From NCBI GenBank assembly GCA_002422165.1, contig DITQ01000002.1, positions 13,174-77,173 on the forward strand: a DNA stretch of 64,000 nt, given 5' to 3'. The stretch comes from Candidatus Pacebacteria bacterium UBA6180. Its GTDB lineage: Bacteria; Patescibacteriota; Microgenomatia; UBA1400; PJMF01. The notes below the pieces were generated by a model that made no database searches, was not told the DNA's origin, and saw only the letters and a list, made by a program, of their open reading frames with translations. Below are positions 1-64,000 of this stretch, in pieces. Numbering within the stretch: position 1 is the stretch's first letter; each line of letters opens with the position of its first letter. The translations under genes and the position numbers were made by a program.

Positions 1-288
1 AGTCGTACTAGCAGTATTGATCCAGAACTACGCGAATTGGCGAGGCCTTTTGTACCGCGCCTCGAATCTAAAGTTTTTGAAGAGATTCTGACAAAAAAGG
101 TTTTCGATGATGGCGAATTGAGTTATTTTCCCATCTATATTTTTGACAAAAATAGTTCGGCTGACGGTGGAGTTCTAATCAATATCGTAAGAGACCCATT
201 AATCTCTAATGGTAACTCTGCTTTTTCAGATTCAGATTTTTTGCCTGTTGAAACGGAGATTATTTTGGACGAGTCGATTGGGGAATGA
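1..288 (+). CDS. hypothetical protein, 5'-partial
   Basis: Frame 1 is open from base 1 to TGA at 288; no recognisable motif. Confidence 0.55.
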   Translation, partial: SRTSSIDPELRELARPFVPRLESKVFEEILTKKVFDDGELSYFPIYIFDKNSSADGGVLINIVRDPLISNGNSAFSDSDFLPVETEIILDESIGE

Positions 289-366
289 GCCATGTGCTTC
301 TCCACTTGTTGCGCGGCTTCTAATCATGTAAATTTAATGTAAGGGCATTTTGTCCGTTTAGTTTTT

Positions 367-2154
367 ATGCAGGTACAAAACAATTCTTCAACCAGTCAAA
401 CCAGAAATTCGGGCAAGGTTGCCGCTCCTGCTGCCGTTAATTCTTCAGCTACTAGTAAAATTACCCCTCCATCAGTACTTAGTGGAGGCGGAGCTTTACC
501 AAATTCAAACGCCGCTCCTTCTCCTAGTTCAGTCTCTCCTGAAGAAATTGCACAGAAATTTGATCTAGTACCTAGCAAAAAGGTTAAAAGTCGTGCTGCC
601 AAAAAACAAATCCCCACAGCTATTGGCTTGTTGATTCTATTTGTTGCTTTAATTTCTGGAGTATTACTTTTCGGTCAAGGGACTGGTGTTTTTGCTCCGC
701 GCGCTACTCCAGAGACAACCCCTAAAAATATTCAAATTAGCAATGTTACCGACAAAACTTTTACCGTTTCTTTTTATACAGATGAAAGCACGGTTGGTTT
801 CGTCAAGTATGGTCTAGAAGCTAACTCTCTCAAGCAGCAAGCCAGCGACGACCGCGATCAGCTTTCTGGAATTGTCAAAGACTATCGTCTTCATCATGTG
901 ACGGTGCGCGGTCTTGAACCAGGAGTGACTTATTATTACGTCTTGGGAACTGGTTCGAACACTTTTGACAATCAAGGACAACCTTACTCAGTTACTACTG
1001 CTATCAAGCCTAGTCAATCACCGACAAGCAATCAAACCGTCTATGGAAATATTTATGGTCCAGATGGTGGGCCAGCGGAAGGAGCGATTGTCTACGTAAA
1101 CAATGAGAGTATTGGTGAGCTGTCAAGCATCGTCAAAGCCTCTGGGAGCTTTGGGATTTCTCTTGGCAATGCTTTTAGTCTTGATAAGACAACTTACGCC
1201 AATTTGAGTGATGACGCCACTCTCGAAATTAAGGTTCAGGGCATTGAACCAAACTTAGTTAGTAGTCTGCAAACTACAGTTGCTCTGTCTCAACCAGTTC
1301 AGGATTTAGTTTTGGGTAAAGGTGGCGTTGCCAATGTAGCTTCTACTGATCAGGTTATTGAAAATAGAGAGGAGTTATTAGCTAATCTCGACGAGTTGAC
1401 CAGCGATCAGGAAATGGCAGCAAGTGACGAAGCGCAGGTGGAAATGGCTGAGATAAACCAGGAGGCAGTGAGCTCAGCTGCTGGAGCTTTAGAAAATATG
1501 CTAGGTGAAGTTGATTCCACCCCTACAAAAGTAGAAGTACTGGATTTAGACGAGTTGAGTGAAAGCCAAGATGCTTCTATAGCAGTTGTCAACACTACTA
1601 CTCCGCAAATCAAGGCGACCTTGCCAGCCAACACTATTGTGAGAGTTACCGTTCACTCTGAAACTAAAATTGATCAGACGATACAAACTGACGCTGATGG
1701 CAACTTAATTTTGGACTTAGCCAGTTTGGGCGAAAGCTTGGAGCCAGGTGAACACACGGCTACTTACAGCTATATCGACCCGATAACAGGCCAAGAAGTA
1801 ACTAAAACATACAATTTTACTGTGGCGCCTGAAGTCACCAGGCAATTGGCTCAAGCTTCAACTCCTTCGCCAACACCAACGACAGTTATTCCAAGCATCC
1901 CTTATGGTTCAGGCAATCCCTATGTACCAGGAGAAAATGACTCTGAAATTGAACCAACTACTTCTCCAACTGCTGTCACATCACCCACTGTTACTAGTAG
2001 TGCTGGTGCGACTGTTGCCACCGACAGCGGACAATATAACTCTGGTTCTCTCGGCACGACTCTGACTTTACTTCTGGCTGGTTTATTCTTTGTTTCGATG
2101 GGTGTGTGGAGCTATGCGCTTAGCAATTCCTTTGAAGCTAAAAATAAAAACTGA
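367..2154 (+). CDS. membrane-anchored FN3/purple-acid-phosphatase-N-like domain surface protein
   Basis: N-terminal TM, FN3-like segment (ISNVTDKTFTVSF...HHVTVRGLEPGVTYYY), Pro/Thr-rich linker, C-terminal TM with basic tail. Confidence 0.75.
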   Translation: MQVQNNSSTSQTRNSGKVAAPAAVNSSATSKITPPSVLSGGGALPNSNAAPSPSSVSPEEIAQKFDLVPSKKVKSRAAKKQIPTAIGLLILFVALISGVLLFGQGTGVFAPRATPETTPKNIQISNVTDKTFTVSFYTDESTVGFVKYGLEANSLKQQASDDRDQLSGIVKDYRLHHVTVRGLEPGVTYYYVLGTGSNTFDNQGQPYSVTTAIKPSQSPTSNQTVYGNIYGPDGGPAEGAIVYVNNESIGELSSIVKASGSFGISLGNAFSLDKTTYANLSDDATLEIKVQGIEPNLVSSLQTTVALSQPVQDLVLGKGGVANVASTDQVIENREELLANLDELTSDQEMAASDEAQVEMAEINQEAVSSAAGALENMLGEVDSTPTKVEVLDLDELSESQDASIAVVNTTTPQIKATLPANTIVRVTVHSETKIDQTIQTDADGNLILDLASLGESLEPGEHTATYSYIDPITGQEVTKTYNFTVAPEVTRQLAQASTPSPTPTTVIPSIPYGSGNPYVPGENDSEIEPTTSPTAVTSPTVTSSAGATVATDSGQYNSGSLGTTLTLLLAGLFFVSMGVWSYALSNSFEAKNKN

Positions 2155-2200
2155 TTTGTTTTAGCCACTGTTTTTTCTTTTGGTGAAATATGTGTCAAGA

Positions 2201-3433
2201 TCAGATGCCGTTCGCGATCACTTCCCAGAGTTCACGCTCCTGATCTTCGTATCCTAGTGCCCAGATGGCGATTCCAGCTAGATCAAGCTGACGAGCGTAT
2301 TCCAATTTATAGGCGATAGATTGAGGGTTTTCATAATAGATTGTGTAAAGGTGGTCATCTTGCTGGTAAGTGATGTAGGGCGAGAGAGCATCTTCATCGA
2401 AACCTTGCCTGATCTGACTAACGCCAACCCAAGTGTTGTCTTCTGAAGTCCCGCCACGACTAAGATTGAGTAATTCTTTGGCTTTTTTATAGCTGACGGT
2501 GAAACCGCTGTTTTCGTAAGTGTTGGCACGGGCGGTGCTTGCGTCAGTTTGCCAACCGTATCCATAAAAAGGAATTCCGAGGAGGATTTTTTCGCGAGGC
2601 ACTTGATCGAGAAATAACTTGAGGTGAGCGTTGATGTCGCTGCCCCACTTCTGGTCTTCACTAAAAAGCGGCGCCACTGGTCCAGCTTGGCCACTGCTTC
2701 TCTGGTGGAAGTCGTAGGCCATCACTACGATGTAGTCGACGTATTTGGCAAGCTCTGGCAAGTCCCACAGGCCTTTATTGTCGCTGGAGGCACTAGCGTA
2801 GACATCGATGCTCAGAGTAGTGCTCTGGTATTTGTTATCCAAGTGTTGACGTAGTTTTCGCATTAACTCCGTCATTCCTTGTCGCAGTTCTGGGCTTTTT
2901 TCGCCGCTGTACTCGATGTCGATGTTAATGCCAGTAATTGGGTAAGCGAGCAGGACAGAGTCAAGGCTAGTTAGAAACTTCTCCATGGCAGGCTCGTTCG
3001 CCAGAAAAGTAGCGATGTCGCGGCTATTGAATTGTTTGAGAACTAGCTCGACTTGTGTATTTTGTTTTTTTGCCTCTTCTGCGAGTTCCAAGAAGGCTTC
3101 ACTGCTGAGGTGGCGATAGCCAGGTTCAAGGTTGCCGTCGCTACTTCTACTTAGCAGTTGGCCGTCGCTCCCGATGTCCAAGCCAAAAAAAGCCAGGTGA
3201 GTCAATTCTTTCTCTAAGCTAAAAGTGTTAATGTTCCAGTATGGTAGGAAGCCATAGACGACCTTAGCCTCTTTTTTAGGAATAATTAATTCTTTGAAGT
3301 ATCGCAAGCGCGAATTATGGCTGATGGCGGAAGAGAGTGGTGCTTCGTAGAAGAAGCTAATCGAGAGTAGTGCTGTCAAGATCAGAAGTAGAAATAAAAA
3401 AACGCTGAAGAAAAATTTAGACATATTTAGCAC
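2201..3433 (-). CDS. glycoside hydrolase family 18 protein
   Basis: GINIDIEY (DxxDxDxE-like), VVMAYDF, LGIPFYG, GIAIWALG motifs; N-terminal TM. Confidence 0.88.
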   Translation of the reverse strand: MLNMSKFFFSVFLFLLLILTALLSISFFYEAPLSSAISHNSRLRYFKELIIPKKEAKVVYGFLPYWNINTFSLEKELTHLAFFGLDIGSDGQLLSRSSDGNLEPGYRHLSSEAFLELAEEAKKQNTQVELVLKQFNSRDIATFLANEPAMEKFLTSLDSVLLAYPITGINIDIEYSGEKSPELRQGMTELMRKLRQHLDNKYQSTTLSIDVYASASSDNKGLWDLPELAKYVDYIVVMAYDFHQRSSGQAGPVAPLFSEDQKWGSDINAHLKLFLDQVPREKILLGIPFYGYGWQTDASTARANTYENSGFTVSYKKAKELLNLSRGGTSEDNTWVGVSQIRQGFDEDALSPYITYQQDDHLYTIYYENPQSIAYKLEYARQLDLAGIAIWALGYEDQERELWEVIANGI

Positions 3434-3438
3434 ACGCT

Positions 3439-5808
3439 TTAGTTACGGTTGCCGTAGTTCACCAAATTTGGCTCGTAAATTACTTTACCCTCTTCATCTT
3501 GAGGACGGTTGCAGTCAGCGCAGTAAAGCTTGGTTAGCGGATCGTAGTAGAAACTGTGCTCCTCAAGCTGTAGATCATCAGCTTCTTCACCTTCTTGAGG
3601 TGGTAAGCCGGTCGAAGCTCTGATCCAGTATTCTTTACGAAAAGTTCCAGAATAGCTAGGCAGTGAGGCTTCCCAGTAGAGTTCTTGGCGAGTGTCAGCG
3701 CAGCTTGCTGCCGGATCAGTTTCAGTGTTGAAAAAGTCAGTGGTATTGTCTCCATCGCCAATGACTAGCTTTCCCAAGCCCGCCTGCGCTGGCATGCCAG
3801 TTAGGCAAACGCTGGCGATTTTGACATCGCTTGGGCGCTCTGGCCAGACGGTTTCCTGGTCTTGGAGCACATAGCTCATTATGTCGTTCCAGATCGGCGC
3901 TGCTCCAGTGATGCCAGATGCTAGATAGCTCATCGAGGTGCTATCATTGTTGCCCACCCAAGTCATAGTTAAGAACTCAGGGGTGTATCCGATGGTCCAG
4001 TTATCGCGCAAATCATTGGTGGTGCCAGTTTTGGCCGAGACGATTTTATTTCGAATAACCAAGCTAGAATTGCTGCCAAAGGCTGCTTGGCGCGCGCTGT
4101 TATCTTGGAGGATGTGATTAGTGAGGTAGGCTGGCGCGCGCGCCATCACTCTCCGCAGCGAGCCGAGTTCGTTGATGGCTTCATCCTCGCTCATTGTAGC
4201 TAGGTTTTGAGTCGTGGCTTGACTGTCATAACTCTCGAGAACTTCGCCGCGGAAATTACTAATCTCCAAGATGCCAGTCAAAGGCACATGCACACCTTGG
4301 TTGGCAAGAACGCCAAAAGCCTCTGCCAATTCGACCATTCTGATCTCACCGCCTCCAAGGGTGAGGGAGAGACCGTAATTAGCTGGATTGGTCCAAGTAT
4401 TTATACCCATGGCCCGAGCTTGATTGATGAATTTCTCGACGCCAATTGTTGCCAAGGCTTTGACAGCGGGAATATTGAGCGAGTTGCCAAGCGACTGGCG
4501 AATAGTGACGGGACCAGAGAAGCCACCGGTGTAATTTTTCGGACAATAATCGCGTTGACCGGCGACGCGGAAACATGTAGGAATATCGAGTAAAATGGTT
4601 CCTGGATTGATGGTTTTTTCGGCCATAGCAGTGGCGTACATTATTGGTTTAATTGAAGAACCTGGTTGGCGTAGCGCCAGGGTGACATTGACCTGACCAT
4701 CGCTTTGGCTATCGAAGTAATCTTTGGAGCCAATCATGGCCAGAATTTCGCCGGTGTTAGGTTTGGTAACGAGAGCTGCACCATTACTAACCTTCAGTCG
4801 CTCCAAAGTTTTGAGTTCTGCTGCCAGTGAGGCTTGAGCGGTTTCCTGTAGGTCTAGGTCTAGAGTGGTGGTGACCCGTAAACCGCCAGTTTCGACCATT
4901 TCTTCGCCATATTTTTCGTAGAGTAAATCGCGGATGTAGAAGACGAAATGAGGGGCTCTGATGTCAGTGCGAGAAATGGCATATTCTAGTACTTCTGCTT
5001 CAGCGCGCTCGGCTGTGGCTTCATCAATATATTTATCTTCAACCATGCGGCGCAAAACTTCTTTTTGACGATTTTTAGCCCGTTCAGGATTAGAGCCAAA
5101 CGGTGAGTAAGTAGTGGGAGATTGTGGTAAGCCAGCCAGCAAAGCCGCTTCGGCTAGGTCAAGTTCGCTAGCGGACTTGGCGAAATATTTGTTGGCAGCG
5201 GCTTCGATGCCGACCGCAGTGCCTCCATAAGAAATGTAATTGAGGTACATTTCCAGAATTTCCTCTTTACTGTAAAGCACTTCTGTCATCACCGCCAAAA
5301 CTGCTTCTTTGATTTTGCGCTGGAGAGTTTTTTCCTTGCTGAGCAGGGCGTTTTTGACGAGTTGCTGAGTGATGGTTGAGCCGCCCTGGACTGTGTTCCC
5401 GCTGAAGTTTTTGAAACCAGCTCGCAGTAAACCGCGCAAGTCTAGGCCATGATGGCGGTAGAAACTTTTGTCTTCGATGGCAATGGTGGCTTGCAAAACG
5501 TGCTCTGGTAGATCGCCAATTTTGATGGGGATGCGGTTTTCTTGACCATAAATTTCGTAGAGTAATTGGCCATGGCGGTCAAAAATCTGCGTACTGACGG
5601 GAAAATTTTCAGTTGAAGTTAAATTGCTTGGAGAGGGTAATTGTTTGTAGAGGTAGATAATAAAAATGATCAAGCTTAGGCCAAGTAAACCTAGTCCAGT
5701 TTGGAGCGAGCGACTTCTGCGTAGTCTGGCCCAAAAAAATTTTCGACTGCGATTGCGAATTCGCCTTGATTTAAGTTGCTTTTTGGTGGCGAGACGAAAA
5801 GGGTTCAT
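3439..5808 (-). CDS. class A penicillin-binding protein (transglycosylase/transpeptidase)
   Basis: EDKSFYRHHG, GGSTITQQL, RKIKE, SSIK (SxxK), SLN, KTGT. Confidence 0.95.
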   Translation of the reverse strand: MNPFRLATKKQLKSRRIRNRSRKFFWARLRRSRSLQTGLGLLGLSLIIFIIYLYKQLPSPSNLTSTENFPVSTQIFDRHGQLLYEIYGQENRIPIKIGDLPEHVLQATIAIEDKSFYRHHGLDLRGLLRAGFKNFSGNTVQGGSTITQQLVKNALLSKEKTLQRKIKEAVLAVMTEVLYSKEEILEMYLNYISYGGTAVGIEAAANKYFAKSASELDLAEAALLAGLPQSPTTYSPFGSNPERAKNRQKEVLRRMVEDKYIDEATAERAEAEVLEYAISRTDIRAPHFVFYIRDLLYEKYGEEMVETGGLRVTTTLDLDLQETAQASLAAELKTLERLKVSNGAALVTKPNTGEILAMIGSKDYFDSQSDGQVNVTLALRQPGSSIKPIMYATAMAEKTINPGTILLDIPTCFRVAGQRDYCPKNYTGGFSGPVTIRQSLGNSLNIPAVKALATIGVEKFINQARAMGINTWTNPANYGLSLTLGGGEIRMVELAEAFGVLANQGVHVPLTGILEISNFRGEVLESYDSQATTQNLATMSEDEAINELGSLRRVMARAPAYLTNHILQDNSARQAAFGSNSSLVIRNKIVSAKTGTTNDLRDNWTIGYTPEFLTMTWVGNNDSTSMSYLASGITGAAPIWNDIMSYVLQDQETVWPERPSDVKIASVCLTGMPAQAGLGKLVIGDGDNTTDFFNTETDPAASCADTRQELYWEASLPSYSGTFRKEYWIRASTGLPPQEGEEADDLQLEEHSFYYDPLTKLYCADCNRPQDEEGKVIYEPNLVNYGNRN

Positions 5809-6046
5809 ATGTTCAAATAAGTGACCTCTATTCTACTACACCTCTACACTTTAGACTGTTTCTTTTGGAAAATTTATTGGTTAAAAGACATTTTTCCACT
5901 TTTTCGATACTTTTTCTCTTGCAATTCTCATTTTGGTTGCAAGGGGACTTTCATCCAGTTTTCACACCCATTACTGCAGGTGATAATATCACAAAAGCTT
6001 TTGCCAATAAATTGCAAAAAGGCATGGTCTCTAATACAATCATTGC

Positions 6047-6532
6047 ATGGAACTTCAAAAAGACTCTCCCTGGTACCAATATTTAGACGACTGCCAGAGG
6101 GCTCTGGCTGAGACTAGTTTTGCCCTTTTGGACAAGGCCAAAGAGCTTCATGATCTCAAAGACTATTCTTTTATTGTTTTTCCCATGGCTAAAGCCTACG
6201 AAGGTTTTCTCAAAAAAGTATTATTTGATCGAAACCTAATTGACAAAAATACCTATGAAGGGCGAAAATTTCGCATCGGTCGTGCTCTCAATCCAGATGT
6301 TCGCAATCACCAGCGCGATGAGGACTGGTTTTATGATGATATGGCTGAGATTTTTGGAAATGAGGTCGCTCGAGAGATGTGGAATGCTTGGCTAATGTGC
6401 CGCAACCACGTTTTTCACTATTGGCCAGATTGCGAGCAGTTTTTGACGATTGCTGAAGTTAAAGAGCGTTTACAAATGATGACTGAGGTGATGAATAAAA
6501 TTACTAATGAAAAGGAAGACTATGTCAGCTAA
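6047..6532 (+). CDS. HEPN-domain protein, RnlA/RNase LS C-terminal-like
   Basis: DYSFIVFPMAKAYEGFLKK helix and Rx4H motif RNHVFH. Confidence 0.6.
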   Translation: MELQKDSPWYQYLDDCQRALAETSFALLDKAKELHDLKDYSFIVFPMAKAYEGFLKKVLFDRNLIDKNTYEGRKFRIGRALNPDVRNHQRDEDWFYDDMAEIFGNEVAREMWNAWLMCRNHVFHYWPDCEQFLTIAEVKERLQMMTEVMNKITNEKEDYVS

Positions 6533-7145
6533 ATATAAATACCAAAATATCACTATTTCCGGTTTGCCAGGCTGTGGCTCGACGACTTTACTTAGTTTGC
6601 TCAAAGAAGAGTTGGAGCCAGATGGTTGGGTGGGTTTCTCTGGTGGCGAATTTATGCGCTCTTACGCTATCGAGAAAGGTTTGTTTAACCCTAGCCAATC
6701 AACCCATCATTTGGCGACGGCTTATGACGATGATTTTGATCGTCAAGTGGATTATGGAATGCGAGAAAAAGTCTCGACTTCTGATAAATGGATTTTAGAA
6801 TCTTGGCTATCTGGCTTCATGACTCAGAATGTCCCTGGGACACTGCGAGTACTCATGGTTTGTAGTGACGATGCGGTTCGCATCGATCGTATTGTTAATC
6901 GCGATGAGGTGGACGTAACCGATGCCAAGAAAAGTATCCACGAACGCTATGAGGCTAATCTAGCCAAGTGGCGCCGCATGTACGCCAAAGAGTGGCAGGA
7001 ATGGGTGGTGCAGACCGGCAAGTTGCCAAAGGAAGCAGAGATTGATTTTTGGGCTTCAGAGCTCTACGATTTAGTTATTGATACTTATTCTCATAATAAA
7101 GAAAAAACTTTAGAACTAGTCTTGAATGCCATCAAAAAAACTTAA
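6522..7145 (+). CDS. cytidylate kinase-like protein, archaeal-type NMP kinase
   Basis: ITISGLPGCGSTT P-loop variant, SGGEFMR, DRQVD, YDLVIDT; start chosen at ATG 6522 (alternative 6507). Confidence 0.8.
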   Translation: MSAKYKYQNITISGLPGCGSTTLLSLLKEELEPDGWVGFSGGEFMRSYAIEKGLFNPSQSTHHLATAYDDDFDRQVDYGMREKVSTSDKWILESWLSGFMTQNVPGTLRVLMVCSDDAVRIDRIVNRDEVDVTDAKKSIHERYEANLAKWRRMYAKEWQEWVVQTGKLPKEAEIDFWASELYDLVIDTYSHNKEKTLELVLNAIKKT

Positions 7146-7785
7146 ATCTGAGTCAAGCCGTGCTTTTTTACCTCTCTTGAGTCTGACCTTTTTGTTGTGG
7201 TTGTTTTATCGTAGTGTTTTTCATTTTCCAGTTTGGTTTGATGAAACCGTTGGCAAATTAGTTTTTTTTGCCTTGCCAGTTCTGCTTTATGTGACTATTA
7301 CTGGCAATAGGAAAATTTTCGCGACTTTTAGCTTAACCAAACTCAAGCCCGGATTGTTGCTCGGTCTTGCCATCGGTGGTCTTTTTGGTTTTGCGGGGGT
7401 GTCTTTAGGAGTTCTTAGTCGAGGTGGAGCGCTAACTTTGGCACCTTACTATATGGCGAATTGGTTTTGGTGGGAATTATTTTTGGCACTTTTGACAGGT
7501 TTTTGGGAAACCTTGTTTTTTTATAGTTTTGTGATGGTAGCGGTTGATGAGCGTTTTGCTCATTTCTCTCTTTTTCAGAGAGTGCTCTTGGTGGCTAGCG
7601 TCTTTCTTCTTTTTCATTTGCCCAATATTTTTGCTCGTTTTGACTTATCTCAAGTTATATTCCAAATTCTTCTTTTGTTTGCTTTTGCCTGTGGTCAGGC
7701 ATTAATTTTTCACCAGAGGCGCAATGCTTACGTTTTGGTTTTAGTGCAAGCGATTTGGGGGATGGTTTTACTGGTGAATTTTTAG
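7126..7785 (+). CDS. CPBP/CAAX (Abi-family) intramembrane protease-like protein
   Basis: Multi-TM; degenerate motifs WETLFF and FLLFH. Confidence 0.65.
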   Translation: MPSKKLKSESSRAFLPLLSLTFLLWLFYRSVFHFPVWFDETVGKLVFFALPVLLYVTITGNRKIFATFSLTKLKPGLLLGLAIGGLFGFAGVSLGVLSRGGALTLAPYYMANWFWWELFLALLTGFWETLFFYSFVMVAVDERFAHFSLFQRVLLVASVFLLFHLPNIFARFDLSQVIFQILLLFAFACGQALIFHQRRNAYVLVLVQAIWGMVLLVNF

Positions 7786-7800
7786 AAGTTTGCGCTCTCT

Positions 7801-8370
7801 ATGCAAAAGTTCAACTACATTTTTTTTATCTTGGCCTCTTTACTGGCAGTTGCAGTTTTATTAATCTCTCTACAATCAGCCAACAGTCAACGCTCTTTGG
7901 GCAATGGTCAGAGTAAACTGCTAGTTGGCAAAATTTACGTAGCTCGAGAAATTTTACCAGATCACACTTTATATCCAGTCTTGATGATGATCGATCGCCT
8001 GAGACTGGAACTAGCAGCGCCAGAGAAACGCAGCTCTTTAATGCTTGCTTATGGCAAAAGACGTTTGTTTTATAGTGCTCGTTTGTTAGAAAATGGTCAA
8101 CGCGAACTATCTTTTATTACTTTGAGTAAGGCGATTAAGTATTACCAACAAGCTTTGACAGTTAGCATTGGAAGTTTCAACGAGCGACTTTTAAGTTACC
8201 GGCTCAATCAAGAGCTAGCCTTCATGGTTTTGGAAGCTTTACCAGAATTGCAGACTTTTATTGTTGAGCACAAAAACGAATATAGTGATAGTGAACGCGT
8301 ACTTTTGGATTTACTTGTCGAGCAGACCGAAATTTTGGCACTTGATCTACAAATCGTTCTCTATAAATAG
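7801..8370 (+). CDS. DUF5667-like membrane-anchored helical protein
   Basis: TM followed by ILPDHTLYPV...DRLRL pattern typical of this family. Confidence 0.55.
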   Translation: MQKFNYIFFILASLLAVAVLLISLQSANSQRSLGNGQSKLLVGKIYVAREILPDHTLYPVLMMIDRLRLELAAPEKRSSLMLAYGKRRLFYSARLLENGQRELSFITLSKAIKYYQQALTVSIGSFNERLLSYRLNQELAFMVLEALPELQTFIVEHKNEYSDSERVLLDLLVEQTEILALDLQIVLYK

Positions 8371-8436
8371 ATCTACTTTGTCATAGTTGACAGCTACCCG
8401 TTCCCCGTGAGATATTTTTAGTCCTCGTCTTTTCAA

Positions 8437-8484
8437 GCACAATATTTTGTGCCAAAAGACGAGGGAAAACACTACAGGTAGTAT
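8437..8484 (+). promoter_or_regulatory. tandem NrdR boxes
   Basis: GCACAATATTTTGTGC (8437-8452) and ACACTACAGGTAGTAT (8469-8484) match acaCwAtATaTwGtgt, 32 bp apart, upstream of nrdR-nrdJ; TTGACA at 8387. Confidence 0.8.
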
Positions 8485-8507
8485 TAGCTCGTTATAAGGT
8501 AATTTTT

Positions 8508-8960
8508 ATGCAGTGCCCCTTTTGTAAAGGCAGCGAAACGGCAGTAATCGACTCACGAGGCAGCGAAAATGGTGACAGCGTTAGACGTCGCCGCACTTGC
8601 GAAGCGTGTCAGAAGCGCTTCACCACATACGAGCGAGTTGAGGGAGTAGACCTCAAGGTCATTAAAAAAGACGGTCAACAAGAAAACTTCGATCGCGACA
8701 AGATCAAGCGTGGCCTGATCAAGGCGACTTGGAAACGTCCCGTTAGCATGCTTCAAATTGAGCTACTGATTGAGGATGTTGAAGCTAAGTTGCGTCAGCG
8801 AGAGGTTTTCGAAGTCAAGAGCTGGGAAATTGGCAACCTAGTTCTCAACCGTCTCAAGAAACTTGACCCTTTGTCCTACTTGCTCTTTGCCAGCGTCTAC
8901 CGTGACTTCGGTGAGCTGGCGGATTTTGAGGAAGAGATTAAAAAGTTGAAAACTAATTAA
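8508..8960 (+). CDS. nrdR: transcriptional repressor NrdR
   Basis: MQCPFC...DSR...RRRRTCEACQKRFTTYE zinc ribbon, ATP cone, FASVYRDF. Confidence 0.97.
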   Translation: MQCPFCKGSETAVIDSRGSENGDSVRRRRTCEACQKRFTTYERVEGVDLKVIKKDGQQENFDRDKIKRGLIKATWKRPVSMLQIELLIEDVEAKLRQREVFEVKSWEIGNLVLNRLKKLDPLSYLLFASVYRDFGELADFEEEIKKLKTN

Positions 8961-9003
8961 AGAGTTAGTTTTCACCAAATATATTTAGAAAAGGAAAATT
9001 ATT

Positions 9004-11196
9004 ATGATCACTGCGAAAGTTGCCGCTAACCAGCTGCCCAAGAAAAAAATGAAATTCATCGATCGAAAATTGACCAAGGGTTTGGGTGAAGCGGTGGCTA
9101 AGCGCACAATTTTGCGCACTAAGGCCAATGGCCATTTAGAAACTTGGGCGGATGTGGCGCACCGCGTGGCTTTAGGCAACTCGTCTCTCTTGCCGGACAA
9201 ATTCAAAAAAGATCGCCAAACTGAATATGAGCTGCTGCGCAAACACATCTCCAACGCTTCACTGCTAATGAGCGGTCGCCATCTCCAGCATGGTGACGAG
9301 ACTCAGCCAGGTCGCAACATGGAGGTTTTTACTAACTGTAGCACCGCCTCTTCGTCATTTTTACTCTTTTACTTGCTACTCAATGGTTCAGGCGTCGGTC
9401 GAGCTTATGATGATGCTCTGATGGTCGTTGATTGGGACCGAATGCCGATCGTTCGTTGTGTGCTTAGTGACACTCATCCAGATTTCGTCTGGGGAGATGA
9501 TGAGAGCACCAGAGAAGCTCGCCACAAGTACAATAATGCCCACTGGTTCGAGATTCCCGACACTCGCGAGGGTTGGGCACAGGCGGTCGAAAAGATCGAG
9601 GTCATGGCCTACGAGCGTAAGTTCAAGGATGACACGCTCATTTTGGATTTCAGCAAAGTGCGCCCCAAAGGTTCACCGATCGCTGGCATGCAGGACAGAC
9701 CAGCTTCTGGACCAAGGCCACTGATCAAGGCGATTCAGAAACTTGCTACCATCAAAGGTTCTGGCATGCGCCCTTGGAAACAAGCGCTTTATGCTGATCA
9801 CTATTTATCCGAATGTGTGTTGGTTGGAGGTGCTCGTCGCGCTGCCCGCATTGCAGTTAAAGTTTGGACTGATCCAGATATTTTTGACTTCATTAGTATT
9901 AAGAAAGGCGGCTTCCTCTGGTCAGCTAACAACAGCGTGGCTGTCGATGAGAAGTTTTGGAAACAACGCAGTCAGCATTCAATCAAAGTTCTAGATGCGG
10001 TGATGCGTGCTTCCTACTTCGATAAAACTGGCGAACCAGGGTTCGTCAATCAGCATAAGTTGGTCCAAAATGATGATGGATTTGACGGTTACTTGGATGG
10101 TGGCTATGCTCGCAGCAAGAAATTTATTCCCATGAAGAAGACAGTCAAGATGCTAGCTGAGGTCGCCCGTCATGCAGGGGCGAAGTACTACACCCAAATT
10201 CCAAACCCTTGTGGTGAGATCACTCTCAACATGCTTGGTGGTTACTGCGTGATTGCCGATGTGGTGCCTTACCATGCTCCAGATGTTGAAGCGGCTGAAG
10301 AATCTTTCCGAGTGGCCACTCGCGCTTTGATGAGAGTTAACACCTATATGGATAGTTTGTATTCTCGCGAAGTCAAACGCACCAACCGCATTGGTGTCGG
10401 CATGACGGGGATTCACGAATATGCTTGGAACGCTTTTGGTTTAGCTTTCCGTGATTTAATCAACGAAGACAAGGCCAAGGACTTTTGGATGACCATTGCT
10501 CGTTTCAAGCGGGCAGTAGAAGATGAGTCGATTAGTTATGCTAAGAAATTAGGCGTCAACGTGCCACACACCAATACCACTATCAAGCCAGCCGGCACTA
10601 CTTCCAAGCTTTTTAGCTTGTCAGAGGGAGCTCATTTGCCAGCTATGCGCGAATATATTCGCTGGGTTCAGTTCAGCACTGATGATCCGCTAGTCAAAAA
10701 ATATCAGAAGATGGGCTATCCCAACAAACAGCTCAAAAGCTACCAAGGGACGACAGTGATCGGCTTTCCCACCCAGCCAGAGATTTGTAGTCTGGGCATG
10801 AATAGTCACCTGGTGACGGCTAGCGAAGCCACTCCCGAAGAACAGTACAAATGGCTGATGTTGATCGAAAAGTACTGGATCGTCGGTGTCGATGAAGATG
10901 GCAAGCCGCTAAGCGAAGACAAAGGTAACCAGGTGTCTTACACTCTCAAGTATGATCCGGACAAAGTTTCGTACCGCAAGTTCTCTAGTATGATTCGCAA
11001 ATATCAACCGCTGATCAAAACTTGCTCAGTCATGCCGCGCATCGACGTCACAGCTTACGAGTATCAGCCTGAGGAGGCAGTTACTATAGGTCAGTTCATG
11101 CAGGTCATCAAAGAAATCACCGATGACGAGCTAGAAGTGACTGAGGACATTAACTTGGAGCAGCTGAAGTGTGACACAGGGGCTTGCCCGATATAG
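9004..11196 (+). CDS. nrdJ: class II (AdoCbl-dependent) ribonucleotide reductase, monomeric RTPR-like
   Basis: FTNC, NPCGEI, RIGVGMTG, TIKPAGT, C-terminal CDTGACPI; no R2 or activase gene adjacent. Confidence 0.88.
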   Translation: MITAKVAANQLPKKKMKFIDRKLTKGLGEAVAKRTILRTKANGHLETWADVAHRVALGNSSLLPDKFKKDRQTEYELLRKHISNASLLMSGRHLQHGDETQPGRNMEVFTNCSTASSSFLLFYLLLNGSGVGRAYDDALMVVDWDRMPIVRCVLSDTHPDFVWGDDESTREARHKYNNAHWFEIPDTREGWAQAVEKIEVMAYERKFKDDTLILDFSKVRPKGSPIAGMQDRPASGPRPLIKAIQKLATIKGSGMRPWKQALYADHYLSECVLVGGARRAARIAVKVWTDPDIFDFISIKKGGFLWSANNSVAVDEKFWKQRSQHSIKVLDAVMRASYFDKTGEPGFVNQHKLVQNDDGFDGYLDGGYARSKKFIPMKKTVKMLAEVARHAGAKYYTQIPNPCGEITLNMLGGYCVIADVVPYHAPDVEAAEESFRVATRALMRVNTYMDSLYSREVKRTNRIGVGMTGIHEYAWNAFGLAFRDLINEDKAKDFWMTIARFKRAVEDESISYAKKLGVNVPHTNTTIKPAGTTSKLFSLSEGAHLPAMREYIRWVQFSTDDPLVKKYQKMGYPNKQLKSYQGTTVIGFPTQPEICSLGMNSHLVTASEATPEEQYKWLMLIEKYWIVGVDEDGKPLSEDKGNQVSYTLKYDPDKVSYRKFSSMIRKYQPLIKTCSVMPRIDVTAYEYQPEEAVTIGQFMQVIKEITDDELEVTEDINLEQLKCDTGACPI

Positions 11197-11210
11197 TATA
11201 ATTATGCACT

Positions 11211-11573
11211 ATGGTGCAATCGGTAGAGGCAACTACAAAACAGATGAGTCATGAACTAATGGCTTATGTTATTAAAAAAGAGTTAACTGATAAATTTGGC
11301 AGTATTGGAGGAGCTTCTGCCGCTAATTCTATGGCTCGTGCATTAGAGCTATATATAAGTGCTCGTACATTAGAGAGGCAATTGGCTGATGTACCTGAAG
11401 ATGAACGCCCAGATCCTTCTGGGAAAAAATCTAAAGCCGAATTGCTAAAAGAGCTAAAAGCTGGCATTGTTGAAACAGGTTACGACTTTAATGGTTTAAA
11501 TAAAAAATTTGGACAGTACATTGACGGTGACTTGACAAAAATTGGCAGAATTATTTCTGGCATAGCCGAATAA
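11211..11573 (+). CDS. hypothetical protein (AT-rich orphan)
   Basis: 120-aa ORF filling the gap, TATAAT 8 nt before the ATG. Confidence 0.65.
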   Translation: MVQSVEATTKQMSHELMAYVIKKELTDKFGSIGGASAANSMARALELYISARTLERQLADVPEDERPDPSGKKSKAELLKELKAGIVETGYDFNGLNKKFGQYIDGDLTKIGRIISGIAE

Positions 11574-11606
11574 TATTTTCTCAATTCATGCTAAAATAGC
11601 CTTGAC

Positions 11607-14063
11607 ATGGCAGTCAAGAAAAATTCTTCTAGTCCCAAAAAAATTCGAGGCAAACTGCAAAAAAATGTTTTGGTCGCTACCAAAGTTACTAAAGAAGCGC
11701 CAAAATTTAAGCGCGGTCGGCCCAAGTTGCCACTAAGAATTAGATTGGCTCGCAGCTTCAAAAAAAAATTAACTAAGCTTCATAAAAAATCCAAAAAAAC
11801 ACAAAAAAAATGGCTAGAGCAATATTTTATTCTCTTGCGAGTGTTGCAGATTAAGAGAGGGCGAGGTCGACCGACTTTGCCAGCTACAACTAAACTGAAG
11901 CGTTTTTTTTCTGCCGTCAGCAGTAGCGTCAGCAAAAGCAAACAAAAATTTAACCGTCGCCGATTGTCAGCGGCGCTGTTTCTGCAACGTTTCTTCCGCT
12001 TGCGCAGGAAAGTTGGCCGGCCCAAGAAAAAAGGTTCGTGGTTACCTTTGGCAAGCTCCTTACTTTTCACCATTTTATTTTTGGCTTTTGCTTATTTGGT
12101 TTACGATGTTGGCATCAAAGATCTACCACAAGCCACTGATTTGTCTAGCAAGGCCCAAAACGTCACCACTCGCATTTTGGACCGCAATGGCAAACTTTTG
12201 TTTCGCATCTATGAAGACGAAAATCGCACCCTCATTCCGCTAGCTGAGGTTTCCACCTACCTGCGGGATGCGACCGTCGCCATCGAAGACCAAAATTTTT
12301 ATAAACACCACGGCTTTTCCTTGCGGGGGATTTTTCGCGCTGCCTGGAAGAATTTCTCTAACCAAACTGTTCAGGGCGGCTCAACCATCACTCAGCAGTT
12401 AGTCAAAAATCGCTTACTTAACAATGAAAAAACCTACCGTCGCAAATTACGCGAGTTGCTCCTATCGCTTCTAGTGGAGCGTATTTACACAAAAGAGCAA
12501 ATTTTGGAAATGTACCTTAACACCGTCGCTTACGGTGGTTCGACTTACGGTATCGAAGAAACATCTTGGCGTTATTTCAATAAATCAGCCAGCGATCTGA
12601 GCCTAGCAGAAGCAGCCTTAATTGCTGGCTTGCCACAAGCGCCCTCGACCTACACGCCTTTTGGTGCTAATCCAGAATTAGCTTACGCACGTCAGGCAGA
12701 AGTTCTGCGCCGCATGGTGGAAGATGGCTATATCAGTCAGCTCCAGGCTGATCAAGCCAAGCAAGAGAAGTTGATTTTCAACCAAGATCGCATCGACATC
12801 CAAGCTCCCCACTTCGTCATGTACGTGCGCAAAATTTTAGCTGAGCGCTACGGTGAAGATGTCCTCGCTAAGGGCGGCCTGGAAGTGCGGACCACTCTGG
12901 ACCTAGATTTGCAAAACTTGGCTCAGGAAATTGTCAGTACTGAAATCGCCAAGCTTGCTAACTTCAAAATCACTAATGGTGCAGCCTTGGTAACCAATCC
13001 TAAAACGGGAGAAATTCTTGCCATGGTCGGTGGAGCCAATTATTTCGATTTTGCCCATGATGGTCAGGTTAACGTTACCACTCGACCACGCCAACCAGGT
13101 TCGTCAATCAAGCCGTTGACTTACGCTTTGGCTCTAGAGCGGGGCAAAACAACTGCTTCAGTTATTGACGATTCGCCAGTGGTTTACCAGATTGCTGGCA
13201 GCAAACCCTATGCTCCAGTGAATTATGATGGGCGTTTCCGTGGATCCGTGACTTTGCGTGAGGCTTTGGCTTCATCCTACAATATTCCCGCGGTCAAACT
13301 GCTCGCCGAACTGGGAGTTAACGATCTTATCGATCAAGGTGAAGCAATGGGTATTACCACTTGGCAAGATCGGCGCCGCTTCGGTTTATCCCTGACTCTA
13401 GGTGGCGGCGAGGTTTTGATGACTGACATGGCCAAGCTTTACAGCACTTTTGCCAATTTAGGCTATCCAGTCGGCGTCAATCCTTTTTTGGAAGTAACTA
13501 ATTACAAAGGGGAAGTGCTTTATCGCAATCACTGTGCTCTCGATCAAACTAATTGTTACGAGGAGCCAGCACTCAGTCCAAAGACTGCTTATCTAATCAC
13601 TGATATCCTAGCTGACAATCGCGCCCGCACGCCGGCTTTTGGGGCTTTTTCTGTCCTTAATATTCCAGGGCAAGAGGTAGCGGTCAAAACTGGCACTACT
13701 AACAGTATGAAAGACAATTGGACGATTGGTTACACTACTAACCGTTTGGTTGCTACTTGGGTTGGAAATAACGATAACACGCCGATGAGTTACGTTGCTT
13801 CTGGTATTACTGGTGCTTCTCCAATTTGGAACAAAATTATGCTATCCATGTTAGACGCTGATAACCCACACCTGTTTACGGTGCCAGCCAACATGATTAA
13901 GGTTAAGATCTGTGCCACAACGGGGACCTTGCCTTGCAGTGATTGTCCAAGTGTGGTCGAAGAATTGTTTGTAGAGGGGACAGAGCCGACTAAGGCTTGC
14001 AGTGAGGTTAATTTTGTGCCCCTCCCTGATACGGCCGAACCAAGGAGAGGGCAAGTTTTGTAG
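11607..14063 (+). CDS. class A penicillin-binding protein with long basic N-terminal tail
   Basis: EDQNFYKHHG, GGSTITQQL, SSIK, SYN, KTGT; ~145-aa Lys/Arg-rich N-terminus with three GRP motifs. Confidence 0.95.
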   Translation: MAVKKNSSSPKKIRGKLQKNVLVATKVTKEAPKFKRGRPKLPLRIRLARSFKKKLTKLHKKSKKTQKKWLEQYFILLRVLQIKRGRGRPTLPATTKLKRFFSAVSSSVSKSKQKFNRRRLSAALFLQRFFRLRRKVGRPKKKGSWLPLASSLLFTILFLAFAYLVYDVGIKDLPQATDLSSKAQNVTTRILDRNGKLLFRIYEDENRTLIPLAEVSTYLRDATVAIEDQNFYKHHGFSLRGIFRAAWKNFSNQTVQGGSTITQQLVKNRLLNNEKTYRRKLRELLLSLLVERIYTKEQILEMYLNTVAYGGSTYGIEETSWRYFNKSASDLSLAEAALIAGLPQAPSTYTPFGANPELAYARQAEVLRRMVEDGYISQLQADQAKQEKLIFNQDRIDIQAPHFVMYVRKILAERYGEDVLAKGGLEVRTTLDLDLQNLAQEIVSTEIAKLANFKITNGAALVTNPKTGEILAMVGGANYFDFAHDGQVNVTTRPRQPGSSIKPLTYALALERGKTTASVIDDSPVVYQIAGSKPYAPVNYDGRFRGSVTLREALASSYNIPAVKLLAELGVNDLIDQGEAMGITTWQDRRRFGLSLTLGGGEVLMTDMAKLYSTFANLGYPVGVNPFLEVTNYKGEVLYRNHCALDQTNCYEEPALSPKTAYLITDILADNRARTPAFGAFSVLNIPGQEVAVKTGTTNSMKDNWTIGYTTNRLVATWVGNNDNTPMSYVASGITGASPIWNKIMLSMLDADNPHLFTVPANMIKVKICATTGTLPCSDCPSVVEELFVEGTEPTKACSEVNFVPLPDTAEPRRGQVL

Positions 14064-14109
14064 ATTAAATAATGATGCGTTTTGACATATTTATTGTAGA
14101 ATATCTAGC

Positions 14110-14970
14110 ATGTCAAAAGAATCTTTAGAAGGATGGAGACGTTTTAATGTAAATGAAAGCTCACTTTCAGCCAGAGTTATGCATAGAGTTGTAGCTATGG
14201 TGCATCCTGACAGATATCCACAATTCCAGCGACTAATGCTTCTAATGCGAGCTATAGACAACCTCGTTGACGAAGGCAATAGTTTTGAAGAAGCAAAAAA
14301 ACTAATTAAAGAACAATGGATAGCGTTGAGTAAAATGTCGAAATTCGAAAATTTGTCTTCCGACCTTAGTTTTTTAGGAACAGAACTTAATGCCTTGGTA
14401 AATGGGATTCACGACAAAGATTTAAAATTGAATTTTATAAAGCACTACCAAAAATTACTTTTTTATTACTATCTAGATTTGCTTCATCGGAAACACGCTA
14501 AACCTTATAGAGAGGATCGTTTAACTAAGCACAGGGAAGGAGGCTTTTACCACCTTTTTGGTGCTATCAAAATTCTCTTGCGAGATAGTGACTTGGAGAA
14601 GTCGAACTTTAAGGATTTAATGGATGCATGGGCAGAAGCGGAGCCACTAGATGATATAGAGGAAGATTTGCCCGTTGGACTAGTTCTGTACAGCCCTAAA
14701 GATGGGGCTGATTGGGTAAAAAATCTTAAAAAACATGAAGCAGTAAATATTAAGGAGATTGATGCATTCGTCAGGAAAATTCGTTGGCAATTGTCAAGAG
14801 GATTGTTGAATAGTTTTATGGCTGGTTACCAAGAATTTGGTGGGATAGTAGGTTTACTTATGTCACTTGATTTTGCAAAAAGAGGAGTATTTCTTCTTAC
14901 AAAAAGATTCCAGCCAAAAGAAGAAGTTGTTTTTGCTAGTAAAAGTTTTAGCAATAATCTAGAAAATTAG
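14110..14970 (+). CDS. putative isoprenoid-synthase-fold (squalene/phytoene synthase-like) protein
   Basis: RAIDNLVDE and LDDIEEDL Asp-rich motifs in a helical protein; AT-rich. Confidence 0.5.
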   Translation: MSKESLEGWRRFNVNESSLSARVMHRVVAMVHPDRYPQFQRLMLLMRAIDNLVDEGNSFEEAKKLIKEQWIALSKMSKFENLSSDLSFLGTELNALVNGIHDKDLKLNFIKHYQKLLFYYYLDLLHRKHAKPYREDRLTKHREGGFYHLFGAIKILLRDSDLEKSNFKDLMDAWAEAEPLDDIEEDLPVGLVLYSPKDGADWVKNLKKHEAVNIKEIDAFVRKIRWQLSRGLLNSFMAGYQEFGGIVGLLMSLDFAKRGVFLLTKRFQPKEEVVFASKSFSNNLEN

Positions 14971-15162
14971 TTTTATAATCCAGCCAATCAGCAACACTAT
15001 AACTAGCAACACCGGTGCCACCCAGCGCTGAGTTAGCTCCTCTTTTTCCGTTTTTCGCTGGCGCTTTTTGGCCTGTTTAGCTAAGTAGGCCTGCTCGATC
15101 TTGTCAGTTTTTTTGGCGACATCACGAATTAGCTCAGGATCGGTTTGATAAGTTGGTTTCAT
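14959..15162 (-). CDS. small membrane protein
   Basis: Charged N-terminus plus C-terminal TM; co-oriented directly after cmk. Confidence 0.65.
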   Translation of the reverse strand: MKPTYQTDPELIRDVAKKTDKIEQAYLAKQAKKRQRKTEKEELTQRWVAPVLLVIVLLIGWIIKLIF

Positions 15163-15167
15163 TTTTG

Positions 15168-15860
15168 CTAGTGAACTTTTTTGACTTTGGCCGCGATTAG
15201 CTCCACTACTTCTTCAATGTCTAAGTTGCTGGTGTCAAGCACCCAAGCATCCTTAGCAACGTGCAAGGGATCAGCGTCGCGCTTGGTGTCGCGCTCGTCG
15301 CGTTCTTTGATCTCAGCGATGACCTCTTCCAAGCTGATGTCGACACCTTTGCCCAAATACTGGGCGTGTCTTCGCTCTGCGCGGCTCTCCACACTAGCAG
15401 TTAGGAAAATCTTGATTTGTGCCTCAGGAAGGACGCGAAAAGTGATGTCGCGGCCCTCCATGACTACATTTTGACTGGCCGCGATTTTTTGCTGTTTCTG
15501 CACAAGCACTCGGCGCAGTTTGGGTAGCACGGCGACTTTGGAAGCGCCTTCGCTGCACTTTTGGGTGCGGATGGCCCAGGAGACATCCTCTCCGTCGAGA
15601 ATAACTGTGGTTAAGCGGCCATCAGTTTCCTTAGGAGGTTTTGGATTACGCATTTGTAGCTCGCTTTTTTCAAGTAGGGCGACGACCTGATCTTCATCAC
15701 CCAGTTTAACTTTGGCGCGAATGGCCAAAAGGGCTGTGGCGCGATACATGGCGCCAGTGTCGACGTAAAGAAAACCCAATTTCTGTGCCAAGAGGCGAGA
15801 AACAGTGCCTTTGCCAGCGGCTACAGGGCCATCGATGGCAATTTGAAAAGATTGGTGCAT
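15168..15860 (-). CDS. cmk: cytidylate kinase (bacterial type)
   Basis: IAIDGPVAAGKGT, DTGAMYR, VMEGRDI, KIFLTAS, ERDERD. Confidence 0.96.
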   Translation of the reverse strand: MHQSFQIAIDGPVAAGKGTVSRLLAQKLGFLYVDTGAMYRATALLAIRAKVKLGDEDQVVALLEKSELQMRNPKPPKETDGRLTTVILDGEDVSWAIRTQKCSEGASKVAVLPKLRRVLVQKQQKIAASQNVVMEGRDITFRVLPEAQIKIFLTASVESRAERRHAQYLGKGVDISLEEVIAEIKERDERDTKRDADPLHVAKDAWVLDTSNLDIEEVVELIAAKVKKVH

Positions 15861-15863
15861 GCC

Positions 15864-16103
15864 TTATTTTTTTCTAGATTTAGCTTTGGCAGGCTTTTTG
15901 CTTGAGGATTTCTTGGTGCTTGATTTCTTGGGGGTGATCATCCACTCTTCTCGGTCAGAAGTGATGAGCCCACCAAGTCCAACGATCACCAGAATCAGGG
16001 GCCAGAGGTTCCAGAAAGCTCTAGGCAAGTAACCTAGGTTGGAAGCCATGAAAATGAGTCCCATAATTACCAAAGTGATTGGCCAAAAAGTGCGTTTGGG
16101 CAT
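15864..16103 (-). CDS. DUF5668/LiaF-TM-like small membrane protein
   Basis: Two TMs with LWPLILV, Lys/Ser-rich tail. Confidence 0.7.
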   Translation of the reverse strand: MPKRTFWPITLVIMGLIFMASNLGYLPRAFWNLWPLILVIVGLGGLITSDREEWMITPKKSSTKKSSSKKPAKAKSRKK

Positions 16104-16190
16104 ATCTATTATTAAAGCCTAATTTTAAACTGGAAGCAAGTGTATTTTTCCTTGAGTAAATTTGTTTTTTTATTATATGATATCTCCAAG

Positions 16191-16460
16191 ATGACGAAAT
16201 CTGCAAAAGAGTTGAAAGTTGCTGCTGAACGGGGAGCCGTCAGTACGATTGCTAGAGAAGCAAAAAAATCTAATCTTCCATGGGAGTTTTTCAAGCAGTT
16301 ACTTGTCAGGGCAATTGGCGTGCAGGCTCAATTGATAGACAGGCAAGTGACGTCTGACGGCAGCAATACTTCAGCTGTGCAAAAAATGGAAAGTCTTGCT
16401 GCGAAATTAACTTTTGGTGCAAATATAAAAAGATCAATTGACGAGTACCTAGAAGATTAA
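16191..16460 (+). CDS. hypothetical protein (orphan)
   Basis: ORF between divergent and convergent neighbours; ATG 16191 lies 9 nt after TATGAT. Confidence 0.55.
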   Translation: MTKSAKELKVAAERGAVSTIAREAKKSNLPWEFFKQLLVRAIGVQAQLIDRQVTSDGSNTSAVQKMESLAAKLTFGANIKRSIDEYLED

Positions 16461-16464
16461 TTTT

Positions 16465-16905
16465 CTATCTCAATTTACTAATTTTCGCCAACTCTCGTTT
16501 TAAATCTCTCTTCTTAATCACTTCACGTTTTTCGTATTCTTTCTTGCCTTTGCCTAGAGCCAACTCAAGCTTAATGCGGTTGTGAGAGATGAAAAAAGCC
16601 AAGGGGACGATAGCGAAGCCTTTCTGGCGACTTGCCTCGATGAGGGCTTCTACCTCACCTCTTTTGAGTAAAAGCTTGCGAGAGCGCTTGGGGTCATAAT
16701 TTTCTTGTTTGGCAAAAGAGTAGGCGTTGATTTGAGCGCCAAGCAGAAACAACTCGCCGCTGATTTCCTTGATGTGGCTGCCGTTTAAGCTAGCTTGCTG
16801 GAGGCGCAAGCTTTTGACTTCTGCTCCGGTCAAAACTACTCCAGCGACAAATTTTTTGCCGAGAGTGTATTCGAAGCTCGCTTTTTTGTTGAAAACCAGT
16901 GACAC
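16465..16905 (-). CDS. smpB: SsrA-binding protein
   Basis: NKKASFEY, AGVVLTGAEVKSLR, RSRKLLL, GKGKKEYEKR. Confidence 0.97.
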   Translation of the reverse strand: MSLVFNKKASFEYTLGKKFVAGVVLTGAEVKSLRLQQASLNGSHIKEISGELFLLGAQINAYSFAKQENYDPKRSRKLLLKRGEVEALIEASRQKGFAIVPLAFFISHNRIKLELALGKGKKEYEKREVIKKRDLKRELAKISKLR

Positions 16906-16909
16906 AAGC

Positions 16910-18685
16910 CTATTTTAACAGATCTATCTCATAAATCACGGAACCGCTCAGGGCATAGAGCTTTTGTCCATTTGCTTGGAAAGCCAGACTGGTCACCCCT
17001 GCTAGTTCGTTGCTTTTGATTTCGCTGATAAGTTGGCCTTCTTTGGTGAGCAGCAACAGGCGGCGCTGCTGTTTTTCTAGAGCTACTAGTTGGTTGTTAA
17101 CTTCATTTTGAGCTAGCAGCAAGCTGCTGCTGGGTAGACTGCTCAAGCCTGCGATTTGCCAATCAAGTTTGCTGCCGCGGCTGAATTTAAAAATTTGTCC
17201 GTTTTTGTCGCTTAGCCATAAGTCACCATCGATCAGCAGGTCGCTGATTTGGTCGAAACCAAGGCCTTGTTTGTCGATTAGCCAACCAATTGGTTCGCTT
17301 AGTTGACCTTTGTCGAAATGATAGCGATAAACATTTCTTTTTTCTGGGTTGAGCAGATAGAGGTAAGGGCCGAAGCTGGCGGCTAAATTGGCGGATTTGT
17401 CCGACTCTCCCTCTTCTTTGATGCGACTCCATTGACGCTCGTTGCTACTTAGGTCAAGCAGCCAAATTCCTTGACTAAGAACAAATAATTTGCCATCACT
17501 GATGGTGAAATCTCTGATCACGCCTCCTTCAGTCAGGCGCAAGTTTTCCTGACTTTGGTCAGCACTGAGCCATAAGATATCCTGCTGATTGTTTTCGAGG
17601 ATAAAAAGTCCTTCGCTACTGCTAATCATTTTTTGGCCTAGAAAGTCGCCGAGATTATAAGCAATCGCTAGTTGATCGAGGGAGTTTTCTGCGGAGATCG
17701 AAGAAATTAGTTTCTCTAGGGCAGCAATTTCTGCCTCAATGATTTGTAAACTGTCTTTGTTTTTGGTTTTTTCCTTGAGGGCTTGGAGTGCTTGGAGTTG
17801 TTGGTTAGCGCGCTCGCGGGCTTGCAGTGGTTGGCTAAGTAGCAATTGATTGAAGTCAGTGCTTGCGCCCTTGATTGCATTAACTTGCTCTTGTGCTGAA
17901 GCGGTAGCTTTGGCTTGCTGATAATTAACCAGCGAATTGATGCCGAGGATGAGCAAGCTGATTCCCAAAAGAATGCTGAGAATGGTCAAAATACGGCGTT
18001 TACCTTGTCTTTTGATGGCTAGATAGATTTTTTTTAGAATGTAACTGATTTTTTTCGCGAAACTGAGGGTTTTCTGGGCAATCTTCGACCAATTAATTTT
18101 TCTTTTGGTGGCGACAGTTTGTTCGGTTGTTTTCTCCACGTAGCTGACAAATACCAAGTTGTCACTTTGCAAGCCCTGCTTTTGACGTAATAAGGTCAGC
18201 TCACCCACTAACTTTTCCAGGCTAATATCGCTCTCTAGTAGACTACTCAGCGTGTTGACGGTTGGTGTTTGTAGCAAATTGCTGAGAATAATTTGGTCAC
18301 CCTCTTGCAATTTGCCGACGATCAGTTTGATTTCTCCTTGACTAGTCAAGATTTTTTTCGCTTGTCCACGGCGCTTAATAGTAACTTCACCAGCATAGGT
18401 GGCAAAGGTAATTTGCTCGCCCTGCAGATGACATAGAGCTAGTTCCAGGCTGAGATTTTTTTGGCGGACGTTGCTTAGTAAATCGAGTACGTGTTGGTGG
18501 AGCTGTTCGGGACTAGTGATCTGCCAGGTTTGACACTCTGTTTCCAGATCTTTAGCCTCACTTGTAGCGTTCTCGCCACGAAGGGTAAACAACATCGCCA
18601 GCTGGCGATCTTGACTGCGGATTGTTCCAGCACAGGCATCAAGGCGGGGTGGAGCCAGGATTGATATAGATTGAGCCTCTTGCAC
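16910..18685 (-). CDS. membrane protein: degenerate PP2C-like N-terminus, TM, coiled coil, beta-propeller
   Basis: GKLQEGDQIIL segment, central TM, repeated beta-strand blades (YLYLL, IDGDLWL, LYAL). Confidence 0.55.
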   Translation of the reverse strand: MQEAQSISILAPPRLDACAGTIRSQDRQLAMLFTLRGENATSEAKDLETECQTWQITSPEQLHQHVLDLLSNVRQKNLSLELALCHLQGEQITFATYAGEVTIKRRGQAKKILTSQGEIKLIVGKLQEGDQIILSNLLQTPTVNTLSSLLESDISLEKLVGELTLLRQKQGLQSDNLVFVSYVEKTTEQTVATKRKINWSKIAQKTLSFAKKISYILKKIYLAIKRQGKRRILTILSILLGISLLILGINSLVNYQQAKATASAQEQVNAIKGASTDFNQLLLSQPLQARERANQQLQALQALKEKTKNKDSLQIIEAEIAALEKLISSISAENSLDQLAIAYNLGDFLGQKMISSSEGLFILENNQQDILWLSADQSQENLRLTEGGVIRDFTISDGKLFVLSQGIWLLDLSSNERQWSRIKEEGESDKSANLAASFGPYLYLLNPEKRNVYRYHFDKGQLSEPIGWLIDKQGLGFDQISDLLIDGDLWLSDKNGQIFKFSRGSKLDWQIAGLSSLPSSSLLLAQNEVNNQLVALEKQQRRLLLLTKEGQLISEIKSNELAGVTSLAFQANGQKLYALSGSVIYEIDLLK

Positions 18686-18690
18686 TGAGT

Positions 18691-19842
18691 TTAGTGTAAC
18701 ACATTTTTGGTGCTAATTTTCAAATTCGGTTGTCGGTCGGTCGATTCTAAGTCGGCCACTTCTCCTCGCTCTAGCTGATAGCCTGCCACCAAGCCAATCA
18801 TGGCGGCATTGTCAGCGCAGAGTTTCTTGCTGTAAGGCACGCGCAGGGGAATTTTTTTGCCACTTTGCTTGGCGTATTGGCGCAAGGTTTGGCGCAAAAT
18901 CTGGCGCAAATTGCTGTTGGCTGCTACTCCGCCGCCTAGCCAAACCTCGCTGATGGTCGTGACGGGTGCTTGGCCAGGTTGTAAATGGCGCAAGAAATTG
19001 CGACTGGGATAAACTCTCTTCTCCAAATTTGGACTAAGTAGGATTCGCTCGAGTTTGTAGGCGATTTGCTCGAAAACAGTTGCTTGTAGTGTGGCCGCTA
19101 GATCATAGGTAGCTTGTTGGTCTAGTTGGTCTTGGTTTTCTAGCTCGTTGATCAGGTTGCGTGCAGCTGTTTTGATCCCAGAGAAACTTAAGTCAAAGTT
19201 GGTTTGGGCGGTCATGGCTCTTGGCAGGGTGAAACGATCCTGGTTGCCTTTTTTGGCAAATTTCTCGATCAAAGCGCCTGCTGGATAGCCAAGGTTGAGC
19301 AGGCGACCGACTTTATCTAAGCATTCGCCAGCAGCATCGTCGATGGTGTGACCAAGTCGTTGGTAATAGCCAATTTTTTCAACCAAAATGAACTCGCTGT
19401 GGCCACCAGAAACGACGATTGCTAGCGCTGGCAGTTTGGGCGTTGGGAGGGCAGCCAGCGCTCTACCAGCCGGTACGGCCAAAGGCGATAAAGCGTGAGC
19501 TTCGATGTGATTGACGGAGATCAATGGCTTCTGGTGTTTCCTGGCCAATTCTTTGGCTTTGGCCAAACCCACTTCCAGAGCAGGTGCTAAGCCTGGACCG
19601 ACGGTGACGGCAATGGCTGCGATGTCCACCCAAGTCGCTCGGGCTTGCCGCAGAGCTAGAGCGATCGCTGGAGCGAGGTTTTCGCGGTGGGCTTGTTTGG
19701 CCAGAGTGGGAAAAACCCCACCGAACTGTCGGTGAATTTGGTTTTGCGAGGCGACGACGTTGCTTAGGACCTCTTGACCCATGACCACGGCGACGCTGGT
19801 GTCATCGCAGCTAGTGTCGATAGCGAGAATATTAACGCTCAT
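18691..19842 (-). CDS. tsaD: t6A threonylcarbamoyltransferase TsaD
   Basis: ILAIDTSCDDT, GPGL, VNHIEAH, VSGGH, DDAAGE, GGGVAAN, DNAAMIG; start at ATG 19842. Confidence 0.96.
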   Translation of the reverse strand: MSVNILAIDTSCDDTSVAVVMGQEVLSNVVASQNQIHRQFGGVFPTLAKQAHRENLAPAIALALRQARATWVDIAAIAVTVGPGLAPALEVGLAKAKELARKHQKPLISVNHIEAHALSPLAVPAGRALAALPTPKLPALAIVVSGGHSEFILVEKIGYYQRLGHTIDDAAGECLDKVGRLLNLGYPAGALIEKFAKKGNQDRFTLPRAMTAQTNFDLSFSGIKTAARNLINELENQDQLDQQATYDLAATLQATVFEQIAYKLERILLSPNLEKRVYPSRNFLRHLQPGQAPVTTISEVWLGGGVAANSNLRQILRQTLRQYAKQSGKKIPLRVPYSKKLCADNAAMIGLVAGYQLERGEVADLESTDRQPNLKISTKNVLH

Positions 19843-20908
19843 GGATGTGAATCTTTCTCCGGTTTTCTTCCTGGTTAAAGTCAAGAGTGACGATGGGGGT
19901 TTGTGGCGCGAAGCTGAGCCACTGAGCAATTTGCGAAAACCACTCGATGACCACGACATTGTTTGGTTGCACTAGACTTGGGATGTCAAGTAGATTCAAT
20001 TCCTCCTGACTTTCAATTTTCCAGACGTCGAGGTGATAAAATTTGCCGCTAGTTTGCAAACGAGTGTACTCGTACTCATTAAGGTAAGAATAGGTGGGCG
20101 AACTAATGGTTTCCTTGATATCCAAGAATTTGGCCACGCCTTTGGCGAAAATAGTTTTACCCATGCCTAGGTGGCCGTTGAGGGCGAAGACCAGACCACT
20201 TTTTTGTAGCTGATTGAGGTGATTGAGCATCAAGCGCCCAGCTAAATCGAGAGTTTCGTTTTCATTTTGACTCCAGAGAGTTTCTCCTTGGTTATCGTTG
20301 AGTGAGCCACGCAGGGCGATTGGCGTGGAGAGAGTGGTGTCAACGACCACCGAGGGTTCGTTTTGTGGCAATTCGCCAACATCGATAATCAGATCGATCA
20401 GGGATTGTTGTTTGGCAGATAAATTGTTCAAAACATCGTTGACAGTGTGTGGGCGTTTTTTGCCTGAGGCATTGGCCGAAGTGCTAGTGATGGCCCTTCC
20501 AAATTTGGAAACCAAATCGGTGATTAGTGGATAAGCAGGGATGCGAATACCCAGAGTGCCAAACTCAGAATTGACTCGTGGATCGACGAGGTTTTTGCTT
20601 CGTGAGACGACGGTGAAAGGTCCAGGCAGGAAATTTTGGTAAAATTTCTGTGCCTGGTCGTTGATTTCGACGTATTTGGCGGCCATAGCTTGGTCGCTGA
20701 CGGCGATCGACAGTGGTTTACCTTCACGTCGTCCTTTGTAGCGTAGTAATTTGTCGATGGCGGCGGCGCTCTCTGCATCTGCCCCGATGCCGTAGACGGT
20801 TTCAGTTGGATAGATCAGCAAGCCGCCTGCTTTCAGGCACGCCACCGCCTGTTCTAGCGCCAGCGCACACTGTTTCTGGTCATTGATGTCGAGTTTAATG
20901 ATTCGCAT
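19832..20908 (-). CDS. tsaC-tsaE: fused TsaC (YrdC/Sua5) - TsaE (YjeE ATPase)
   Basis: N-half PTETVYG, KGR, TSANASG; C-half GHLGMGKT, SSPTY, HLDVW, VIEW; start at ATG 20908 (alternative 20929). Confidence 0.9.
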   Translation of the reverse strand: MRIIKLDINDQKQCALALEQAVACLKAGGLLIYPTETVYGIGADAESAAAIDKLLRYKGRREGKPLSIAVSDQAMAAKYVEINDQAQKFYQNFLPGPFTVVSRSKNLVDPRVNSEFGTLGIRIPAYPLITDLVSKFGRAITSTSANASGKKRPHTVNDVLNNLSAKQQSLIDLIIDVGELPQNEPSVVVDTTLSTPIALRGSLNDNQGETLWSQNENETLDLAGRLMLNHLNQLQKSGLVFALNGHLGMGKTIFAKGVAKFLDIKETISSPTYSYLNEYEYTRLQTSGKFYHLDVWKIESQEELNLLDIPSLVQPNNVVVIEWFSQIAQWLSFAPQTPIVTLDFNQEENRRKIHIHER

Positions 20909-20937
20909 TTCCAAAACATATGTTACCATAAGGATCT

Positions 20938-21258
20938 GTGTCCCAAACTCTATCAGAAAATGCAGCTGACATAAAATTCGACCTATTTGTTCGTTCGCGC
21001 GAGATGGAGCAGATTGCCATCTATTTGGAACAATTGATGTTCAAGCATCAGAAAGAGCGCGAGCTTTTTGTCGAAGAAAACCGCAGCTATTTGGAAAACT
21101 TGATGCCTCTTTTGGTCGAAAATTCTAACCTTAGTCTAGAAGGTATGCAGCTTGACCGCGAAGCTGCCGCTTTGTCGATGCAACTAGCCGTCAATTTGCG
21201 CAAATCTTTGTCGCTAATCAACGCCCTATTTTATGGAGTTGAAGGCTTGCGATCTTGA
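20938..21258 (+). CDS. hypothetical helical protein
   Basis: 106-aa ORF with genome-typical codon style. Confidence 0.6.
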   Translation: MSQTLSENAADIKFDLFVRSREMEQIAIYLEQLMFKHQKERELFVEENRSYLENLMPLLVENSNLSLEGMQLDREAAALSMQLAVNLRKSLSLINALFYGVEGLRS

Positions 21259-21281
21259 GTAAATTTCACCAGTTGGTCAAA

Positions 21282-21308
21282 TTAGCAGTCCATAATGCTT
21301 ATTGCTAA
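21282..21308 (+). promoter_or_regulatory. CIRCE (HrcA operator) of groESL
   Basis: TTAGCAGTC-N9-TATTGCTAA versus consensus TTAGCACTC-N9-GAGTGCTAA. Confidence 0.82.
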
Positions 21309-21379
21309 GTAATAATTTTTATGTTAAATTTCCTGCTACAAACTTAAATTACAAGTTAGTTTCAAAAAAAGGAGGTCTC

Positions 21380-21769
21380 ATGTCAGATCTAAACGTCAAG
21401 AAAATTCAGCCCACCAAGGGTTACGTCTTGGTTGAACCAAGCAAAGCAGAGGCCAAAACCAGCTCCGGCATTATTTTGCCAGAAAACGACAGCGAGAAGC
21501 CCCAGCATGGGGTAGTACTCGCGGTGGGTGAGGCAGGTGGCTGTTGCAGCGATGATGGTTGTTGTGAGCCCAAAGGTGACCACGGCTGTTGTGGCGGTGG
21601 TTGCGGTGACTGCGGTTGTGATGATGATAAGGGCGAGTCTTGTTGCGAAGCTCCAGTTAAAGTTGGTGACAAAGTTATCTACAAGAAATGGGGTGGCAAC
21701 GACTTCAAAATCGGCGAAACAGAATATCAATTCCTCAAGTTCGAGGACATTCTCGCCGTTATCAAATAG
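21380..21769 (+). CDS. groES: co-chaperonin GroES with Cys-rich insertion
   Basis: GGAGG SD before ATG 21380; KTSSGIILP mobile loop, GVVLAVG, VKVGDKV, EDILAVI. Confidence 0.95.
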   Translation: MSDLNVKKIQPTKGYVLVEPSKAEAKTSSGIILPENDSEKPQHGVVLAVGEAGGCCSDDGCCEPKGDHGCCGGGCGDCGCDDDKGESCCEAPVKVGDKVIYKKWGGNDFKIGETEYQFLKFEDILAVIK

Positions 21770-21807
21770 TAGTAAACAAATAAATTAGTAATTCAAAAAA
21801 GGAGTAA

Positions 21808-23442
<1,635 letters not shown>

Positions 23443-23443
23443 A

Positions 23444-23601
23444 AATCTTTTCAAGCTTGTCTTGCGACACGCTTGACTGAAACATTTGCTTGTTGAAGTT
23501 AACTGCCTTCTTCAAGCTCGGTGAGGCCGCTGTTTCTTGCTTGTTCAATTTTGAGCTAGCAGGCAGCGGCCTCAAACGGTCTTAGACGACTTAAAAAGAT
23601 T
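23444..23601 (+). ncRNA. candidate structured RNA element, copy A (after groEL)
   Basis: Outer IR aatcttttcaag/cttaaaaagatt, inner gac-a-cg/cg-gtc, 11-bp stem tgaggccgctg/cagcggcctca; homologous to copies at 31438 and 42232. Confidence 0.65.
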
Positions 23602-23658
23602 ATTTTTGAGAAAGAAAAAAAAGCGGCGGTTTCTAATGGTCTTTCGTCAAGAATTTTT

Positions 23659-24072
23659 TCACCATAACTTGTTTACTTTATTACCTATTTCAAGAGCTAG
23701 TTCAGGATTTATGCTGGCAACCATGCCTAGAAAAGTTTGCCATTCATAAATTTGAACCTCGAAACCTTCCTGGTCGAAAGTGGCTTTCTGGTGGAGTTTG
23801 AGGAAAAATAAGGGAAAGATAATCTGACCTAGGAACATATTACCTAAGAAAGTTAGGGAGTTTGTGTTCACCTCCAAACCAAGCTCTTCTCGACACTCCC
23901 TGATGGCTGTTTCTTGAGCAGATTCTAGAGATTTGCGACCGCCTCCAGGCAAGTTTAAGTATTGGTCGTTGGTTTTGAGTTCCTTAACCAAAATAATGTT
24001 GCCATTAGCGTCAATTAGCACCACGTGAGCGCCGGTAAATTCCTGCGGAAGACTTTCTTTCTTAAAAGACAA
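23659..24072 (-). CDS. NUDIX hydrolase
   Basis: Nudix box GGGRKSLESAQETAIRECREELG; start codon uncertain. Confidence 0.85.
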   Translation of the reverse strand: MSFKKESLPQEFTGAHVVLIDANGNIILVKELKTNDQYLNLPGGGRKSLESAQETAIRECREELGLEVNTNSLTFLGNMFLGQIIFPLFFLKLHQKATFDQEGFEVQIYEWQTFLGMVASINPELALEIGNKVNKLW

Positions 24073-24146
24073 GTGAGCTAAATTGGGATTTAATAGAGAA
24101 TCTTTTGTTGACGTAGTCGTGTTTTTTTGCTGAATTTACTTGAAAG

Positions 24147-24220
24147 TAGCGGGACTGAGATTCGAACTCAGGACCTTCGGTTTATGAATCCGATGCTCTA
24201 ACCAGCTGAGCTATCCCGCC
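24147..24220 (-). tRNA. tRNA-Met(CAT), probably elongator
   Basis: Reverse complement GGCGGGATAGCTCAGCTGGTTAGAGCATCGGATTCATAAACCGAAGGTCCTGAGTTCGAATCTCAGTCCCGCTA; CCA not encoded; Ile2 identity not excluded. Confidence 0.92.
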
Positions 24221-24309
24221 GTTTGCTTTGAATTCTTCTGCAAAAGAGTATTTTAGCGCAGGTTGCTTGATAATGCCAGATTGTTTTGTTACAATAGCCA
24301 CCTAACATA

Positions 24310-24378
24310 CGCGGGATAGTGTACGGTGCACGTGGGGCTCATAATCCTACAGGCTAGGTTCGACTCCTAGTCCCGCAA
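24310..24378 (+). tRNA. initiator tRNA-Met(CAT), unusually short
   Basis: CGCGGGA/TCCCGCA acceptor with C1:A72 mismatch, CTCATAA loop, CTAGG-TTCGACT-CCTAG T arm. Confidence 0.88.
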
Positions 24379-24518
24379 CAATCAACCCATGATCAAATCA
24401 AAATTTAAATTCCTCGTGACTCACTCCACTTCTTCTTGCTCCTAAATTTGCTGGATGCCGTATTTTCCCAGCTGCACCACGTTTTTCAATAAATATTACC
24501 GTGAAGAAATAGGAAAAA

Positions 24519-25130
24519 ATGAACATTATATTTGATTTAGATTCAACGTTGACGACTATAGAAGGAATTGATGAGCTTGGAGTAATGAAAAATCTCCAAG
24601 AACGCATAACCACACTTACAAATAAAGCCATGAGTGGGAAAATTCCACTTAGTGAAGTTTTTGAAGAGCGATTGTCAATTTTAAAACCGACTCAAGATGA
24701 ATTGTCACTCATAAGTGAACTTTATTTAAAAAATATTACGCCATACGCAAGCGAATTAATAAGAATACTCAAAAAAAAGCATAGGGTTTTTATTGTTACT
24801 GGTGGTTATGAAACTTGCGTGCTCCCAGTAGCCAAATATTTAGAAGTTGATCGTATATATGCAAATAAAATTATTTTCAACCAAAAAGGGGAGTATGTTG
24901 GGCTAGATAAAACGATTCCACTGTGGAGAAATGGTGGAAAAGGAGAAATAGTGCAGCTGATCAAAAAAACTTATCCAGGGCAAAGTATGATGATAGGCGA
25001 TGGTTTCAGCGATCTTGAAGCTGGTGCCGACAAGTTTGTGTGTTTTGCAGGAGTAATGCAGCGAAAAGAAGTGATGAAAGAGGCGGATCACATCATCTAT
25101 GATTTACGAAAAGTTCTTAATTTTGTGTAG
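24519..25130 (+). CDS. HAD-IB phosphoserine phosphatase-like (SerB)
   Basis: FDLDST, VTGG, K, IGDGFSD motifs; AT-rich. Confidence 0.85.
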   Translation: MNIIFDLDSTLTTIEGIDELGVMKNLQERITTLTNKAMSGKIPLSEVFEERLSILKPTQDELSLISELYLKNITPYASELIRILKKKHRVFIVTGGYETCVLPVAKYLEVDRIYANKIIFNQKGEYVGLDKTIPLWRNGGKGEIVQLIKKTYPGQSMMIGDGFSDLEAGADKFVCFAGVMQRKEVMKEADHIIYDLRKVLNFV

Positions 25131-25149
25131 GCATAAAGCCAAGATAAAC

Positions 25150-25572
25150 TTATTCAAGCAGCAACCTCTTCCACTCCTCCAGCGGCCCATTTTTCACTTC
25201 GCTGTCCTCTTTGTTGTTTGGTAGAATCTCTTTTTCTGGAATCTGCAGGATAATTTCACCAGTCTTTTGTAGCAGCAATTCGTTGCGCTGGATTTTTTCT
25301 AGGGTGAGTTCGCTCTGGCCAGTAGTGGCGATTCGCGCTTGTTCTTGATCGGCATTTTCTAATTGTTTGACACTATCCTCTAATTGCTTGATGCTTTGCT
25401 TGGATATTTCAGCCTGGTCTTTGCTTTTTTCTAGTGAGAGAATGGCCAAAATGCATAGTAGTGTCAAGCCAAGGACGATCAGTGGGTGATTGAGCAATTG
25501 GCGACTTGACTGTTTTTTGGTAGTTTTGCTGAAGTTTTTGACCACTTTATATTTTTTAATCGAGTTTCCCAC
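25150..25572 (-). CDS. septum formation initiator (FtsB/DivIC-like)
   Basis: TM, coiled coil, EKIQRNELLLQKTGEIIL, final W-helix. Confidence 0.6.
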   Translation of the reverse strand: MGNSIKKYKVVKNFSKTTKKQSSRQLLNHPLIVLGLTLLCILAILSLEKSKDQAEISKQSIKQLEDSVKQLENADQEQARIATTGQSELTLEKIQRNELLLQKTGEIILQIPEKEILPNNKEDSEVKNGPLEEWKRLLLE

Positions 25573-25659
25573 TTGTTGATTGACCTATTTTATGATATTA
25601 TAAGACTTTGATATTCGTTAATTTAGAAAACCAACTGTCCTGGTTCAGGTGGATAAATT

Positions 25660-26526
25660 ATGCACACAAGTCTAATCGACGCGCAAGCGAGATTTACTGA
25701 AAGTTTAAAGACAGGCGGCAAAGCCCACGCCACGGTCATTGCGTACAGCAAAGACATTGAACAGTTGGCTGATTTTCTAAGTAAAAGATCCAAAACCCTA
25801 CTTAGCGAAGTGTTGACCGACGATGTCGAGGATTTCAAGGAGTTGTTGCGTAAACAACGCTACACCACTAAGTCCATTTCTCGCAAAATTAATTCTATCA
25901 AGGCTTTCTTTCGTTTTTGTTTGAGTGAAGGCTTGCTTAGTAGCAATCCAACCGAAGATATTTCTCAACCTAAATTTGATCAGTCTCCTCCTCGCATTTT
26001 GTCTCGCCTAGAATACCGCGCTTTGCGTGATTCTTGTCGGGCCGATGCTCGCATGCACGCCATCGTGGAGATTTTGCTCCAGACAGGGATGCGTATCAGC
26101 GAATTGGCTAATTTGCAAATTACTGACATCGATCTCGAGCGCGAGCTAATCTACATTCAAGCTCAAAATTCTCGGGAAGCCCGCCGCATTCCTCTTAACT
26201 CCGCAGCCAAGAAATCTGTTATGGATTATTTGCGTTTACGTCCTCGTACCAAAGAAAAAACTCTTTTTCTGACCAAAACTTGTCGCCCCTTCTTGGTGCG
26301 CAATATTCGCACCGCTATTGATCGTTACTTCCGTTTGGCTGGTATTAAAGATGCCAAGGTCAATGACCTGCGACATACTTTTGTCATCGAGCAGCTCAAG
26401 GCTGGCACACCCTTAGTTTACGTCTCGCAGTTAGTCGGGCACAAGCGCATTACCACCACCGAAAAATACCTCCACTTGATTGAGGCTCCAGACATGCAGC
26501 CGAATATTAAGATTGAAGAGTTGTAA
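25660..26526 (+). CDS. XerC/XerD-family tyrosine recombinase
   Basis: SAM-like N-domain, TGMRISE, NDLRHTF, VGH, TTEKY. Confidence 0.9.
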   Translation: MHTSLIDAQARFTESLKTGGKAHATVIAYSKDIEQLADFLSKRSKTLLSEVLTDDVEDFKELLRKQRYTTKSISRKINSIKAFFRFCLSEGLLSSNPTEDISQPKFDQSPPRILSRLEYRALRDSCRADARMHAIVEILLQTGMRISELANLQITDIDLERELIYIQAQNSREARRIPLNSAAKKSVMDYLRLRPRTKEKTLFLTKTCRPFLVRNIRTAIDRYFRLAGIKDAKVNDLRHTFVIEQLKAGTPLVYVSQLVGHKRITTTEKYLHLIEAPDMQPNIKIEEL

Positions 26527-26610
26527 ATTTCAATAAACTTTTCAGAGTCGCGTTCGACGGAAATATTTTTTAATTAACGGCTTTATTTCTCACTCGTTGA
26601 AAGCGCTGCT
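26527..26610 (+). repeat. 5' half of the structured element, copy D
   Basis: gtcgcgttcgacggaaa...ctcgttgaaagcgctg matches copy B gtcacgtgcgacggaaa...ctcggtgaaggcgctg; no 3' half found. Confidence 0.55.
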
Positions 26611-26612
26611 AA

Positions 26613-26873
26613 TCACCATCTTCTTTTTTGATCTTTTAAAGGGACATAATCTTTTTTTTCTGTCCTTTCCTCCTCTTCTTTTGTCAAAGCTAAAAAAAGA
26701 TTACGTACTCTGACTCCCCATTTAACAGTTTTTTGAGCTGTTTGCTCATGGCGCAGCAGTCGCAACAAGGTAGTTTTTTCTTTATCATCCATAAGTTTAA
26801 GATCTTCGAGCTCAGCATGTTTTAAAGCTGCTTCTGCTACTCTTTGGGTTGTGTCATTGATTTCGTTTGCCAT
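26613..26873 (-). CDS. hypothetical protein (AT-rich orphan)
   Basis: 86-aa ORF convergent on the Xer gene. Confidence 0.6.
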   Translation of the reverse strand: MANEINDTTQRVAEAALKHAELEDLKLMDDKEKTTLLRLLRHEQTAQKTVKWGVRVRNLFLALTKEEEERTEKKDYVPLKDQKRRW

Positions 26874-26982
26874 TGTTTCTATTTAATAATAGGTTTTAAA
26901 ATCTTGCAAGATATGACGTTGCTCTATTTTTTTAAGTACTTAAAATCTTGTTGGTGAGTGAATTATTTATGCTAAGATACCT

Positions 26983-27993
26983 ATGACTATGACACAGACA
27001 TCCAAGACTCGCGTTTTCTCCGGCACCCGTGCCACCGGCCGTCTCCACCTCGGTAATTATTTTGGTGCCGTCAAAGGCTATATCGATTTACAGAATGATT
27101 CGAAGTATGAGTGTATTTACATGGCGGTCGATGTTCATACCATTACCACGCCGTATGAGGCGGTGACCTTGGCGACTTCGACCAGAGAAATAATCATGGA
27201 CTACCTAGCAGCTGGACTCGATCCAGACAAAGCGATCGTTACCATCCAGTCATTGGTGCCCGAGCACGTGGAGTTAGCATTTTTGTTTTCCTCAGTAGTG
27301 TCGGTGGCCAAGATGCAGCATCTCCCGACTTTCAAAGACAAGGTTAAGCAGCACCCCGATAATGTCACTCTAGCGCTGCTCAACTATCCAACCCTGATGG
27401 CGGCGGATATTTTGTCTTACAAGACTGAGCTGGTCCCGGCTGGTCTTGATCAGGAGCCACACATCGAGGTTACTCGCGAGATTGCTCGGCGGATGAACGA
27501 TCTTTACGGCACAGATTTTCCAGAAACCAAGCGCTTTGCTACCCCAGCACAATATGTACCTTCACTTACCGGCGCTGGCAAGATGAGCAAGTCAGTCGAG
27601 GGCAGTTCGATCAACTTGACCGATGATTTGGCACTGATCAAGAAGCGGCTAGCCAGTTGTCCTACCGATGCTGGCACAGGGGAAGTGGTTCCAACTAGCG
27701 GTGGGGTCGCTAACTTGCTGACTTTTGTCGAAATTTTCCAAGGAACAGAGCGTAAAAAGGTCTACGAAGCCGACTATTTGAGCAAGGGTATTCGCTATGG
27801 CGATCTCAAGGCCGAATTGGCGGAGGCGATTTTCGCTCACTTGGCACCGATTCGAACCAAGCGTCTGGAATTAGAACAAAATCAAGCTTACGTCGATCAA
27901 ATTATTAAGGACGGGGCTATAAAAGCCCGCCAAATTGCCGCAGCCACGCTTCGTGAGACCAAAGCCAAGATGGGATTTTATGGCCAAAATTAA
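26983..27993 (+). CDS. trpS: tryptophanyl-tRNA synthetase
   Basis: HLGN, YPTLMAADIL, DQEPHIE, KMSKS. Confidence 0.97.
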   Translation: MTMTQTSKTRVFSGTRATGRLHLGNYFGAVKGYIDLQNDSKYECIYMAVDVHTITTPYEAVTLATSTREIIMDYLAAGLDPDKAIVTIQSLVPEHVELAFLFSSVVSVAKMQHLPTFKDKVKQHPDNVTLALLNYPTLMAADILSYKTELVPAGLDQEPHIEVTREIARRMNDLYGTDFPETKRFATPAQYVPSLTGAGKMSKSVEGSSINLTDDLALIKKRLASCPTDAGTGEVVPTSGGVANLLTFVEIFQGTERKKVYEADYLSKGIRYGDLKAELAEAIFAHLAPIRTKRLELEQNQAYVDQIIKDGAIKARQIAAATLRETKAKMGFYGQN

Positions 27994-29104
27994 TCTTGCT
28001 GTCATATGTGGTGGGCGCAGCGTCGAACACGAAGTCTCGCTTGTGTCTGCCAAAAATATTTTGGCCGCAGTCGATCAGCAAAAGTACAACCTGCACTTAT
28101 TGGCGGTGGCCAAGGATGGCTCATTTCGCTATTACCGGAATTGGCAGAATTTTCTCAACCATCCAGATGACACCAATTTCGTCTCTCTTAAGCCAGAGGG
28201 TTTCACGCCTGTTGCTTTTTTGAGCGCTGATGCTCGTGGTCAAGTGTTGCTGCTTAGCGAGACACAAGAATTTTTGCAGCTCGACGTGGTTTTTCCGATC
28301 ATGCACGGCACTTTTGCTGAAGATGGCAAGATGCAGGGTTTCTTGGAGATGCTCAATTTGCCCTATGTTGGTCCAGATGTCTTAGCCTCGAGTATTTCGA
28401 TGGACAAGCAGGTCACCAAGCAGCTGACTGACCAGGCAGGTATCAAAAGCGCCAAGTATTTGACTTTCACTAGCGCCACTCGCGCGGAAATTACTCTGGA
28501 AAGCATTGAGGCTGCTTTGGGCTTGCCAGTTTTTGTCAAACCCGCTAACTCTGGTTCTTCGGTGGGCATCAGTCGCGCGACCGACGAACTCTCGCTCTAT
28601 CAGGCAGTCGAACAGGCTTTTAGCGTTGACCATAAAATTCTGATCGAAGAAGCCATCGTTGGCAGAGAGATCGAATGCTCGGTTCTTGGTAACCATGGTG
28701 CGCTGCAGGCTGGCGAGGTGGGTGAAATTATTCCAAGCAGCAAGCATGGTTTTTATTCTTATGATGCCAAATATCTCGATGAGGATGGGGCAGCTTTGCT
28801 GATTCCAGCACCGCTGTCTCCAGCCAAGAAAAAAGAAGTCCAAGAGTTGGCTAAGCAAATTTTTGTCACTCTCAACTGTGAAGGTATGGCGCGAGTTGAT
28901 TTTTTCCTTGACGGTAAGGACCAAGTTATTTTCAATGAAATCAACACCATCCCAGGTTTTACTAAAATTAGCATGTATCCTAAACTGATGATGGCTGAAA
29001 CAGGCCTGACTTACAGCGCCCTCATTGATCAGCTGATCGAGTTGGCAATCAAGCGTCATCAGCGTAACTCCGCCCTGCTCTTGGAAAAAAAGATGGTAGA
29101 ATAA
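27980..29104 (+). CDS. ddl: D-alanine--D-alanine ligase
   Basis: GGRSVEHEVS, HGTFAEDG, KPANSGSSVG, YSYDAKY, NEINTIPG. Confidence 0.96.
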   Translation: MAKINLAVICGGRSVEHEVSLVSAKNILAAVDQQKYNLHLLAVAKDGSFRYYRNWQNFLNHPDDTNFVSLKPEGFTPVAFLSADARGQVLLLSETQEFLQLDVVFPIMHGTFAEDGKMQGFLEMLNLPYVGPDVLASSISMDKQVTKQLTDQAGIKSAKYLTFTSATRAEITLESIEAALGLPVFVKPANSGSSVGISRATDELSLYQAVEQAFSVDHKILIEEAIVGREIECSVLGNHGALQAGEVGEIIPSSKHGFYSYDAKYLDEDGAALLIPAPLSPAKKKEVQELAKQIFVTLNCEGMARVDFFLDGKDQVIFNEINTIPGFTKISMYPKLMMAETGLTYSALIDQLIELAIKRHQRNSALLLEKKMVE

Positions 29105-29132
29105 TTGCTCCTGTTATAAAATAGAACCTCCT

Positions 29133-29468
29133 ATGGCTGACACAATTCAATTCAGTGATTTCATTAAAGTAGAAATGCGCGTCGGGCTGGTGACGGCTGT
29201 TAGTGCACCAGAGTGGAGTGAAAAATTGCTAGAATTTACTGCAGATTTTGGTCCAGAAATCGGCACGCGCCGCGTCCTTTCTGGCGTGCGCCAGTGGTAT
29301 GGTGAATCTGACTTTTTGAACAAAAAATTTCCCTTCGTTGTCAATTTGGCTGAGCGCAAAATGGGCCCAAGCAGCAGTCAAGGCATGATGATGATGGTCG
29401 ATGGCCCAGACAAACCAATCCTAATTGAACTAAATGAACAAGCAAAAATAGGCGACCCTTTGGCCTAA
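29133..29468 (+). CDS. Trbp111/CsaA/MetG-C-like tRNA-binding OB-fold protein
   Basis: FSDFIKVEMRVG, VVNLAERKMG..SQGM. Confidence 0.85.
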   Translation: MADTIQFSDFIKVEMRVGLVTAVSAPEWSEKLLEFTADFGPEIGTRRVLSGVRQWYGESDFLNKKFPFVVNLAERKMGPSSSQGMMMMVDGPDKPILIELNEQAKIGDPLA

Positions 29469-29489
29469 ACTAAAAAAATAGAAAGATTT

Positions 29490-31430
29490 ATGACCGAAAA
29501 CGCAGCTGATCAAAAAAACCCAAACACTACTTCAAAGAAGCCTACAGCCAGCCAAAATTCTGGTGCGCCCAAGCAAAATCCTTCATACAAGCGCGTCGAA
29601 GTCAAAATTAATTTGAACAAATTTTTCAGCAAAACTTTGATTTACTTGTTGATCATTTTCCTATTTGTGCCTTCGCTGCTTGGCGCCTTTGGTGCTGGCA
29701 ATGCCCGCGAATCAATCACTATCAGTCAGATGGTTACTGATATTCGTGAGGATAAAGTCGCCAAAATGGAAGTTTACACTCAGGAGTTGCGCTTGACCTA
29801 CAAGGATGACTCCAAAAAAGTTGCCAAAAAAGAAGAAGGCCAACAAGCGCTGCAGATTTTAAACGCCGCTGGAATTGATCTGACCACTGTCGACACGGAA
29901 GTTCATGATGCCACTTTTTTGCAAATGATGTGGGAGTTGATTATCAATTTCTTGCCAATTATTTTGATGTTCGTTTTCCTGATGATCATGTTCCGCCAAG
30001 CACGTGGTGGGGCAGGTGGTGACATGATGTTTGGCATGGGCAAGAGCAAAGCTAAGGTTTTCGTCAAAGGCAAGCAAAACATTTCCTTCAAGGACGTCGG
30101 TGGCATGGATGAAGCCAAGAAAGAACTTGAGGAAATTGTTGACTTTTTGAAAAATCCCAAGAAATACACGCGTGTTGGTGCGCGTACGCCCAAGGGTGTG
30201 CTTTTGGTCGGGCCAGCAGGTACAGGTAAAACCCTGCTTGCTAGAGCAGTGGCTGGCGAAGCCAATGTGCAATTTCTTTCGATTGCTGGTAGTGAATTTA
30301 TGGAAATGCTGGTTGGCGTCGGCGCATCGAGGGTCAGAGATCTATTTGATACTGCCAAAAAAATTGCTCCATCCATTATTTTCATCGATGAAATTGATGC
30401 CATTGGTCGCACTCGTAGCCGCAACAGCATGTCTTCTCACGATGAGCGCGAGCAGACGCTAAACCAAATTTTGGTGGAAATGGACGGTTTTACTCAGAAC
30501 GACAACGTGATTGTTATGGCTGCCACCAATCGCGGCGATATGCTTGATCCAGCTTTGGTTCGTCCAGGTCGTTTCGATCGTCGCGTCCAAGTCAACTTGC
30601 CAGATCTCGAAGAGCGCAAATTTATCTTAAGTATTCACGCTAAAAACAAAGTTTTCACCAAAGACCTGAATTGGGATCGCGTTGCCAAGCGCACCGTCGG
30701 TTTTTCTGGAGCTGATCTCGAGAATATGCTCAATGAAGCTGCCATTGCTATCGCTCGCGAAAATCGTACTGAGGTAACTATGGAAGACATCGAAGAAGCC
30801 TCGCTTAAGACTAAGTATGGTCCGAGCAAAAAACGTCTTCAAGACGAGCTCGAGAAAAAGATGACCGCCTATCACGAAGCTGGTCACGCCGTCTTGGCTC
30901 ACGTTTTGCCTTATGCCGATCCGGTCCACCGTATTTCAATTGTTTCTCGCGGTCAAGCTCTCGGTTATACTTTTACTCCTCCAGAAAAAGACAAGTTGCA
31001 AATCCTCAAGTCAGAACTACTTGATGATATGGTTGTGATGTTTGGTGGGCGCGCGGCTGAAATGTTGATCTTCAACGAGCAAACCGCTGGCGCCAGCAAT
31101 GACATCGAGCGAGCTACCAGAATCGCTCGTAGCATGGTGGTGCGCTTCGGGATGAGTAGCTTAGGACCGATGAATTTCGGACCGATTTACGAAACTGAGG
31201 ACTACAATCGTGCTTGGGTTGAGCCAGACAAATTATCTCCTAAGATTCAGGAACAAGTTGATGCAGCCATGTTGTCTTACATCGGTGAAGCTGAAACCAA
31301 AGCCATGACTTTGCTCAAAAAATATCGTTCCAAGTTGGAGCTAGTAGCCACGGAGTTGCTTGAGCGTGAAACTTTGGACGCTGATGATTTTGCCAAACTG
31401 ATGGACATGCCCAAAGCCAAAGTCGTATAA
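29490..31430 (+). CDS. ftsH: ATP-dependent zinc metalloprotease FtsH
   Basis: Two TMs, [27 protein letters not shown]. Confidence 0.98.
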
Positions 31431-31437
31431 TCGAATT

Positions 31438-31598
31438 ATAGTTTTGCTCTTTAATTCAGTCACGTGCGACGGAAAGGTTTGCTTCATTGAAGTTGACAAT
31501 CTTCTTCTTACTCGGTGAAGGCGCTGTTTAAAACATAAGTTATTTGTTTTTGTTACTGCCCATCGCCTTCAACGGACTGCCTTAAAGAGCAAAACTAT
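31438..31598 (+). ncRNA. candidate structured RNA element, copy B (after ftsH)
   Basis: Perfect 17-bp outer IR atagttttgctctttaa/ttaaagagcaaaactat, cagtc-a-cgt/acg-gactg, tgaaggcgctg/catcgccttca. Confidence 0.65.
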
Positions 31599-31638
31599 TA
31601 GAAATATTTAAAGGTAAGTTTTTTTAAAACACAACGCA

Positions 31639-32571
31639 GTGCCAAGTTCTCATAAATTTCTCCTTGTCGATGCTCACGCTTTGATCTATCGCGCTTACTA
31701 CGCGATTCCCAACCTAACCGATCCTCAGGGTAATTTAGTCAATGCGGTTTATGGTTTTAGTAAAATGCTGCTTAATGCCATTTCCTACTTCGAACCAGAG
31801 TACGCGGCGGTTTGTTTCGATCATCCCAAACCAACTTTTCGTCACAAGAAATTTGACGGCTACAAGGCACAGCGCGCCAAAATGCCCGATGATTTGATTC
31901 CGCAAATCCAGATCGTCAAAGATGTGGTCGCAGCACTCGGTGTGCCGAAGTTCGAGCTAGAAGGTTTCGAAGCCGACGATTTGATCGGCACAGTCAACTG
32001 CAAAGTCGAGGATTTAAATGACGGCTTGATGACGATCATCGTCACTGGTGATCAGGATTCTTTCCAACTGGTTGATGATGATACTCACATCTGGATGCCT
32101 GCTCGTGGTAAGCAGAAGGGCGACATCGAGTACGATGCTGGACTGGTGGAGAAAAAACTCGGCATCAAGCCAGCGCAAGTGATTGACCTCAAAGCCCTAA
32201 TGGGTGATAGCTCTGACAATATTCCAGGAGTGAAAGGGGTGGGTCCCAAGACCGCCGCTGCCCTAGTTCAGAAATTTGGCAGCGTCGAGCAAGTTTATGA
32301 TTTTTTGAGTAAAAACCCCACTGGCAACGAACTGATTAAAGGTGCACTTTTGACCAAACTGATAGATGGTCGAGAAGATGCCTTAATGAGTAAAGATTTG
32401 GCGACTATCAGCTGTAATGTGCCGCTAGATTTCGAACTCGAGCAGTGTCGAGTGACTGGTTACGACAAAAACCAAGTTATTAGTATTTTTCAAACTTTGG
32501 GCTTCAAGTCGTTAATTAGCTTGCTCCCACAAGACGCGTTTGAAAGTTCAGTTCAGGAGGCTTTGTTTTAA
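31639..32571 (+). CDS. 5'-3' exonuclease (stand-alone PolA N-terminal domain)
   Basis: LLVDAHALIYRAYY, NAVYGF, EADDLIG, TGDQD, MGDSSDNIPGVKGVGPKTA. Confidence 0.92.
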   Translation: MPSSHKFLLVDAHALIYRAYYAIPNLTDPQGNLVNAVYGFSKMLLNAISYFEPEYAAVCFDHPKPTFRHKKFDGYKAQRAKMPDDLIPQIQIVKDVVAALGVPKFELEGFEADDLIGTVNCKVEDLNDGLMTIIVTGDQDSFQLVDDDTHIWMPARGKQKGDIEYDAGLVEKKLGIKPAQVIDLKALMGDSSDNIPGVKGVGPKTAAALVQKFGSVEQVYDFLSKNPTGNELIKGALLTKLIDGREDALMSKDLATISCNVPLDFELEQCRVTGYDKNQVISIFQTLGFKSLISLLPQDAFESSVQEALF

Positions 32572-32572
32572 T

Positions 32573-33718
32573 ATGTCAAAAAAACCCCAGCGTGTCGCTC
32601 TTGTTCATGATTATCTCCGCGAATATGGTGGGGCTGAGCGAGTGCTGGAGGCTTTACACCAGATTTGGCCAGAAGCGCCAGTTTATACAGCCTTTGCCGA
32701 TCCTCGAGCTATGGGGACTAACTGGGCGCGTTTTGCTACTTGGGATATCCGTCAGAGCAAGTTGACCTCTTTTCCTTTTTATCGTCAGCTTTTTTCGCCG
32801 CTGCGTATTTTTGCCAAGTGGGCCTTCGAGCAATTTGACCTTCGTGAATATGATTTGGTCATTAGCTCAAGTAATGCCTATTTTGCCAAAGCGGCTCGCG
32901 CTGTTTCTAGTCGCCATTTCTGCTACTGTCACACGCCACCAAGAGTTCTTTATGGCTATAGTGCGAAAAGCAACTGGCAAGCTAATCCATTAACTAAGGC
33001 AGCCGGAAATTTTCTCAACCATTTCGTGAGGCAAATGGATTTTATCGCTGCCCAGAACCCTGACCAGATGATTGCTAATTCTAGAGAAACTCAACTACGT
33101 ATCAAAAAATTTTATAAACGCTCTAGCGTAGTAATTAACCCACCGATTGCCATTTATGATGAGGCAGCAGAATTTTTTGCTAAGCTGAGTAAAAAAGAAC
33201 TTGCTGACCTGGCAGTTAAGAAACAAAACTCTTATTATCTCTACGTCAATCGTCTTGCCAAATCTAAACATCCCGACTTAGCAGTGCAGGTAGCCAGTGA
33301 ACTAGGTTTGCCTCTCAAGGTGGTGGGAACAGGAGCGATGCTTTCGTCACTTCGTGCCATGGCCAAGTCAAATGTGGAATTTCTAGGTTTCGTCGATGAT
33401 CAGCAATTGTCAGGGTTGTACAAGAATGCTCGTGCTTTGCTTTATCCAGCCGAAGATGAAGATTTCGGCATGGTGCCAGTAGAAGCGATGGCTTACGGCA
33501 CCCCAGTGATTGCCCACTCTTCAGGTGGACCACTAGAAACGATTGAGGACGGACGGACTGGTCTTTTCTTCGCGGAATTAAGTACTGCTAGTTTGCGTCA
33601 AGCAATCATCAAATTTGAGAAAAATTTTGTACTCAATCCTCTGATAATTCACCAAATTACTAAACAATATTCCTTCGCAGCATTTAAACAAAAACTACTC
33701 AAGTTAGTCTCAGATTAA
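32573..33718 (+). CDS. glycosyltransferase family 4
   Basis: GGAERV, YCHTPPR, EDFGMVPVEAMA. Confidence 0.92.
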   Translation: MSKKPQRVALVHDYLREYGGAERVLEALHQIWPEAPVYTAFADPRAMGTNWARFATWDIRQSKLTSFPFYRQLFSPLRIFAKWAFEQFDLREYDLVISSSNAYFAKAARAVSSRHFCYCHTPPRVLYGYSAKSNWQANPLTKAAGNFLNHFVRQMDFIAAQNPDQMIANSRETQLRIKKFYKRSSVVINPPIAIYDEAAEFFAKLSKKELADLAVKKQNSYYLYVNRLAKSKHPDLAVQVASELGLPLKVVGTGAMLSSLRAMAKSNVEFLGFVDDQQLSGLYKNARALLYPAEDEDFGMVPVEAMAYGTPVIAHSSGGPLETIEDGRTGLFFAELSTASLRQAIIKFEKNFVLNPLIIHQITKQYSFAAFKQKLLKLVSD

Positions 33719-35139
33719 TTGCGGATTAGTTTCAATTTAGCCACCTCGTTAATTGGCATAAAAACTTCAACTCGCAGCAGCGCGGCATCGGTGGCAACTT
33801 GTTGATTTTGTTTACTGCCACCCAAGAATTCTTGGTTTAGTGTGTAGCTGCCTGGCTCGATGTTGGTAAAAGTAATCGGTACCAGTTCGCTATTTCTTCC
33901 TTTAGGATCGAAGTTAGCGATAATTAATTCAACTTCTCCCAAATCATTACGAGCGGCCAATGCTTTGACAAAAGAACCAAGGCCAGTGATTTGTAATCGT
34001 TGGTCGGGGATGCTATCAAGCATGCGTAGGGCTTGATAGCGAGGTTTGGAATTGGCTCCGAAATCGTTATGTGTAAACATCCCCCACCTCCCCCAATGCT
34101 GTTTACCCTCTGGGTCTTTGCCATCTTGGATCTCAAAAGCAAAAGCTCGCTCAACACGATTGCTCATGGCGATTGCTCCTGCGACTGTGTGAGCAGCGCT
34201 GTATGCTGAATCATATCCAGCGTGATTGTTGCTGTCATGACCCCATTCGGTGATTTGGAATTCGAGAGTTGGCTCTAATTGGGGAAATTCCTGTACCCAC
34301 TGTCTCACCAGAGCCATGTCTTCGGCGAATTGTTCGATGTTGTTGCTGTAGCGATGCCAGGAGAAAAAATCACAACGCCAGTTGTTGGCAACGCAGCCCT
34401 TGGCCCAAGCAGTGAACCAGTTTTTATAGAGTGCGGTGATAGCGGGGCCACCAAGCTTGAAGGGCAAGACACTGCGGGCATTTTTGGCTCCAGCACTAGC
34501 GTAGGCGTACATGGTCAGGTAATTTTTGTCACCGTAATATTTGAAAGAGCCGAAGAGGTCTGGCTCATTCCAGACCTCATAGTAGACATCGCTAATTCTT
34601 CTAGTACCACTCAGGTGCTCGATGGTGCGCTGAACGACCAGTTGCCAATCTGACCAGTGGACAGGATAAGCTAAGATATCTCCAGAAGAAATTGCTGGTG
34701 GCATGTAGCTAAGGGCGATGTAAGGTTTGGCGCCTGTAGCTAAGATGTCATCAATGATTAAATCAAACTTAGTCCAATCAAAAGTAATGTTGCCAGGAGT
34801 GCCTTGGACAATGTCGTAGAAATCATAGATGTGGTCGAGGCGAATATACTCTGGCTTGAGCGTGGAAACTGGTCCTGTCAGGTTGGCAATGCGCCAGTTA
34901 TGATCTTCACCTCCCTGAGCAAGATTGCGCCAGGGTCGAGGCATAGGACCAAGAGCGGCAGTAGTGTTGACTATTAAATTGGCTGGAATACCGCTGGCTT
35001 GACCGAAAAATTCTCTGACTACTTGGATCTGCCAGGCCCCAGCCATGACACCGGTTAGAACAATCAATAAGCCAAGAAAAGACAACATGGCTTTACGCTT
35101 TTGCTTAAGTCTTGGGTTAATAGTGTAGTTTTGCCTCAT
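33715..35139 (-). CDS. glycoside hydrolase family 39-like (clan GH-A)
   Basis: YEVWNEPD acid/base, SWHRY, ITEW nucleophile; N-terminal TM. Confidence 0.8.
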   Translation of the reverse strand: MRQNYTINPRLKQKRKAMLSFLGLLIVLTGVMAGAWQIQVVREFFGQASGIPANLIVNTTAALGPMPRPWRNLAQGGEDHNWRIANLTGPVSTLKPEYIRLDHIYDFYDIVQGTPGNITFDWTKFDLIIDDILATGAKPYIALSYMPPAISSGDILAYPVHWSDWQLVVQRTIEHLSGTRRISDVYYEVWNEPDLFGSFKYYGDKNYLTMYAYASAGAKNARSVLPFKLGGPAITALYKNWFTAWAKGCVANNWRCDFFSWHRYSNNIEQFAEDMALVRQWVQEFPQLEPTLEFQITEWGHDSNNHAGYDSAYSAAHTVAGAIAMSNRVERAFAFEIQDGKDPEGKQHWGRWGMFTHNDFGANSKPRYQALRMLDSIPDQRLQITGLGSFVKALAARNDLGEVELIIANFDPKGRNSELVPITFTNIEPGSYTLNQEFLGGSKQNQQVATDAALLRVEVFMPINEVAKLKLIRN

Positions 35140-35243
35140 GTAATTTTATGCTAGCAAAAAAATAGAGTCTTGTCTTATTGACTTTGTCTATTTATAATCC
35201 AGCACGTAAATCGCTACGCTAATTTAATAGAAAGACATAAACC

Positions 35244-36122
35244 ATGGCCGCAGATAGCTTGCATGTTTCTATTTCCGCTGAGACAGTTGTTAACGTTTTT
35301 GGACTGCCAATCAGCAACTCTATTTTTACCAGTTTATTAGTCAGTTTCTTCCTAGTTGGTTTTGCAATTTATTTCAGATCAAAATTCAAAGAGACTGATC
35401 AGCCGAGTGGCTTACAAAATTTCGTCGAAATGGTGGTGGATGCTCTATACAATTTCGTTTATTCGATTACTGAGAATCACAAAAAATCTGCTCTTTTCTT
35501 TCCCATCATTGCTTCATTTTTCATTTTCATCATTATGAACAACTACGTGGGCTTGTTGCCTGGAGTAGGCCCAATTATGGTTGAGGAGGGTAAAATTGGC
35601 CAAAATGGTATTGTCACAGAAGTGCTTGCTTCATCTGAACCTGAAATAGAAGTGACAGAGGCTGCGGATTCGATTGCTGCGGAAGAACACAAGGAAGAGC
35701 ACAAGGCAGTTCCGCTACTTCGCGCTGCTACCGCTGATCTTAATACAACTTTGGCCTTGGCAATCATTTCTGTTTTCTTGACTCAAGTTTTTGGAGTGTC
35801 TCATTTAGGCTTGGCTTATTTCAAGAAATTTATTGATTTTTCCAACCCTATCAACTTTTTTGTAGGCATTTTAGAAATTATTTTAGAGGTAGCCAAAATT
35901 GTCTCTTTTGCTTTCAGGTTGTTTGGTAATATTTTTGCTGGCGAGGTCTTATTGGTTGTCATGACCTACTTGGTTGCAATTGCTGTGCCAGCGCCTTTCT
36001 ACGCTCTTGAGTTGTTTGTAGGCTTTATTCAGGCCTTAGTTTTCTCGATGTTGTCCTTAATATTCTTTAATTTGGCCACCAAAGGCCACCACGAAGAAGA
36101 GCATGAGACAGCTGCAGCTTAG
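35244..36122 (+). CDS. atpB: ATP synthase subunit a
   Basis: SFAFRLFGNIFAGE, FIQALVF. Confidence 0.96.
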   Translation: MAADSLHVSISAETVVNVFGLPISNSIFTSLLVSFFLVGFAIYFRSKFKETDQPSGLQNFVEMVVDALYNFVYSITENHKKSALFFPIIASFFIFIIMNNYVGLLPGVGPIMVEEGKIGQNGIVTEVLASSEPEIEVTEAADSIAAEEHKEEHKAVPLLRAATADLNTTLALAIISVFLTQVFGVSHLGLAYFKKFIDFSNPINFFVGILEIILEVAKIVSFAFRLFGNIFAGEVLLVVMTYLVAIAVPAPFYALELFVGFIQALVFSMLSLIFFNLATKGHHEEEHETAAA

Positions 36123-36154
36123 TATTTAGGTAATATAAAAATTAATAATAATAA

Positions 36155-36388
<234 letters not shown>

Positions 36389-36422
36389 ATCAAAGCAAAA
36401 AAAAGAAAAGGAGCTCTAAGCT

Positions 36423-36908
36423 ATGGATATACAATTAGCCCAAATTATCTTTCAGATTATCAACTTTGGTGTGGTCTTGGGTGCCCTCACTTATTTCATT
36501 TATAAGCCAGTCCTTAAGTTGCTCAATGATCGCCGCGAGCGAGTGGCCGCCGCCGCCGCTGCTGCTGGCGAAGTGATGCAGGACAAAGAGGATCTAGAAC
36601 GCTTGCGCGAAAAGACTTTATTAAAAGCCAGTCAAAAAGCCAAGAAAATGGAAAACGATATTCGCAGCGAAGCACAAGCACAAGCCAAGCTCATGCTTGA
36701 ACAAAGCAAAAAAGAAATAGCTGCTCGCGAAGCCAAGTTTTCAGCTGAACTCAGCAAAATGAAAAAAGAAGAAATGCGTTCTATGGAAGCTGTGATGAAA
36801 AAAGCGGCTCTCACTATGGCAGAAAAAGTTATTGGTGAGTCACTGGACAACAAGAAACATCAGAAATTACTTGACGAACAAATTGACCAAGTAATCAAAA
36901 GTCTATAA
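36423..36908 (+). CDS. atpF: ATP synthase subunit b
   Basis: QIINF..YKPVLKLLNDRR, coiled coil. Confidence 0.93.
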   Translation: MDIQLAQIIFQIINFGVVLGALTYFIYKPVLKLLNDRRERVAAAAAAAGEVMQDKEDLERLREKTLLKASQKAKKMENDIRSEAQAQAKLMLEQSKKEIAAREAKFSAELSKMKKEEMRSMEAVMKKAALTMAEKVIGESLDNKKHQKLLDEQIDQVIKSL

Positions 36909-36913
36909 AAAAT

Positions 36914-37129
36914 ATGTTGCAAATTAATGTCGCTAGCGCTGTGGCTCTAAGCAGCGCACAAAAAAATAAGTTAGAGGCTGCTTTGCAGAAGAAATACAGT
37001 CAAGAACAAGTAGTTTTTAATTATCAAGTCAAAGAAGAATTGATTGCCGGATTGAGTGTCAGCGTGGCGGGCAAATTGCATGATGCAAGTTTGCGTGCTC
37101 GTCTCAATCAGTTGGCTAGTAAGATCTAA
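36914..37129 (+). CDS. atpH: ATP synthase subunit delta, C-terminal domain only
   Basis: VASAVALS...LIAGL...DASLRARL; 71 aa. Confidence 0.88.
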   Translation: MLQINVASAVALSSAQKNKLEAALQKKYSQEQVVFNYQVKEELIAGLSVSVAGKLHDASLRARLNQLASKI

Positions 37130-37134
37130 CTTTT

Positions 37135-38652
37135 ATGTCAAAATCAGATATTTTTGCTAATTTGAGTTCAATTAAAACTGCCGATCTTCAAGTCAAAGAA
37201 GTTTCTGTGGGCAAAGTGATTTCCTTCGCCGACGGAATTGTTTTTACTGATCAGTTGCGAGACGTACAATCAGGCGAACTTGTTAGTTTCGGTGGGGAAG
37301 CTTATGGTCTAGCCCTTAATCTCGAGAGAGAAAAAGTTGGCATCATCGTTTTATCTGGCGCAGAACAAATCAGAGCCGGGGACTTCGTTTATCGTACTGG
37401 CAAAATTTTATCGATCAACGTCTCAGACGAAATTGTCGGCCGAGTAGTTGACCCAATGGGTCAAGCAGTTGATGGTAAATCTGCAATCGCTGCCGACAAA
37501 GAAATGTTTTTGGAAAAAATTGCTCCTGGTGTAATTGCTCGTGAGGGTGTCAATCAACCAATGCAAACTGGTATCAAGGCAGTCGACGCTTTGATTCCTA
37601 TTGGTCGTGGTCAGCGTGAGTTGATTATCGGCGATCGCAATACCGGCAAGTCTTCTGTGGCTTTGGCCAGCATTCTCAACCAAAAGGGTCAGGACATGAT
37701 TTGTATTTACGTCGCTATTGGTCAGAAAAAATCGACTTTGGCTCAATTCATCCAAGTTTTGGAAGATAAGGGCGCGATGGAATACACTACTGTCGTTTCT
37801 GCTTCTGCTTCTGAAGCTGCTTCATTGCAATTCTTGGCTCCTTACTCTGGTCAAGCTGTGGCAGAATACTTTTTAGCCAAAGGCAAGGATGTCTTGATTG
37901 TTTTTGATGATTTGAGTAAACATGCTCAGGCTTACCGTGAAATTTCTCTGTTGCTCAAGCGCCCTTCTGGCCGTGAAGCTTATCCAGGTGACGTTTTCTA
38001 CCTGCACTCTCGTTTGCTAGAGAGAGCTTGTAAACTCAACGTCGAAAATGGTGGCGGTTCGATTACCGCTTTGCCAATTATCGAAACCCAAGCTAACGAC
38101 GTCTCCGCCTACATTCCGACCAACGTCATTTCTATCACTGATGGTCAAATTTATCTGGAAACTGATTTGTTTAACTCTGGTATGAGGCCAGCTATCAACA
38201 TTGGCTTGTCAGTTTCTCGTGTCGGTTCTGCCGCCCAGCTCAAAGCCATGAAGCAAGTTGCTGGTAGCTTGAAGCTTGATCTGGCGCAATTTAGAGAATT
38301 GGAGGCTTTTGCTCAATTCAGTTCTGATCTGGACGCGACCACCAAGAAGCAACTCGAGCGAGGTAAGCGCGTCAGTGAAATTCTTAAGCAAGCTTGGGAT
38401 TTGCAGATGTCAGTCGCAGAGCAAGTCTTGATGATTCACGCTGCGGTTGGTGGTCATCTCGATGAAGTTGAAATCACCGATCTAGGTGAATGGGAAGCTA
38501 GTTATTTGGCTTTTGCCAAGAGTAACAATCCCAAGCTAGTTGAACACTTGAACAGCGGACCCAAGATCGCGACATCGGAAGAAGAAGCTTTGCAAAAACT
38601 TATTAAAGATTTTGCCAAAGCCTACCCTCGTTTTTATAAGAAAGAGGCCTAA
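37135..38652 (+). CDS. atpA: ATP synthase subunit alpha
   Basis: GDRNTGKS, GREAYPGDVFYLHSRLLERA. Confidence 0.98.
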   Translation: MSKSDIFANLSSIKTADLQVKEVSVGKVISFADGIVFTDQLRDVQSGELVSFGGEAYGLALNLEREKVGIIVLSGAEQIRAGDFVYRTGKILSINVSDEIVGRVVDPMGQAVDGKSAIAADKEMFLEKIAPGVIAREGVNQPMQTGIKAVDALIPIGRGQRELIIGDRNTGKSSVALASILNQKGQDMICIYVAIGQKKSTLAQFIQVLEDKGAMEYTTVVSASASEAASLQFLAPYSGQAVAEYFLAKGKDVLIVFDDLSKHAQAYREISLLLKRPSGREAYPGDVFYLHSRLLERACKLNVENGGGSITALPIIETQANDVSAYIPTNVISITDGQIYLETDLFNSGMRPAINIGLSVSRVGSAAQLKAMKQVAGSLKLDLAQFRELEAFAQFSSDLDATTKKQLERGKRVSEILKQAWDLQMSVAEQVLMIHAAVGGHLDEVEITDLGEWEASYLAFAKSNNPKLVEHLNSGPKIATSEEEALQKLIKDFAKAYPRFYKKEA

Positions 38653-38657
38653 GTTTT

Positions 38658-39569
38658 ATGGCTAACGCTAGAATCATCAAACGCCGCGTCAATTCTGTGC
38701 AGAATATCGCCAAAATTACCAAGGCGATGCAAATGGTGTCGGCCAGCAAAACTCGCTACTCTCAGAGGATGGCCACCAGTTCTTTGCCTTACATTAAGTC
38801 TTTGCTCGAATCTCTAGAAACAGTTGCTGGCTCAGTTGATCAGGAGGCTCATCCTTTTCTCAATCGTGATCGTTCTGGAGCTGATTTGTTGATTATCATT
38901 TCTACCAACAAGGGTCTGTGTGGCTCGCTCAATACTAATTTGTTTAAAAAACTAATCTTGTGGGCCAAGAATCGCCCCAACGCCCAATACATTGCTGTGG
39001 GTCAAAAAGCCGTCAATTTCTTGCGTATGCACGACTTTGACTTGCTTGCTGGCTTTACTGATTGGCCAGAAAAAACCAAGCTAAGCGATATTTTGCCATT
39101 GATGGATATGGTTAAAGAACGTTATCTGGAAGGGAAAATTAACCGCGTCGACGTCTTGTTTACCGATTACATTAATAATCTTTCGCAGCGCAGTTTGATT
39201 TTTCGCCTGTTGCCAATCGAAGACTTGGAAATTCAGCAGCTCGGTAGCGAATTTCAAAATAAAATCATTAAAGTGCCAACCAAAGAGGCGACAAAAGAAC
39301 AAGTCAAAACTACCCCAGTTAATTATTTGCTTGAGCCAAGTCCAAAAGAATTGCTAGACTTTTTGCTCAACTACTATCTGGAATTGAGCTTCTATCACTT
39401 AGTTTTGGAAGCTCTAGCTAGCGAACATTCGGCGAGAATGATTGCTATGAAGAGTGCCAGCGACAACGCCAAGGATTTAGTCGAAGTTCTGAAACTTGAC
39501 TTTAATAAATCTCGCCAGACTATGATTACTAATGAACTCTTAGATATTAGCAGCGCCAAAATGCGTTAA
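38658..39569 (+). CDS. atpG: ATP synthase subunit gamma
   Basis: KITKAMQMVS, KGLCG, SEHSARMIAM, RQTMITNE. Confidence 0.97.
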   Translation: MANARIIKRRVNSVQNIAKITKAMQMVSASKTRYSQRMATSSLPYIKSLLESLETVAGSVDQEAHPFLNRDRSGADLLIIISTNKGLCGSLNTNLFKKLILWAKNRPNAQYIAVGQKAVNFLRMHDFDLLAGFTDWPEKTKLSDILPLMDMVKERYLEGKINRVDVLFTDYINNLSQRSLIFRLLPIEDLEIQQLGSEFQNKIIKVPTKEATKEQVKTTPVNYLLEPSPKELLDFLLNYYLELSFYHLVLEALASEHSARMIAMKSASDNAKDLVEVLKLDFNKSRQTMITNELLDISSAKMR

Positions 39570-39588
39570 GGAATCAATAAAGGAATAA

Positions 39589-40989
<1,401 letters not shown>

Positions 40990-41006
40990 AAGGCAAAAAT
41001 TAAGAA

Positions 41007-41417
41007 ATGAGCAACAAACTAAGGCTTACCATCGTTTCCCAAGAAGAGCAGTTACTTGATCAAGAAGTTGACTCTGTGACTTTGTCGACCAAAGACGGCA
41101 TCATTACTTTGTTGCGCGATCATCAACCTTTGATTAGTAAATTAGAATTTGGTGAATTAGATTACCAAGTTGGCAATCAACGCCACACAATGTTGTTGAC
41201 TCAGGGTTTTGTCAATAAAAAGCCAGACAACCAAGTTTTAGTTGTCGTTGATTCCGCGTTTAGCGCGCGCGAGCTCAATAATGAAAAAATCAAAGCGGCT
41301 GTCGCGCGCGCCAAAGAAGCCTACAAGATGTCGGCTGACAAGCAAGACCTGCTGATGATCGAAGCTTCGCTTAAACAACTTTTCTGGGAAGTACAGTTGG
41401 CCAACAAAAAGAAGTAG
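41007..41417 (+). CDS. atpC: ATP synthase subunit epsilon
   Basis: LTIVS, GIITLLRDHQPLIS; last gene of the atp operon. Confidence 0.92.
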   Translation: MSNKLRLTIVSQEEQLLDQEVDSVTLSTKDGIITLLRDHQPLISKLEFGELDYQVGNQRHTMLLTQGFVNKKPDNQVLVVVDSAFSARELNNEKIKAAVARAKEAYKMSADKQDLLMIEASLKQLFWEVQLANKKK

Positions 41418-41449
41418 GGCTTCTCCTAAGTAATAAATTGCTTGACAAC

Positions 41450-41476
41450 TTAGCAAACTCTCGATATGATTGCTAA
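41450..41476 (+). promoter_or_regulatory. CIRCE upstream of hrcA overlapping the promoter
   Basis: TTAGCAAAC-N9-GATTGCTAA just downstream of TTGACA (41442), overlapping TATGAT. Confidence 0.8.
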
Positions 41477-41513
41477 TAGACTTGTGGCAAAATAAGTCTA
41501 GGAGTTAATCATT

Positions 41514-42230
41514 ATGATCGATTTAGTTGCCCGTCAAATCCAAATTTTACGCGCCATCATCGAAGAATTCATCGAGACTGGCATGCCGGTTGGTTCAGAA
41601 AAGATTGATAAGAAGTTCAACATCGGTGTTTCCCCAGCGACCATTCGTAATGAAATGGTTTATCTGACCAAACAAGGCTACTTGATAAAATCTCACATCA
41701 GTGCCGGCCGCGTGCCTACTGCCCTGGCGATGCGCCTCTACATCAACGAATTAGTCAAGGAAAAGGAGCTCTCTGTTGCCGATGAAGTGGGCGTCAAAGA
41801 AAAAATTTGGCGCTATCGCCACCAGATGGAGGACTTGCTTTACGAGACTTCACGAGTTTTGGCAGAAAAATCGCACGCACTTGGTATCGCCATGAACGCT
41901 GAGGGCAGGATGTTTCACTCTGGCTACGCCAATTTATTGCAGATGCCGGAATTTTACGACATCAATTTGACCAGACAGGTGCTGCAGATGATCGAGGAAG
42001 ACCGAATTATGGATCAGATTTTTGACAGCAATCGCAGCGAAAACACGGTCAAGGTTGTTTTTGGTCAAGAACTTGGCAATCGTGATCTGGATCAGATCAG
42101 TATCATGTTTGTCGAGTTGCCAAATAGTAATTGCCGCTTTGGCGTTTTGGGTTCGACGCGCTTTGATTATTCTTACGTTTTGCCAATAATGAAATATTTC
42201 AAAGGGTTGATTGAGAGCATGGAGGAATAA
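41514..42230 (+). CDS. hrcA: heat-inducible transcription repressor HrcA (short form)
   Basis: RQIQILRAII, PVGS, SPATIRNEM, HISAGRVPT, GSTRFDY. Confidence 0.95.
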   Translation: MIDLVARQIQILRAIIEEFIETGMPVGSEKIDKKFNIGVSPATIRNEMVYLTKQGYLIKSHISAGRVPTALAMRLYINELVKEKELSVADEVGVKEKIWRYRHQMEDLLYETSRVLAEKSHALGIAMNAEGRMFHSGYANLLQMPEFYDINLTRQVLQMIEEDRIMDQIFDSNRSENTVKVVFGQELGNRDLDQISIMFVELPNSNCRFGVLGSTRFDYSYVLPIMKYFKGLIESMEE

Positions 42231-42231
42231 G

Positions 42232-42399
42232 TTTTTAATATTTAAACTTCAATACAGACACGCTCGACTAAAACTTATGCCTATTTTAGTTAGCCATCTT
42301 TGTCTCGTTCAAAGAAAGAGCTGTCTACAAACAAATTAAATTATTTAAGATTCTGCCCAGCTCTTTCTATGGTCTGTCTTAAAGTCTAAATATTAAAAA
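42232..42399 (+). ncRNA. candidate structured RNA element, copy C (hrcA-grpE spacer)
   Basis: 17/18-bp outer IR tttttaatatttaaactt/aagtctaaatattaaaaa, acagac-a-cg/tg-gtctgt, agaaagagctg/cagctctttct. Confidence 0.65.
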
Positions 42400-42417
42400 T
42401 TAATAAAAAAATTAAGA

Positions 42418-42894
42418 ATGCATAAACCAAAAACCAACCAACAAGGTCAGACGCAGCAGCCAGCTGAATCCGTCAGTGATGAGCAGCGTCAAATCCAAGA
42501 ATTGCAGTTATTGCTCGCCAGTTCTCTGGAGAGGGAAAAGCGCGCACTTGCTGACTATCAGAACTTGCAGCGTCGCAGTCAAGAAGATCGCCACAACTTG
42601 ATCAAAATGGCCAACAAAGATCTTTGCCAGGCGCTTTTGCAGCCCTTAGAGCATTTGTCTCTAGCCGCGCTTAATTTGCACGACAAGGGACTCGACATGG
42701 TTTTGGAGCAATTTTGGAAGGAATTGAGTAACTTTGGTCTGCAAGAGATTTCTGTTTTGGGACAAGCTTTTGATCTAAACACCATGGAAGTGGTCGACAA
42801 AAAAGAGCGTGGTGAGAAGGTAATCGAGGTGGTGCGCAAAGGCTACTATTTGAATGATGAAGTCATCCAGCACGCCCAGGTAATTCTTGACTAG
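42418..42894 (+). CDS. grpE: nucleotide exchange factor GrpE
   Basis: RALADYQNLQRR, GQAFDLNTME, KGYYL...AQV. Confidence 0.94.
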   Translation: MHKPKTNQQGQTQQPAESVSDEQRQIQELQLLLASSLEREKRALADYQNLQRRSQEDRHNLIKMANKDLCQALLQPLEHLSLAALNLHDKGLDMVLEQFWKELSNFGLQEISVLGQAFDLNTMEVVDKKERGEKVIEVVRKGYYLNDEVIQHAQVILD

Positions 42895-42919
42895 ATTGAA
42901 TTATCAAGCTAAATTGACT

Positions 42920-42946
42920 CTAGCAGTCGCAAGCTTGGTCTGCTAA
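42920..42946 (+). promoter_or_regulatory. CIRCE upstream of dnaK
   Basis: CTAGCAGTC-N9-GTCTGCTAA between TTGACT and TGCTAAAAT. Confidence 0.75.
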
Positions 42947-43002
42947 AATAACTCACATTAACTTACAAAAACGGCAACAAACAGTCACAGAAAGGACAAA
43001 TT

Positions 43003-44919
43003 ATGTCGAAAATTATCGGTATTGATCTAGGCACCACCAACTCCGCCATTGCGGTCATGCAGGGTGGCTCACCAGTAATTATTCCTACCAGCGAAGGTCG
43101 CAACACCTTCCCATCGATCGTTGGCTTCAAAAATGACGATGTCATCGTCGGTGATCCAGCCAAGCGTCAAATGGTGCTCAACGCCAAAAAGACCGTTAAT
43201 TCAGTCAAGCGTTTTATGGGGCGCAAGCTAAACGACAGCGCTGTCAAACCGGCCATCAAACATGTTTCCTATGAGGTCACTGAAGGTAAAGACGGTATGG
43301 CCGTGGTTAGTATTGACGGCAAGAAATTCACTCCGCAGGAGATTTCTGCCAAAATTCTTGCCAAAGCTAAGGCTGATGCTGAGGGTTTCCTTGGGGAAAA
43401 AGTCGATCGCGCAGTTATTACTGTTCCAGCCTATTTCAATGATGCCCAACGCCAAGCCACCAAGCAAGCTGGCGAGATCGCTGGTTTGAAGGTCGAGCGC
43501 ATCGTCAACGAACCCACCGCTGCCGCTCTAGCTTACGGTCTAGACAAAAAAGGTTCCAAAACTATTGCCGTCTACGATTTAGGTGGAGGCACTTTTGACA
43601 TTTCTATCCTTGAGATTGGCGACGGCGTCTTCGAGGTCAAATCGACCAATGGTGACACTTTTCTAGGTGGTGACGACTTTGATAGCGCCATCATCGAGTG
43701 GATTGTCGCAGAATTTAAGAAAGACCAAGGCAAAGACCTCAATAAAGATCCTCAAGCCATGCAGCGCGTCAAAGATGCTGCGGAAAAAGCCAAGATCGAG
43801 CTCTCTGCTTCCGCCAGCACTGAAATCAACCAGCCTTTTATCACTCAAGGTGAAGATGGCCAACCTCTGCATCTGACTTTGACTCTAACAAGAGCTAAGT
43901 TAGAAGAATTGGTTGATGATTTAATCAAAAAATCCATTGAACCAGTCAAAAAAGCTTTGGCCGACGCCAAATTGACCGCCAAAGATATTGATGAAGTGGT
44001 TTTGGTCGGCGGTATGACTCGTATGCCTAAAGTCCAGCAAGTCGTCAAAGAATTTTTTGGCAAAGATCCTCACAAGGGAGTCAACCCAGACGAAGTGGTC
44101 GCCATCGGTGCTGCAGTGCAGGCCGGAGTCATCTCTGGTGACGTTAACGACGTGGTTTTGCTTGATGTAACACCTTTGACTCTCGGTATCGAGACTTTGG
44201 GTGGCATTCGCACTCCATTGATCGATCGCAACACCACCATCCCAACCAGTAAATCGCAGGTTTTCTCGACGGCTGCTGACAATCAGACTCAAGTAGAGAT
44301 CAACGTTCTGCAAGGTGAGCGTGAAATGGCAGTCGACAATAAGAGTTTGGGACGCTTTATCCTCGATGGTATTCCCGCTGCGATGCGCGGTATGCCACAA
44401 ATCGAAGTCACTTTTGACATCGATAGCAACGGAATTTTGCACGTTACTGCCAAGGATAAAACTTCAGGTAAAGAGCAGAAGATCACCATTCAGAATTCCA
44501 CGAACCTCTCTGAAGAGGAAGTGGAGAAGATGAAAGCTGACGCCGAGAAATATGCTGAAGCAGACAAAGCCAAGAAAGCGTTGATCGAGGCCAAAAACAA
44601 AGCCACTAGTGTCGCTTTTGAGATGGAGAAACAGCTCAAAGAATATGGTGAACATCTCGAGACAGCGGATAAAAGCAAGATCGAGGAAGATGTCAAGAAG
44701 CTCCAAGAATTGGCTGCTAAGGAGGACGTTAGTCTAGAAGAACTCGAAAAAGCCATCGAAGCCACCATGACTTCCGCCCAAAAAATCGGCGAAGCCATGC
44801 AAAAAGCCCAGGCTAAGACTGCTGGCGCTGCAACTGATGGCGCCAAAGAGGGTCAAAAAGATGAAAAAGCCGAAGCTGACAAAAAAGAAGCTGAGGAAGG
44901 CGAGGTAGTCAAAGAGTAA
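43003..44919 (+). CDS. dnaK: chaperone DnaK
   Basis: [32 protein letters not shown]. Confidence 0.99.
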
Positions 44920-44933
44920 AAATTAGTGGTTGA

Positions 44934-44967
44934 GGCAGCGCTCGAGCCTGATGGCCCGAGCGCTGCC
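44934..44967 (+). terminator. GC-rich hairpin between dnaK and dnaJ
   Basis: ggcagcgctcg...cgagcgctgcc stem with a weak U tract; stabiliser or partial terminator. Confidence 0.55.
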
Positions 44968-44986
44968 CATTATTTAGTCAATTTAT

Positions 44987-45868
44987 ATGTCAGCCAAGCG
45001 TGATTATTATGAAGTTTTGGGAGTGAGCAAGTCTGCTAGTGCTGCGGAAATCAAAGCCGCTTATCGCAAGTTGGCGCTCAAGTTTCACCCCGATCGCAAC
45101 AAAGAATCCGGCAGCGAAGCGAAATTCAAAGAAATCAACGAAGCTTACCAAATCCTTTCCGACGCCAAAAAAAAACAAACCTACGATCAGTTTGGTCATG
45201 CTGCTTTTGACCCATCCTCTGGTATGGGAGGCGGCCAAGGGCCTTTTGGCGGTGGTTTCGGTGGTTTTGGGGCCGGTCAGGCTGGCGGCTTCAACTGGTC
45301 TTCTTATTCTAGTGCTGCTGGCGGAGAAAACATTGATTTTGGTGATCCTTTTGAAATTTTTGAACAATTTTTTGGTGGTGGTTTTGGCGGCGGTGGCTCA
45401 AGACGCCGCCGCCCACACTACTCGATGAAAGTTGATTTCATGGAAGCTATCGAGGGGGTTGAAAAAGAAGTTGAGATCGAGGGCAAAAGACAAAAAATCA
45501 AAGTGCCCGCTGGTGCCAACGATGGCACCCGCTTGCGCTTCACTGATTTCGATGTCTCGATTGATGTCGGCACTCACCCCAAATTCAAGCGCGATGGCTA
45601 TGATATTTTTATCGATCAATTAGTCGACTTTAGTACTGCTGCCCTGGGTGGCCAGATCGAAGTTGAGACTTTGACCGGCCAGATCAAGCTCAAAGTTCGC
45701 CCCGGTACTCCCTCGCATTCTCTAGTGCGTCTCCGCGGCGAAGGTGTCACTCACTTGCAGCGTCGTGGTAAAGGTGATCTCTATGTACGCTTAATCGTTA
45801 GCGTTCCTGAAAAATTGACGAGGGAGCAGAGGCAAGCCTTACAGAATTTGACTGAGACGGGGCTATAA
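44987..45868 (+). CDS. dnaJ: DnaJ-family chaperone lacking the zinc finger (class B)
   Basis: J domain with HPD, G/F region, DnaJ C-domain; no CxxCxGxG repeats. Confidence 0.92.
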
Positions 45869-45919
45869 TCGCCACTAATTCTTGCCAAAAATGGTACTTT
45901 ATGCCATAATTCATACATT

Positions 45920-46174
45920 ATGCATACAATAAACGTATCTTTACCTTCCAAACTGAAATCTCAAGCTGACGATATGGTCAAGGCTGGCTATTACGCTTCA
46001 TTCAGCGATCTGGTTAGAACTGCCCTTCGTCAGACCTTATCAGAAATCAACCTCGAAGCTCTGGCTGGTCAAGCCGTCAGAGAACATCAGTCTGGTCAGG
46101 CTTTGATTTTACATGATAGTCAAGATGTCGACACCTACTTGGATGAAGTTTTTGATAAGGATAAAAATAAATGA
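45920..46174 (+). CDS. ribbon-helix-helix antitoxin (ParD-like)
   Basis: TINVSLP...VKAGYYASFSDLVRTALR. Confidence 0.82.
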   Translation: MHTINVSLPSKLKSQADDMVKAGYYASFSDLVRTALRQTLSEINLEALAGQAVREHQSGQALILHDSQDVDTYLDEVFDKDKNK

Positions 46175-46428
46175 AGTTGGTTGTTTCTGCACATTTCCAT
46201 AAATCCTTAATCAAGCTATCTGTCAAAAATTCCAAATTAAAAAAACAAATTTCTAAAACCTTAAAATTACTGACGACTTCTCCGCACCATCCCTCTTTGC
46301 GTCTTCATAAATTATCAAGCAAAAATGATTACTCTGTCTCGGTCAATATGAGTATCAGAATAATTTTGCGTTTCGTCGGAGAAGATATCTATTTACTTGA
46401 AATTGGTTCTCATGACGAAGTCTACTGA
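46171..46428 (+). CDS. RelE/YafQ-family mRNA interferase toxin
   Basis: HPSLRLHKL, SVSVNMSIRI, IGSHDEVY; ATGA overlap with the antitoxin. Confidence 0.85.
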   Translation: MKLVVSAHFHKSLIKLSVKNSKLKKQISKTLKLLTTSPHHPSLRLHKLSSKNDYSVSVNMSIRIILRFVGEDIYLLEIGSHDEVY

Positions 46429-46485
46429 AGGTGCATATTTACATTTTTTCTGCTATAATAACCCTTAGCTTGTTTAGTTAGGGAG

Positions 46486-46515
46486 AAGGACTGTTGAGAG
46501 ACAAGTCCTTTTTTT
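46486..46515 (+). terminator. intrinsic terminator/attenuator in the nusA leader
   Basis: aaggact...agtcctt plus T run, downstream of TGCTATAAT (46451-46459) and upstream of the nusA ATG. Confidence 0.65.
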
Positions 46516-46558
46516 CTTAGCAAAAGCGTTTTTTAATAAAATTAGAGAAAGAAATCTT

Positions 46559-47806
46559 ATGGCTACCGTGCAAAATGCCAACCTAGTTAGAACTGAATTC
46601 GCTGCTGCGATCACCCAGATTGCAACCGAGCGCAAAATCGATCCAGCCGACATTTACGAAGCGATCCGCCAGGCTTTGGTCTCGGCTTACCGCAAGCAAA
46701 TGGGCGACCTCGATGAGGCTTTCCACTACTACGTCAAACTCGACGAGAGTAATGGTTCGGCCCGAATTCTCAAGGCGCCTGTCACCAAGATGGACGAGGA
46801 AACCCTCGAACCGCTCGAGTGGGATGAGAAAAAAGAAGAGGATGTCACTCCCGCTGGTTTTGGTCGCATCGCCGCCCAAACTGCCAAGCAGGTTATCCTG
46901 CAACGCATCCGTCGCTCCGAGCGCGACACCATTATCGCTGCTTACCGCGACCGCATTGGAGAAGTCGTCACGGGTCAAGTGCTGCGCATGCAAGGCCGCG
47001 CCGTCATCATCGACATTGGTCGTGGTCAAGCTTTCATGCCCCCAGAAGAGCAGATGCGCGGGGAATTTTACCGCCTCAACCAACGTTTAGCTGTTTTGAT
47101 CAAGGAAATTAGCGAAACAGTTCGCGGTGAGCAAATTATCGTGACCAGAGCCGCCGCTGAGTTAGTCAGCAAGCTTTTCGAACGTGAAGTGCCTGAGGTT
47201 TCCTCTGGAGCAGTCGAAATTGTCGCTATCGCCCGCGAAGCTGGCGTGCGCACCAAATTGACCGTTAAATCCACCCAAGAAGGTGTGGATCCAGTCGGCT
47301 CTTGTGTCGGTCAGCGCGGTGTCCGCGTCCAGAAAGTCATCGAAGAATTAAACAACGAAAAAGTCGACATCATTCCTTACTCGGCTGATGATCGTTTGCT
47401 GCTCCAGGGAGCTCTAGCTCCGGCTGAGGGCTTGCAAATCGAAGTAGACCAAACTAGGCGTCAAGTGGTCGTCACCGCTCCCGACGACCAGCTTTCGCTG
47501 GCCATCGGTCGCGGCGGTCAAAATGTCCGCCTCGCTGCCAAACTGACTGGTTACCAAATCACTGTCAAGTCCGCTTCGGGTCAGGTGCAATCATCCGTGA
47601 CGGGTAAGGAAGATTACGAAATCGATACCTTCGGTTTGACTGATGACACTCGAGAAGTTTTGATCCAGCACAAGTTGACCACCTTGGCTGACCTGGTGCG
47701 TTTCCGCGATAAATGGGTTAATATGAATGAAGTCGTCGAGGCTGACCAGAAGATTTTGTTAGCCAAAGTGGCCGAATATCTCGAGGCCGAAAGTGCTCGC
47801 GAATAA
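46559..47806 (+). CDS. nusA: transcription termination factor NusA
   Basis: FGRIAAQTAKQVI, AREAGVRTK, GSCVGQRG, AIGRGGQNVRLA. Confidence 0.98.
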   Translation: MATVQNANLVRTEFAAAITQIATERKIDPADIYEAIRQALVSAYRKQMGDLDEAFHYYVKLDESNGSARILKAPVTKMDEETLEPLEWDEKKEEDVTPAGFGRIAAQTAKQVILQRIRRSERDTIIAAYRDRIGEVVTGQVLRMQGRAVIIDIGRGQAFMPPEEQMRGEFYRLNQRLAVLIKEISETVRGEQIIVTRAAAELVSKLFEREVPEVSSGAVEIVAIAREAGVRTKLTVKSTQEGVDPVGSCVGQRGVRVQKVIEELNNEKVDIIPYSADDRLLLQGALAPAEGLQIEVDQTRRQVVVTAPDDQLSLAIGRGGQNVRLAAKLTGYQITVKSASGQVQSSVTGKEDYEIDTFGLTDDTREVLIQHKLTTLADLVRFRDKWVNMNEVVEADQKILLAKVAEYLEAESARE

Positions 47807-47824
47807 CGGATAAGAACATAAAAA

Positions 47825-49309
47825 ATGCTACAAAAAAGAGCGCCAATCATCACCATCATGGGTCACGTCGATCACGGCAAGACTTCGCTCTTGGATTTTA
47901 TCCGCAGCAGCAAGCTGGCTGCGCGTGAAGCTGGTGGTATCACTCAGCACATCGGGGCTTATCAGGTCGAGTTTGCTGCCCAAAAAATCACTTTCATCGA
48001 CACTCCTGGTCACGCTGCCTTCAACAAAATGCGTCAGCGTGGCGCCCAGATTACTGATCTGGTGATTTTAGTGGTGGCCGCCAATGACGGTGTTAAACCC
48101 CAGACCCTCGAATCGATTCGTTTCATCAAAGAGAGTCAAGTGCCTTTCATCGTGGCGATCAACAAAGTTGATTTGCCTGATCTTCACCTAGAAGTGGTTA
48201 AAGGTCAGCTGGCCGAAGCTGGCGTGCTACTGCAAGAATATGGCGGCGATGTCGAAGCGGTGGAAATTTCTGCCAAAACTGGTCTAGGTGTCGACAAGCT
48301 GCTCGAAACAATTGTCGTCATGGCTGACCTACTTGAGCTGCAGGCTGATCCAGCCGCTCCTCTCGAAGCAGTGGTGATTGAATCTAGCAAAGAAAAGAAT
48401 AAAGGTTCGGTGGCCCGCGTCATCGTGCGCTCTGGCACCCTGCAAGTGCGCCAAGAGCTCATTGTCGATGAGATTACTGGCCGCGTGCGCTTGCTGGAAA
48501 ATGAACTTGGTCAAGCGCTGACGCAAGTTTTGCCAGGTGAGCCAGCGCAAATCATCGGTCTGGACGAAGCCCCTGAAGTAGGCAGCGTCATTCGTGACAA
48601 GAATGCCAGCTACGAGGCTGATCTGACCGCCGAATTTAGTCGCACTGGTGAACTAGAAAAATCTTTCCGCCTAAGTGAGGAAATTAATTGGGAAAATGTC
48701 GATCTCGACGTCATGCTCGGGGATCGTGAGAAAATCAAGCTGATCGTCAAAGCTGACGTCAAGGGCACTCTCGAAGCGATTTTACAGAGTTTGGACCGCG
48801 ACAGCGTCGATGTCATCGCTTGTGGGGTCGGTCAAATCACCGAACAGGACATGGAATTGGCTCGCGATGGTAAAGTTTTATTGATCGCTTTTAACCTCAA
48901 AGTTAGCTCTACCCAGAAGAAACAAGCCAAAAACTTGGGGGTCAAAATCAAAGAATACAACATCATTTATCACTTGATTGAAGATTTGCAGCAGAGCATG
49001 CTCAAGCTGATGGATGCCACTTTTGACGAAGTGGTCACCGGCGAGGCGGAAATCCTGCAAATTTTCGACATGAAGGGCGAGACCATTGCTGGCGTGCGAG
49101 TGCGCACCGGCGAGCTGAAGAAAGCTGATCTTCTCCACCTCAAGCGCGGCGACGACATCATCGCCAACCCCGTTCTCAAATCCATGAAGCACGGCAAAGA
49201 AGACATCGACCGCATCGGCCCCAAAAACGAAGGCGGCCTGACTTTCAAGAACCGCAAGCTCGATTTCCAAGTTGGCGACGTGATTGTGGCGTATAAAAAG
49301 GAAAGTTAA
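47825..49309 (+). CDS. infB: translation initiation factor IF-2 (no N-terminal domain)
   Basis: GHVDHGKT at residue 13, GGITQHIG, DTPGH, NKVD. Confidence 0.97.
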   Translation: MLQKRAPIITIMGHVDHGKTSLLDFIRSSKLAAREAGGITQHIGAYQVEFAAQKITFIDTPGHAAFNKMRQRGAQITDLVILVVAANDGVKPQTLESIRFIKESQVPFIVAINKVDLPDLHLEVVKGQLAEAGVLLQEYGGDVEAVEISAKTGLGVDKLLETIVVMADLLELQADPAAPLEAVVIESSKEKNKGSVARVIVRSGTLQVRQELIVDEITGRVRLLENELGQALTQVLPGEPAQIIGLDEAPEVGSVIRDKNASYEADLTAEFSRTGELEKSFRLSEEINWENVDLDVMLGDREKIKLIVKADVKGTLEAILQSLDRDSVDVIACGVGQITEQDMELARDGKVLLIAFNLKVSSTQKKQAKNLGVKIKEYNIIYHLIEDLQQSMLKLMDATFDEVVTGEAEILQIFDMKGETIAGVRVRTGELKKADLLHLKRGDDIIANPVLKSMKHGKEDIDRIGPKNEGGLTFKNRKLDFQVGDVIVAYKKES

Positions 49310-49490
49310 GTTTTTAGTTCTTTGTTCGAGCCTCTGTTTTTAGTTTTTAGCTGAATTTTTTTTGGAGAAGCTTCTCCCCCCCACAAACATAACAAAGTAT
49401 CTCAAAAAGATTCATTTGCAATTCTGCTGTTTGACTCGACGGGGATATTGTTTTTAAATGGAGATAGGTAGTTTAATTTGGAAAGAAATT

Positions 49491-52124
49491 ATGTCAGAAA
49501 TTCAAGCTTCGCAAACACAGGTAGATGAAATAAAAACATCCATAAAAAATGCTTTACCGAATACGGGGGCATTAGGAATGAATGATCGTTTACAAGGATT
49601 GGTTGCTAGCAATGAGCGTGCTTTTGCTTTGGGTAGATTTAATAAATCAGAAAAAATTGGCGTGGTTGGAGACATGGAGGACTCCTTGAATTTCTGGGCT
49701 ACCGAGCTTGGTTTGACTCAAGACAGTAAAGAATTAAAAGCTTTTTCTAAATTTTTAAAACAAAAAGGAGCTAAAGAAGCATTTAAGTTAGTTACTGATC
49801 GCGAAATGACTGGTAAAAGCAAAGAAGATCAAGCTGAATTTATGTCTGCTGGTATGGAAAGTCTCAAAGAAATGGTGTCAACTCTGATGGAGATTAAAAG
49901 TGAGTCTAATAGTTCTCCTGAAATGGAACAAGAACTTGCTGAACTATGGCAAAACTTCTTAAATGGCAGTGAAGCTGATCGCAAGGCAATTCGTGGTTTC
50001 ATTAAAGAAGCTAGTAAGGCTAAGAGAGAAGCTTGGACCAATCTTAAAGAATTGCATAAGAGTCAGGAAGATTTGGATAAAGCTAATAAATTTAGATCTA
50101 GAGCTGATCGTGTTAAATCATCCAAAGATCCAGATAAGTATCGATTTACTTCTATGGCTGGAGGTCCAGTCCGCAAACTTTTATCTATTATGAGCCGTTT
50201 GCCTGGAGCAGTTCCAAGGAGATTTGTGGAGATGTTTAGCAGTTCAGATAAAAATGATGAGAATTACGAAATGAATTTGTCAGTTGAGTTGAGAGCAAAG
50301 ATTTTATCTTCCGGTGACACTGCGAGAGTTTTAAGTATGTGGAGAGATGGTGTTTTAAGCACTAATGAATTAGGAGATTTAAGAAAAAAAATGATTGCTG
50401 AAATGGCTACAGATAGTATGTCCAATCCTTTAACTCCAGAGGAAAAAACTGCTTTGGAAAATAACGAAGAACTAGGTAGATATCAAAAAGAGGGTGTTTT
50501 TATAAGTGTAAGTAGAGATGTGCAGGCAAAACACTTTCAAGAATATTTCCAGGAGAAGCAAGACGTCGCTTTGGAACAATACACCAAGGCTCAAGATAGA
50601 TATCTTGGCTTTAGTTTTGATAATGCTTCAAATTGGCAGAAAATTTTAGCTGCTGGCGCAGTGGAAATCGATCTTGTTTTACCAGAGTGGTTTAAAGAAC
50701 TTACCGTACCCATGGCTGATACTCTTGGAAAAGGAGTTTTAACTTTGGGAGAAGATATCGGTAAAGAAGTCGGATTTATTGTCGATAATATGGAAGGCAT
50801 GATTGCAGGAAGTGCTTTGGAAGATTTGAGTTCTACCACAGTAGCCAGAGAAATGGCGGTAGAAAATCTTCTTGCTTTACTTAATTCTGTAGATGGAGAG
50901 AATGATCCAAAAGAGGTTGCTAAAGCAGCTGAAATTTTACGTGGGGCTGAGGCTGCAATGGCCAGAACAGCCATGATGGTGGCGAGAGCTGTTGATACCG
51001 TGTCGATTACTGAAGGTAAAGGTTTGGCTTTATCAGCGGTTCTTTCTCCAATCGAATTAGCTGAAGCTGGTTTAGATGCTGCCACTGGCGGAATTATGTT
51101 CAGAGAAAACGCCTTAAAAATCCTTAAAGAGCTCAAAGATAGAACTAAGAAATTATTGGATGGAGATGGCGCACTTAAAGATGCTGCTGTTGGACTAGCT
51201 AGTGAGGGCAACATTAAAAAGAAAGAGTTAGCCGAAAAAGCGCACAAAACTGAAGCCAACTGGTTTGATGGTAAGGTTGTGGAGGTTGGTGTTCCAGAAC
51301 AGTATATGGATAGAGACACCATGAACGAACACATAAATAAAACCATTTTTTCTAGAATGGCTGAAAAATTAAGAAGTGCTATGGGTCCTGAAACTACTCT
51401 GGCTAAAAAGAGTCAAGTTTGGAGAACTCTAACAATAGGAAGCAAGAGGCAATCTGTTGAAGAAGTTTCTGAAGCAACTTCTACTAGACGTCAAGAAGCT
51501 ACAGTCGGTGTTGAGTATCTGAAAGAAAAATTGAAAGAAGTTGTTGCTGGAGCTGAGAGAGCTAATCTAGCTGCCCAGGAAGCTACATTAATTTCTCTAA
51601 GAGAAGCACAGAGAAAATTTACTGGTAGTGAGCTTAAACAAATTTCTGAAAGAGCAAAATTAGATAAGATGTGGAGAGATGTTTTTGCTCTTGGAGCAGG
51701 AGCAGCCGCTGTGGCTTTAGCTGCTACTGCCGCGGCTGGTTTAGATGCTGTGGCTGGCAATTGGGTAGATGTTGCCGGATCACATTTAAGTAAAGTATCA
51801 GAACAATTAAAAGTAATGAAAGAAGGCATGGTTGAGATTGCAAAAATTGCTAAAGAAGCTGGTTTGCCATCAGCAGAAGCTGGTGGTAATTGGGATGTTT
51901 GGTTGAAGCAAGTATTTGGAGTTGAGCTTGGAACACTCAATTTAAATGCGGCAGAAGCAGCTAGAGATTATGCTCCTGGTGTCAAAACAGTTTTAGTAGG
52001 AGTCTTAAAAGCTGTTCCAATTTTGGCGGCATTGAGAAGTTCATGGAACTTAATTCCTGGTAAAGCTAGAGCATTCACTGACTTTATGGGTGCTAGCAAA
52101 GTTGAAGGTGTTAACGTAGTATAA
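49491..52124 (+). CDS. large helical hypothetical protein (AT-rich)
   Basis: 877-aa ORF from ATG 49491 (alternative 49458); coiled-coil-like with Ala/Gly hydrophobic segments near the C-terminus. Confidence 0.8.
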   Translation: MSEIQASQTQVDEIKTSIKNALPNTGALGMNDRLQGLVASNERAFALGRFNKSEKIGVVGDMEDSLNFWATELGLTQDSKELKAFSKFLKQKGAKEAFKLVTDREMTGKSKEDQAEFMSAGMESLKEMVSTLMEIKSESNSSPEMEQELAELWQNFLNGSEADRKAIRGFIKEASKAKREAWTNLKELHKSQEDLDKANKFRSRADRVKSSKDPDKYRFTSMAGGPVRKLLSIMSRLPGAVPRRFVEMFSSSDKNDENYEMNLSVELRAKILSSGDTARVLSMWRDGVLSTNELGDLRKKMIAEMATDSMSNPLTPEEKTALENNEELGRYQKEGVFISVSRDVQAKHFQEYFQEKQDVALEQYTKAQDRYLGFSFDNASNWQKILAAGAVEIDLVLPEWFKELTVPMADTLGKGVLTLGEDIGKEVGFIVDNMEGMIAGSALEDLSSTTVAREMAVENLLALLNSVDGENDPKEVAKAAEILRGAEAAMARTAMMVARAVDTVSITEGKGLALSAVLSPIELAEAGLDAATGGIMFRENALKILKELKDRTKKLLDGDGALKDAAVGLASEGNIKKKELAEKAHKTEANWFDGKVVEVGVPEQYMDRDTMNEHINKTIFSRMAEKLRSAMGPETTLAKKSQVWRTLTIGSKRQSVEEVSEATSTRRQEATVGVEYLKEKLKEVVAGAERANLAAQEATLISLREAQRKFTGSELKQISERAKLDKMWRDVFALGAGAAAVALAATAAAGLDAVAGNWVDVAGSHLSKVSEQLKVMKEGMVEIAKIAKEAGLPSAEAGGNWDVWLKQVFGVELGTLNLNAAEAARDYAPGVKTVLVGVLKAVPILAALRSSWNLIPGKARAFTDFMGASKVEGVNVV

Positions 52125-52142
52125 AAATATTTAGGAAAAATT

Positions 52143-52535
52143 ATGAATAATCAAGATTCCAGCTCTTTTTTGTCTTTGCTACATGAAGTACTTAGGCACT
52201 CTTCCGCTCCAGAGGAAAAATTAAATCACTTTTTTACTTTGTTAGATCAGGGAGATTATTCTGCTATTTCTCAGGAGGAGGCTGCGGAGATGACTGAATA
52301 TTTAGAAGAAGCAGGCAGTAAACTTGATCAAATGGTTTTGGAAAGTAGAGATATAGAAAAAATTAATAATCTAACTGATTTAAAAGAATTTACTAATAAT
52401 TTACTAAATGAGTCTGAAAGAGGAGCATTGGAATTTGTTTTGAATAGTGCTAGTTCCAACACTCGATCTTCATCAGCTAGAGATGGCAAGTGGCTTTTGG
52501 ACAAACTTGCTGGCCTTATAGAAGACGAGGAATAG
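52143..52535 (+). CDS. small acidic hypothetical protein
   Basis: 130 aa, AGGA before the ATG, same composition as the upstream ORF. Confidence 0.72.
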   Translation: MNNQDSSSFLSLLHEVLRHSSAPEEKLNHFFTLLDQGDYSAISQEEAAEMTEYLEEAGSKLDQMVLESRDIEKINNLTDLKEFTNNLLNESERGALEFVLNSASSNTRSSSARDGKWLLDKLAGLIEDEE

Positions 52536-52643
52536 CTCCTCTGGCTTTTTTCTATTATAGGTTCTATAATACCCACCTATATCAATTAATGCTTACTTTA
52601 CTCATCCGGTAGAAGCACTGGGGAGTCAAAGGCGAAAGGAATT

Positions 52644-52913
52644 ATGGCATTAGCAAAACAAAGTAAGGCTTCAATCATCAAGGATTTCGCGCTTTTTGAA
52701 GGCGACACTGGATCTCCAGAGGTACAGGTTGCTCTTTTGACTGCGTCGATCGAGCAGTTGACTGAACATCTCAAGCTCCACAAGAAAGACAACCACTCGC
52801 GCAAAGGCTTGCTCAAGCAAGTTTCCAAGCGCCGTCGTTTGCTCAATTTCTTGCTCAGCCGTAGCGAAGACCGCTACCGCAAGTTGATTGAGAAGTTGGG
52901 GTTGAGCAAATAA
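52644..52913 (+). CDS. rpsO: 30S ribosomal protein S15
   Basis: [25 protein letters not shown]. Confidence 0.98.
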
Positions 52914-52936
52914 GCTTTGCAAAATCAAAGAAATTG

Positions 52937-52967
52937 AAAAGGCAGGTTTTAGAACCTGCCTTTTTTT
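52937..52967 (+). terminator. intrinsic terminator after rpsO
   Basis: aaaaggcaggtt-ttag-aacctgcc-T7. Confidence 0.88.
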
Positions 52968-53180
52968 GTGCTATAATATCCCCATATCAATTAAGAAACT
53001 CCAAGGAGGAGATCCTAGAGGATTCCAAAAAGACGAGAAATTTGCCGCAGTCTGGCCAAAAAAGCGCCAAGCAAGCAGAGCAAACCGCTTCTCTTCTTTT
53101 CAGAATACTCGGCTCTCCACTTAAGTTTCAGCAATCGCCCCGCGCTTCAAAAGTAGCAGCAGGGCAAAGAAAGTACAAAT

Positions 53181-55517
53181 ATGTCTTATCCCAAGTATGG
53201 AAATACTTATAAGAAAGATCTCGTCGTGGGCGATAAAGTCATCCAGATCGAGGTTGGCAAATTTAGTGAGCAGGTTTCCGCTGCAGTCCTCGCCACTTGT
53301 GGCGAAACAGTGGTTCATACCACCGTCGCTCTCGGCCGCAAAGTCAACCTCGGCTACTTCCCCCTCTCGGTGGAATTTGCTGAAAAACTCTATGCCGGTG
53401 GCATTATCAAAGGTTCACGCTGGGTCAAGCGCGATGGTCGTCCGACTGATAACTCCATCCTGCGTGGTCGCGTGATCGATCGCACCATGCGCCCGCTGTT
53501 TCCTGACGGCATCACCAATGAAGTCCAGATCATCAGCACTGTTTTCTCCTACGATGGTGAAAATGAGCCTGATATGATCGCCCTGGTCAGCGCCGCTCTG
53601 GCCTTGCAAATTTCTGACATTCCTTTTGACGGTCCAGTCGCTGGCATGCGCCTGGGTCTTGACGAAAAAGGTGAGTTTTTGATCAATCCTACCCGCAGTC
53701 AAATCGAGAGCAACGATCTCGACCTGATCGTGTCGGCTTCCAAAAATTCGATCGTCATGGTCGAAGCTGGCGCCAAAGAAGTCGCCGAAGAGGTAATGAT
53801 CGAGGCTCTGCTCCGCGCTCAAGCAGAAGGCGCCAAGGTCTGTGAGCAGATCGAAAAAATTGCCGCTGAAATCGGCAAAGCCAAGGTTGAATTAGTCGAT
53901 GCCGTTGACCCAGAAGTCGCTGCCAAGAAGCAAGTTCTAGTTGCACGTCTCGCCAGTACTTACCAAAAAGAAATCAGCGATATGGTCAATAAGCAAGGCC
54001 GTCTCGAGCCTTTCGGCTTGGACGAGTTGATTGCCAAGATTTTAGAGGAAGATAAAGCCAAACTCGCTGAAGGCGAGGAAAGCGAACTCAGCGAAGGCAT
54101 GCTCCACAGCATTTTCCACGACTTGATGAAAGACGAAGCTCGCCGCATGATCATCGAAGACGAAGTTCGTCCTGATGGTCGCAAGACTACCGAAATCAGA
54201 CCGATTTGGTGCGAAGTTGACTTGCTGCCTCGCGTCCATGGTTCGGCCATGTTCAAGCGCGGAGCCACTCAAGCTCTAACAGTGGTGACTCTAGGTGACC
54301 CATCTCTTGGTCAGCTAATCGAAGACATGGCGGGTGAGAAAACCCACCACTACTTCCATCACTACAACATGCCGCCTTACGCTTCTGGTGAAGCTGGTCG
54401 CTTCGGTTTCCCCAAGCGCCGCGAAATCGGTCACGGGGCGCTCGCTCAGCGCGCTATCGAGCCGATGTTGCCTAGCCAAGAAGAGTTTCCTTACACTATC
54501 CACGCGGTGAGCGAAATCATGAGCTCCAATGGCTCGACTTCCCAGGCTTCGGTTTGTGGTTCGACCATGGCCTTGATGGCTGCCGGTGTCCCACTCAAGA
54601 AGCCAGTGGCTGGTATCGCCATGGGCCTGATGTCGGATGGTGAGAAATTTGTCATCCTTTCAGATATCCAGGGCTTGGAAGATCACGTCGGTGACATGGA
54701 CTTCAAAGTCGCGGGTACTAAAGAAGGCATTACCGCTATCCAGATGGACATCAAGCTCAAAGGCATTCCCAAGGAAGTCTTAGTTAAGGCTCTTGGTCAG
54801 GCTCGCGAAGGCCGTTTACACATCATGGCAGAAATGATGAAGTGCATCAGCGAACCTCGTACTTCCCTGAGTCCTTATGCGCCAAAGGTTGCTCAGATGA
54901 CTATTCCTGCTGAGAAAATCGGCGGCGTCATCGGCTCTGGTGGCAGCGTGATCAAGGACATCATCGAGAAGTCAGGTGCTGAAGTCAACGTCGACGAAGA
55001 CAAAGAGAAAAAGATCGGCATCATCAACGTTTCTTCGCCAGACCAAGCCGCGATCGATAAGGCTATGCAGATGATCGAAAACATCGTCCGCGAAGTCGAG
55101 ATCGACGATGAGTTTGACGGCATCGTCACTCGCGTCGAAGGCTACGGCATGTTTGTCGAATTCCTACCAGGCCGCGAAGGTTTGGTCCACGTCTCCAACA
55201 TGTCCAGCGACTACGTCAAGGACGCCAATGACCTCTACAAGGTCGGCGACAGCGTTCACGTCCGCGTCAAAGAATACAATCCAGAAGGCAAAATTGCCCT
55301 AACCATGCTTAGTAGTGAGCAAGAGGCTGAGCAAAAAGCCGCCCGAGCTTCTCGCGGCGAAAGCGACGATAATGGTCGTGGTGGCCGCGGCGGTGATCGC
55401 GGTGGCTACGGCGGCGGCAGACCTTCCTACGGTGGCCGCGGAGGCAGTCGTGGTGGAGACCGCAATGAGCGACGCCCCTTTGGTGGACGCGGTAATGGTG
55501 GAGGAAGAAGGTTTTAA
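53181..55517 (+). CDS. pnp: polyribonucleotide nucleotidyltransferase
   Basis: RREIGHG, SNGSTSQAS, GDMDFKVAG, KH and S1 domains, RGG-rich tail. Confidence 0.98.
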   Translation: MSYPKYGNTYKKDLVVGDKVIQIEVGKFSEQVSAAVLATCGETVVHTTVALGRKVNLGYFPLSVEFAEKLYAGGIIKGSRWVKRDGRPTDNSILRGRVIDRTMRPLFPDGITNEVQIISTVFSYDGENEPDMIALVSAALALQISDIPFDGPVAGMRLGLDEKGEFLINPTRSQIESNDLDLIVSASKNSIVMVEAGAKEVAEEVMIEALLRAQAEGAKVCEQIEKIAAEIGKAKVELVDAVDPEVAAKKQVLVARLASTYQKEISDMVNKQGRLEPFGLDELIAKILEEDKAKLAEGEESELSEGMLHSIFHDLMKDEARRMIIEDEVRPDGRKTTEIRPIWCEVDLLPRVHGSAMFKRGATQALTVVTLGDPSLGQLIEDMAGEKTHHYFHHYNMPPYASGEAGRFGFPKRREIGHGALAQRAIEPMLPSQEEFPYTIHAVSEIMSSNGSTSQASVCGSTMALMAAGVPLKKPVAGIAMGLMSDGEKFVILSDIQGLEDHVGDMDFKVAGTKEGITAIQMDIKLKGIPKEVLVKALGQAREGRLHIMAEMMKCISEPRTSLSPYAPKVAQMTIPAEKIGGVIGSGGSVIKDIIEKSGAEVNVDEDKEKKIGIINVSSPDQAAIDKAMQMIENIVREVEIDDEFDGIVTRVEGYGMFVEFLPGREGLVHVSNMSSDYVKDANDLYKVGDSVHVRVKEYNPEGKIALTMLSSEQEAEQKAARASRGESDDNGRGGRGGDRGGYGGGRPSYGGRGGSRGGDRNERRPFGGRGNGGGRRF

Positions 55518-55544
55518 TCCACCAAGTAATCATTAGAAGTTAAG

Positions 55545-55572
55545 AACTCCAGCTGAAAGGCTGGAGTTTTTT
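55545..55572 (+). terminator. intrinsic terminator after pnp
   Basis: aactccagc-tgaaag-gctggagtt plus T run. Confidence 0.88.
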
Positions 55573-55602
55573 GTATAAATTCGATTATACTTAAAAGATA
55601 AT

Positions 55603-56424
55603 ATGCGCACTGCCCACCTGCACAACGAAGCTGGTTTGTTTGCCATTCTCGAGCTAGATCGCAATCGCGAGCTGGCGGAGAGCGTGGGTCTAGACTTGTC
55701 GCTGCCAGATAACCTGGCTATTCTCGACGCCATCAATCGCCAGCTCTTGACTCTCAGTCAAGAAGTGACGGGGGTGATTTTTGATCCGATTTACACACAT
55801 CAGCTGTTGGCTGACAAAGCCGCTACGGCTGGGGCGCTACTGCGCCTCGAGCAGGACAAGCTGCTAGCACCAGAAGAATTGCCAGCGCTTTTTCCCAACT
55901 TCAGCCTGGAGGAAATCGCCAACAACTACGCCCTTGCCAAACTCGAACTGCATTATCAGCTCGGTGAAGCCAAAGCGATCGAGAAGCGCCAGCTTTTGGC
56001 GGAAATTAGGGAGTACTCCAAGGTGTTGGGGATTGATTTTCTGCTCTCACTGCGTACGGCCGCGGCTGAGAATGATCAACTGCTTGCCATCCAAGAATTG
56101 CGTGGTCTCGCTGACCTTCTAGTCATCCAAAATCCCGCCGACCCTTTGGCGATGGCGACTATTGTCAGCGAGCTGGACATCCCTTGTTTGGTGACCAATG
56201 ATGCGGCCGACAGCTACGAGCAATTTAAGGAAAAATTTCGCATGGCTATGGAAAATGGCGCCCGCGGCTATTGTCTAGGCGCGGTGCTCTGGCGCGAACT
56301 GGGTGATTTTCGCGGTGAGGATCAAAGCCTTGACTTGGCAGGCATCTGCAAGTATTTGGCGACTACCGTTCGGGATCGGATTTTGGAGCTTAACCGCATC
56401 GCCGCCGAGAGTTTGCAGATTTAG
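55603..56424 (+). CDS. divergent LacD/class I aldolase-like TIM barrel
   Basis: DPIY, AKLELHY, AMENGARGYCLGAVLW resemble tagatose-bisphosphate aldolase. Confidence 0.55.
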   Translation: MRTAHLHNEAGLFAILELDRNRELAESVGLDLSLPDNLAILDAINRQLLTLSQEVTGVIFDPIYTHQLLADKAATAGALLRLEQDKLLAPEELPALFPNFSLEEIANNYALAKLELHYQLGEAKAIEKRQLLAEIREYSKVLGIDFLLSLRTAAAENDQLLAIQELRGLADLLVIQNPADPLAMATIVSELDIPCLVTNDAADSYEQFKEKFRMAMENGARGYCLGAVLWRELGDFRGEDQSLDLAGICKYLATTVRDRILELNRIAAESLQI

Positions 56425-56502
56425 TGTCCCTTTAGCTTGCTTTTTGCCAACTTTTCATATAGATTGGGATCTATATTATTGTTTTAGTTTGAAAGGATCC
56501 AT

Positions 56503-57129
56503 ATGTACACTTTGCCAAATTTGCCCTACGCCTACGAAGCCCTCGAGCCGCACATTGATGCTGAAACGATGAAGATTCATCACGACAAGCACCATCAAGC
56601 TTATCTCGACAAGCTCAACGCAGCTCTGGAGAGCCAAGTAGAGTTGGCCAGTTTACCAGTTGAGGATTTGCTGTGGCAATTCGAGGAGCATCAAGCGAAA
56701 TTGCCAGCTGAGGTTGCGACAGCACTGCGCAATCATGGTGGTGGCTACGCTAACCACAACCTCTTCTGGGAAATTATGTCGCCAGAGGGTCCGCGCCAAG
56801 CGGTCGGCGAGCTAACCAAGGCTTTAGATGCCACTTTTGGCTCTTTTGCTGATTTTCAGGCCAAATTTGTCGATGTTGCCACCAAGCACTTCGGTTCTGG
56901 CTGGGCTTGGCTAGCAATCGATCAAACCGGCAAACTAGCAGTTTATTCCACCTCCAACCAAGATTCTCCCCTGATGCAGCAGCACCGACCTTTACTTGGT
57001 GTCGATGTCTGGGAGCACGCCTATTACCTCAAGTACCAAAACCGTCGCCCTGACTATTTGGCCGCCATTTGGCAGGTCTTGGATTGGCAGAAGATTGAGG
57101 AGCGGTATTTGCAGGCAGTTGGCAAATAA
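56503..57129 (+). CDS. sodA: superoxide dismutase, probably Mn type
   Basis: [24 protein letters not shown]. Confidence 0.95.
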
Positions 57130-57181
57130 TTTTGAGGTTAGACTTTACCAATAAATTAGTCTAGTATTTTCTTCTGTAATC

Positions 57182-57766
57182 ATGCTCGAAGTTATTCTTG
57201 ATGTAGAAACCAAACAAATTTTTGACGACGTGGGCGGCTATTTTCCAGAGAAGTTAGGTATTTCTTTTGTCGGTGTTTGCGTGCGTGATAGTCGCTTTGC
57301 TAAGGGAGAGATGCAGTCTTACTTCGAGAAGGATCTGCCCAAGCTTTTTCCGCTGCTAGAGCGCGCCGACGTGGTCATCGGTTTCAATATCGACGGCTTC
57401 GATATGCCTACCTTAATTCCTTATTACCAGGCTGACATTAGCCGCATTCCAACTCTCGACGTCATGGATCGTATCAAAAAAAGCGTCGGCCACCGCATCG
57501 GTCTAGATGCTGTCGCCAAGGAAACTCTGGGGATTGGCAAAACTGGTGATGGTCTGGACGCTATCAAGTACTATAAATCTGGCAACTATGAAGCTCTAGA
57601 AAAATATTGTCTGCAAGACGTGGCGGTCACCCGAGATGTCTATGATTATGGTCTCAAAAATGGGCAAATTAAATTTCGCAACAAATGGAACCGCTTAATT
57701 GAGGCGCCAGTCGATTTCTCGTTTCAGAGCGCCAAGGCAAGTGGGATACAAATGAGTTTGATATGA
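57182..57766 (+). CDS. RNase H-like/DEDD 3'-5' exonuclease domain protein
   Basis: LDVET, GFNIDGFD, YCLQDV. Confidence 0.85.
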   Translation: MLEVILDVETKQIFDDVGGYFPEKLGISFVGVCVRDSRFAKGEMQSYFEKDLPKLFPLLERADVVIGFNIDGFDMPTLIPYYQADISRIPTLDVMDRIKKSVGHRIGLDAVAKETLGIGKTGDGLDAIKYYKSGNYEALEKYCLQDVAVTRDVYDYGLKNGQIKFRNKWNRLIEAPVDFSFQSAKASGIQMSLI

Positions 57767-58314
57767 AACCTAAAATTTGCTACACAGCCGCTGCTCACCT
57801 TGTCCACCAAGGCAAGATTCTTCTTATCAAACATAAAAAATTTAAGCAGTGGCTCGGTCCAGGTGGTCATATCGACGAGAATGAACTAGCTCATGAAACG
57901 GCAGTTCGTGAATTCATGGAAGAAACTGGTTTGCAGGTCAAAATAGTTAGTGCTTATGATGATCTTAGTGGTCAAGCAACTGGGGCTGATGATTTGTTTC
58001 ACCCCATGCCTTTTGCCGTCAACGAGCATTGGGTTTGTCGGGCCAATTATGAAGAACGTCAGAAGGCAGTCGAGCAAAATCTCCCTTTTATTCCTGACAA
58101 ACAGTGGAGTAAGGGTTGTGAAAAGCACTTTAATTTTTCTTATTTAGCGAAATTAGTTGGTCCGCTGGAGATCAAGCCGGCAGCTGGGGAATCCAAGGAA
58201 GTGCGCTTTTTTACCCTTGAGGAATTGGAGGGTTCTTACCGCAGCGAACTAGCTAGTTCGATTTTTGCCGAAGTAAAGCAGGCTTTTGAGCTTGCTAAAT
58301 CCTTTCATTCTTGA
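57763..58314 (+). CDS. NUDIX hydrolase
   Basis: GGHIDENELAHETAVREFMEETG. Confidence 0.9.
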   Translation: MKPKICYTAAAHLVHQGKILLIKHKKFKQWLGPGGHIDENELAHETAVREFMEETGLQVKIVSAYDDLSGQATGADDLFHPMPFAVNEHWVCRANYEERQKAVEQNLPFIPDKQWSKGCEKHFNFSYLAKLVGPLEIKPAAGESKEVRFFTLEELEGSYRSELASSIFAEVKQAFELAKSFHS

Positions 58315-58340
58315 GAAAATGACCTTTGAGAGGTCTAATT

Positions 58341-58856
58341 ATGTTTCCCAAACACCAACTCACTGACAAGGTTAAACTTCTGCAAAAAGTCGCTATCATT
58401 CGGTCTAACCAGCAAGGCGCTGGTTTAGAAGTACTGTTGTTGCAGCGAAGCAGTGAGGCCAAATCGCGCCCTAGTGCTTGGGATTTGCCCGGCGGCAACA
58501 GCGAGTGGCCGAAGGGTCAGACTTCAGTCGCCAATTTGCACTTGGCGGATCTAAGTCGAGAAATTGCTGAAGAAACTGGCCTAGTTGTGACCGACAATGC
58601 CTTTTCCATGAAGTTGCCAGTGCATTTTTCGACCTATTTCGACAGCGGCAAGCAAATTTTTACTATTATTGCCGGCTGGTCATTGAATTTTTCAGACACA
58701 AGCCAAGCACTTATCCAGATCTCTAACGAACATCAGACTTACTCTTGGGTGCCTGGAATTGAGTTGGCCAATTACGATTTTGGCGGTGACAAGGGCACTT
58801 TTATTTTGGATATCATCCAAAAAGCGCTGCTTTCGTTTCAAAATAGCCAGTTTTGA
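58341..58856 (+). CDS. NUDIX hydrolase
   Basis: LLLQRS, WDLPGG...REIAEETG with an insertion inside the box, ISNEH; alternative TTG start at 58326. Confidence 0.82.
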   Translation: MFPKHQLTDKVKLLQKVAIIRSNQQGAGLEVLLLQRSSEAKSRPSAWDLPGGNSEWPKGQTSVANLHLADLSREIAEETGLVVTDNAFSMKLPVHFSTYFDSGKQIFTIIAGWSLNFSDTSQALIQISNEHQTYSWVPGIELANYDFGGDKGTFILDIIQKALLSFQNSQF

Positions 58857-59009
58857 TATAAAATTCTTCGTTGCTTCTCAGAACCCAGTTAAGATCGTTA
58901 TTGGCCTCTGTTATGACTCGCAAAATAACTAGGGCACAAGCAACAATACTTGACAAACTTAATTTTCCCGGGCATGATGGGATCATAGTAATACTAAGTG
59001 CGAGGAAAT

Positions 59010-59543
59010 ATGTCAAAACCAACAACTCAACCGTCCGATCTCCAAAATAAAATCCAAGTTTTCATGCCTTATCTTTTCCCCTTAATAGCCGTTATCTTCG
59101 TGGTAGTAATGTTTGCTCGTTGGTACCAGAGCAAAACTGCTGACGCTCCAGTTAGCTTGCTAGATCCGCAGTTCCAGGTTGAAACCCTGCCGAGTCAAGT
59201 TGAAAATGACATCCTCAAGGGGGCAGTAGATTACCAAACAGCCGAAATGCAGGGTGAAGGTAAAGTTGCCGGTGAAGTTCGTTACCAGATTGTTGATGAC
59301 AAACTGAGTTTTACTGTGACTGCCAACTTACCATCTTCAGAGGAAGATTATGTTGTCTGGTTAACTGATGGTAATAACGAAGCCAAGAAACGAGTTTTTA
59401 ACTTAATTTATTCCAAAGCTGGCTACATGGGTAGCGCCATGGTTGCCGCCGAGGTTTTACCGGTCAGAGTTGTTATCGTCAAGGCCTCAGATTTGCTGCT
59501 GCAAGACGTTTTATTGGAAACTGACTTGAGTAAAACAGAGTAA
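59010..59543 (+). CDS. membrane-anchored protein with a beta-sandwich domain
   Basis: Single TM, ANLP...YVVWL pattern reminiscent of anti-sigma-K C-terminal domains. Confidence 0.55.
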   Translation: MSKPTTQPSDLQNKIQVFMPYLFPLIAVIFVVVMFARWYQSKTADAPVSLLDPQFQVETLPSQVENDILKGAVDYQTAEMQGEGKVAGEVRYQIVDDKLSFTVTANLPSSEEDYVVWLTDGNNEAKKRVFNLIYSKAGYMGSAMVAAEVLPVRVVIVKASDLLLQDVLLETDLSKTE

Positions 59544-59639
59544 AAGAAGCAAATTGCTTCTTGATTAGCTACTCAAGTGTGCTAGGCTAAGTTAATAAAA
59601 ATTATTCTCTGCTAAGCACAGAGAAAGAAGGGTGAACAT

Positions 59640-59843
59640 ATGGCAACCGCCTATAGTTACACAAATTCTAAGGGTCAAACCTACTACCTTCACACCAGAG
59701 ATGTGACCTTGAAGAATGGTAGAGTTCAAACCATTTACTTTTTCGCTCGTGATGTCCGCGAGGGCTCTTTGAGCGCCGTACCAGCTGCCTACCAGGTAGT
59801 TGAGACCAGCCGTACTGGCATGCCAGTCTTGAAGAAGAAATAA
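59640..59843 (+). CDS. small basic hypothetical protein
   Basis: TNSKGQTYYLH...IYFFA...TGMPVLKKK; purine-rich RBS, own terminator. Confidence 0.8.
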   Translation: MATAYSYTNSKGQTYYLHTRDVTLKNGRVQTIYFFARDVREGSLSAVPAAYQVVETSRTGMPVLKKK

Positions 59844-59940
59844 GAATTCCTCGATTCTAACGATCGGGACATTCTTGTTTCGCTTATTAGAACGTCGATC
59901 TCTTGAAATAATTCTCTTCAATCACTTTTTGTGAAAAGAT

Positions 59941-59971
59941 AAACCCCGCGCCAAAAGGCGCGGGGTTTTTT
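59941..59971 (+). terminator. intrinsic terminator
   Basis: aaaccccgcgcc-aaaa-ggcgcggggttt plus T run. Confidence 0.9.
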
Positions 59972-59972
59972 C

Positions 59973-60064
59973 GACTGAGCTTATGCGAAGAAGTGTCTGG
60001 AACATAGGCGGAAGACGGACCGAGCTTCGCGAGGGAATGTCCGAAGTGGAGGCGGAAGACGGAC
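59973..60064. repeat. degenerate 44-45-nt tandem repeat (2 units)
   Basis: aggcggaagacggac exact at 60006 and 60050; both units begin gacYgagctt. Confidence 0.7.
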
Positions 60065-60128
60065 TATGTCTTGTTGCCTTGTCAACCTTTAAAAATTCTT
60101 CAATTTATGAGAAACTGACAGCAGAAAT

Positions 60129-60584
60129 ATGAAAATCTTTATTGGCAGTGATCACGGTGGTTTTGCCTTCAAAGCAGAACTGCAAAATTATCTAGCGGAC
60201 AGGCACCCGGAATTTGAAGTGCAGGACTGTGGAGCTTTTCTGCTCGACCCAAGTGATGATTATCCGCCAGTTGCTTTACAGGTGGCACAGAAAGTGGTTG
60301 TATCAGCAGGTAGTTTGGGTATTTTGCTTTGCCGCTCTGGTTCAGGGATGGTGATTGCCGCCAACAAAGTCAAAGGCGTGCGCGCCGTGGAGCTTTATGA
60401 CATTCGCGTCGCCAAGCAAGCCAAAAGCCATAATCACGCTAATGTAATTGCTCTTGGTGGTGATTATTTGACTCTAGAGAAGATAATTGAGATCTTGGAG
60501 GTTTTTTTGCAGACTGATCTCGACCAAGATGCGCGCCACAAGCGTCGATTAAGTCAGATTAGCGATTACGAAAATAATAATTAA
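60129..60584 (+). CDS. rpiB: ribose-5-phosphate isomerase B
   Basis: GSDHGG, DDYP, CRSGSG, ANKVKGVRA, HNHANV, RHKRR. Confidence 0.95.
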   Translation: MKIFIGSDHGGFAFKAELQNYLADRHPEFEVQDCGAFLLDPSDDYPPVALQVAQKVVVSAGSLGILLCRSGSGMVIAANKVKGVRAVELYDIRVAKQAKSHNHANVIALGGDYLTLEKIIEILEVFLQTDLDQDARHKRRLSQISDYENNN

Positions 60585-60608
60585 CTTGAAGAAAAGAAAA
60601 AGGAAATC

Positions 60609-61295
60609 ATGCAGTTAGATGTAACCGCCAATGTTTTGACTGGTGATTTGAATTTAGCGCGTCGCCAGATCGAATTGGCCAGAGAGAGCAAGCTTCTGCC
60701 AGCGATTCAGATCGACATCGTCGATGGGGTTTTTGCCGACACTCATACCTTTACCCCTCAGGATTTAGTTGACATTGATTTCGGCGAGTTGCAAATCGAT
60801 TTTCACTTGATGACCGAAGAACCGATGGATTACGTCTGGGAAATGGAAGAGTATTGTCGCCATTTGCCGATTCGCTCCGTTTTTGGTCAGATCGAGAAGA
60901 TGTCCTATCAGGAGGCCTTTCTAGAGGAAGTCAAAAAACAAGATTGGCGGGCTGGCTTAGCACTCGACTTGTACACTCCTCTCGAGGCTATTGATGATAA
61001 TAGTTGGGACTGGATGGATGCGCTGCTGCTGCTTGGGGCCCCAGCTGGCGAGTCAGGTCAAGAATTGAATCCGCTCATCTTTGAAAAAATCCAAGCTGCC
61101 AGAGAAAAAATCCTCAAAGGTGAGCCAATGCGTATTTTCGTAGACTGTGGAGTTAATAAAGATAATGTTGCCAAACTGCAGCGCGCTGGTGTCGACAGTG
61201 TTACGGCCAATTCAGCTTTTAATCAAGCCCCCAATTACAAGCAAGCAGTCGAGGAATTTCTCAGTAAACTTCTTCCAACACAAGAAATGAGTTAA
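60609..61295 (+). CDS. rpe: ribulose-phosphate 3-epimerase (divergent)
   Basis: IQIDIVDG, DFHLM, GESGQ, VDCGVN. Confidence 0.85.
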   Translation: MQLDVTANVLTGDLNLARRQIELARESKLLPAIQIDIVDGVFADTHTFTPQDLVDIDFGELQIDFHLMTEEPMDYVWEMEEYCRHLPIRSVFGQIEKMSYQEAFLEEVKKQDWRAGLALDLYTPLEAIDDNSWDWMDALLLLGAPAGESGQELNPLIFEKIQAAREKILKGEPMRIFVDCGVNKDNVAKLQRAGVDSVTANSAFNQAPNYKQAVEEFLSKLLPTQEMS

Positions 61296-61431
61296 TTTTG
61301 CTTAGATTTTGTGGCATTTTAACAGTTTCTGATGACGATAGTAGCTGTGACTACTTGAGGAAGAAGAAACATGTTAAAATGACGGAAAAGAAAGTAAAAG
61401 TAGCCATTTCTTGTGTTGGAAGAAGTCTATT

Positions 61432-62055
61432 ATGTCAAAAGATAAAAAAGTTCTCATCCCTAGGTCTAATCGTTTGTGCAAAATCGATAACATCGCCTTT
61501 TATGGTAGTGCCGATTTGGAACAAGATGATCCAGCTTACCACGAAGCCTACGAAGCAGCTAAGCACGTCGCCAAGCGCGGCAAAGTGGTTATCAACGGTG
61601 GCGGACCCGGCATCATGGAGGCCGCTACTAGAGGAGCTAAGGCTGGGGGAGGCAAAACTCTGGTGGTGACTTTTTATCCAGAAAATCTGCCAGAATTTGA
61701 GGGTCGTGATGACAACAATATCGCTGATAAGGAAATCAAAACCGCCAATTACATCGAGCGGATGTTTGGTTTGATGGATAATGCCGATCTCTTCGTCTGT
61801 TTCAAAGGTGGAACTGGTACTCTTAGCGAGTGGGCGACTGCTTGGCTTTTGGCTCATCTCTATTATGGCAATCATAAGCCTTTGATTCTTTATGGGTCTT
61901 TTTGGCGGGAGGTGGTGGACACTATTCACAAGCATTTCATGATTGGCTATAAAGAGGCGCAGGTTTATCGCATTGTCGAAAACCTCGAAGAATTTAAGGT
62001 AGCTTTGCGAATTTTTGATGAAGAGATGGCGGCGCGCCGCCTCAAAAATGGTTAA
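61432..62055 (+). CDS. LOG family (SLOG) nucleotide-binding protein
   Basis: GGGPGIMEAA, GGTGTLSE. Confidence 0.88.
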   Translation: MSKDKKVLIPRSNRLCKIDNIAFYGSADLEQDDPAYHEAYEAAKHVAKRGKVVINGGGPGIMEAATRGAKAGGGKTLVVTFYPENLPEFEGRDDNNIADKEIKTANYIERMFGLMDNADLFVCFKGGTGTLSEWATAWLLAHLYYGNHKPLILYGSFWREVVDTIHKHFMIGYKEAQVYRIVENLEEFKVALRIFDEEMAARRLKNG

Positions 62056-62132
62056 AAATAGTTGTAGTGGCAAGCGCCGCCACGCAACTCGTGTTAAGAT
62101 AAATACAATAAACAGAAAACATAACTGCCCTT

Positions 62133-63074
62133 ATGAGTTCCTACGACATTATTTCTATCGGTTCATCTCTTTTGGATATTTTTATCAAGTCTGATAATTT
62201 GGAAGCGAAGCGTGATGGTGATCGTCAAATTCTGACCTACGGAGAGAAGCATGAACTATCAGATTTTCAGATCTATACTGGCGGTGGCGCTAGTAACACT
62301 GCAGTAGCTTTTGCCAGACTTGGTTTGCATACAGCAGTGATTTCCGAGACTGGACGTGATGATTTTGCCAGTCTGATCACCGCCGACTTTCAGAAAGAAG
62401 GTGTAGCGACCAATTTGTTGATCCAGGAGAAATTGGAGCAAACCGGCGGCTCAGTGATTTTGGTTGGTAAAAATTCAGAGCGAGCTATTATGGTGCACCG
62501 CGGAGCGGCTTCAATGCTTGATCCTTTTGACATCCCAGCTTTTTGGTTGACCAAAAGCAAGTGGGTTCACCTTTCAAGTATTGGCGGACGCCTTGAGACT
62601 TTGCAGAAAATTTTCAAGGTTCTTGCTAACAACCAAGAAACCAAACTGTCTTGGAATCCTGGCAAGCGGGAATTGGAGCTTCTAGTCAATGAAAAATTTT
62701 CTATTGAAGATGTGCCTTGTGAAGTTTTTTTCGTCAATCAGGAAGAGTGGGCCGTGGTGGAGCCCTTACATGAAGAAATTCTGCTTAACTTCCCTCAAGT
62801 GATTATTACCAAAGGCAAGGCTGGCGGTGAGGTTCATCTCTTTGGTAAAAAGAAATTTGAATTTGTTGGTCAATCAGCTGTTTCAGTAGATAACACTGGA
62901 GCAGGTGATGCTTTTGCGGCTGGTTATGTCGCCGCTTTACTCAATGGTTACGAGGTGACGCAAGCTATCGCTTGGGGAGTTAAAAATGCAGCCAACGTGG
63001 TGGCTTATTTTGGCGGCAAGCTAGGCTTGTTGCGTAATTCGCAAATGTTGGAGTTAACAAAAAAGAAAAATTAG
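62133..63074 (+). CDS. PfkB-family carbohydrate kinase
   Basis: GGGASNTAVAFARLG, NQEE, DNTGAGDAF. Confidence 0.93.
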   Translation: MSSYDIISIGSSLLDIFIKSDNLEAKRDGDRQILTYGEKHELSDFQIYTGGGASNTAVAFARLGLHTAVISETGRDDFASLITADFQKEGVATNLLIQEKLEQTGGSVILVGKNSERAIMVHRGAASMLDPFDIPAFWLTKSKWVHLSSIGGRLETLQKIFKVLANNQETKLSWNPGKRELELLVNEKFSIEDVPCEVFFVNQEEWAVVEPLHEEILLNFPQVIITKGKAGGEVHLFGKKKFEFVGQSAVSVDNTGAGDAFAAGYVAALLNGYEVTQAIAWGVKNAANVVAYFGGKLGLLRNSQMLELTKKKN

Positions 63075-63112
63075 TGTTTAATTAGTAATTAGATTTGTAG
63101 TGGAATAAACGT

Positions 63113-63634
63113 ATGAAAAAATTTCTGTCCTATCTCCTCGCTGTGCTATTTTTCGCGAGTTCAGCTAGCGCAGCTCAAGCTGTTTTAGAATTAACTCAAA
63201 TTGGCACCACCGATCTAACGGGTCAAGGTATTGGTTCCACTGTTTCTGCTTATACTTACACGTTGCGTTCATTTAGTTTGTACGGTAATTCTACTGCCTC
63301 CAGTTCAGTATCGATCAAAATCGATGACGTCACCTATTCTGCCACTGCCAATGAAACTGGTGCTTGGTCGACTTATCTTTCCAATTTGACCTACGATGAT
63401 CATGCTGTCGAGGTTAGTTCTGCTGGTCAGACCAGTCTAAATTTTACCTTGAAGATTAGTTCTGCCTCAGCCACCCCCACAGCTACTCCTACCGCTGTGC
63501 CGTCAACAGAAACCAAGGGTGGCACGACCTCTTCGACTCTTCCTCAAGCTGGCGCACTAGAAAACACTTTTATTTTGGCTGCGATCTCGATGTTGTTAAT
63601 TGGTTTGGGTGTGACGATTAAATATCGCGCTTAG
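63113..63634 (+). CDS. secreted Ig-like protein with an LPxAG-type C-terminal anchor
   Basis: Signal peptide (ASAAQA), Big-like ANETGAWS, P/T linker, LPQAG + TM + KYR. Confidence 0.72.
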   Translation: MKKFLSYLLAVLFFASSASAAQAVLELTQIGTTDLTGQGIGSTVSAYTYTLRSFSLYGNSTASSSVSIKIDDVTYSATANETGAWSTYLSNLTYDDHAVEVSSAGQTSLNFTLKISSASATPTATPTAVPSTETKGGTTSSTLPQAGALENTFILAAISMLLIGLGVTIKYRA

Positions 63635-63672
63635 ACCTTGCTTAGACTTTTAGACAGCGAGTTTTTTGACCT

Positions 63673-64000
63673 ATGTCCGACTACAAAGAGATTCTCAACC
63701 AAGAAATTGCTGCATTGGCCGCCAAAGTTGAACAAGGTGAATTGCCTGATGAGATGCGCTACCAGCTCAAAAAAGAGATTGTTGCTCTGGAGCGCAGTGT
63801 CGAGTTGGGCAGTTACGACGAGAAATACGAAAAAGTTTCCAAGTATGTTGACTGGTGCCTGCGCATTCCTTTTGGCAAAAAAAGCGATGACGTCTTGGAC
63901 CTGCAAAAAGCCAAGGAAGTTTTCGATCAACACCACTTCGGCATGCAGGAAGTCAAGGATCGCTTCCTCGAGTATTTGGCCGTCCTCAACTTGCAAAAAA
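63673..64000 (+). CDS. lon: Lon protease AAA+ module, 3'-partial, lacking the N-domain
   Basis: Own translation from ATG 63673: MSDYKEIL...YVDWCLRIPFGK...LDLQKAKEVFDQHHFGMQEVKDRFLEYLAV; absent from the ORF track because it runs off the window. Confidence 0.85.
   Translation, partial: MSDYKEILNQEIAALAAKVEQGELPDEMRYQLKKEIVALERSVELGSYDEKYEKVSKYVDWCLRIPFGKKSDDVLDLQKAKEVFDQHHFGMQEVKDRFLEYLAVLNLQK

Follow-up and report, generated by a model that had tools for sequence, protein, structure and literature searches.

A cysteine-rich loop, predicted to bind metal, at the roof of GroES in Candidatus Pacebacteria and related lineages

Introduction

Helicobacter pylori HspA is reported to bind Ni through a C-terminal His/Cys tail (PMC4671568, PMC5116745). 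The main metal domain of HspA is described as C-terminal and His-dominated (8 His, 4 Cys) and as serving Ni enzymes. A review also describes a proposed apical site, His45/Cys51/Cys53, that is tied to zinc delivery (PMC6271281). A second departure from the canonical co-chaperonin is found in T4 gp31, RB49 CocO and clusters of viral GroES, which are reported to lack the roof β-hairpin. Its absence from gp31 and viral GroES is described as being without loss of function (PMC5649160, PMC6318259), so the hairpin is not required for the GroES family.

Here we describe the groES gene of Candidatus Pacebacteria bacterium UBA6180, which lies in an analyzed stretch of 64,000 nucleotides (the window). 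The encoded protein shares the barrel, the mobile loop, the groEL operon and a CIRCE-like site with canonical GroES/Cpn10 (PF00166; 1p3h, 1aon, 4v4o), but the roof β-hairpin of those proteins gives way to a 42-residue Cys loop. The hairpin is missing as it is from gp31, CocO and viral GroES; those proteins are reported to delete the roof, whereas this cellular housekeeping GroES swaps in a longer, thiol-rich loop. The likeness to HspA lies in a sole, essential-type GroES with Cys/His ligands. The two differ in that the HspA apical site is described with three ligands and the window loop is internal, acidic, Cys-dominated, hypervariable and likely recurrent. The C-terminal His/Cys domain B of HspA is absent from the window protein. 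A preliminary description of the locus had cited the C-terminal metal extension of HspA as the precedent; the extension holds up, and the apical site proposed in the review (PMC6271281) means that it is not the only one.

By analogy, the window GroES is most likely to work like HspA, as a co-chaperonin with added metal ligands. HspA would be the precedent for such ligands, and the features new here would be the replacement of the roof, the size range of the loops and their recurrence across the class; our literature search, which left subscription papers mostly outside its reach, found no description of these three.

Metallothioneins and the His/Cys/Gly tail of SlyD are further analogues. Window-type loops share with metallothioneins a Cys content near 25%, arranged as CC and CxC, an absence of aromatic residues and no predicted fold without metal. 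They differ in being acidic, where typical metallothioneins are Lys-rich, in belonging to an oligomeric chaperone rather than a small stand-alone protein and in having no fixed Cys pattern. Judged by sequence, homology does not place the loop among the metallothioneins, nor does architecture make the protein an HspA.

Results

A single groES with an intact core

The groES gene (21380..21769, + strand) encodes a protein of 129 residues. A profile search of the 0.99-Mb, 98.8%-complete genome found one Cpn10 locus, this gene, with a score of 86 bits against a cut-off of 21.1. The Pfam Cpn10 (PF00166) match is split between profile positions 1-44 and 53-93. A Shine-Dalgarno sequence, AGGAGG (21370..21375, +), supports the ATG at 21380. 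The gene is upstream of groEL (21811..23442, +) with a gap of 41 nt, and the 543-residue GroEL has an ordinary Gly/Met tail without a His/Cys tail. The IIL hydrophobic triad of the GroES mobile loop (residues 31-33; 21470..21478, +), which we take to be the GroEL-binding element, is intact, and the translated C-terminus is normal and carries no tail. AlphaFold2 built the GroES barrel with strand pLDDT values of 70-84 in the core. Foldseek with this model gave 1p3h as the best match (E 8.4e-9) and 33 matches at E <= 0.001; among the matches listed, all were chaperonin-10. The window protein is GroES by profile, fold and context.

NF001535, a 118-position NCBIfam GroES model, scores the protein at 46 bits against a cut-off of 215, and its positions 2-46 align to residues 8-52. 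We infer from its length that this is the HspA model; HspA residues 45-53 would then map, by its numbering, to the start of the loop described below. Two neighboring loci were also recorded. A XerC/D-like tyrosine recombinase gene (25660-26526, +) lies 2 kb downstream of groEL, and a 365-residue open reading frame (19832-20929, −) that fuses a Sua5/YrdC (TsaC) domain to TsaE overlaps the start of tsaD.

A cysteine loop at the roof position

The roof segment spans AVG to VKVGD. It is a loop of 42 residues (51-92; 21530..21655, +) rich in Cys, Asp and Gly, with 11 Cys, 1 His, 11 Asp/Glu and a net charge of -9. Its Cys core is 35 residues long (21542..21646, +; 105 nt) and contains 11 Cys, including four CC pairs, together with 1 His and one CxxxCxxC motif. 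The 35 residues quoted in the preliminary description, with 11 Cys and 1 His, are encoded there exactly and in frame. The same segment measures 13-14 residues in close plain relatives. Given this difference in length and the loss of its strands, the roof hairpin is replaced rather than interrupted. The preliminary description was right to put the loop at the roof; its reading of an insertion within the hairpin does not survive. AlphaFold2 models loop residues 55-87 at low confidence (pLDDT <50), and residues 53-69 of a short Roizmanbacteria loop also fall under 50.

The Cys core is the most Cys-dense 35-residue window among the 3855 open reading frames of the genome, with 11 Cys against 7 in the runner-up, and when the bases of the loop were shuffled 10,000 times, 11 Cys never resulted (mean 1.9). 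These two results argue that the loop is not a product of chance. The only tandem repeat found in it is weak (a 9-mer x 2.6, score 32). An assembly artefact is ruled out by the presence of a related loop in each of the 14 remaining genomes of the genus. One contig of sequencing run X1, which may be the window's own source, covers 21505-21687 with no difference; contigs of runs X2-X4 have gaps within the loop and showed no joint or difference.

Distribution of cysteine roofs

Cys loops of 28-101 residues are present in all 15 genomes of the genus (g1). Cpn10 was matched in 138 of the 140 genomes of the family (f1), a tally that includes one unpublished genome, G099, with a plain-length match. 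The roof was examined in 77 of these genomes, of which 32 have a Cys loop, one has a 10-residue roof and 44 are plain; the remaining genomes were scored plain from match length, by which very short Cys roofs would escape. Cys loops occur by genus in g1 (15/15), g43 (5/5), g64 (4/4), g8 (4/4), g11 (1), g31 (1) and g63 (2/3). One close relative, G119, has dropped the loop completely. Its roof has 10 residues and no hairpin, as in gp31, and the same holds for the cellular GroES of G029 and G032. Another genome, G016, carries groESL twice, in operons that differ in core type, and the second groups outside f1.

Two protein searches gave 158 clusters, 109 of them with a roof loop of 17-115 residues and 2-25 Cys. 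A GroES of another core type, P0166, with its own Cys roof emerged from a profile search against 1.84 billion representatives. Among its best 120 relatives, several of which are named Ca. Roizmanbacteria, 119 have a roof of 16-24 residues with 2-7 Cys. In genome searches within the class, 7 of the 30 top loci (families f23, f26 and f195) and 8 of 30 further loci (f168, f173, f171 and f19) have Cys roofs; the ranking followed similarity to queries with such a roof, so these counts are no estimate of prevalence. With f1 counted, eight families of the class contain Cys roofs, and most of the eight also have plain members.

A phylum sample matched Cpn10 in 333 of 401 genomes. None of the 42 loci outside f1, among 44 examined, has a Cys roof, and the ranking favored close cores, so that absence is not implied. 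Pattern scans returned 134 frames, 65 of them GroES-like and most of these matched out of frame; they held six clear Microgenomatia-type Cys roofs and four other cores with 2-3 Cys. GroES proteins of other core types with 2-3 roof Cys were recorded at L302, L400, L324 and L428, one of them on a viral contig.

Origins of the cysteine roofs

Topology tests were used to compare a single clade of Cys-roof genomes with the observed trees. A single clade is rejected on the GroEL tree (p-AU 1.3e-5, 59 rows) and on that of the GroES core after the loop was cut out (p-AU 1.8e-5, 56 rows, 3 skipped). Since both trees reject it, transfer of groES alone is no explanation. An 87-row GroEL tree, which leaves out G654 (no groEL) and thins the Pacebacteria rows to 29, requires 11 roof changes, 9 of them forced by well-supported branches. 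The loops of f1 alone fall into three groups, yet a single origin is not rejected within this family (p-AU 0.148). Cys loops likely arose several times, and the roof changes may include losses. The plain roofs of the class share a hairpin that resembles that of distant GroES, which would make repeated gain the simpler reading.

The shortest Cys roofs are near the length of the hairpin and have 2-4 Cys. Plain roofs of 14 residues, roofs of 15-18 residues that carry 2-4 Cys, and long loops form a series, which suggests that Cys substitution came first and expansion by slippage later.

Some plain-roof GroES proteins of the class (for example L090, L096, L181, L226 and L240) have a covarying Cys pair that flanks the base of the hairpin. 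A Cys before the AVG glycine is accompanied by a Cys before the proline in 38 of 40 plain sequences, compared with 12 of 206 sequences that lack the first Cys. The covariation persists across 7 independent pairs (median sign-test p 0.031). In a chaperone of the cytoplasm, such a Cys pair may form a disulfide or act as a clamp that grips metal with its two Cys.

Selection retains cysteine

Loops that align without gaps were used to follow the Cys codons. The 46-residue loops of G005, G010 and G012 retain all 13 Cys. Nine of the 13 codons differ synonymously and none non-synonymously, with 8, 4 and 6 pairwise TGT/TGC differences, and the other loop codons show 5-7 replacements per pair. By a hand estimate, 9 synonymous and 0 replacement events under neutral transitions have a probability of (1/3)^9, about 5e-5. 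This pattern indicates that the cysteines of the loop are under purifying selection.

Distant loop pairs gain and lose Cys along with length, and G001 and G008 disagree at 7 of their 24 aligned Cys positions. The Cys fraction is 0.25 +/- 0.05 and length correlates with Cys number (r = 0.94, 30 loops). On these alignments, selection retains cysteine content and not a fixed pattern. The preliminary description had looked to conservation of the Cys positions in relatives; the positions are conserved between close relatives and not at depth. A single defined ligand site is unlikely on these comparisons, since positions vary across the family and only the content, about 25%, is fixed.

Composition is restricted in other ways. 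Codons TGG, TAY, CGY and TTY are almost absent from the loops (2, 4, 3 and 3, versus 292 TGY). The loops of two distinct GroES subfamilies resemble each other, with 24% and 23% Cys, 27% and 23% Asp plus Glu and under 1% aromatic residues; the loops are also rich in Gly, Ser and Lys. Their mean net charge is -8. Outside the roof, Cys is found 10 times in 13,877 residues in one subfamily and once in 10,339 in the other. CxC is enriched in the Pacebacteria set (z 8.8), CC is enriched in the Roizmanbacteria set (z 3.0) and CxxC is depleted in both (z -4); these z values are overstated, as the rows are kin. At least 3 His are present in 14 of 109 loops, and some loops add runs of His. Even Cys counts are slightly commoner than odd (69/109 and 70/119 loops). 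Of the 109 Pacebacteria-type loops, 25 have the CxxxCxxC motif seen in the window loop; among the 119 of Roizmanbacteria type, 3 have it. CxxCxxC is present in 3 loops of each type. No metallothionein family scored above its cut-off in 14 proteins; the best match was PF01439 in one of them (E 0.33), and the window loop gave none.

Heat-shock control and companion genes

A CIRCE-like inverted repeat with 3 mismatches to the consensus lies upstream of groES (21282..21308, +). A second (41450..41476, +) precedes an hrcA-like gene (41514..42230, +) that heads grpE-dnaK-dnaJ. The window has 2 such matches versus 0.02 expected, relative to what we take to be the CIRCE consensus; both sites deviate from it in the inner arms. 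The hrcA-like product matches TIGR00331 (E 1.7e-52) at 179 bits, below the 197 cut-off, and is short, with 238 residues against the 338 positions of the model. The CIRCE-like sites before both genes make the usual heat-shock control of groES likely, with the hrcA-like product as the likely regulator of groESL.

The window dnaJ (44987..45868, +; 293 residues) encodes the sole J-domain protein of the genome. It lacks the zinc finger, as first described, and has no CxxCxGxG repeats. The link to the loop implied by that description fails: PF00684 was above cut-off in none of 41 genomes of the order, 23 of them plain-roofed, in a search that was positive in 13 of 14 controls and that counts domain matches, dnaJ itself not being confirmed in the 41. 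Compensation for DnaJ by the loop was rejected because the finger is missing across the order regardless of roof type, and a zinc-finger-less dnaJ appears from these searches to be common to the order and no part of a loop mechanism.

Other candidate companions were also rejected. An [FeFe]-hydrogenase is found in 35 of 140 family genomes and 16 of 32 loop genomes and in none of five loop genera. The CsoR family (111/140) and Mn/Fe SOD (121/140) do not follow the loop. All three genes are present in g1 and common in plain genomes, and none was found in the genomes searched of the g8/g11/g31/g63 loop clade; without Mn/Fe SOD or a sensor of the CsoR family, these four genera stand apart from most of the family. 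The mobile loop gave a further candidate, with IYL/LYL in 0 of 106 parsed sequences (of 109 Pacebacteria-type loops) versus 34 of 49 plain ones. This link is not obligatory, because f19 loops occur with IYL and plain sisters with IIL. Genome G000 has at C7:1503-4258 a NuoF-like open reading frame followed by a 576-residue [FeFe]-hydrogenase-like one with intact-looking H-cluster motifs (PF02906 E 7e-84). As to maturation of the hydrogenase, HydF was not found in G000 and there were only two radical SAM matches.

Discussion

The position of the loop at the roof and the selection on cysteine itself make a thiol-based function likely, as far as sequence can tell. Proteins rich in Cys, acidic residues and Gly, poor in aromatics and rich in CC and CxC resemble soft-metal sponges rather than redox or Fe-S sites. 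On this resemblance we favor, as somewhat better than an even prospect, a metallothionein-like crown of roof loops predicted to buffer Zn, Cu(I) or Cd. His-rich loops fit metal ligation better than disulfides.

In such a crown, GroES would remain heptameric and cap GroEL, as its sole copy and conserved core imply; with core and mobile loop intact and no second copy, it should still serve GroEL. Since gp31 and viral GroES function without it, the roof would be a site tolerant of change and dispensable for folding. The cage could scarcely hold seven loops when each has up to 115 residues, and the longer ones would therefore project outward. Each loop, predicted to be flexible, would fold around the metal it captures, and capacity would rise with length. 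By metallothionein metal:Cys ratios, 11 Cys would hold roughly 3-4 divalent ions per loop. The short versions (15-25 residues, 2-7 Cys) would hold about one ion per subunit or staple adjacent subunits. The 77 apical thiols of the preliminary description are arithmetic on a presumed heptamer. The lid would provide a metal buffer beside the folding cage with no separate gene, and the buffer would be stress-inducible because groES is likely HrcA-controlled and abundant.

Several observations count against the metal crown. G000 already has two long open reading frames bearing HMA domains and a small HMA protein. The signal upstream of groES is of the heat-shock type, the loop is acidic and there is neither a metallothionein family match nor a companion gene. 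The base Cys pair of plain relatives hints that disulfides may matter.

This last point leads to redox or structural thiols, in which reversible disulfides or persulfides would pin the roof or absorb oxidants, any metal binding being incidental. The base pair, the slight excess of even Cys counts, vicinal disulfides reported for the HspA tail (PMC5116745) and the g8/g11/g31/g63 loop clade without Mn/Fe SOD in the genomes searched all fit. Against these stand the depletion of CxxC, the usual redox motif, the common odd counts (11 in the window loop), the His-rich variants and SOD in 14 of 15 g1 genomes, and the base pair is equally a possible two-Cys metal site. We consider this reading unlikely. 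A broader proposal, rather unlikely in our estimate, is that the roof is a metal/thiol module reinvented many times in one class, in forms that range from a clamp of two Cys to a crown of 25, and that it links metal supply to folding by the chaperonin, with a lid that stores Zn/Cu and loads clients through an open dome or gates the cage by metal or redox state.

A metal-loading port or gate would hand Zn or Cu to clients through an open dome, or let metal gate the dome and the GroEL cycle. The loop replaces exactly the dome-closing element, the change recurs at one single site and zinc delivery is proposed for the HspA apical site (PMC6271281). Hypervariable length (17-115 residues) and Cys number (2-25) are unlike a precise transfer site, however, the loop is lost in G119 and no client gene among those tested co-occurs. 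These points make a port or gate quite improbable.

Neutral low-complexity expansion, by slippage of TGY/GGY/GAY-rich DNA in a tolerant loop, would account for the extreme length variation, the weak 9-bp repeat of the window loop, the dispensable roof and the loss in G119. It is largely refuted by Cys codons that change only synonymously in close pairs. The near absence of the neighboring codons TGG, TAY, CGY and TTY and the same composition in separate lineages also oppose it; no other open reading frame of the genome has such a tract, and slippage accounts for length and not composition. We regard it as very improbable.

Least probable of all is an Fe-S cluster store or scaffold, suggested by CxxxCxxC in the window loop and 25 of 109 Pacebacteria-type loops and by the [FeFe]-hydrogenase-like gene of this genome and 13 of 15 genus genomes, since CxxxCxxC is confined to 3 of 119 Roizmanbacteria-type loops, CxxCxxC is rare in both types, the fixed CxxC-type ligand set of an Fe-S scaffold or carrier is contradicted by CxxC depletion and a variable pattern, a NifU-type scaffold is already encoded and the hydrogenase does not co-occur with the loop, being not found in loop genera g64, g8, g11, g31 and g63 and present in plain g44 (4/4) and g49 (4/8). 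The Fe-S site raised in the preliminary description is weakened accordingly.

Metal buffering by the roof loop, the reading we favor, bears on a protein that is among the most conserved in bacteria and that is nearly Cys-free outside the loop in these lineages. An acidic Cys loop keeps reappearing at its roof in one class of ultra-small symbionts. This recurrence points to an unrecognized selective pressure and, probably, to an additional function of the lid. What was the case of one genus, Helicobacter, thereby widens into a natural series whose members have 2 to 25 cysteines at the same site. The series makes directly testable both the purpose of the roof and whether the chaperonin contributes to metal handling. 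The loop may also illustrate a way in which reduced genomes achieve metal buffering with no additional gene.

Follow-up and report, generated by a model that had tools for sequence, protein, structure and literature searches.

The elements found behind groEL, ftsH and hrcA in the window (the whole 64,000-nucleotide stretch analysed here) belong to a dispersed family of Y-shaped elements whose copies have come and gone at individual sites and have been duplicated as whole units to unrelated sites. The family is uncatalogued: no Rfam family matches it, and nothing above the gathering score overlaps an element in the window or in sets of 20 and 9 loci. Of the several options that the original prediction had named, that of a non-autonomous mobile element is the one favoured by the data, and we lean modestly towards seeing the family as a structured element of this kind from one lineage of tiny uncultured Patescibacteria (CPR). 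The folded form is probably RNA, and the best reading is that the family has been partly co-opted and is kept under selection.

A three-way junction of fixed geometry

In an alignment of 91 copies, each element is ~165 nt long, and one strand forms a Y-shaped three-way junction on a closing stem, P1, of ~24 bp (mean 24.3 bp; 74 of 91 copies reach 22 bp or more). The junction is tight, with 0, 1 and 2 unpaired nucleotides between helices, and its unpaired purines are invariant. The core has a fixed size of 115 ± 2 nt, and the two arms are constant in length at 62 and 48 nt. A G-U pair is near-invariant (88/91 copies), and tandem G-A pairs are also conserved. Across the 91 copies, 35 of 42 pairs have changed on both sides and 87.8% of cells are paired, compared with 0 of 500 shuffles and with 35–45% in slid controls; no pseudoknot occurs among the top covarying pairs. 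The proposal of a junction of several stems that is under structural selection, rather than an ordinary terminator, is supported.

Conservation resides in the interior junction. The outer arms differ between sites yet remain complementary inside each copy. They had been described as unique to each copy, but are diverged homologues with a mean identity of ~40% between sites, versus 73% for the core, and their sequence is conserved only among three young copies of a diverged relative of the element in genome G150. A hairpin proposed to join YGACKRAA to AGTTR fared less well, as its five pairs hold in only 29–64 of the 91 copies. The same bases pair with the supposed pyrimidine linker in 76–91 copies, making the linker one strand of a helix.

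The predicted coordinates and gene names in the window were borne out, and all three full copies have their folded strand on the minus strand. Copy A (23444–23601; 91.1 bits with the family model) is antisense to groEL (21811–23442, plus strand; TAA stop at 23440–23442), with its P2 arm at 23519–23577, P3 arm at 23471–23517 and the conserved G-U pair at 23507/23481. Copy B (31438–31598; 129.5 bits) lies between ftsH (29490–31430, plus strand; TAA at 31428–31430) and a 5'-3' exonuclease gene; P2 spans 31513–31574, P3 31464–31511, the junction A is 31512 and the G-U pair is 31501/31474. Copy C (42232–42399; 128.5 bits) separates hrcA (41514–42230, plus strand; short, 238 aa; TAA at 42228–42230) from grpE (42418–42894, plus strand), with P2 at 42310–42371, P3 at 42262–42308, tandem G-A pairs at 42305–42306/42264–42265 and the G-U pair at 42298/42272. 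The outer stems reported for A (11/12) and B (17/17) were recovered, and the arms of C pair inward from the stop codon with two A-C mismatches and one T-C mismatch over ~29 pairs. The 11-bp stems were located at 23522/23564, 31516/31561 and 42313/42358. Plus-strand folding also exceeds chance (z of -6.90, -5.54 and -5.94 for A, B and C; 0 of 200 shuffles each).

Two fragments accompany these copies. A half copy on the minus strand (26520–26662; 30.8 bits), consisting of the P3 arm and one P2 strand, lies 3' of a xerC/xerD-type tyrosine recombinase gene (25660–26526, plus strand), and the counterpart site holds full copies in the relatives G004 and G005. Directly behind copy A, local alignment identifies one end of an older, decayed copy (23609–23662, minus strand) that corresponds to the copy at groEL in G004 (score 65, against a maximum of 37 in 2000 shuffles) and also occurs in G009. 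A sigma-70-like promoter (31402–31431, plus strand; 11/12 matches) lies inside the 3' end of ftsH. Its -10 hexamer overlaps the ftsH stop codon and is kept in empty ftsH sites, which places copy B where a probable transcript of the downstream region begins. TATAAT was rejected as part of the element at ftsH, since it is the gene's own end and is also present in empty sites.

Distribution, gain and loss of copies

The genome carries 15 full and 3 half copies, and the window copies are three of the 15. The claim that all copies lie in protein-quality-control units is true only of those at groEL, ftsH and hrcA: the half copy adjoins the xerC-type gene, and the other 12 full copies adjoin pheS, queA/helicase, rpsA/pgk, murB/murA-type, ubiA/trxB, dnaB-operon, ABC-transporter, yqeY and tRNA-Thr genes, which have no common function. 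Within the genus, 13 of 15 genomes carry the family, with 140 matches in total and 5–19 per carrier genome, and diverged relatives occur in two other genera. Two genus genomes (100% and 95% completeness) are without any full copy. The 91 copies examined represent 55–56 distinct sites. In an order-level draw, 4 of 121 genomes have the element, all of one genus; a class-level draw gave 0 of 140 other genomes, a weak test with only 19 candidates scored per genome. Viral contigs gave 0 matches to two exact patterns, phage and plasmid records gave none, and all seven metagenome matches have chromosomal-type flanks. The family was not found in the literature on CPR repeats and RNAs, as covered by mostly open papers.

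Occupancy is patchy, and orthologous sites are both filled and empty: hrcA in 7 of 14 genomes, groEL in 4 of 15 and ftsH in 1 of 13. Deletion remnants, read by eye, mark the hrcA site of G004 and the ftsH site of G005. In G150, three copies that are 92–93% identical occupy unrelated sites. Copy B groups as sister to the copy that adjoins pheS in this genome (support 100/99), and a single clade of this genome's copies is rejected (AU p=0.0045). The genus shows no recent burst: within a genome, copies at different sites reach no more than 77.5% identity. Short spacers hold the copies, which directly follow stop codons or -10 boxes, and one element end is often flanked on its outside by a -10-like or stop-codon motif.

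The trees do not reject a single origin with subsequent losses at hrcA (AU p=0.50) or groEL (p=0.71). Genomes G009 and G011 have the flanks of the hrcA site in common and carry different element subtypes, which is suggestive of whole-unit replacement, although the tree does not reject one origin there. Same-site copies are 69–96% identical, versus 37–58% at fourfold sites of hrcA, so either selection at the site or recent transfer is needed, and a host function fits equally well. In different species, same-site copies can be 95–98% identical inside flanks that are ~80% identical, and one pair (L039/L051) shares 163 of 165 nt with flanks of only ~80%.

Strand polarity and possible terminator replacement

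The original prediction read the wobble pairs as favouring a sense-strand RNA. The non-canonical pairs point instead to the opposite strand, and the sense-strand reading is unsupported: non-Watson-Crick pairs of the closing stem are G-U on the minus strand in 53 cases and on the plus strand in 21 (91 copies), with 11 versus 2 among this genome's 15 copies. The near-invariant G-U pair and the tandem G-A pairs likewise favour the folded strand, whose energy is the lower of the two in 70 of 91 copies, and DNA folding parameters prefer that strand in 67. Some features run counter to it, namely A-C at pair 116–149 in 12 copies and at 121–144 in 10, and the energy of the P2 loop (-2.8 versus -3.45), which favours the other strand. 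Pairing of P1 and of most of P2 is retained on the sense strand.

Genes flanking the copies are mostly tandem or divergent, and convergent at 3 of 55 sites. Among 35 tandem sites, the folded strand is antisense at 26 and sense at 9 (p=0.006). Random genes and random orientation had been proposed as the signature of a MITE rather than a heat-shock RNA; the genes are indeed random, but the orientation is not. Promoters for the folded strand are not enriched (15 of 55 sites versus 17.4 expected), whereas those for the other strand are (20 versus 10.8 expected), which counts against the mobile reading. Replication-strand bias is not clear (9 versus 6 of 15 copies, with GC skew read by eye).

At groEL, a script found an intrinsic terminator at 10 of 11 empty sites and at 0 of 4 filled sites, and copy A occupies the place that the terminator holds in other genomes. 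No closing stem was seen to make a terminator, and the single 5-bp pattern match, inside copy A, is at chance level. RNase III is present in 5 of 5 genomes.

Neither a target duplication nor conserved ends nor a mobiliser was found. The longest direct repeat across the ends averages 4.02, versus 3.83 ± 0.09 in permuted pairs, and no target duplication is visible at the three G150 copies or against empty sites. The ends have no conserved sequence, tetranucleotide tag or core site. No further copy of the element ends was found around an open reading frame in this genome (G000) or G150. The enzyme families searched were Y1, IS110 and reverse transcriptase. IS110 was found in 0 of 5 genomes. Y1 (HUH) transposase was found in 0 of 5 genomes and then in 1 of 5 (only G152), in assemblies that may be incomplete. 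Reverse transcriptase occurs in 2 of 15 genus genomes, this one not included, and in 3 of 5 other genomes; that of G150 is DGR-like in appearance. No element lies within the reverse transcriptase or Y1 loci examined, and a retron or group II partner was rejected on this distribution. Two tyrosine recombinases are equally present in genomes without the element, and the presence of a xerC/xerD-type gene in both element-free genomes argues that it is not a family-specific mobiliser. Variable loops were compared with their own and permuted flanks for bridge RNA-like matches, and 6 of 8 comparisons fell within two standard deviations. The P3 loop scored 4.97 against the upstream flank (permuted 4.74 ± 0.10) and the P2 loop 5.70 against the downstream reverse complement (permuted 5.38 ± 0.08), with matches of only 5–6 nt and AT content uncontrolled.

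Origin of the family and its significance

If the family is mobile, a folded single strand, most likely RNA, could be recognised by its shape by a host or visiting enzyme, which would copy the folded strand and insert it. Copies with the folded strand antisense to the operon would then be the ones that mostly persist, since an mRNA carrying the fully folded form would be disturbed. Survivors may act as passive mRNA signals through sense-strand P1 and P2, as a 3'-end barrier or a terminator substitute at groEL, and within operons they are predicted RNase III sites. Such a role would account for the retained pairing of old copies.

The strongest competitor, though on balance unlikely, is an RNA module that serves the host as a protein-binding decoy or processing signal, having spread on a single occasion and since been retained or discarded under gene-specific selection; it may be a partial mimic of the 16S rRNA h20-h21-h22 junction that binds uS15. 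The fixed arm lengths and strong same-site conservation, as in L039/L051, agree with a host module. The geometry, in which one arm of a three-way junction carries a G-U pair about one helical turn away, has also been described for the S15 site of 16S rRNA and its mRNA mimics (PMC4684408), and was seen by eye against the genus 16S. However, the pair that follows the G-U in 88 copies is A-U in 81, G-U in 3, another pair in 4 and G-C in none, leaving the GU/GC motif missing. Sequence likeness to genus 16S (p=0.26) and 5S (p=0.79) is not significant, and the family model gives 16S no score; the likeness was tested on genus rRNA, and 16S/5S origin or mimicry was rejected. The two nearly complete genomes without full copies, the unrelated neighbours and the mostly antisense folded strand also count against a host module.

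Strand polarity and a missing target duplication are typical of single-stranded-DNA elements such as REPIN, IS200/IS605 and attC. A relative of these, whose folded strand an HUH or tyrosine enzyme would excise and re-insert, would suit the polarity, the DNA-parameter preference (67/91 copies) and the -10-like or stop-codon motif that is often present just beyond one end. We consider it distinctly unlikely: Y1 transposase is absent from the six genus genomes tested and G150, both tyrosine recombinases occur equally in element-free genomes, the ends are untagged, there is no clear replication-strand bias, and the near-invariant G-U pair and A-rich loops look more RNA-like.

A new self-cleaving or self-ligating ribozyme, with putative catalysis and dispersed within a retro-mobile RNA, is more improbable again. 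It would explain the fixed geometry, invariant junction purines, conserved G-U and tandem G-A pairs and, if sense copies cleaved their own mRNA, the antisense bias too. Against it, Rfam covariance models, known ribozyme classes included, give no match even at E up to 5–10, the top covarying pairs include no pseudoknot, and the folded strand is in sense at 9 tandem sites. Likenesses to hairpin-ribozyme loop A, group I and group II motifs, the T-loop and the k-turn, tested against Rfam, were rejected, as the bases concerned pair or vary otherwise. The heat-shock thermosensor or processing switch first proposed is largely refuted and highly improbable: hrcA–grpE holds more copies than any other site sampled (7) and the window copies follow groEL, ftsH and hrcA, but 12 of 15 full copies here and most sites elsewhere flank unrelated genes such as pheS, pgk, murB/murA and tRNA-Thr, the element is missing at ftsH in 12 of 13 and at groEL in 11 of 15 genomes, and CIRCE-like inverted repeats are already present upstream of groES and hrcA.

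Bacterial MITEs have terminal repeats conserved in sequence and target duplications. The family described here is likewise short, non-coding and dispersed, with inverted terminal arms and with filled and empty orthologous sites, but its arms are only ~40% identical between sites and no target duplication accompanies them. One of the closest descriptions is that of bcr1, a ~155-bp, lineage-restricted, dispersed intergenic element of the Bacillus cereus group that shares size, a closing stem with two internal stem-loops, compensatory changes, non-conserved positions and the lack of a known mobiliser (PMC3184786). Unlike our family, bcr1 has 5-bp direct repeats with a TTTAT motif, and the portion of that account consulted mentions no one-strand polarity, non-canonical pairs or antisense bias, in a comparison by description, not sequence. 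Correia elements (CREE/NEMIS) of Neisseria, enterobacterial ERIC and pneumococcal RUP are also 100–160 bp long, and their inverted terminal arms fold into a stem in the mRNA (PMC2649163, PMC3184786), and CREE stems bind RNase III with altered mRNA fate (PMC2649163). SPRITEs of Streptococcus pneumoniae are AT-rich, near stop codons, without established target duplication and proposed to be co-opted as terminators, as at groEL here, but consist of a single 18-bp duplex with a U-tract, enriched between convergent genes (PMC3049150). Our family is a three-way junction that is rarely convergent, and differs from intrinsic terminators in that a short GC-rich hairpin with a U-tract is found at none of the four filled groEL sites.

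For the small repeats known from bacteria, recognition depends on the sequence of the ends and insertion leaves a target duplication; this family keeps its shape rather than its ends and is polar to one strand. Genomes smaller than 1 Mb are expected to lose spare DNA, yet these retain 5–19 matches to a precisely sized fold. Speculatively, and with less confidence than we give a host module, the family may be a class of small non-coding mobile RNA of CPR bacteria, a counterpart of SINEs or retrozymes: Y-shaped and of fixed geometry, released by RNase III via the closing stem, re-inserted or homing into spacers guided by shape, with possible junction catalysis and same-site exchange between species, and without conserved ends, target duplication or an enzyme of its own. 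Movement via an RNA intermediate, if it occurs, would add a new route to those by which bacterial elements move; even if the family proves no more than a passenger, it is an example of mobile folds taking the place of terminators and processing sites.

Fold and strand of the element

Elements of this family lie 3' of groEL (copy A, 23444-23601), ftsH (copy B, 31438-31598) and hrcA (copy C, 42232-42399), each starting 1-7 nt past a TAA stop codon, as the original prediction placed them. They fold far more strongly than shuffled sequence (z = -6.90, -5.54 and -5.94, respectively), and none of the three matches any Rfam family. The outer stems described for copies A and B are present, as are the 11-bp stems described for all three. 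The third hairpin proposed earlier is not the conserved pairing, as it holds in 29-64 of 91 copies versus 76-91 for an alternative.

The fetched loci contain 94 profile hits, of which four were partial or weak and were left out; the remaining 90, with copy A, make up these 91 full copies, a score-biased subset of 140 matches. Mutual information recovers three helices. In minus-strand order for the window copies, the closing stem P1 (mean 24.3 bp) encloses an arm, P2 (62.3 ± 1.2 nt), one unpaired A, a second arm, P3 (47.6 ± 0.9 nt), and two unpaired nucleotides; the core measures 114.8 ± 1.8 nt. The anticipated covariation is borne out: across 42 named pairs 87.8% of cells are paired and 35 pairs have changed on both sides (uncorrected for relatedness), a level reached in 0 of 500 shuffles, and slid controls are 35-45% paired. 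The family is real, uncatalogued and structurally constrained. Literature searches on CPR repeats and RNAs returned no description of it. Resemblance to the site in 16S rRNA that binds uS15 (PMC4684408) fails on both the GU/GC motif and sequence.

The element folds on the strand opposite to that first proposed. Non-canonical pairs favor this strand, with closing-stem wobbles read as G-U 53 times on the folded (minus) strand versus 21 on the other, and closing-stem mismatches on the folded strand are more often purine-purine (40) than pyrimidine-pyrimidine (17). A single G-U pair occurs in 88 of the 91 copies. Tandem G-A pairs occur in 51 copies in P2 and 58 in P3, and where they are missing Watson-Crick pairs often take their place. 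The folded strand is lower in energy in 70 of 91 copies with RNA parameters and in 67 with DNA parameters. Contrary to the minus-strand reading, A-C pairs occur at two P3 positions (in 12 and 10 copies), and the other strand gives the P2 loop a slightly more stable fold.

Copy number, range and orientation

Searching the 991-kb genome with a profile built on the three window copies yielded 15 full copies and 3 half copies, one of the latter at 26520-26662 of the window. Copies outside the window neighbor functionally unrelated genes: pheS, queA/helicase, rpsA/pgk, a murB/murA-type pair, ubiA/trxB, a mannosyltransferase/oxidase pair, the dnaB operon, ABC transporter genes, yqeY and tRNA-Thr. 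Here and in congener G003, a copy adjoins the 5' end of tRNA-Thr. In G008, another genome of the genus, a second, partial element lies in opposite orientation immediately next to a full copy (locus L034:1379-1553).

Profile R1 matched 140 times within the genus, in 13 of 15 genomes, and at the order level it matched 4 of 121 genomes, all from one genus. Its successor (R2, built from the 91 copies) matched 4 of 41 genomes of the family, gaining one diverged copy each in G152 and G150, which represent two other genera. By eye, the junction and the tandem G-A pair are retained in these relatives, with helices that differ. The G150 relative lies 48 nt upstream of, and on the same strand as, tmRNA (L200:1020-1453 and 1501-1669). 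A low-sensitivity R2 search of 140 other genomes of the class returned no matches. Exact-pattern scans added 20 loci in the species collection and 7 in metagenomes; viral contigs, phages and plasmids contained no matches to the element.

We assigned gene orientation from the longest open frame of the flanking sequence. At 26 of 55 sites both neighbors run antisense to the folded strand, and at 9 both run in its sense (p = 0.006 for 26:9); 13 sites are divergent, 3 convergent and 4 unclear (by copy, 46, 13, 19, 5 and 8, respectively). A -10-like hexamer borders the element at 20 of 55 sites when the non-folded strand is read (10.8 expected) and at 15 when the folded strand is read (17.4 expected), so it is mainly the non-folded strand that host promoters read; a promoter belonging to the element is not evident. 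By our reading, copies have no clear replication-strand bias (9 versus 6).

Other features of the window include CIRCE-like inverted repeats at 21282-21308 (5' of groES) and 41450-41476 (5' of hrcA), each with three mismatches to the consensus; the latter overlaps an 11/12-match sigma-70 promoter (41442-41470). The 155-aa product of groES (21302-21769) matches its family in two stretches, so GroES carries an insertion. HrcA (41514-42230), only 238 aa against a family model of 338, is also matched in two stretches, under the curated cut-off, and its coding length is the same in all 14 genomes of the genus with the gene. A weak Rfam S15 leader match (52599-52700; 19.7 bits, gathering 39.5) lies 5' of a 92-aa ORF, which is followed by pnp.

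Turnover and probable host use at shared sites

Sites are filled in 7 of 14 genomes at hrcA, 4 of 15 at groEL and 1 of 13 at ftsH. By eye, the end of one arm is left at the hrcA site of G004, and the start of one arm at the ftsH site of G005. Behind copy A is the decayed end of an older, G004-type copy (score 65; shuffle maximum 37), so the groEL site has held two copies. Copy B and the pheS copy are sisters (support 100/99). In a poorly resolved tree, the copies of the window's genome form no single clade (AU p = 0.0045), and a single origin is not rejected at hrcA (AU p = 0.50) or groEL (p = 0.71). G150 has three copies at unrelated sites that are 92-93% identical; within the window's genus, different-site copies of a genome never exceed 77.5% identity, which indicates that spreading there is old. 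The junction of one young G150 copy (L210:87-295) is interrupted by a 40-nt GC-rich palindrome, a second, REP-like small element nested within the first. In G002 and G011, 270 nt 3' of groEL are identical (L157 and L158) though other loci differ by ~20%, reflecting either recent exchange or a binning artefact.

At the hrcA site, identity between genomes is 69-96% for the elements against 37-58% at fourfold sites, and two loci (L039 and L051) have 163 of 165 element nucleotides in common with flanks at ~80%. This conservation reflects either selection acting on the individual copies or recent transfer to the shared site. A scripted search placed an intrinsic terminator at 10 of 11 empty groEL sites versus 0 of 4 filled ones, implying that the element replaces the 3'-end signal there. 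Closing stems are at least 22 bp in 74 of 91 copies and, by analogy with Correia elements (PMC2649163), may be cut by RNase III, which all 5 genomes tested encode. A host RNA module is the foremost alternative, yet a rather unlikely one.

Nature of the element

No mobilizer emerged among the families searched (Y1, IS110, reverse transcriptases and tyrosine recombinases). IS110 was found in 0 of 5 genomes. Reverse transcriptases occur in 2 of 15 genomes of the genus and 3 of 5 others, and no element lies near the reverse transcriptase or Y1 loci fetched. The G150 reverse transcriptase (L222) adjoins a small accessory gene and a target-like gene, and in our reading the locus resembles a diversity-generating retroelement. 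Both tyrosine recombinases are also present in the two copy-less genomes. Group II intron fragments occur in G006 (L120).

That the element acts as single-stranded DNA seems improbable: Y1 transposase was found in 0 of 5 genomes and in 1 of 5 in a second set. Slightly more doubtful still is a new ribozyme; the top mutual-information pairs include no pseudoknot. The heat-shock regulator originally envisaged is very improbable, because neighbors are unrelated genome-wide and the association in the window is a sampling effect: this is not a heat-shock element.

In its behavior the element resembles the bcr1, Correia, ERIC and SPRITE repeats (PMC3184786, PMC3049150, PMC6542083, PMC3446304 and PMC2649163). 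Unlike a MITE, it has no conserved terminal sequence, and no target duplication was found at its ends. Of the readings considered, the most likely, by a modest preference, is that this is a non-autonomous mobile structured element, in part co-opted by its host.
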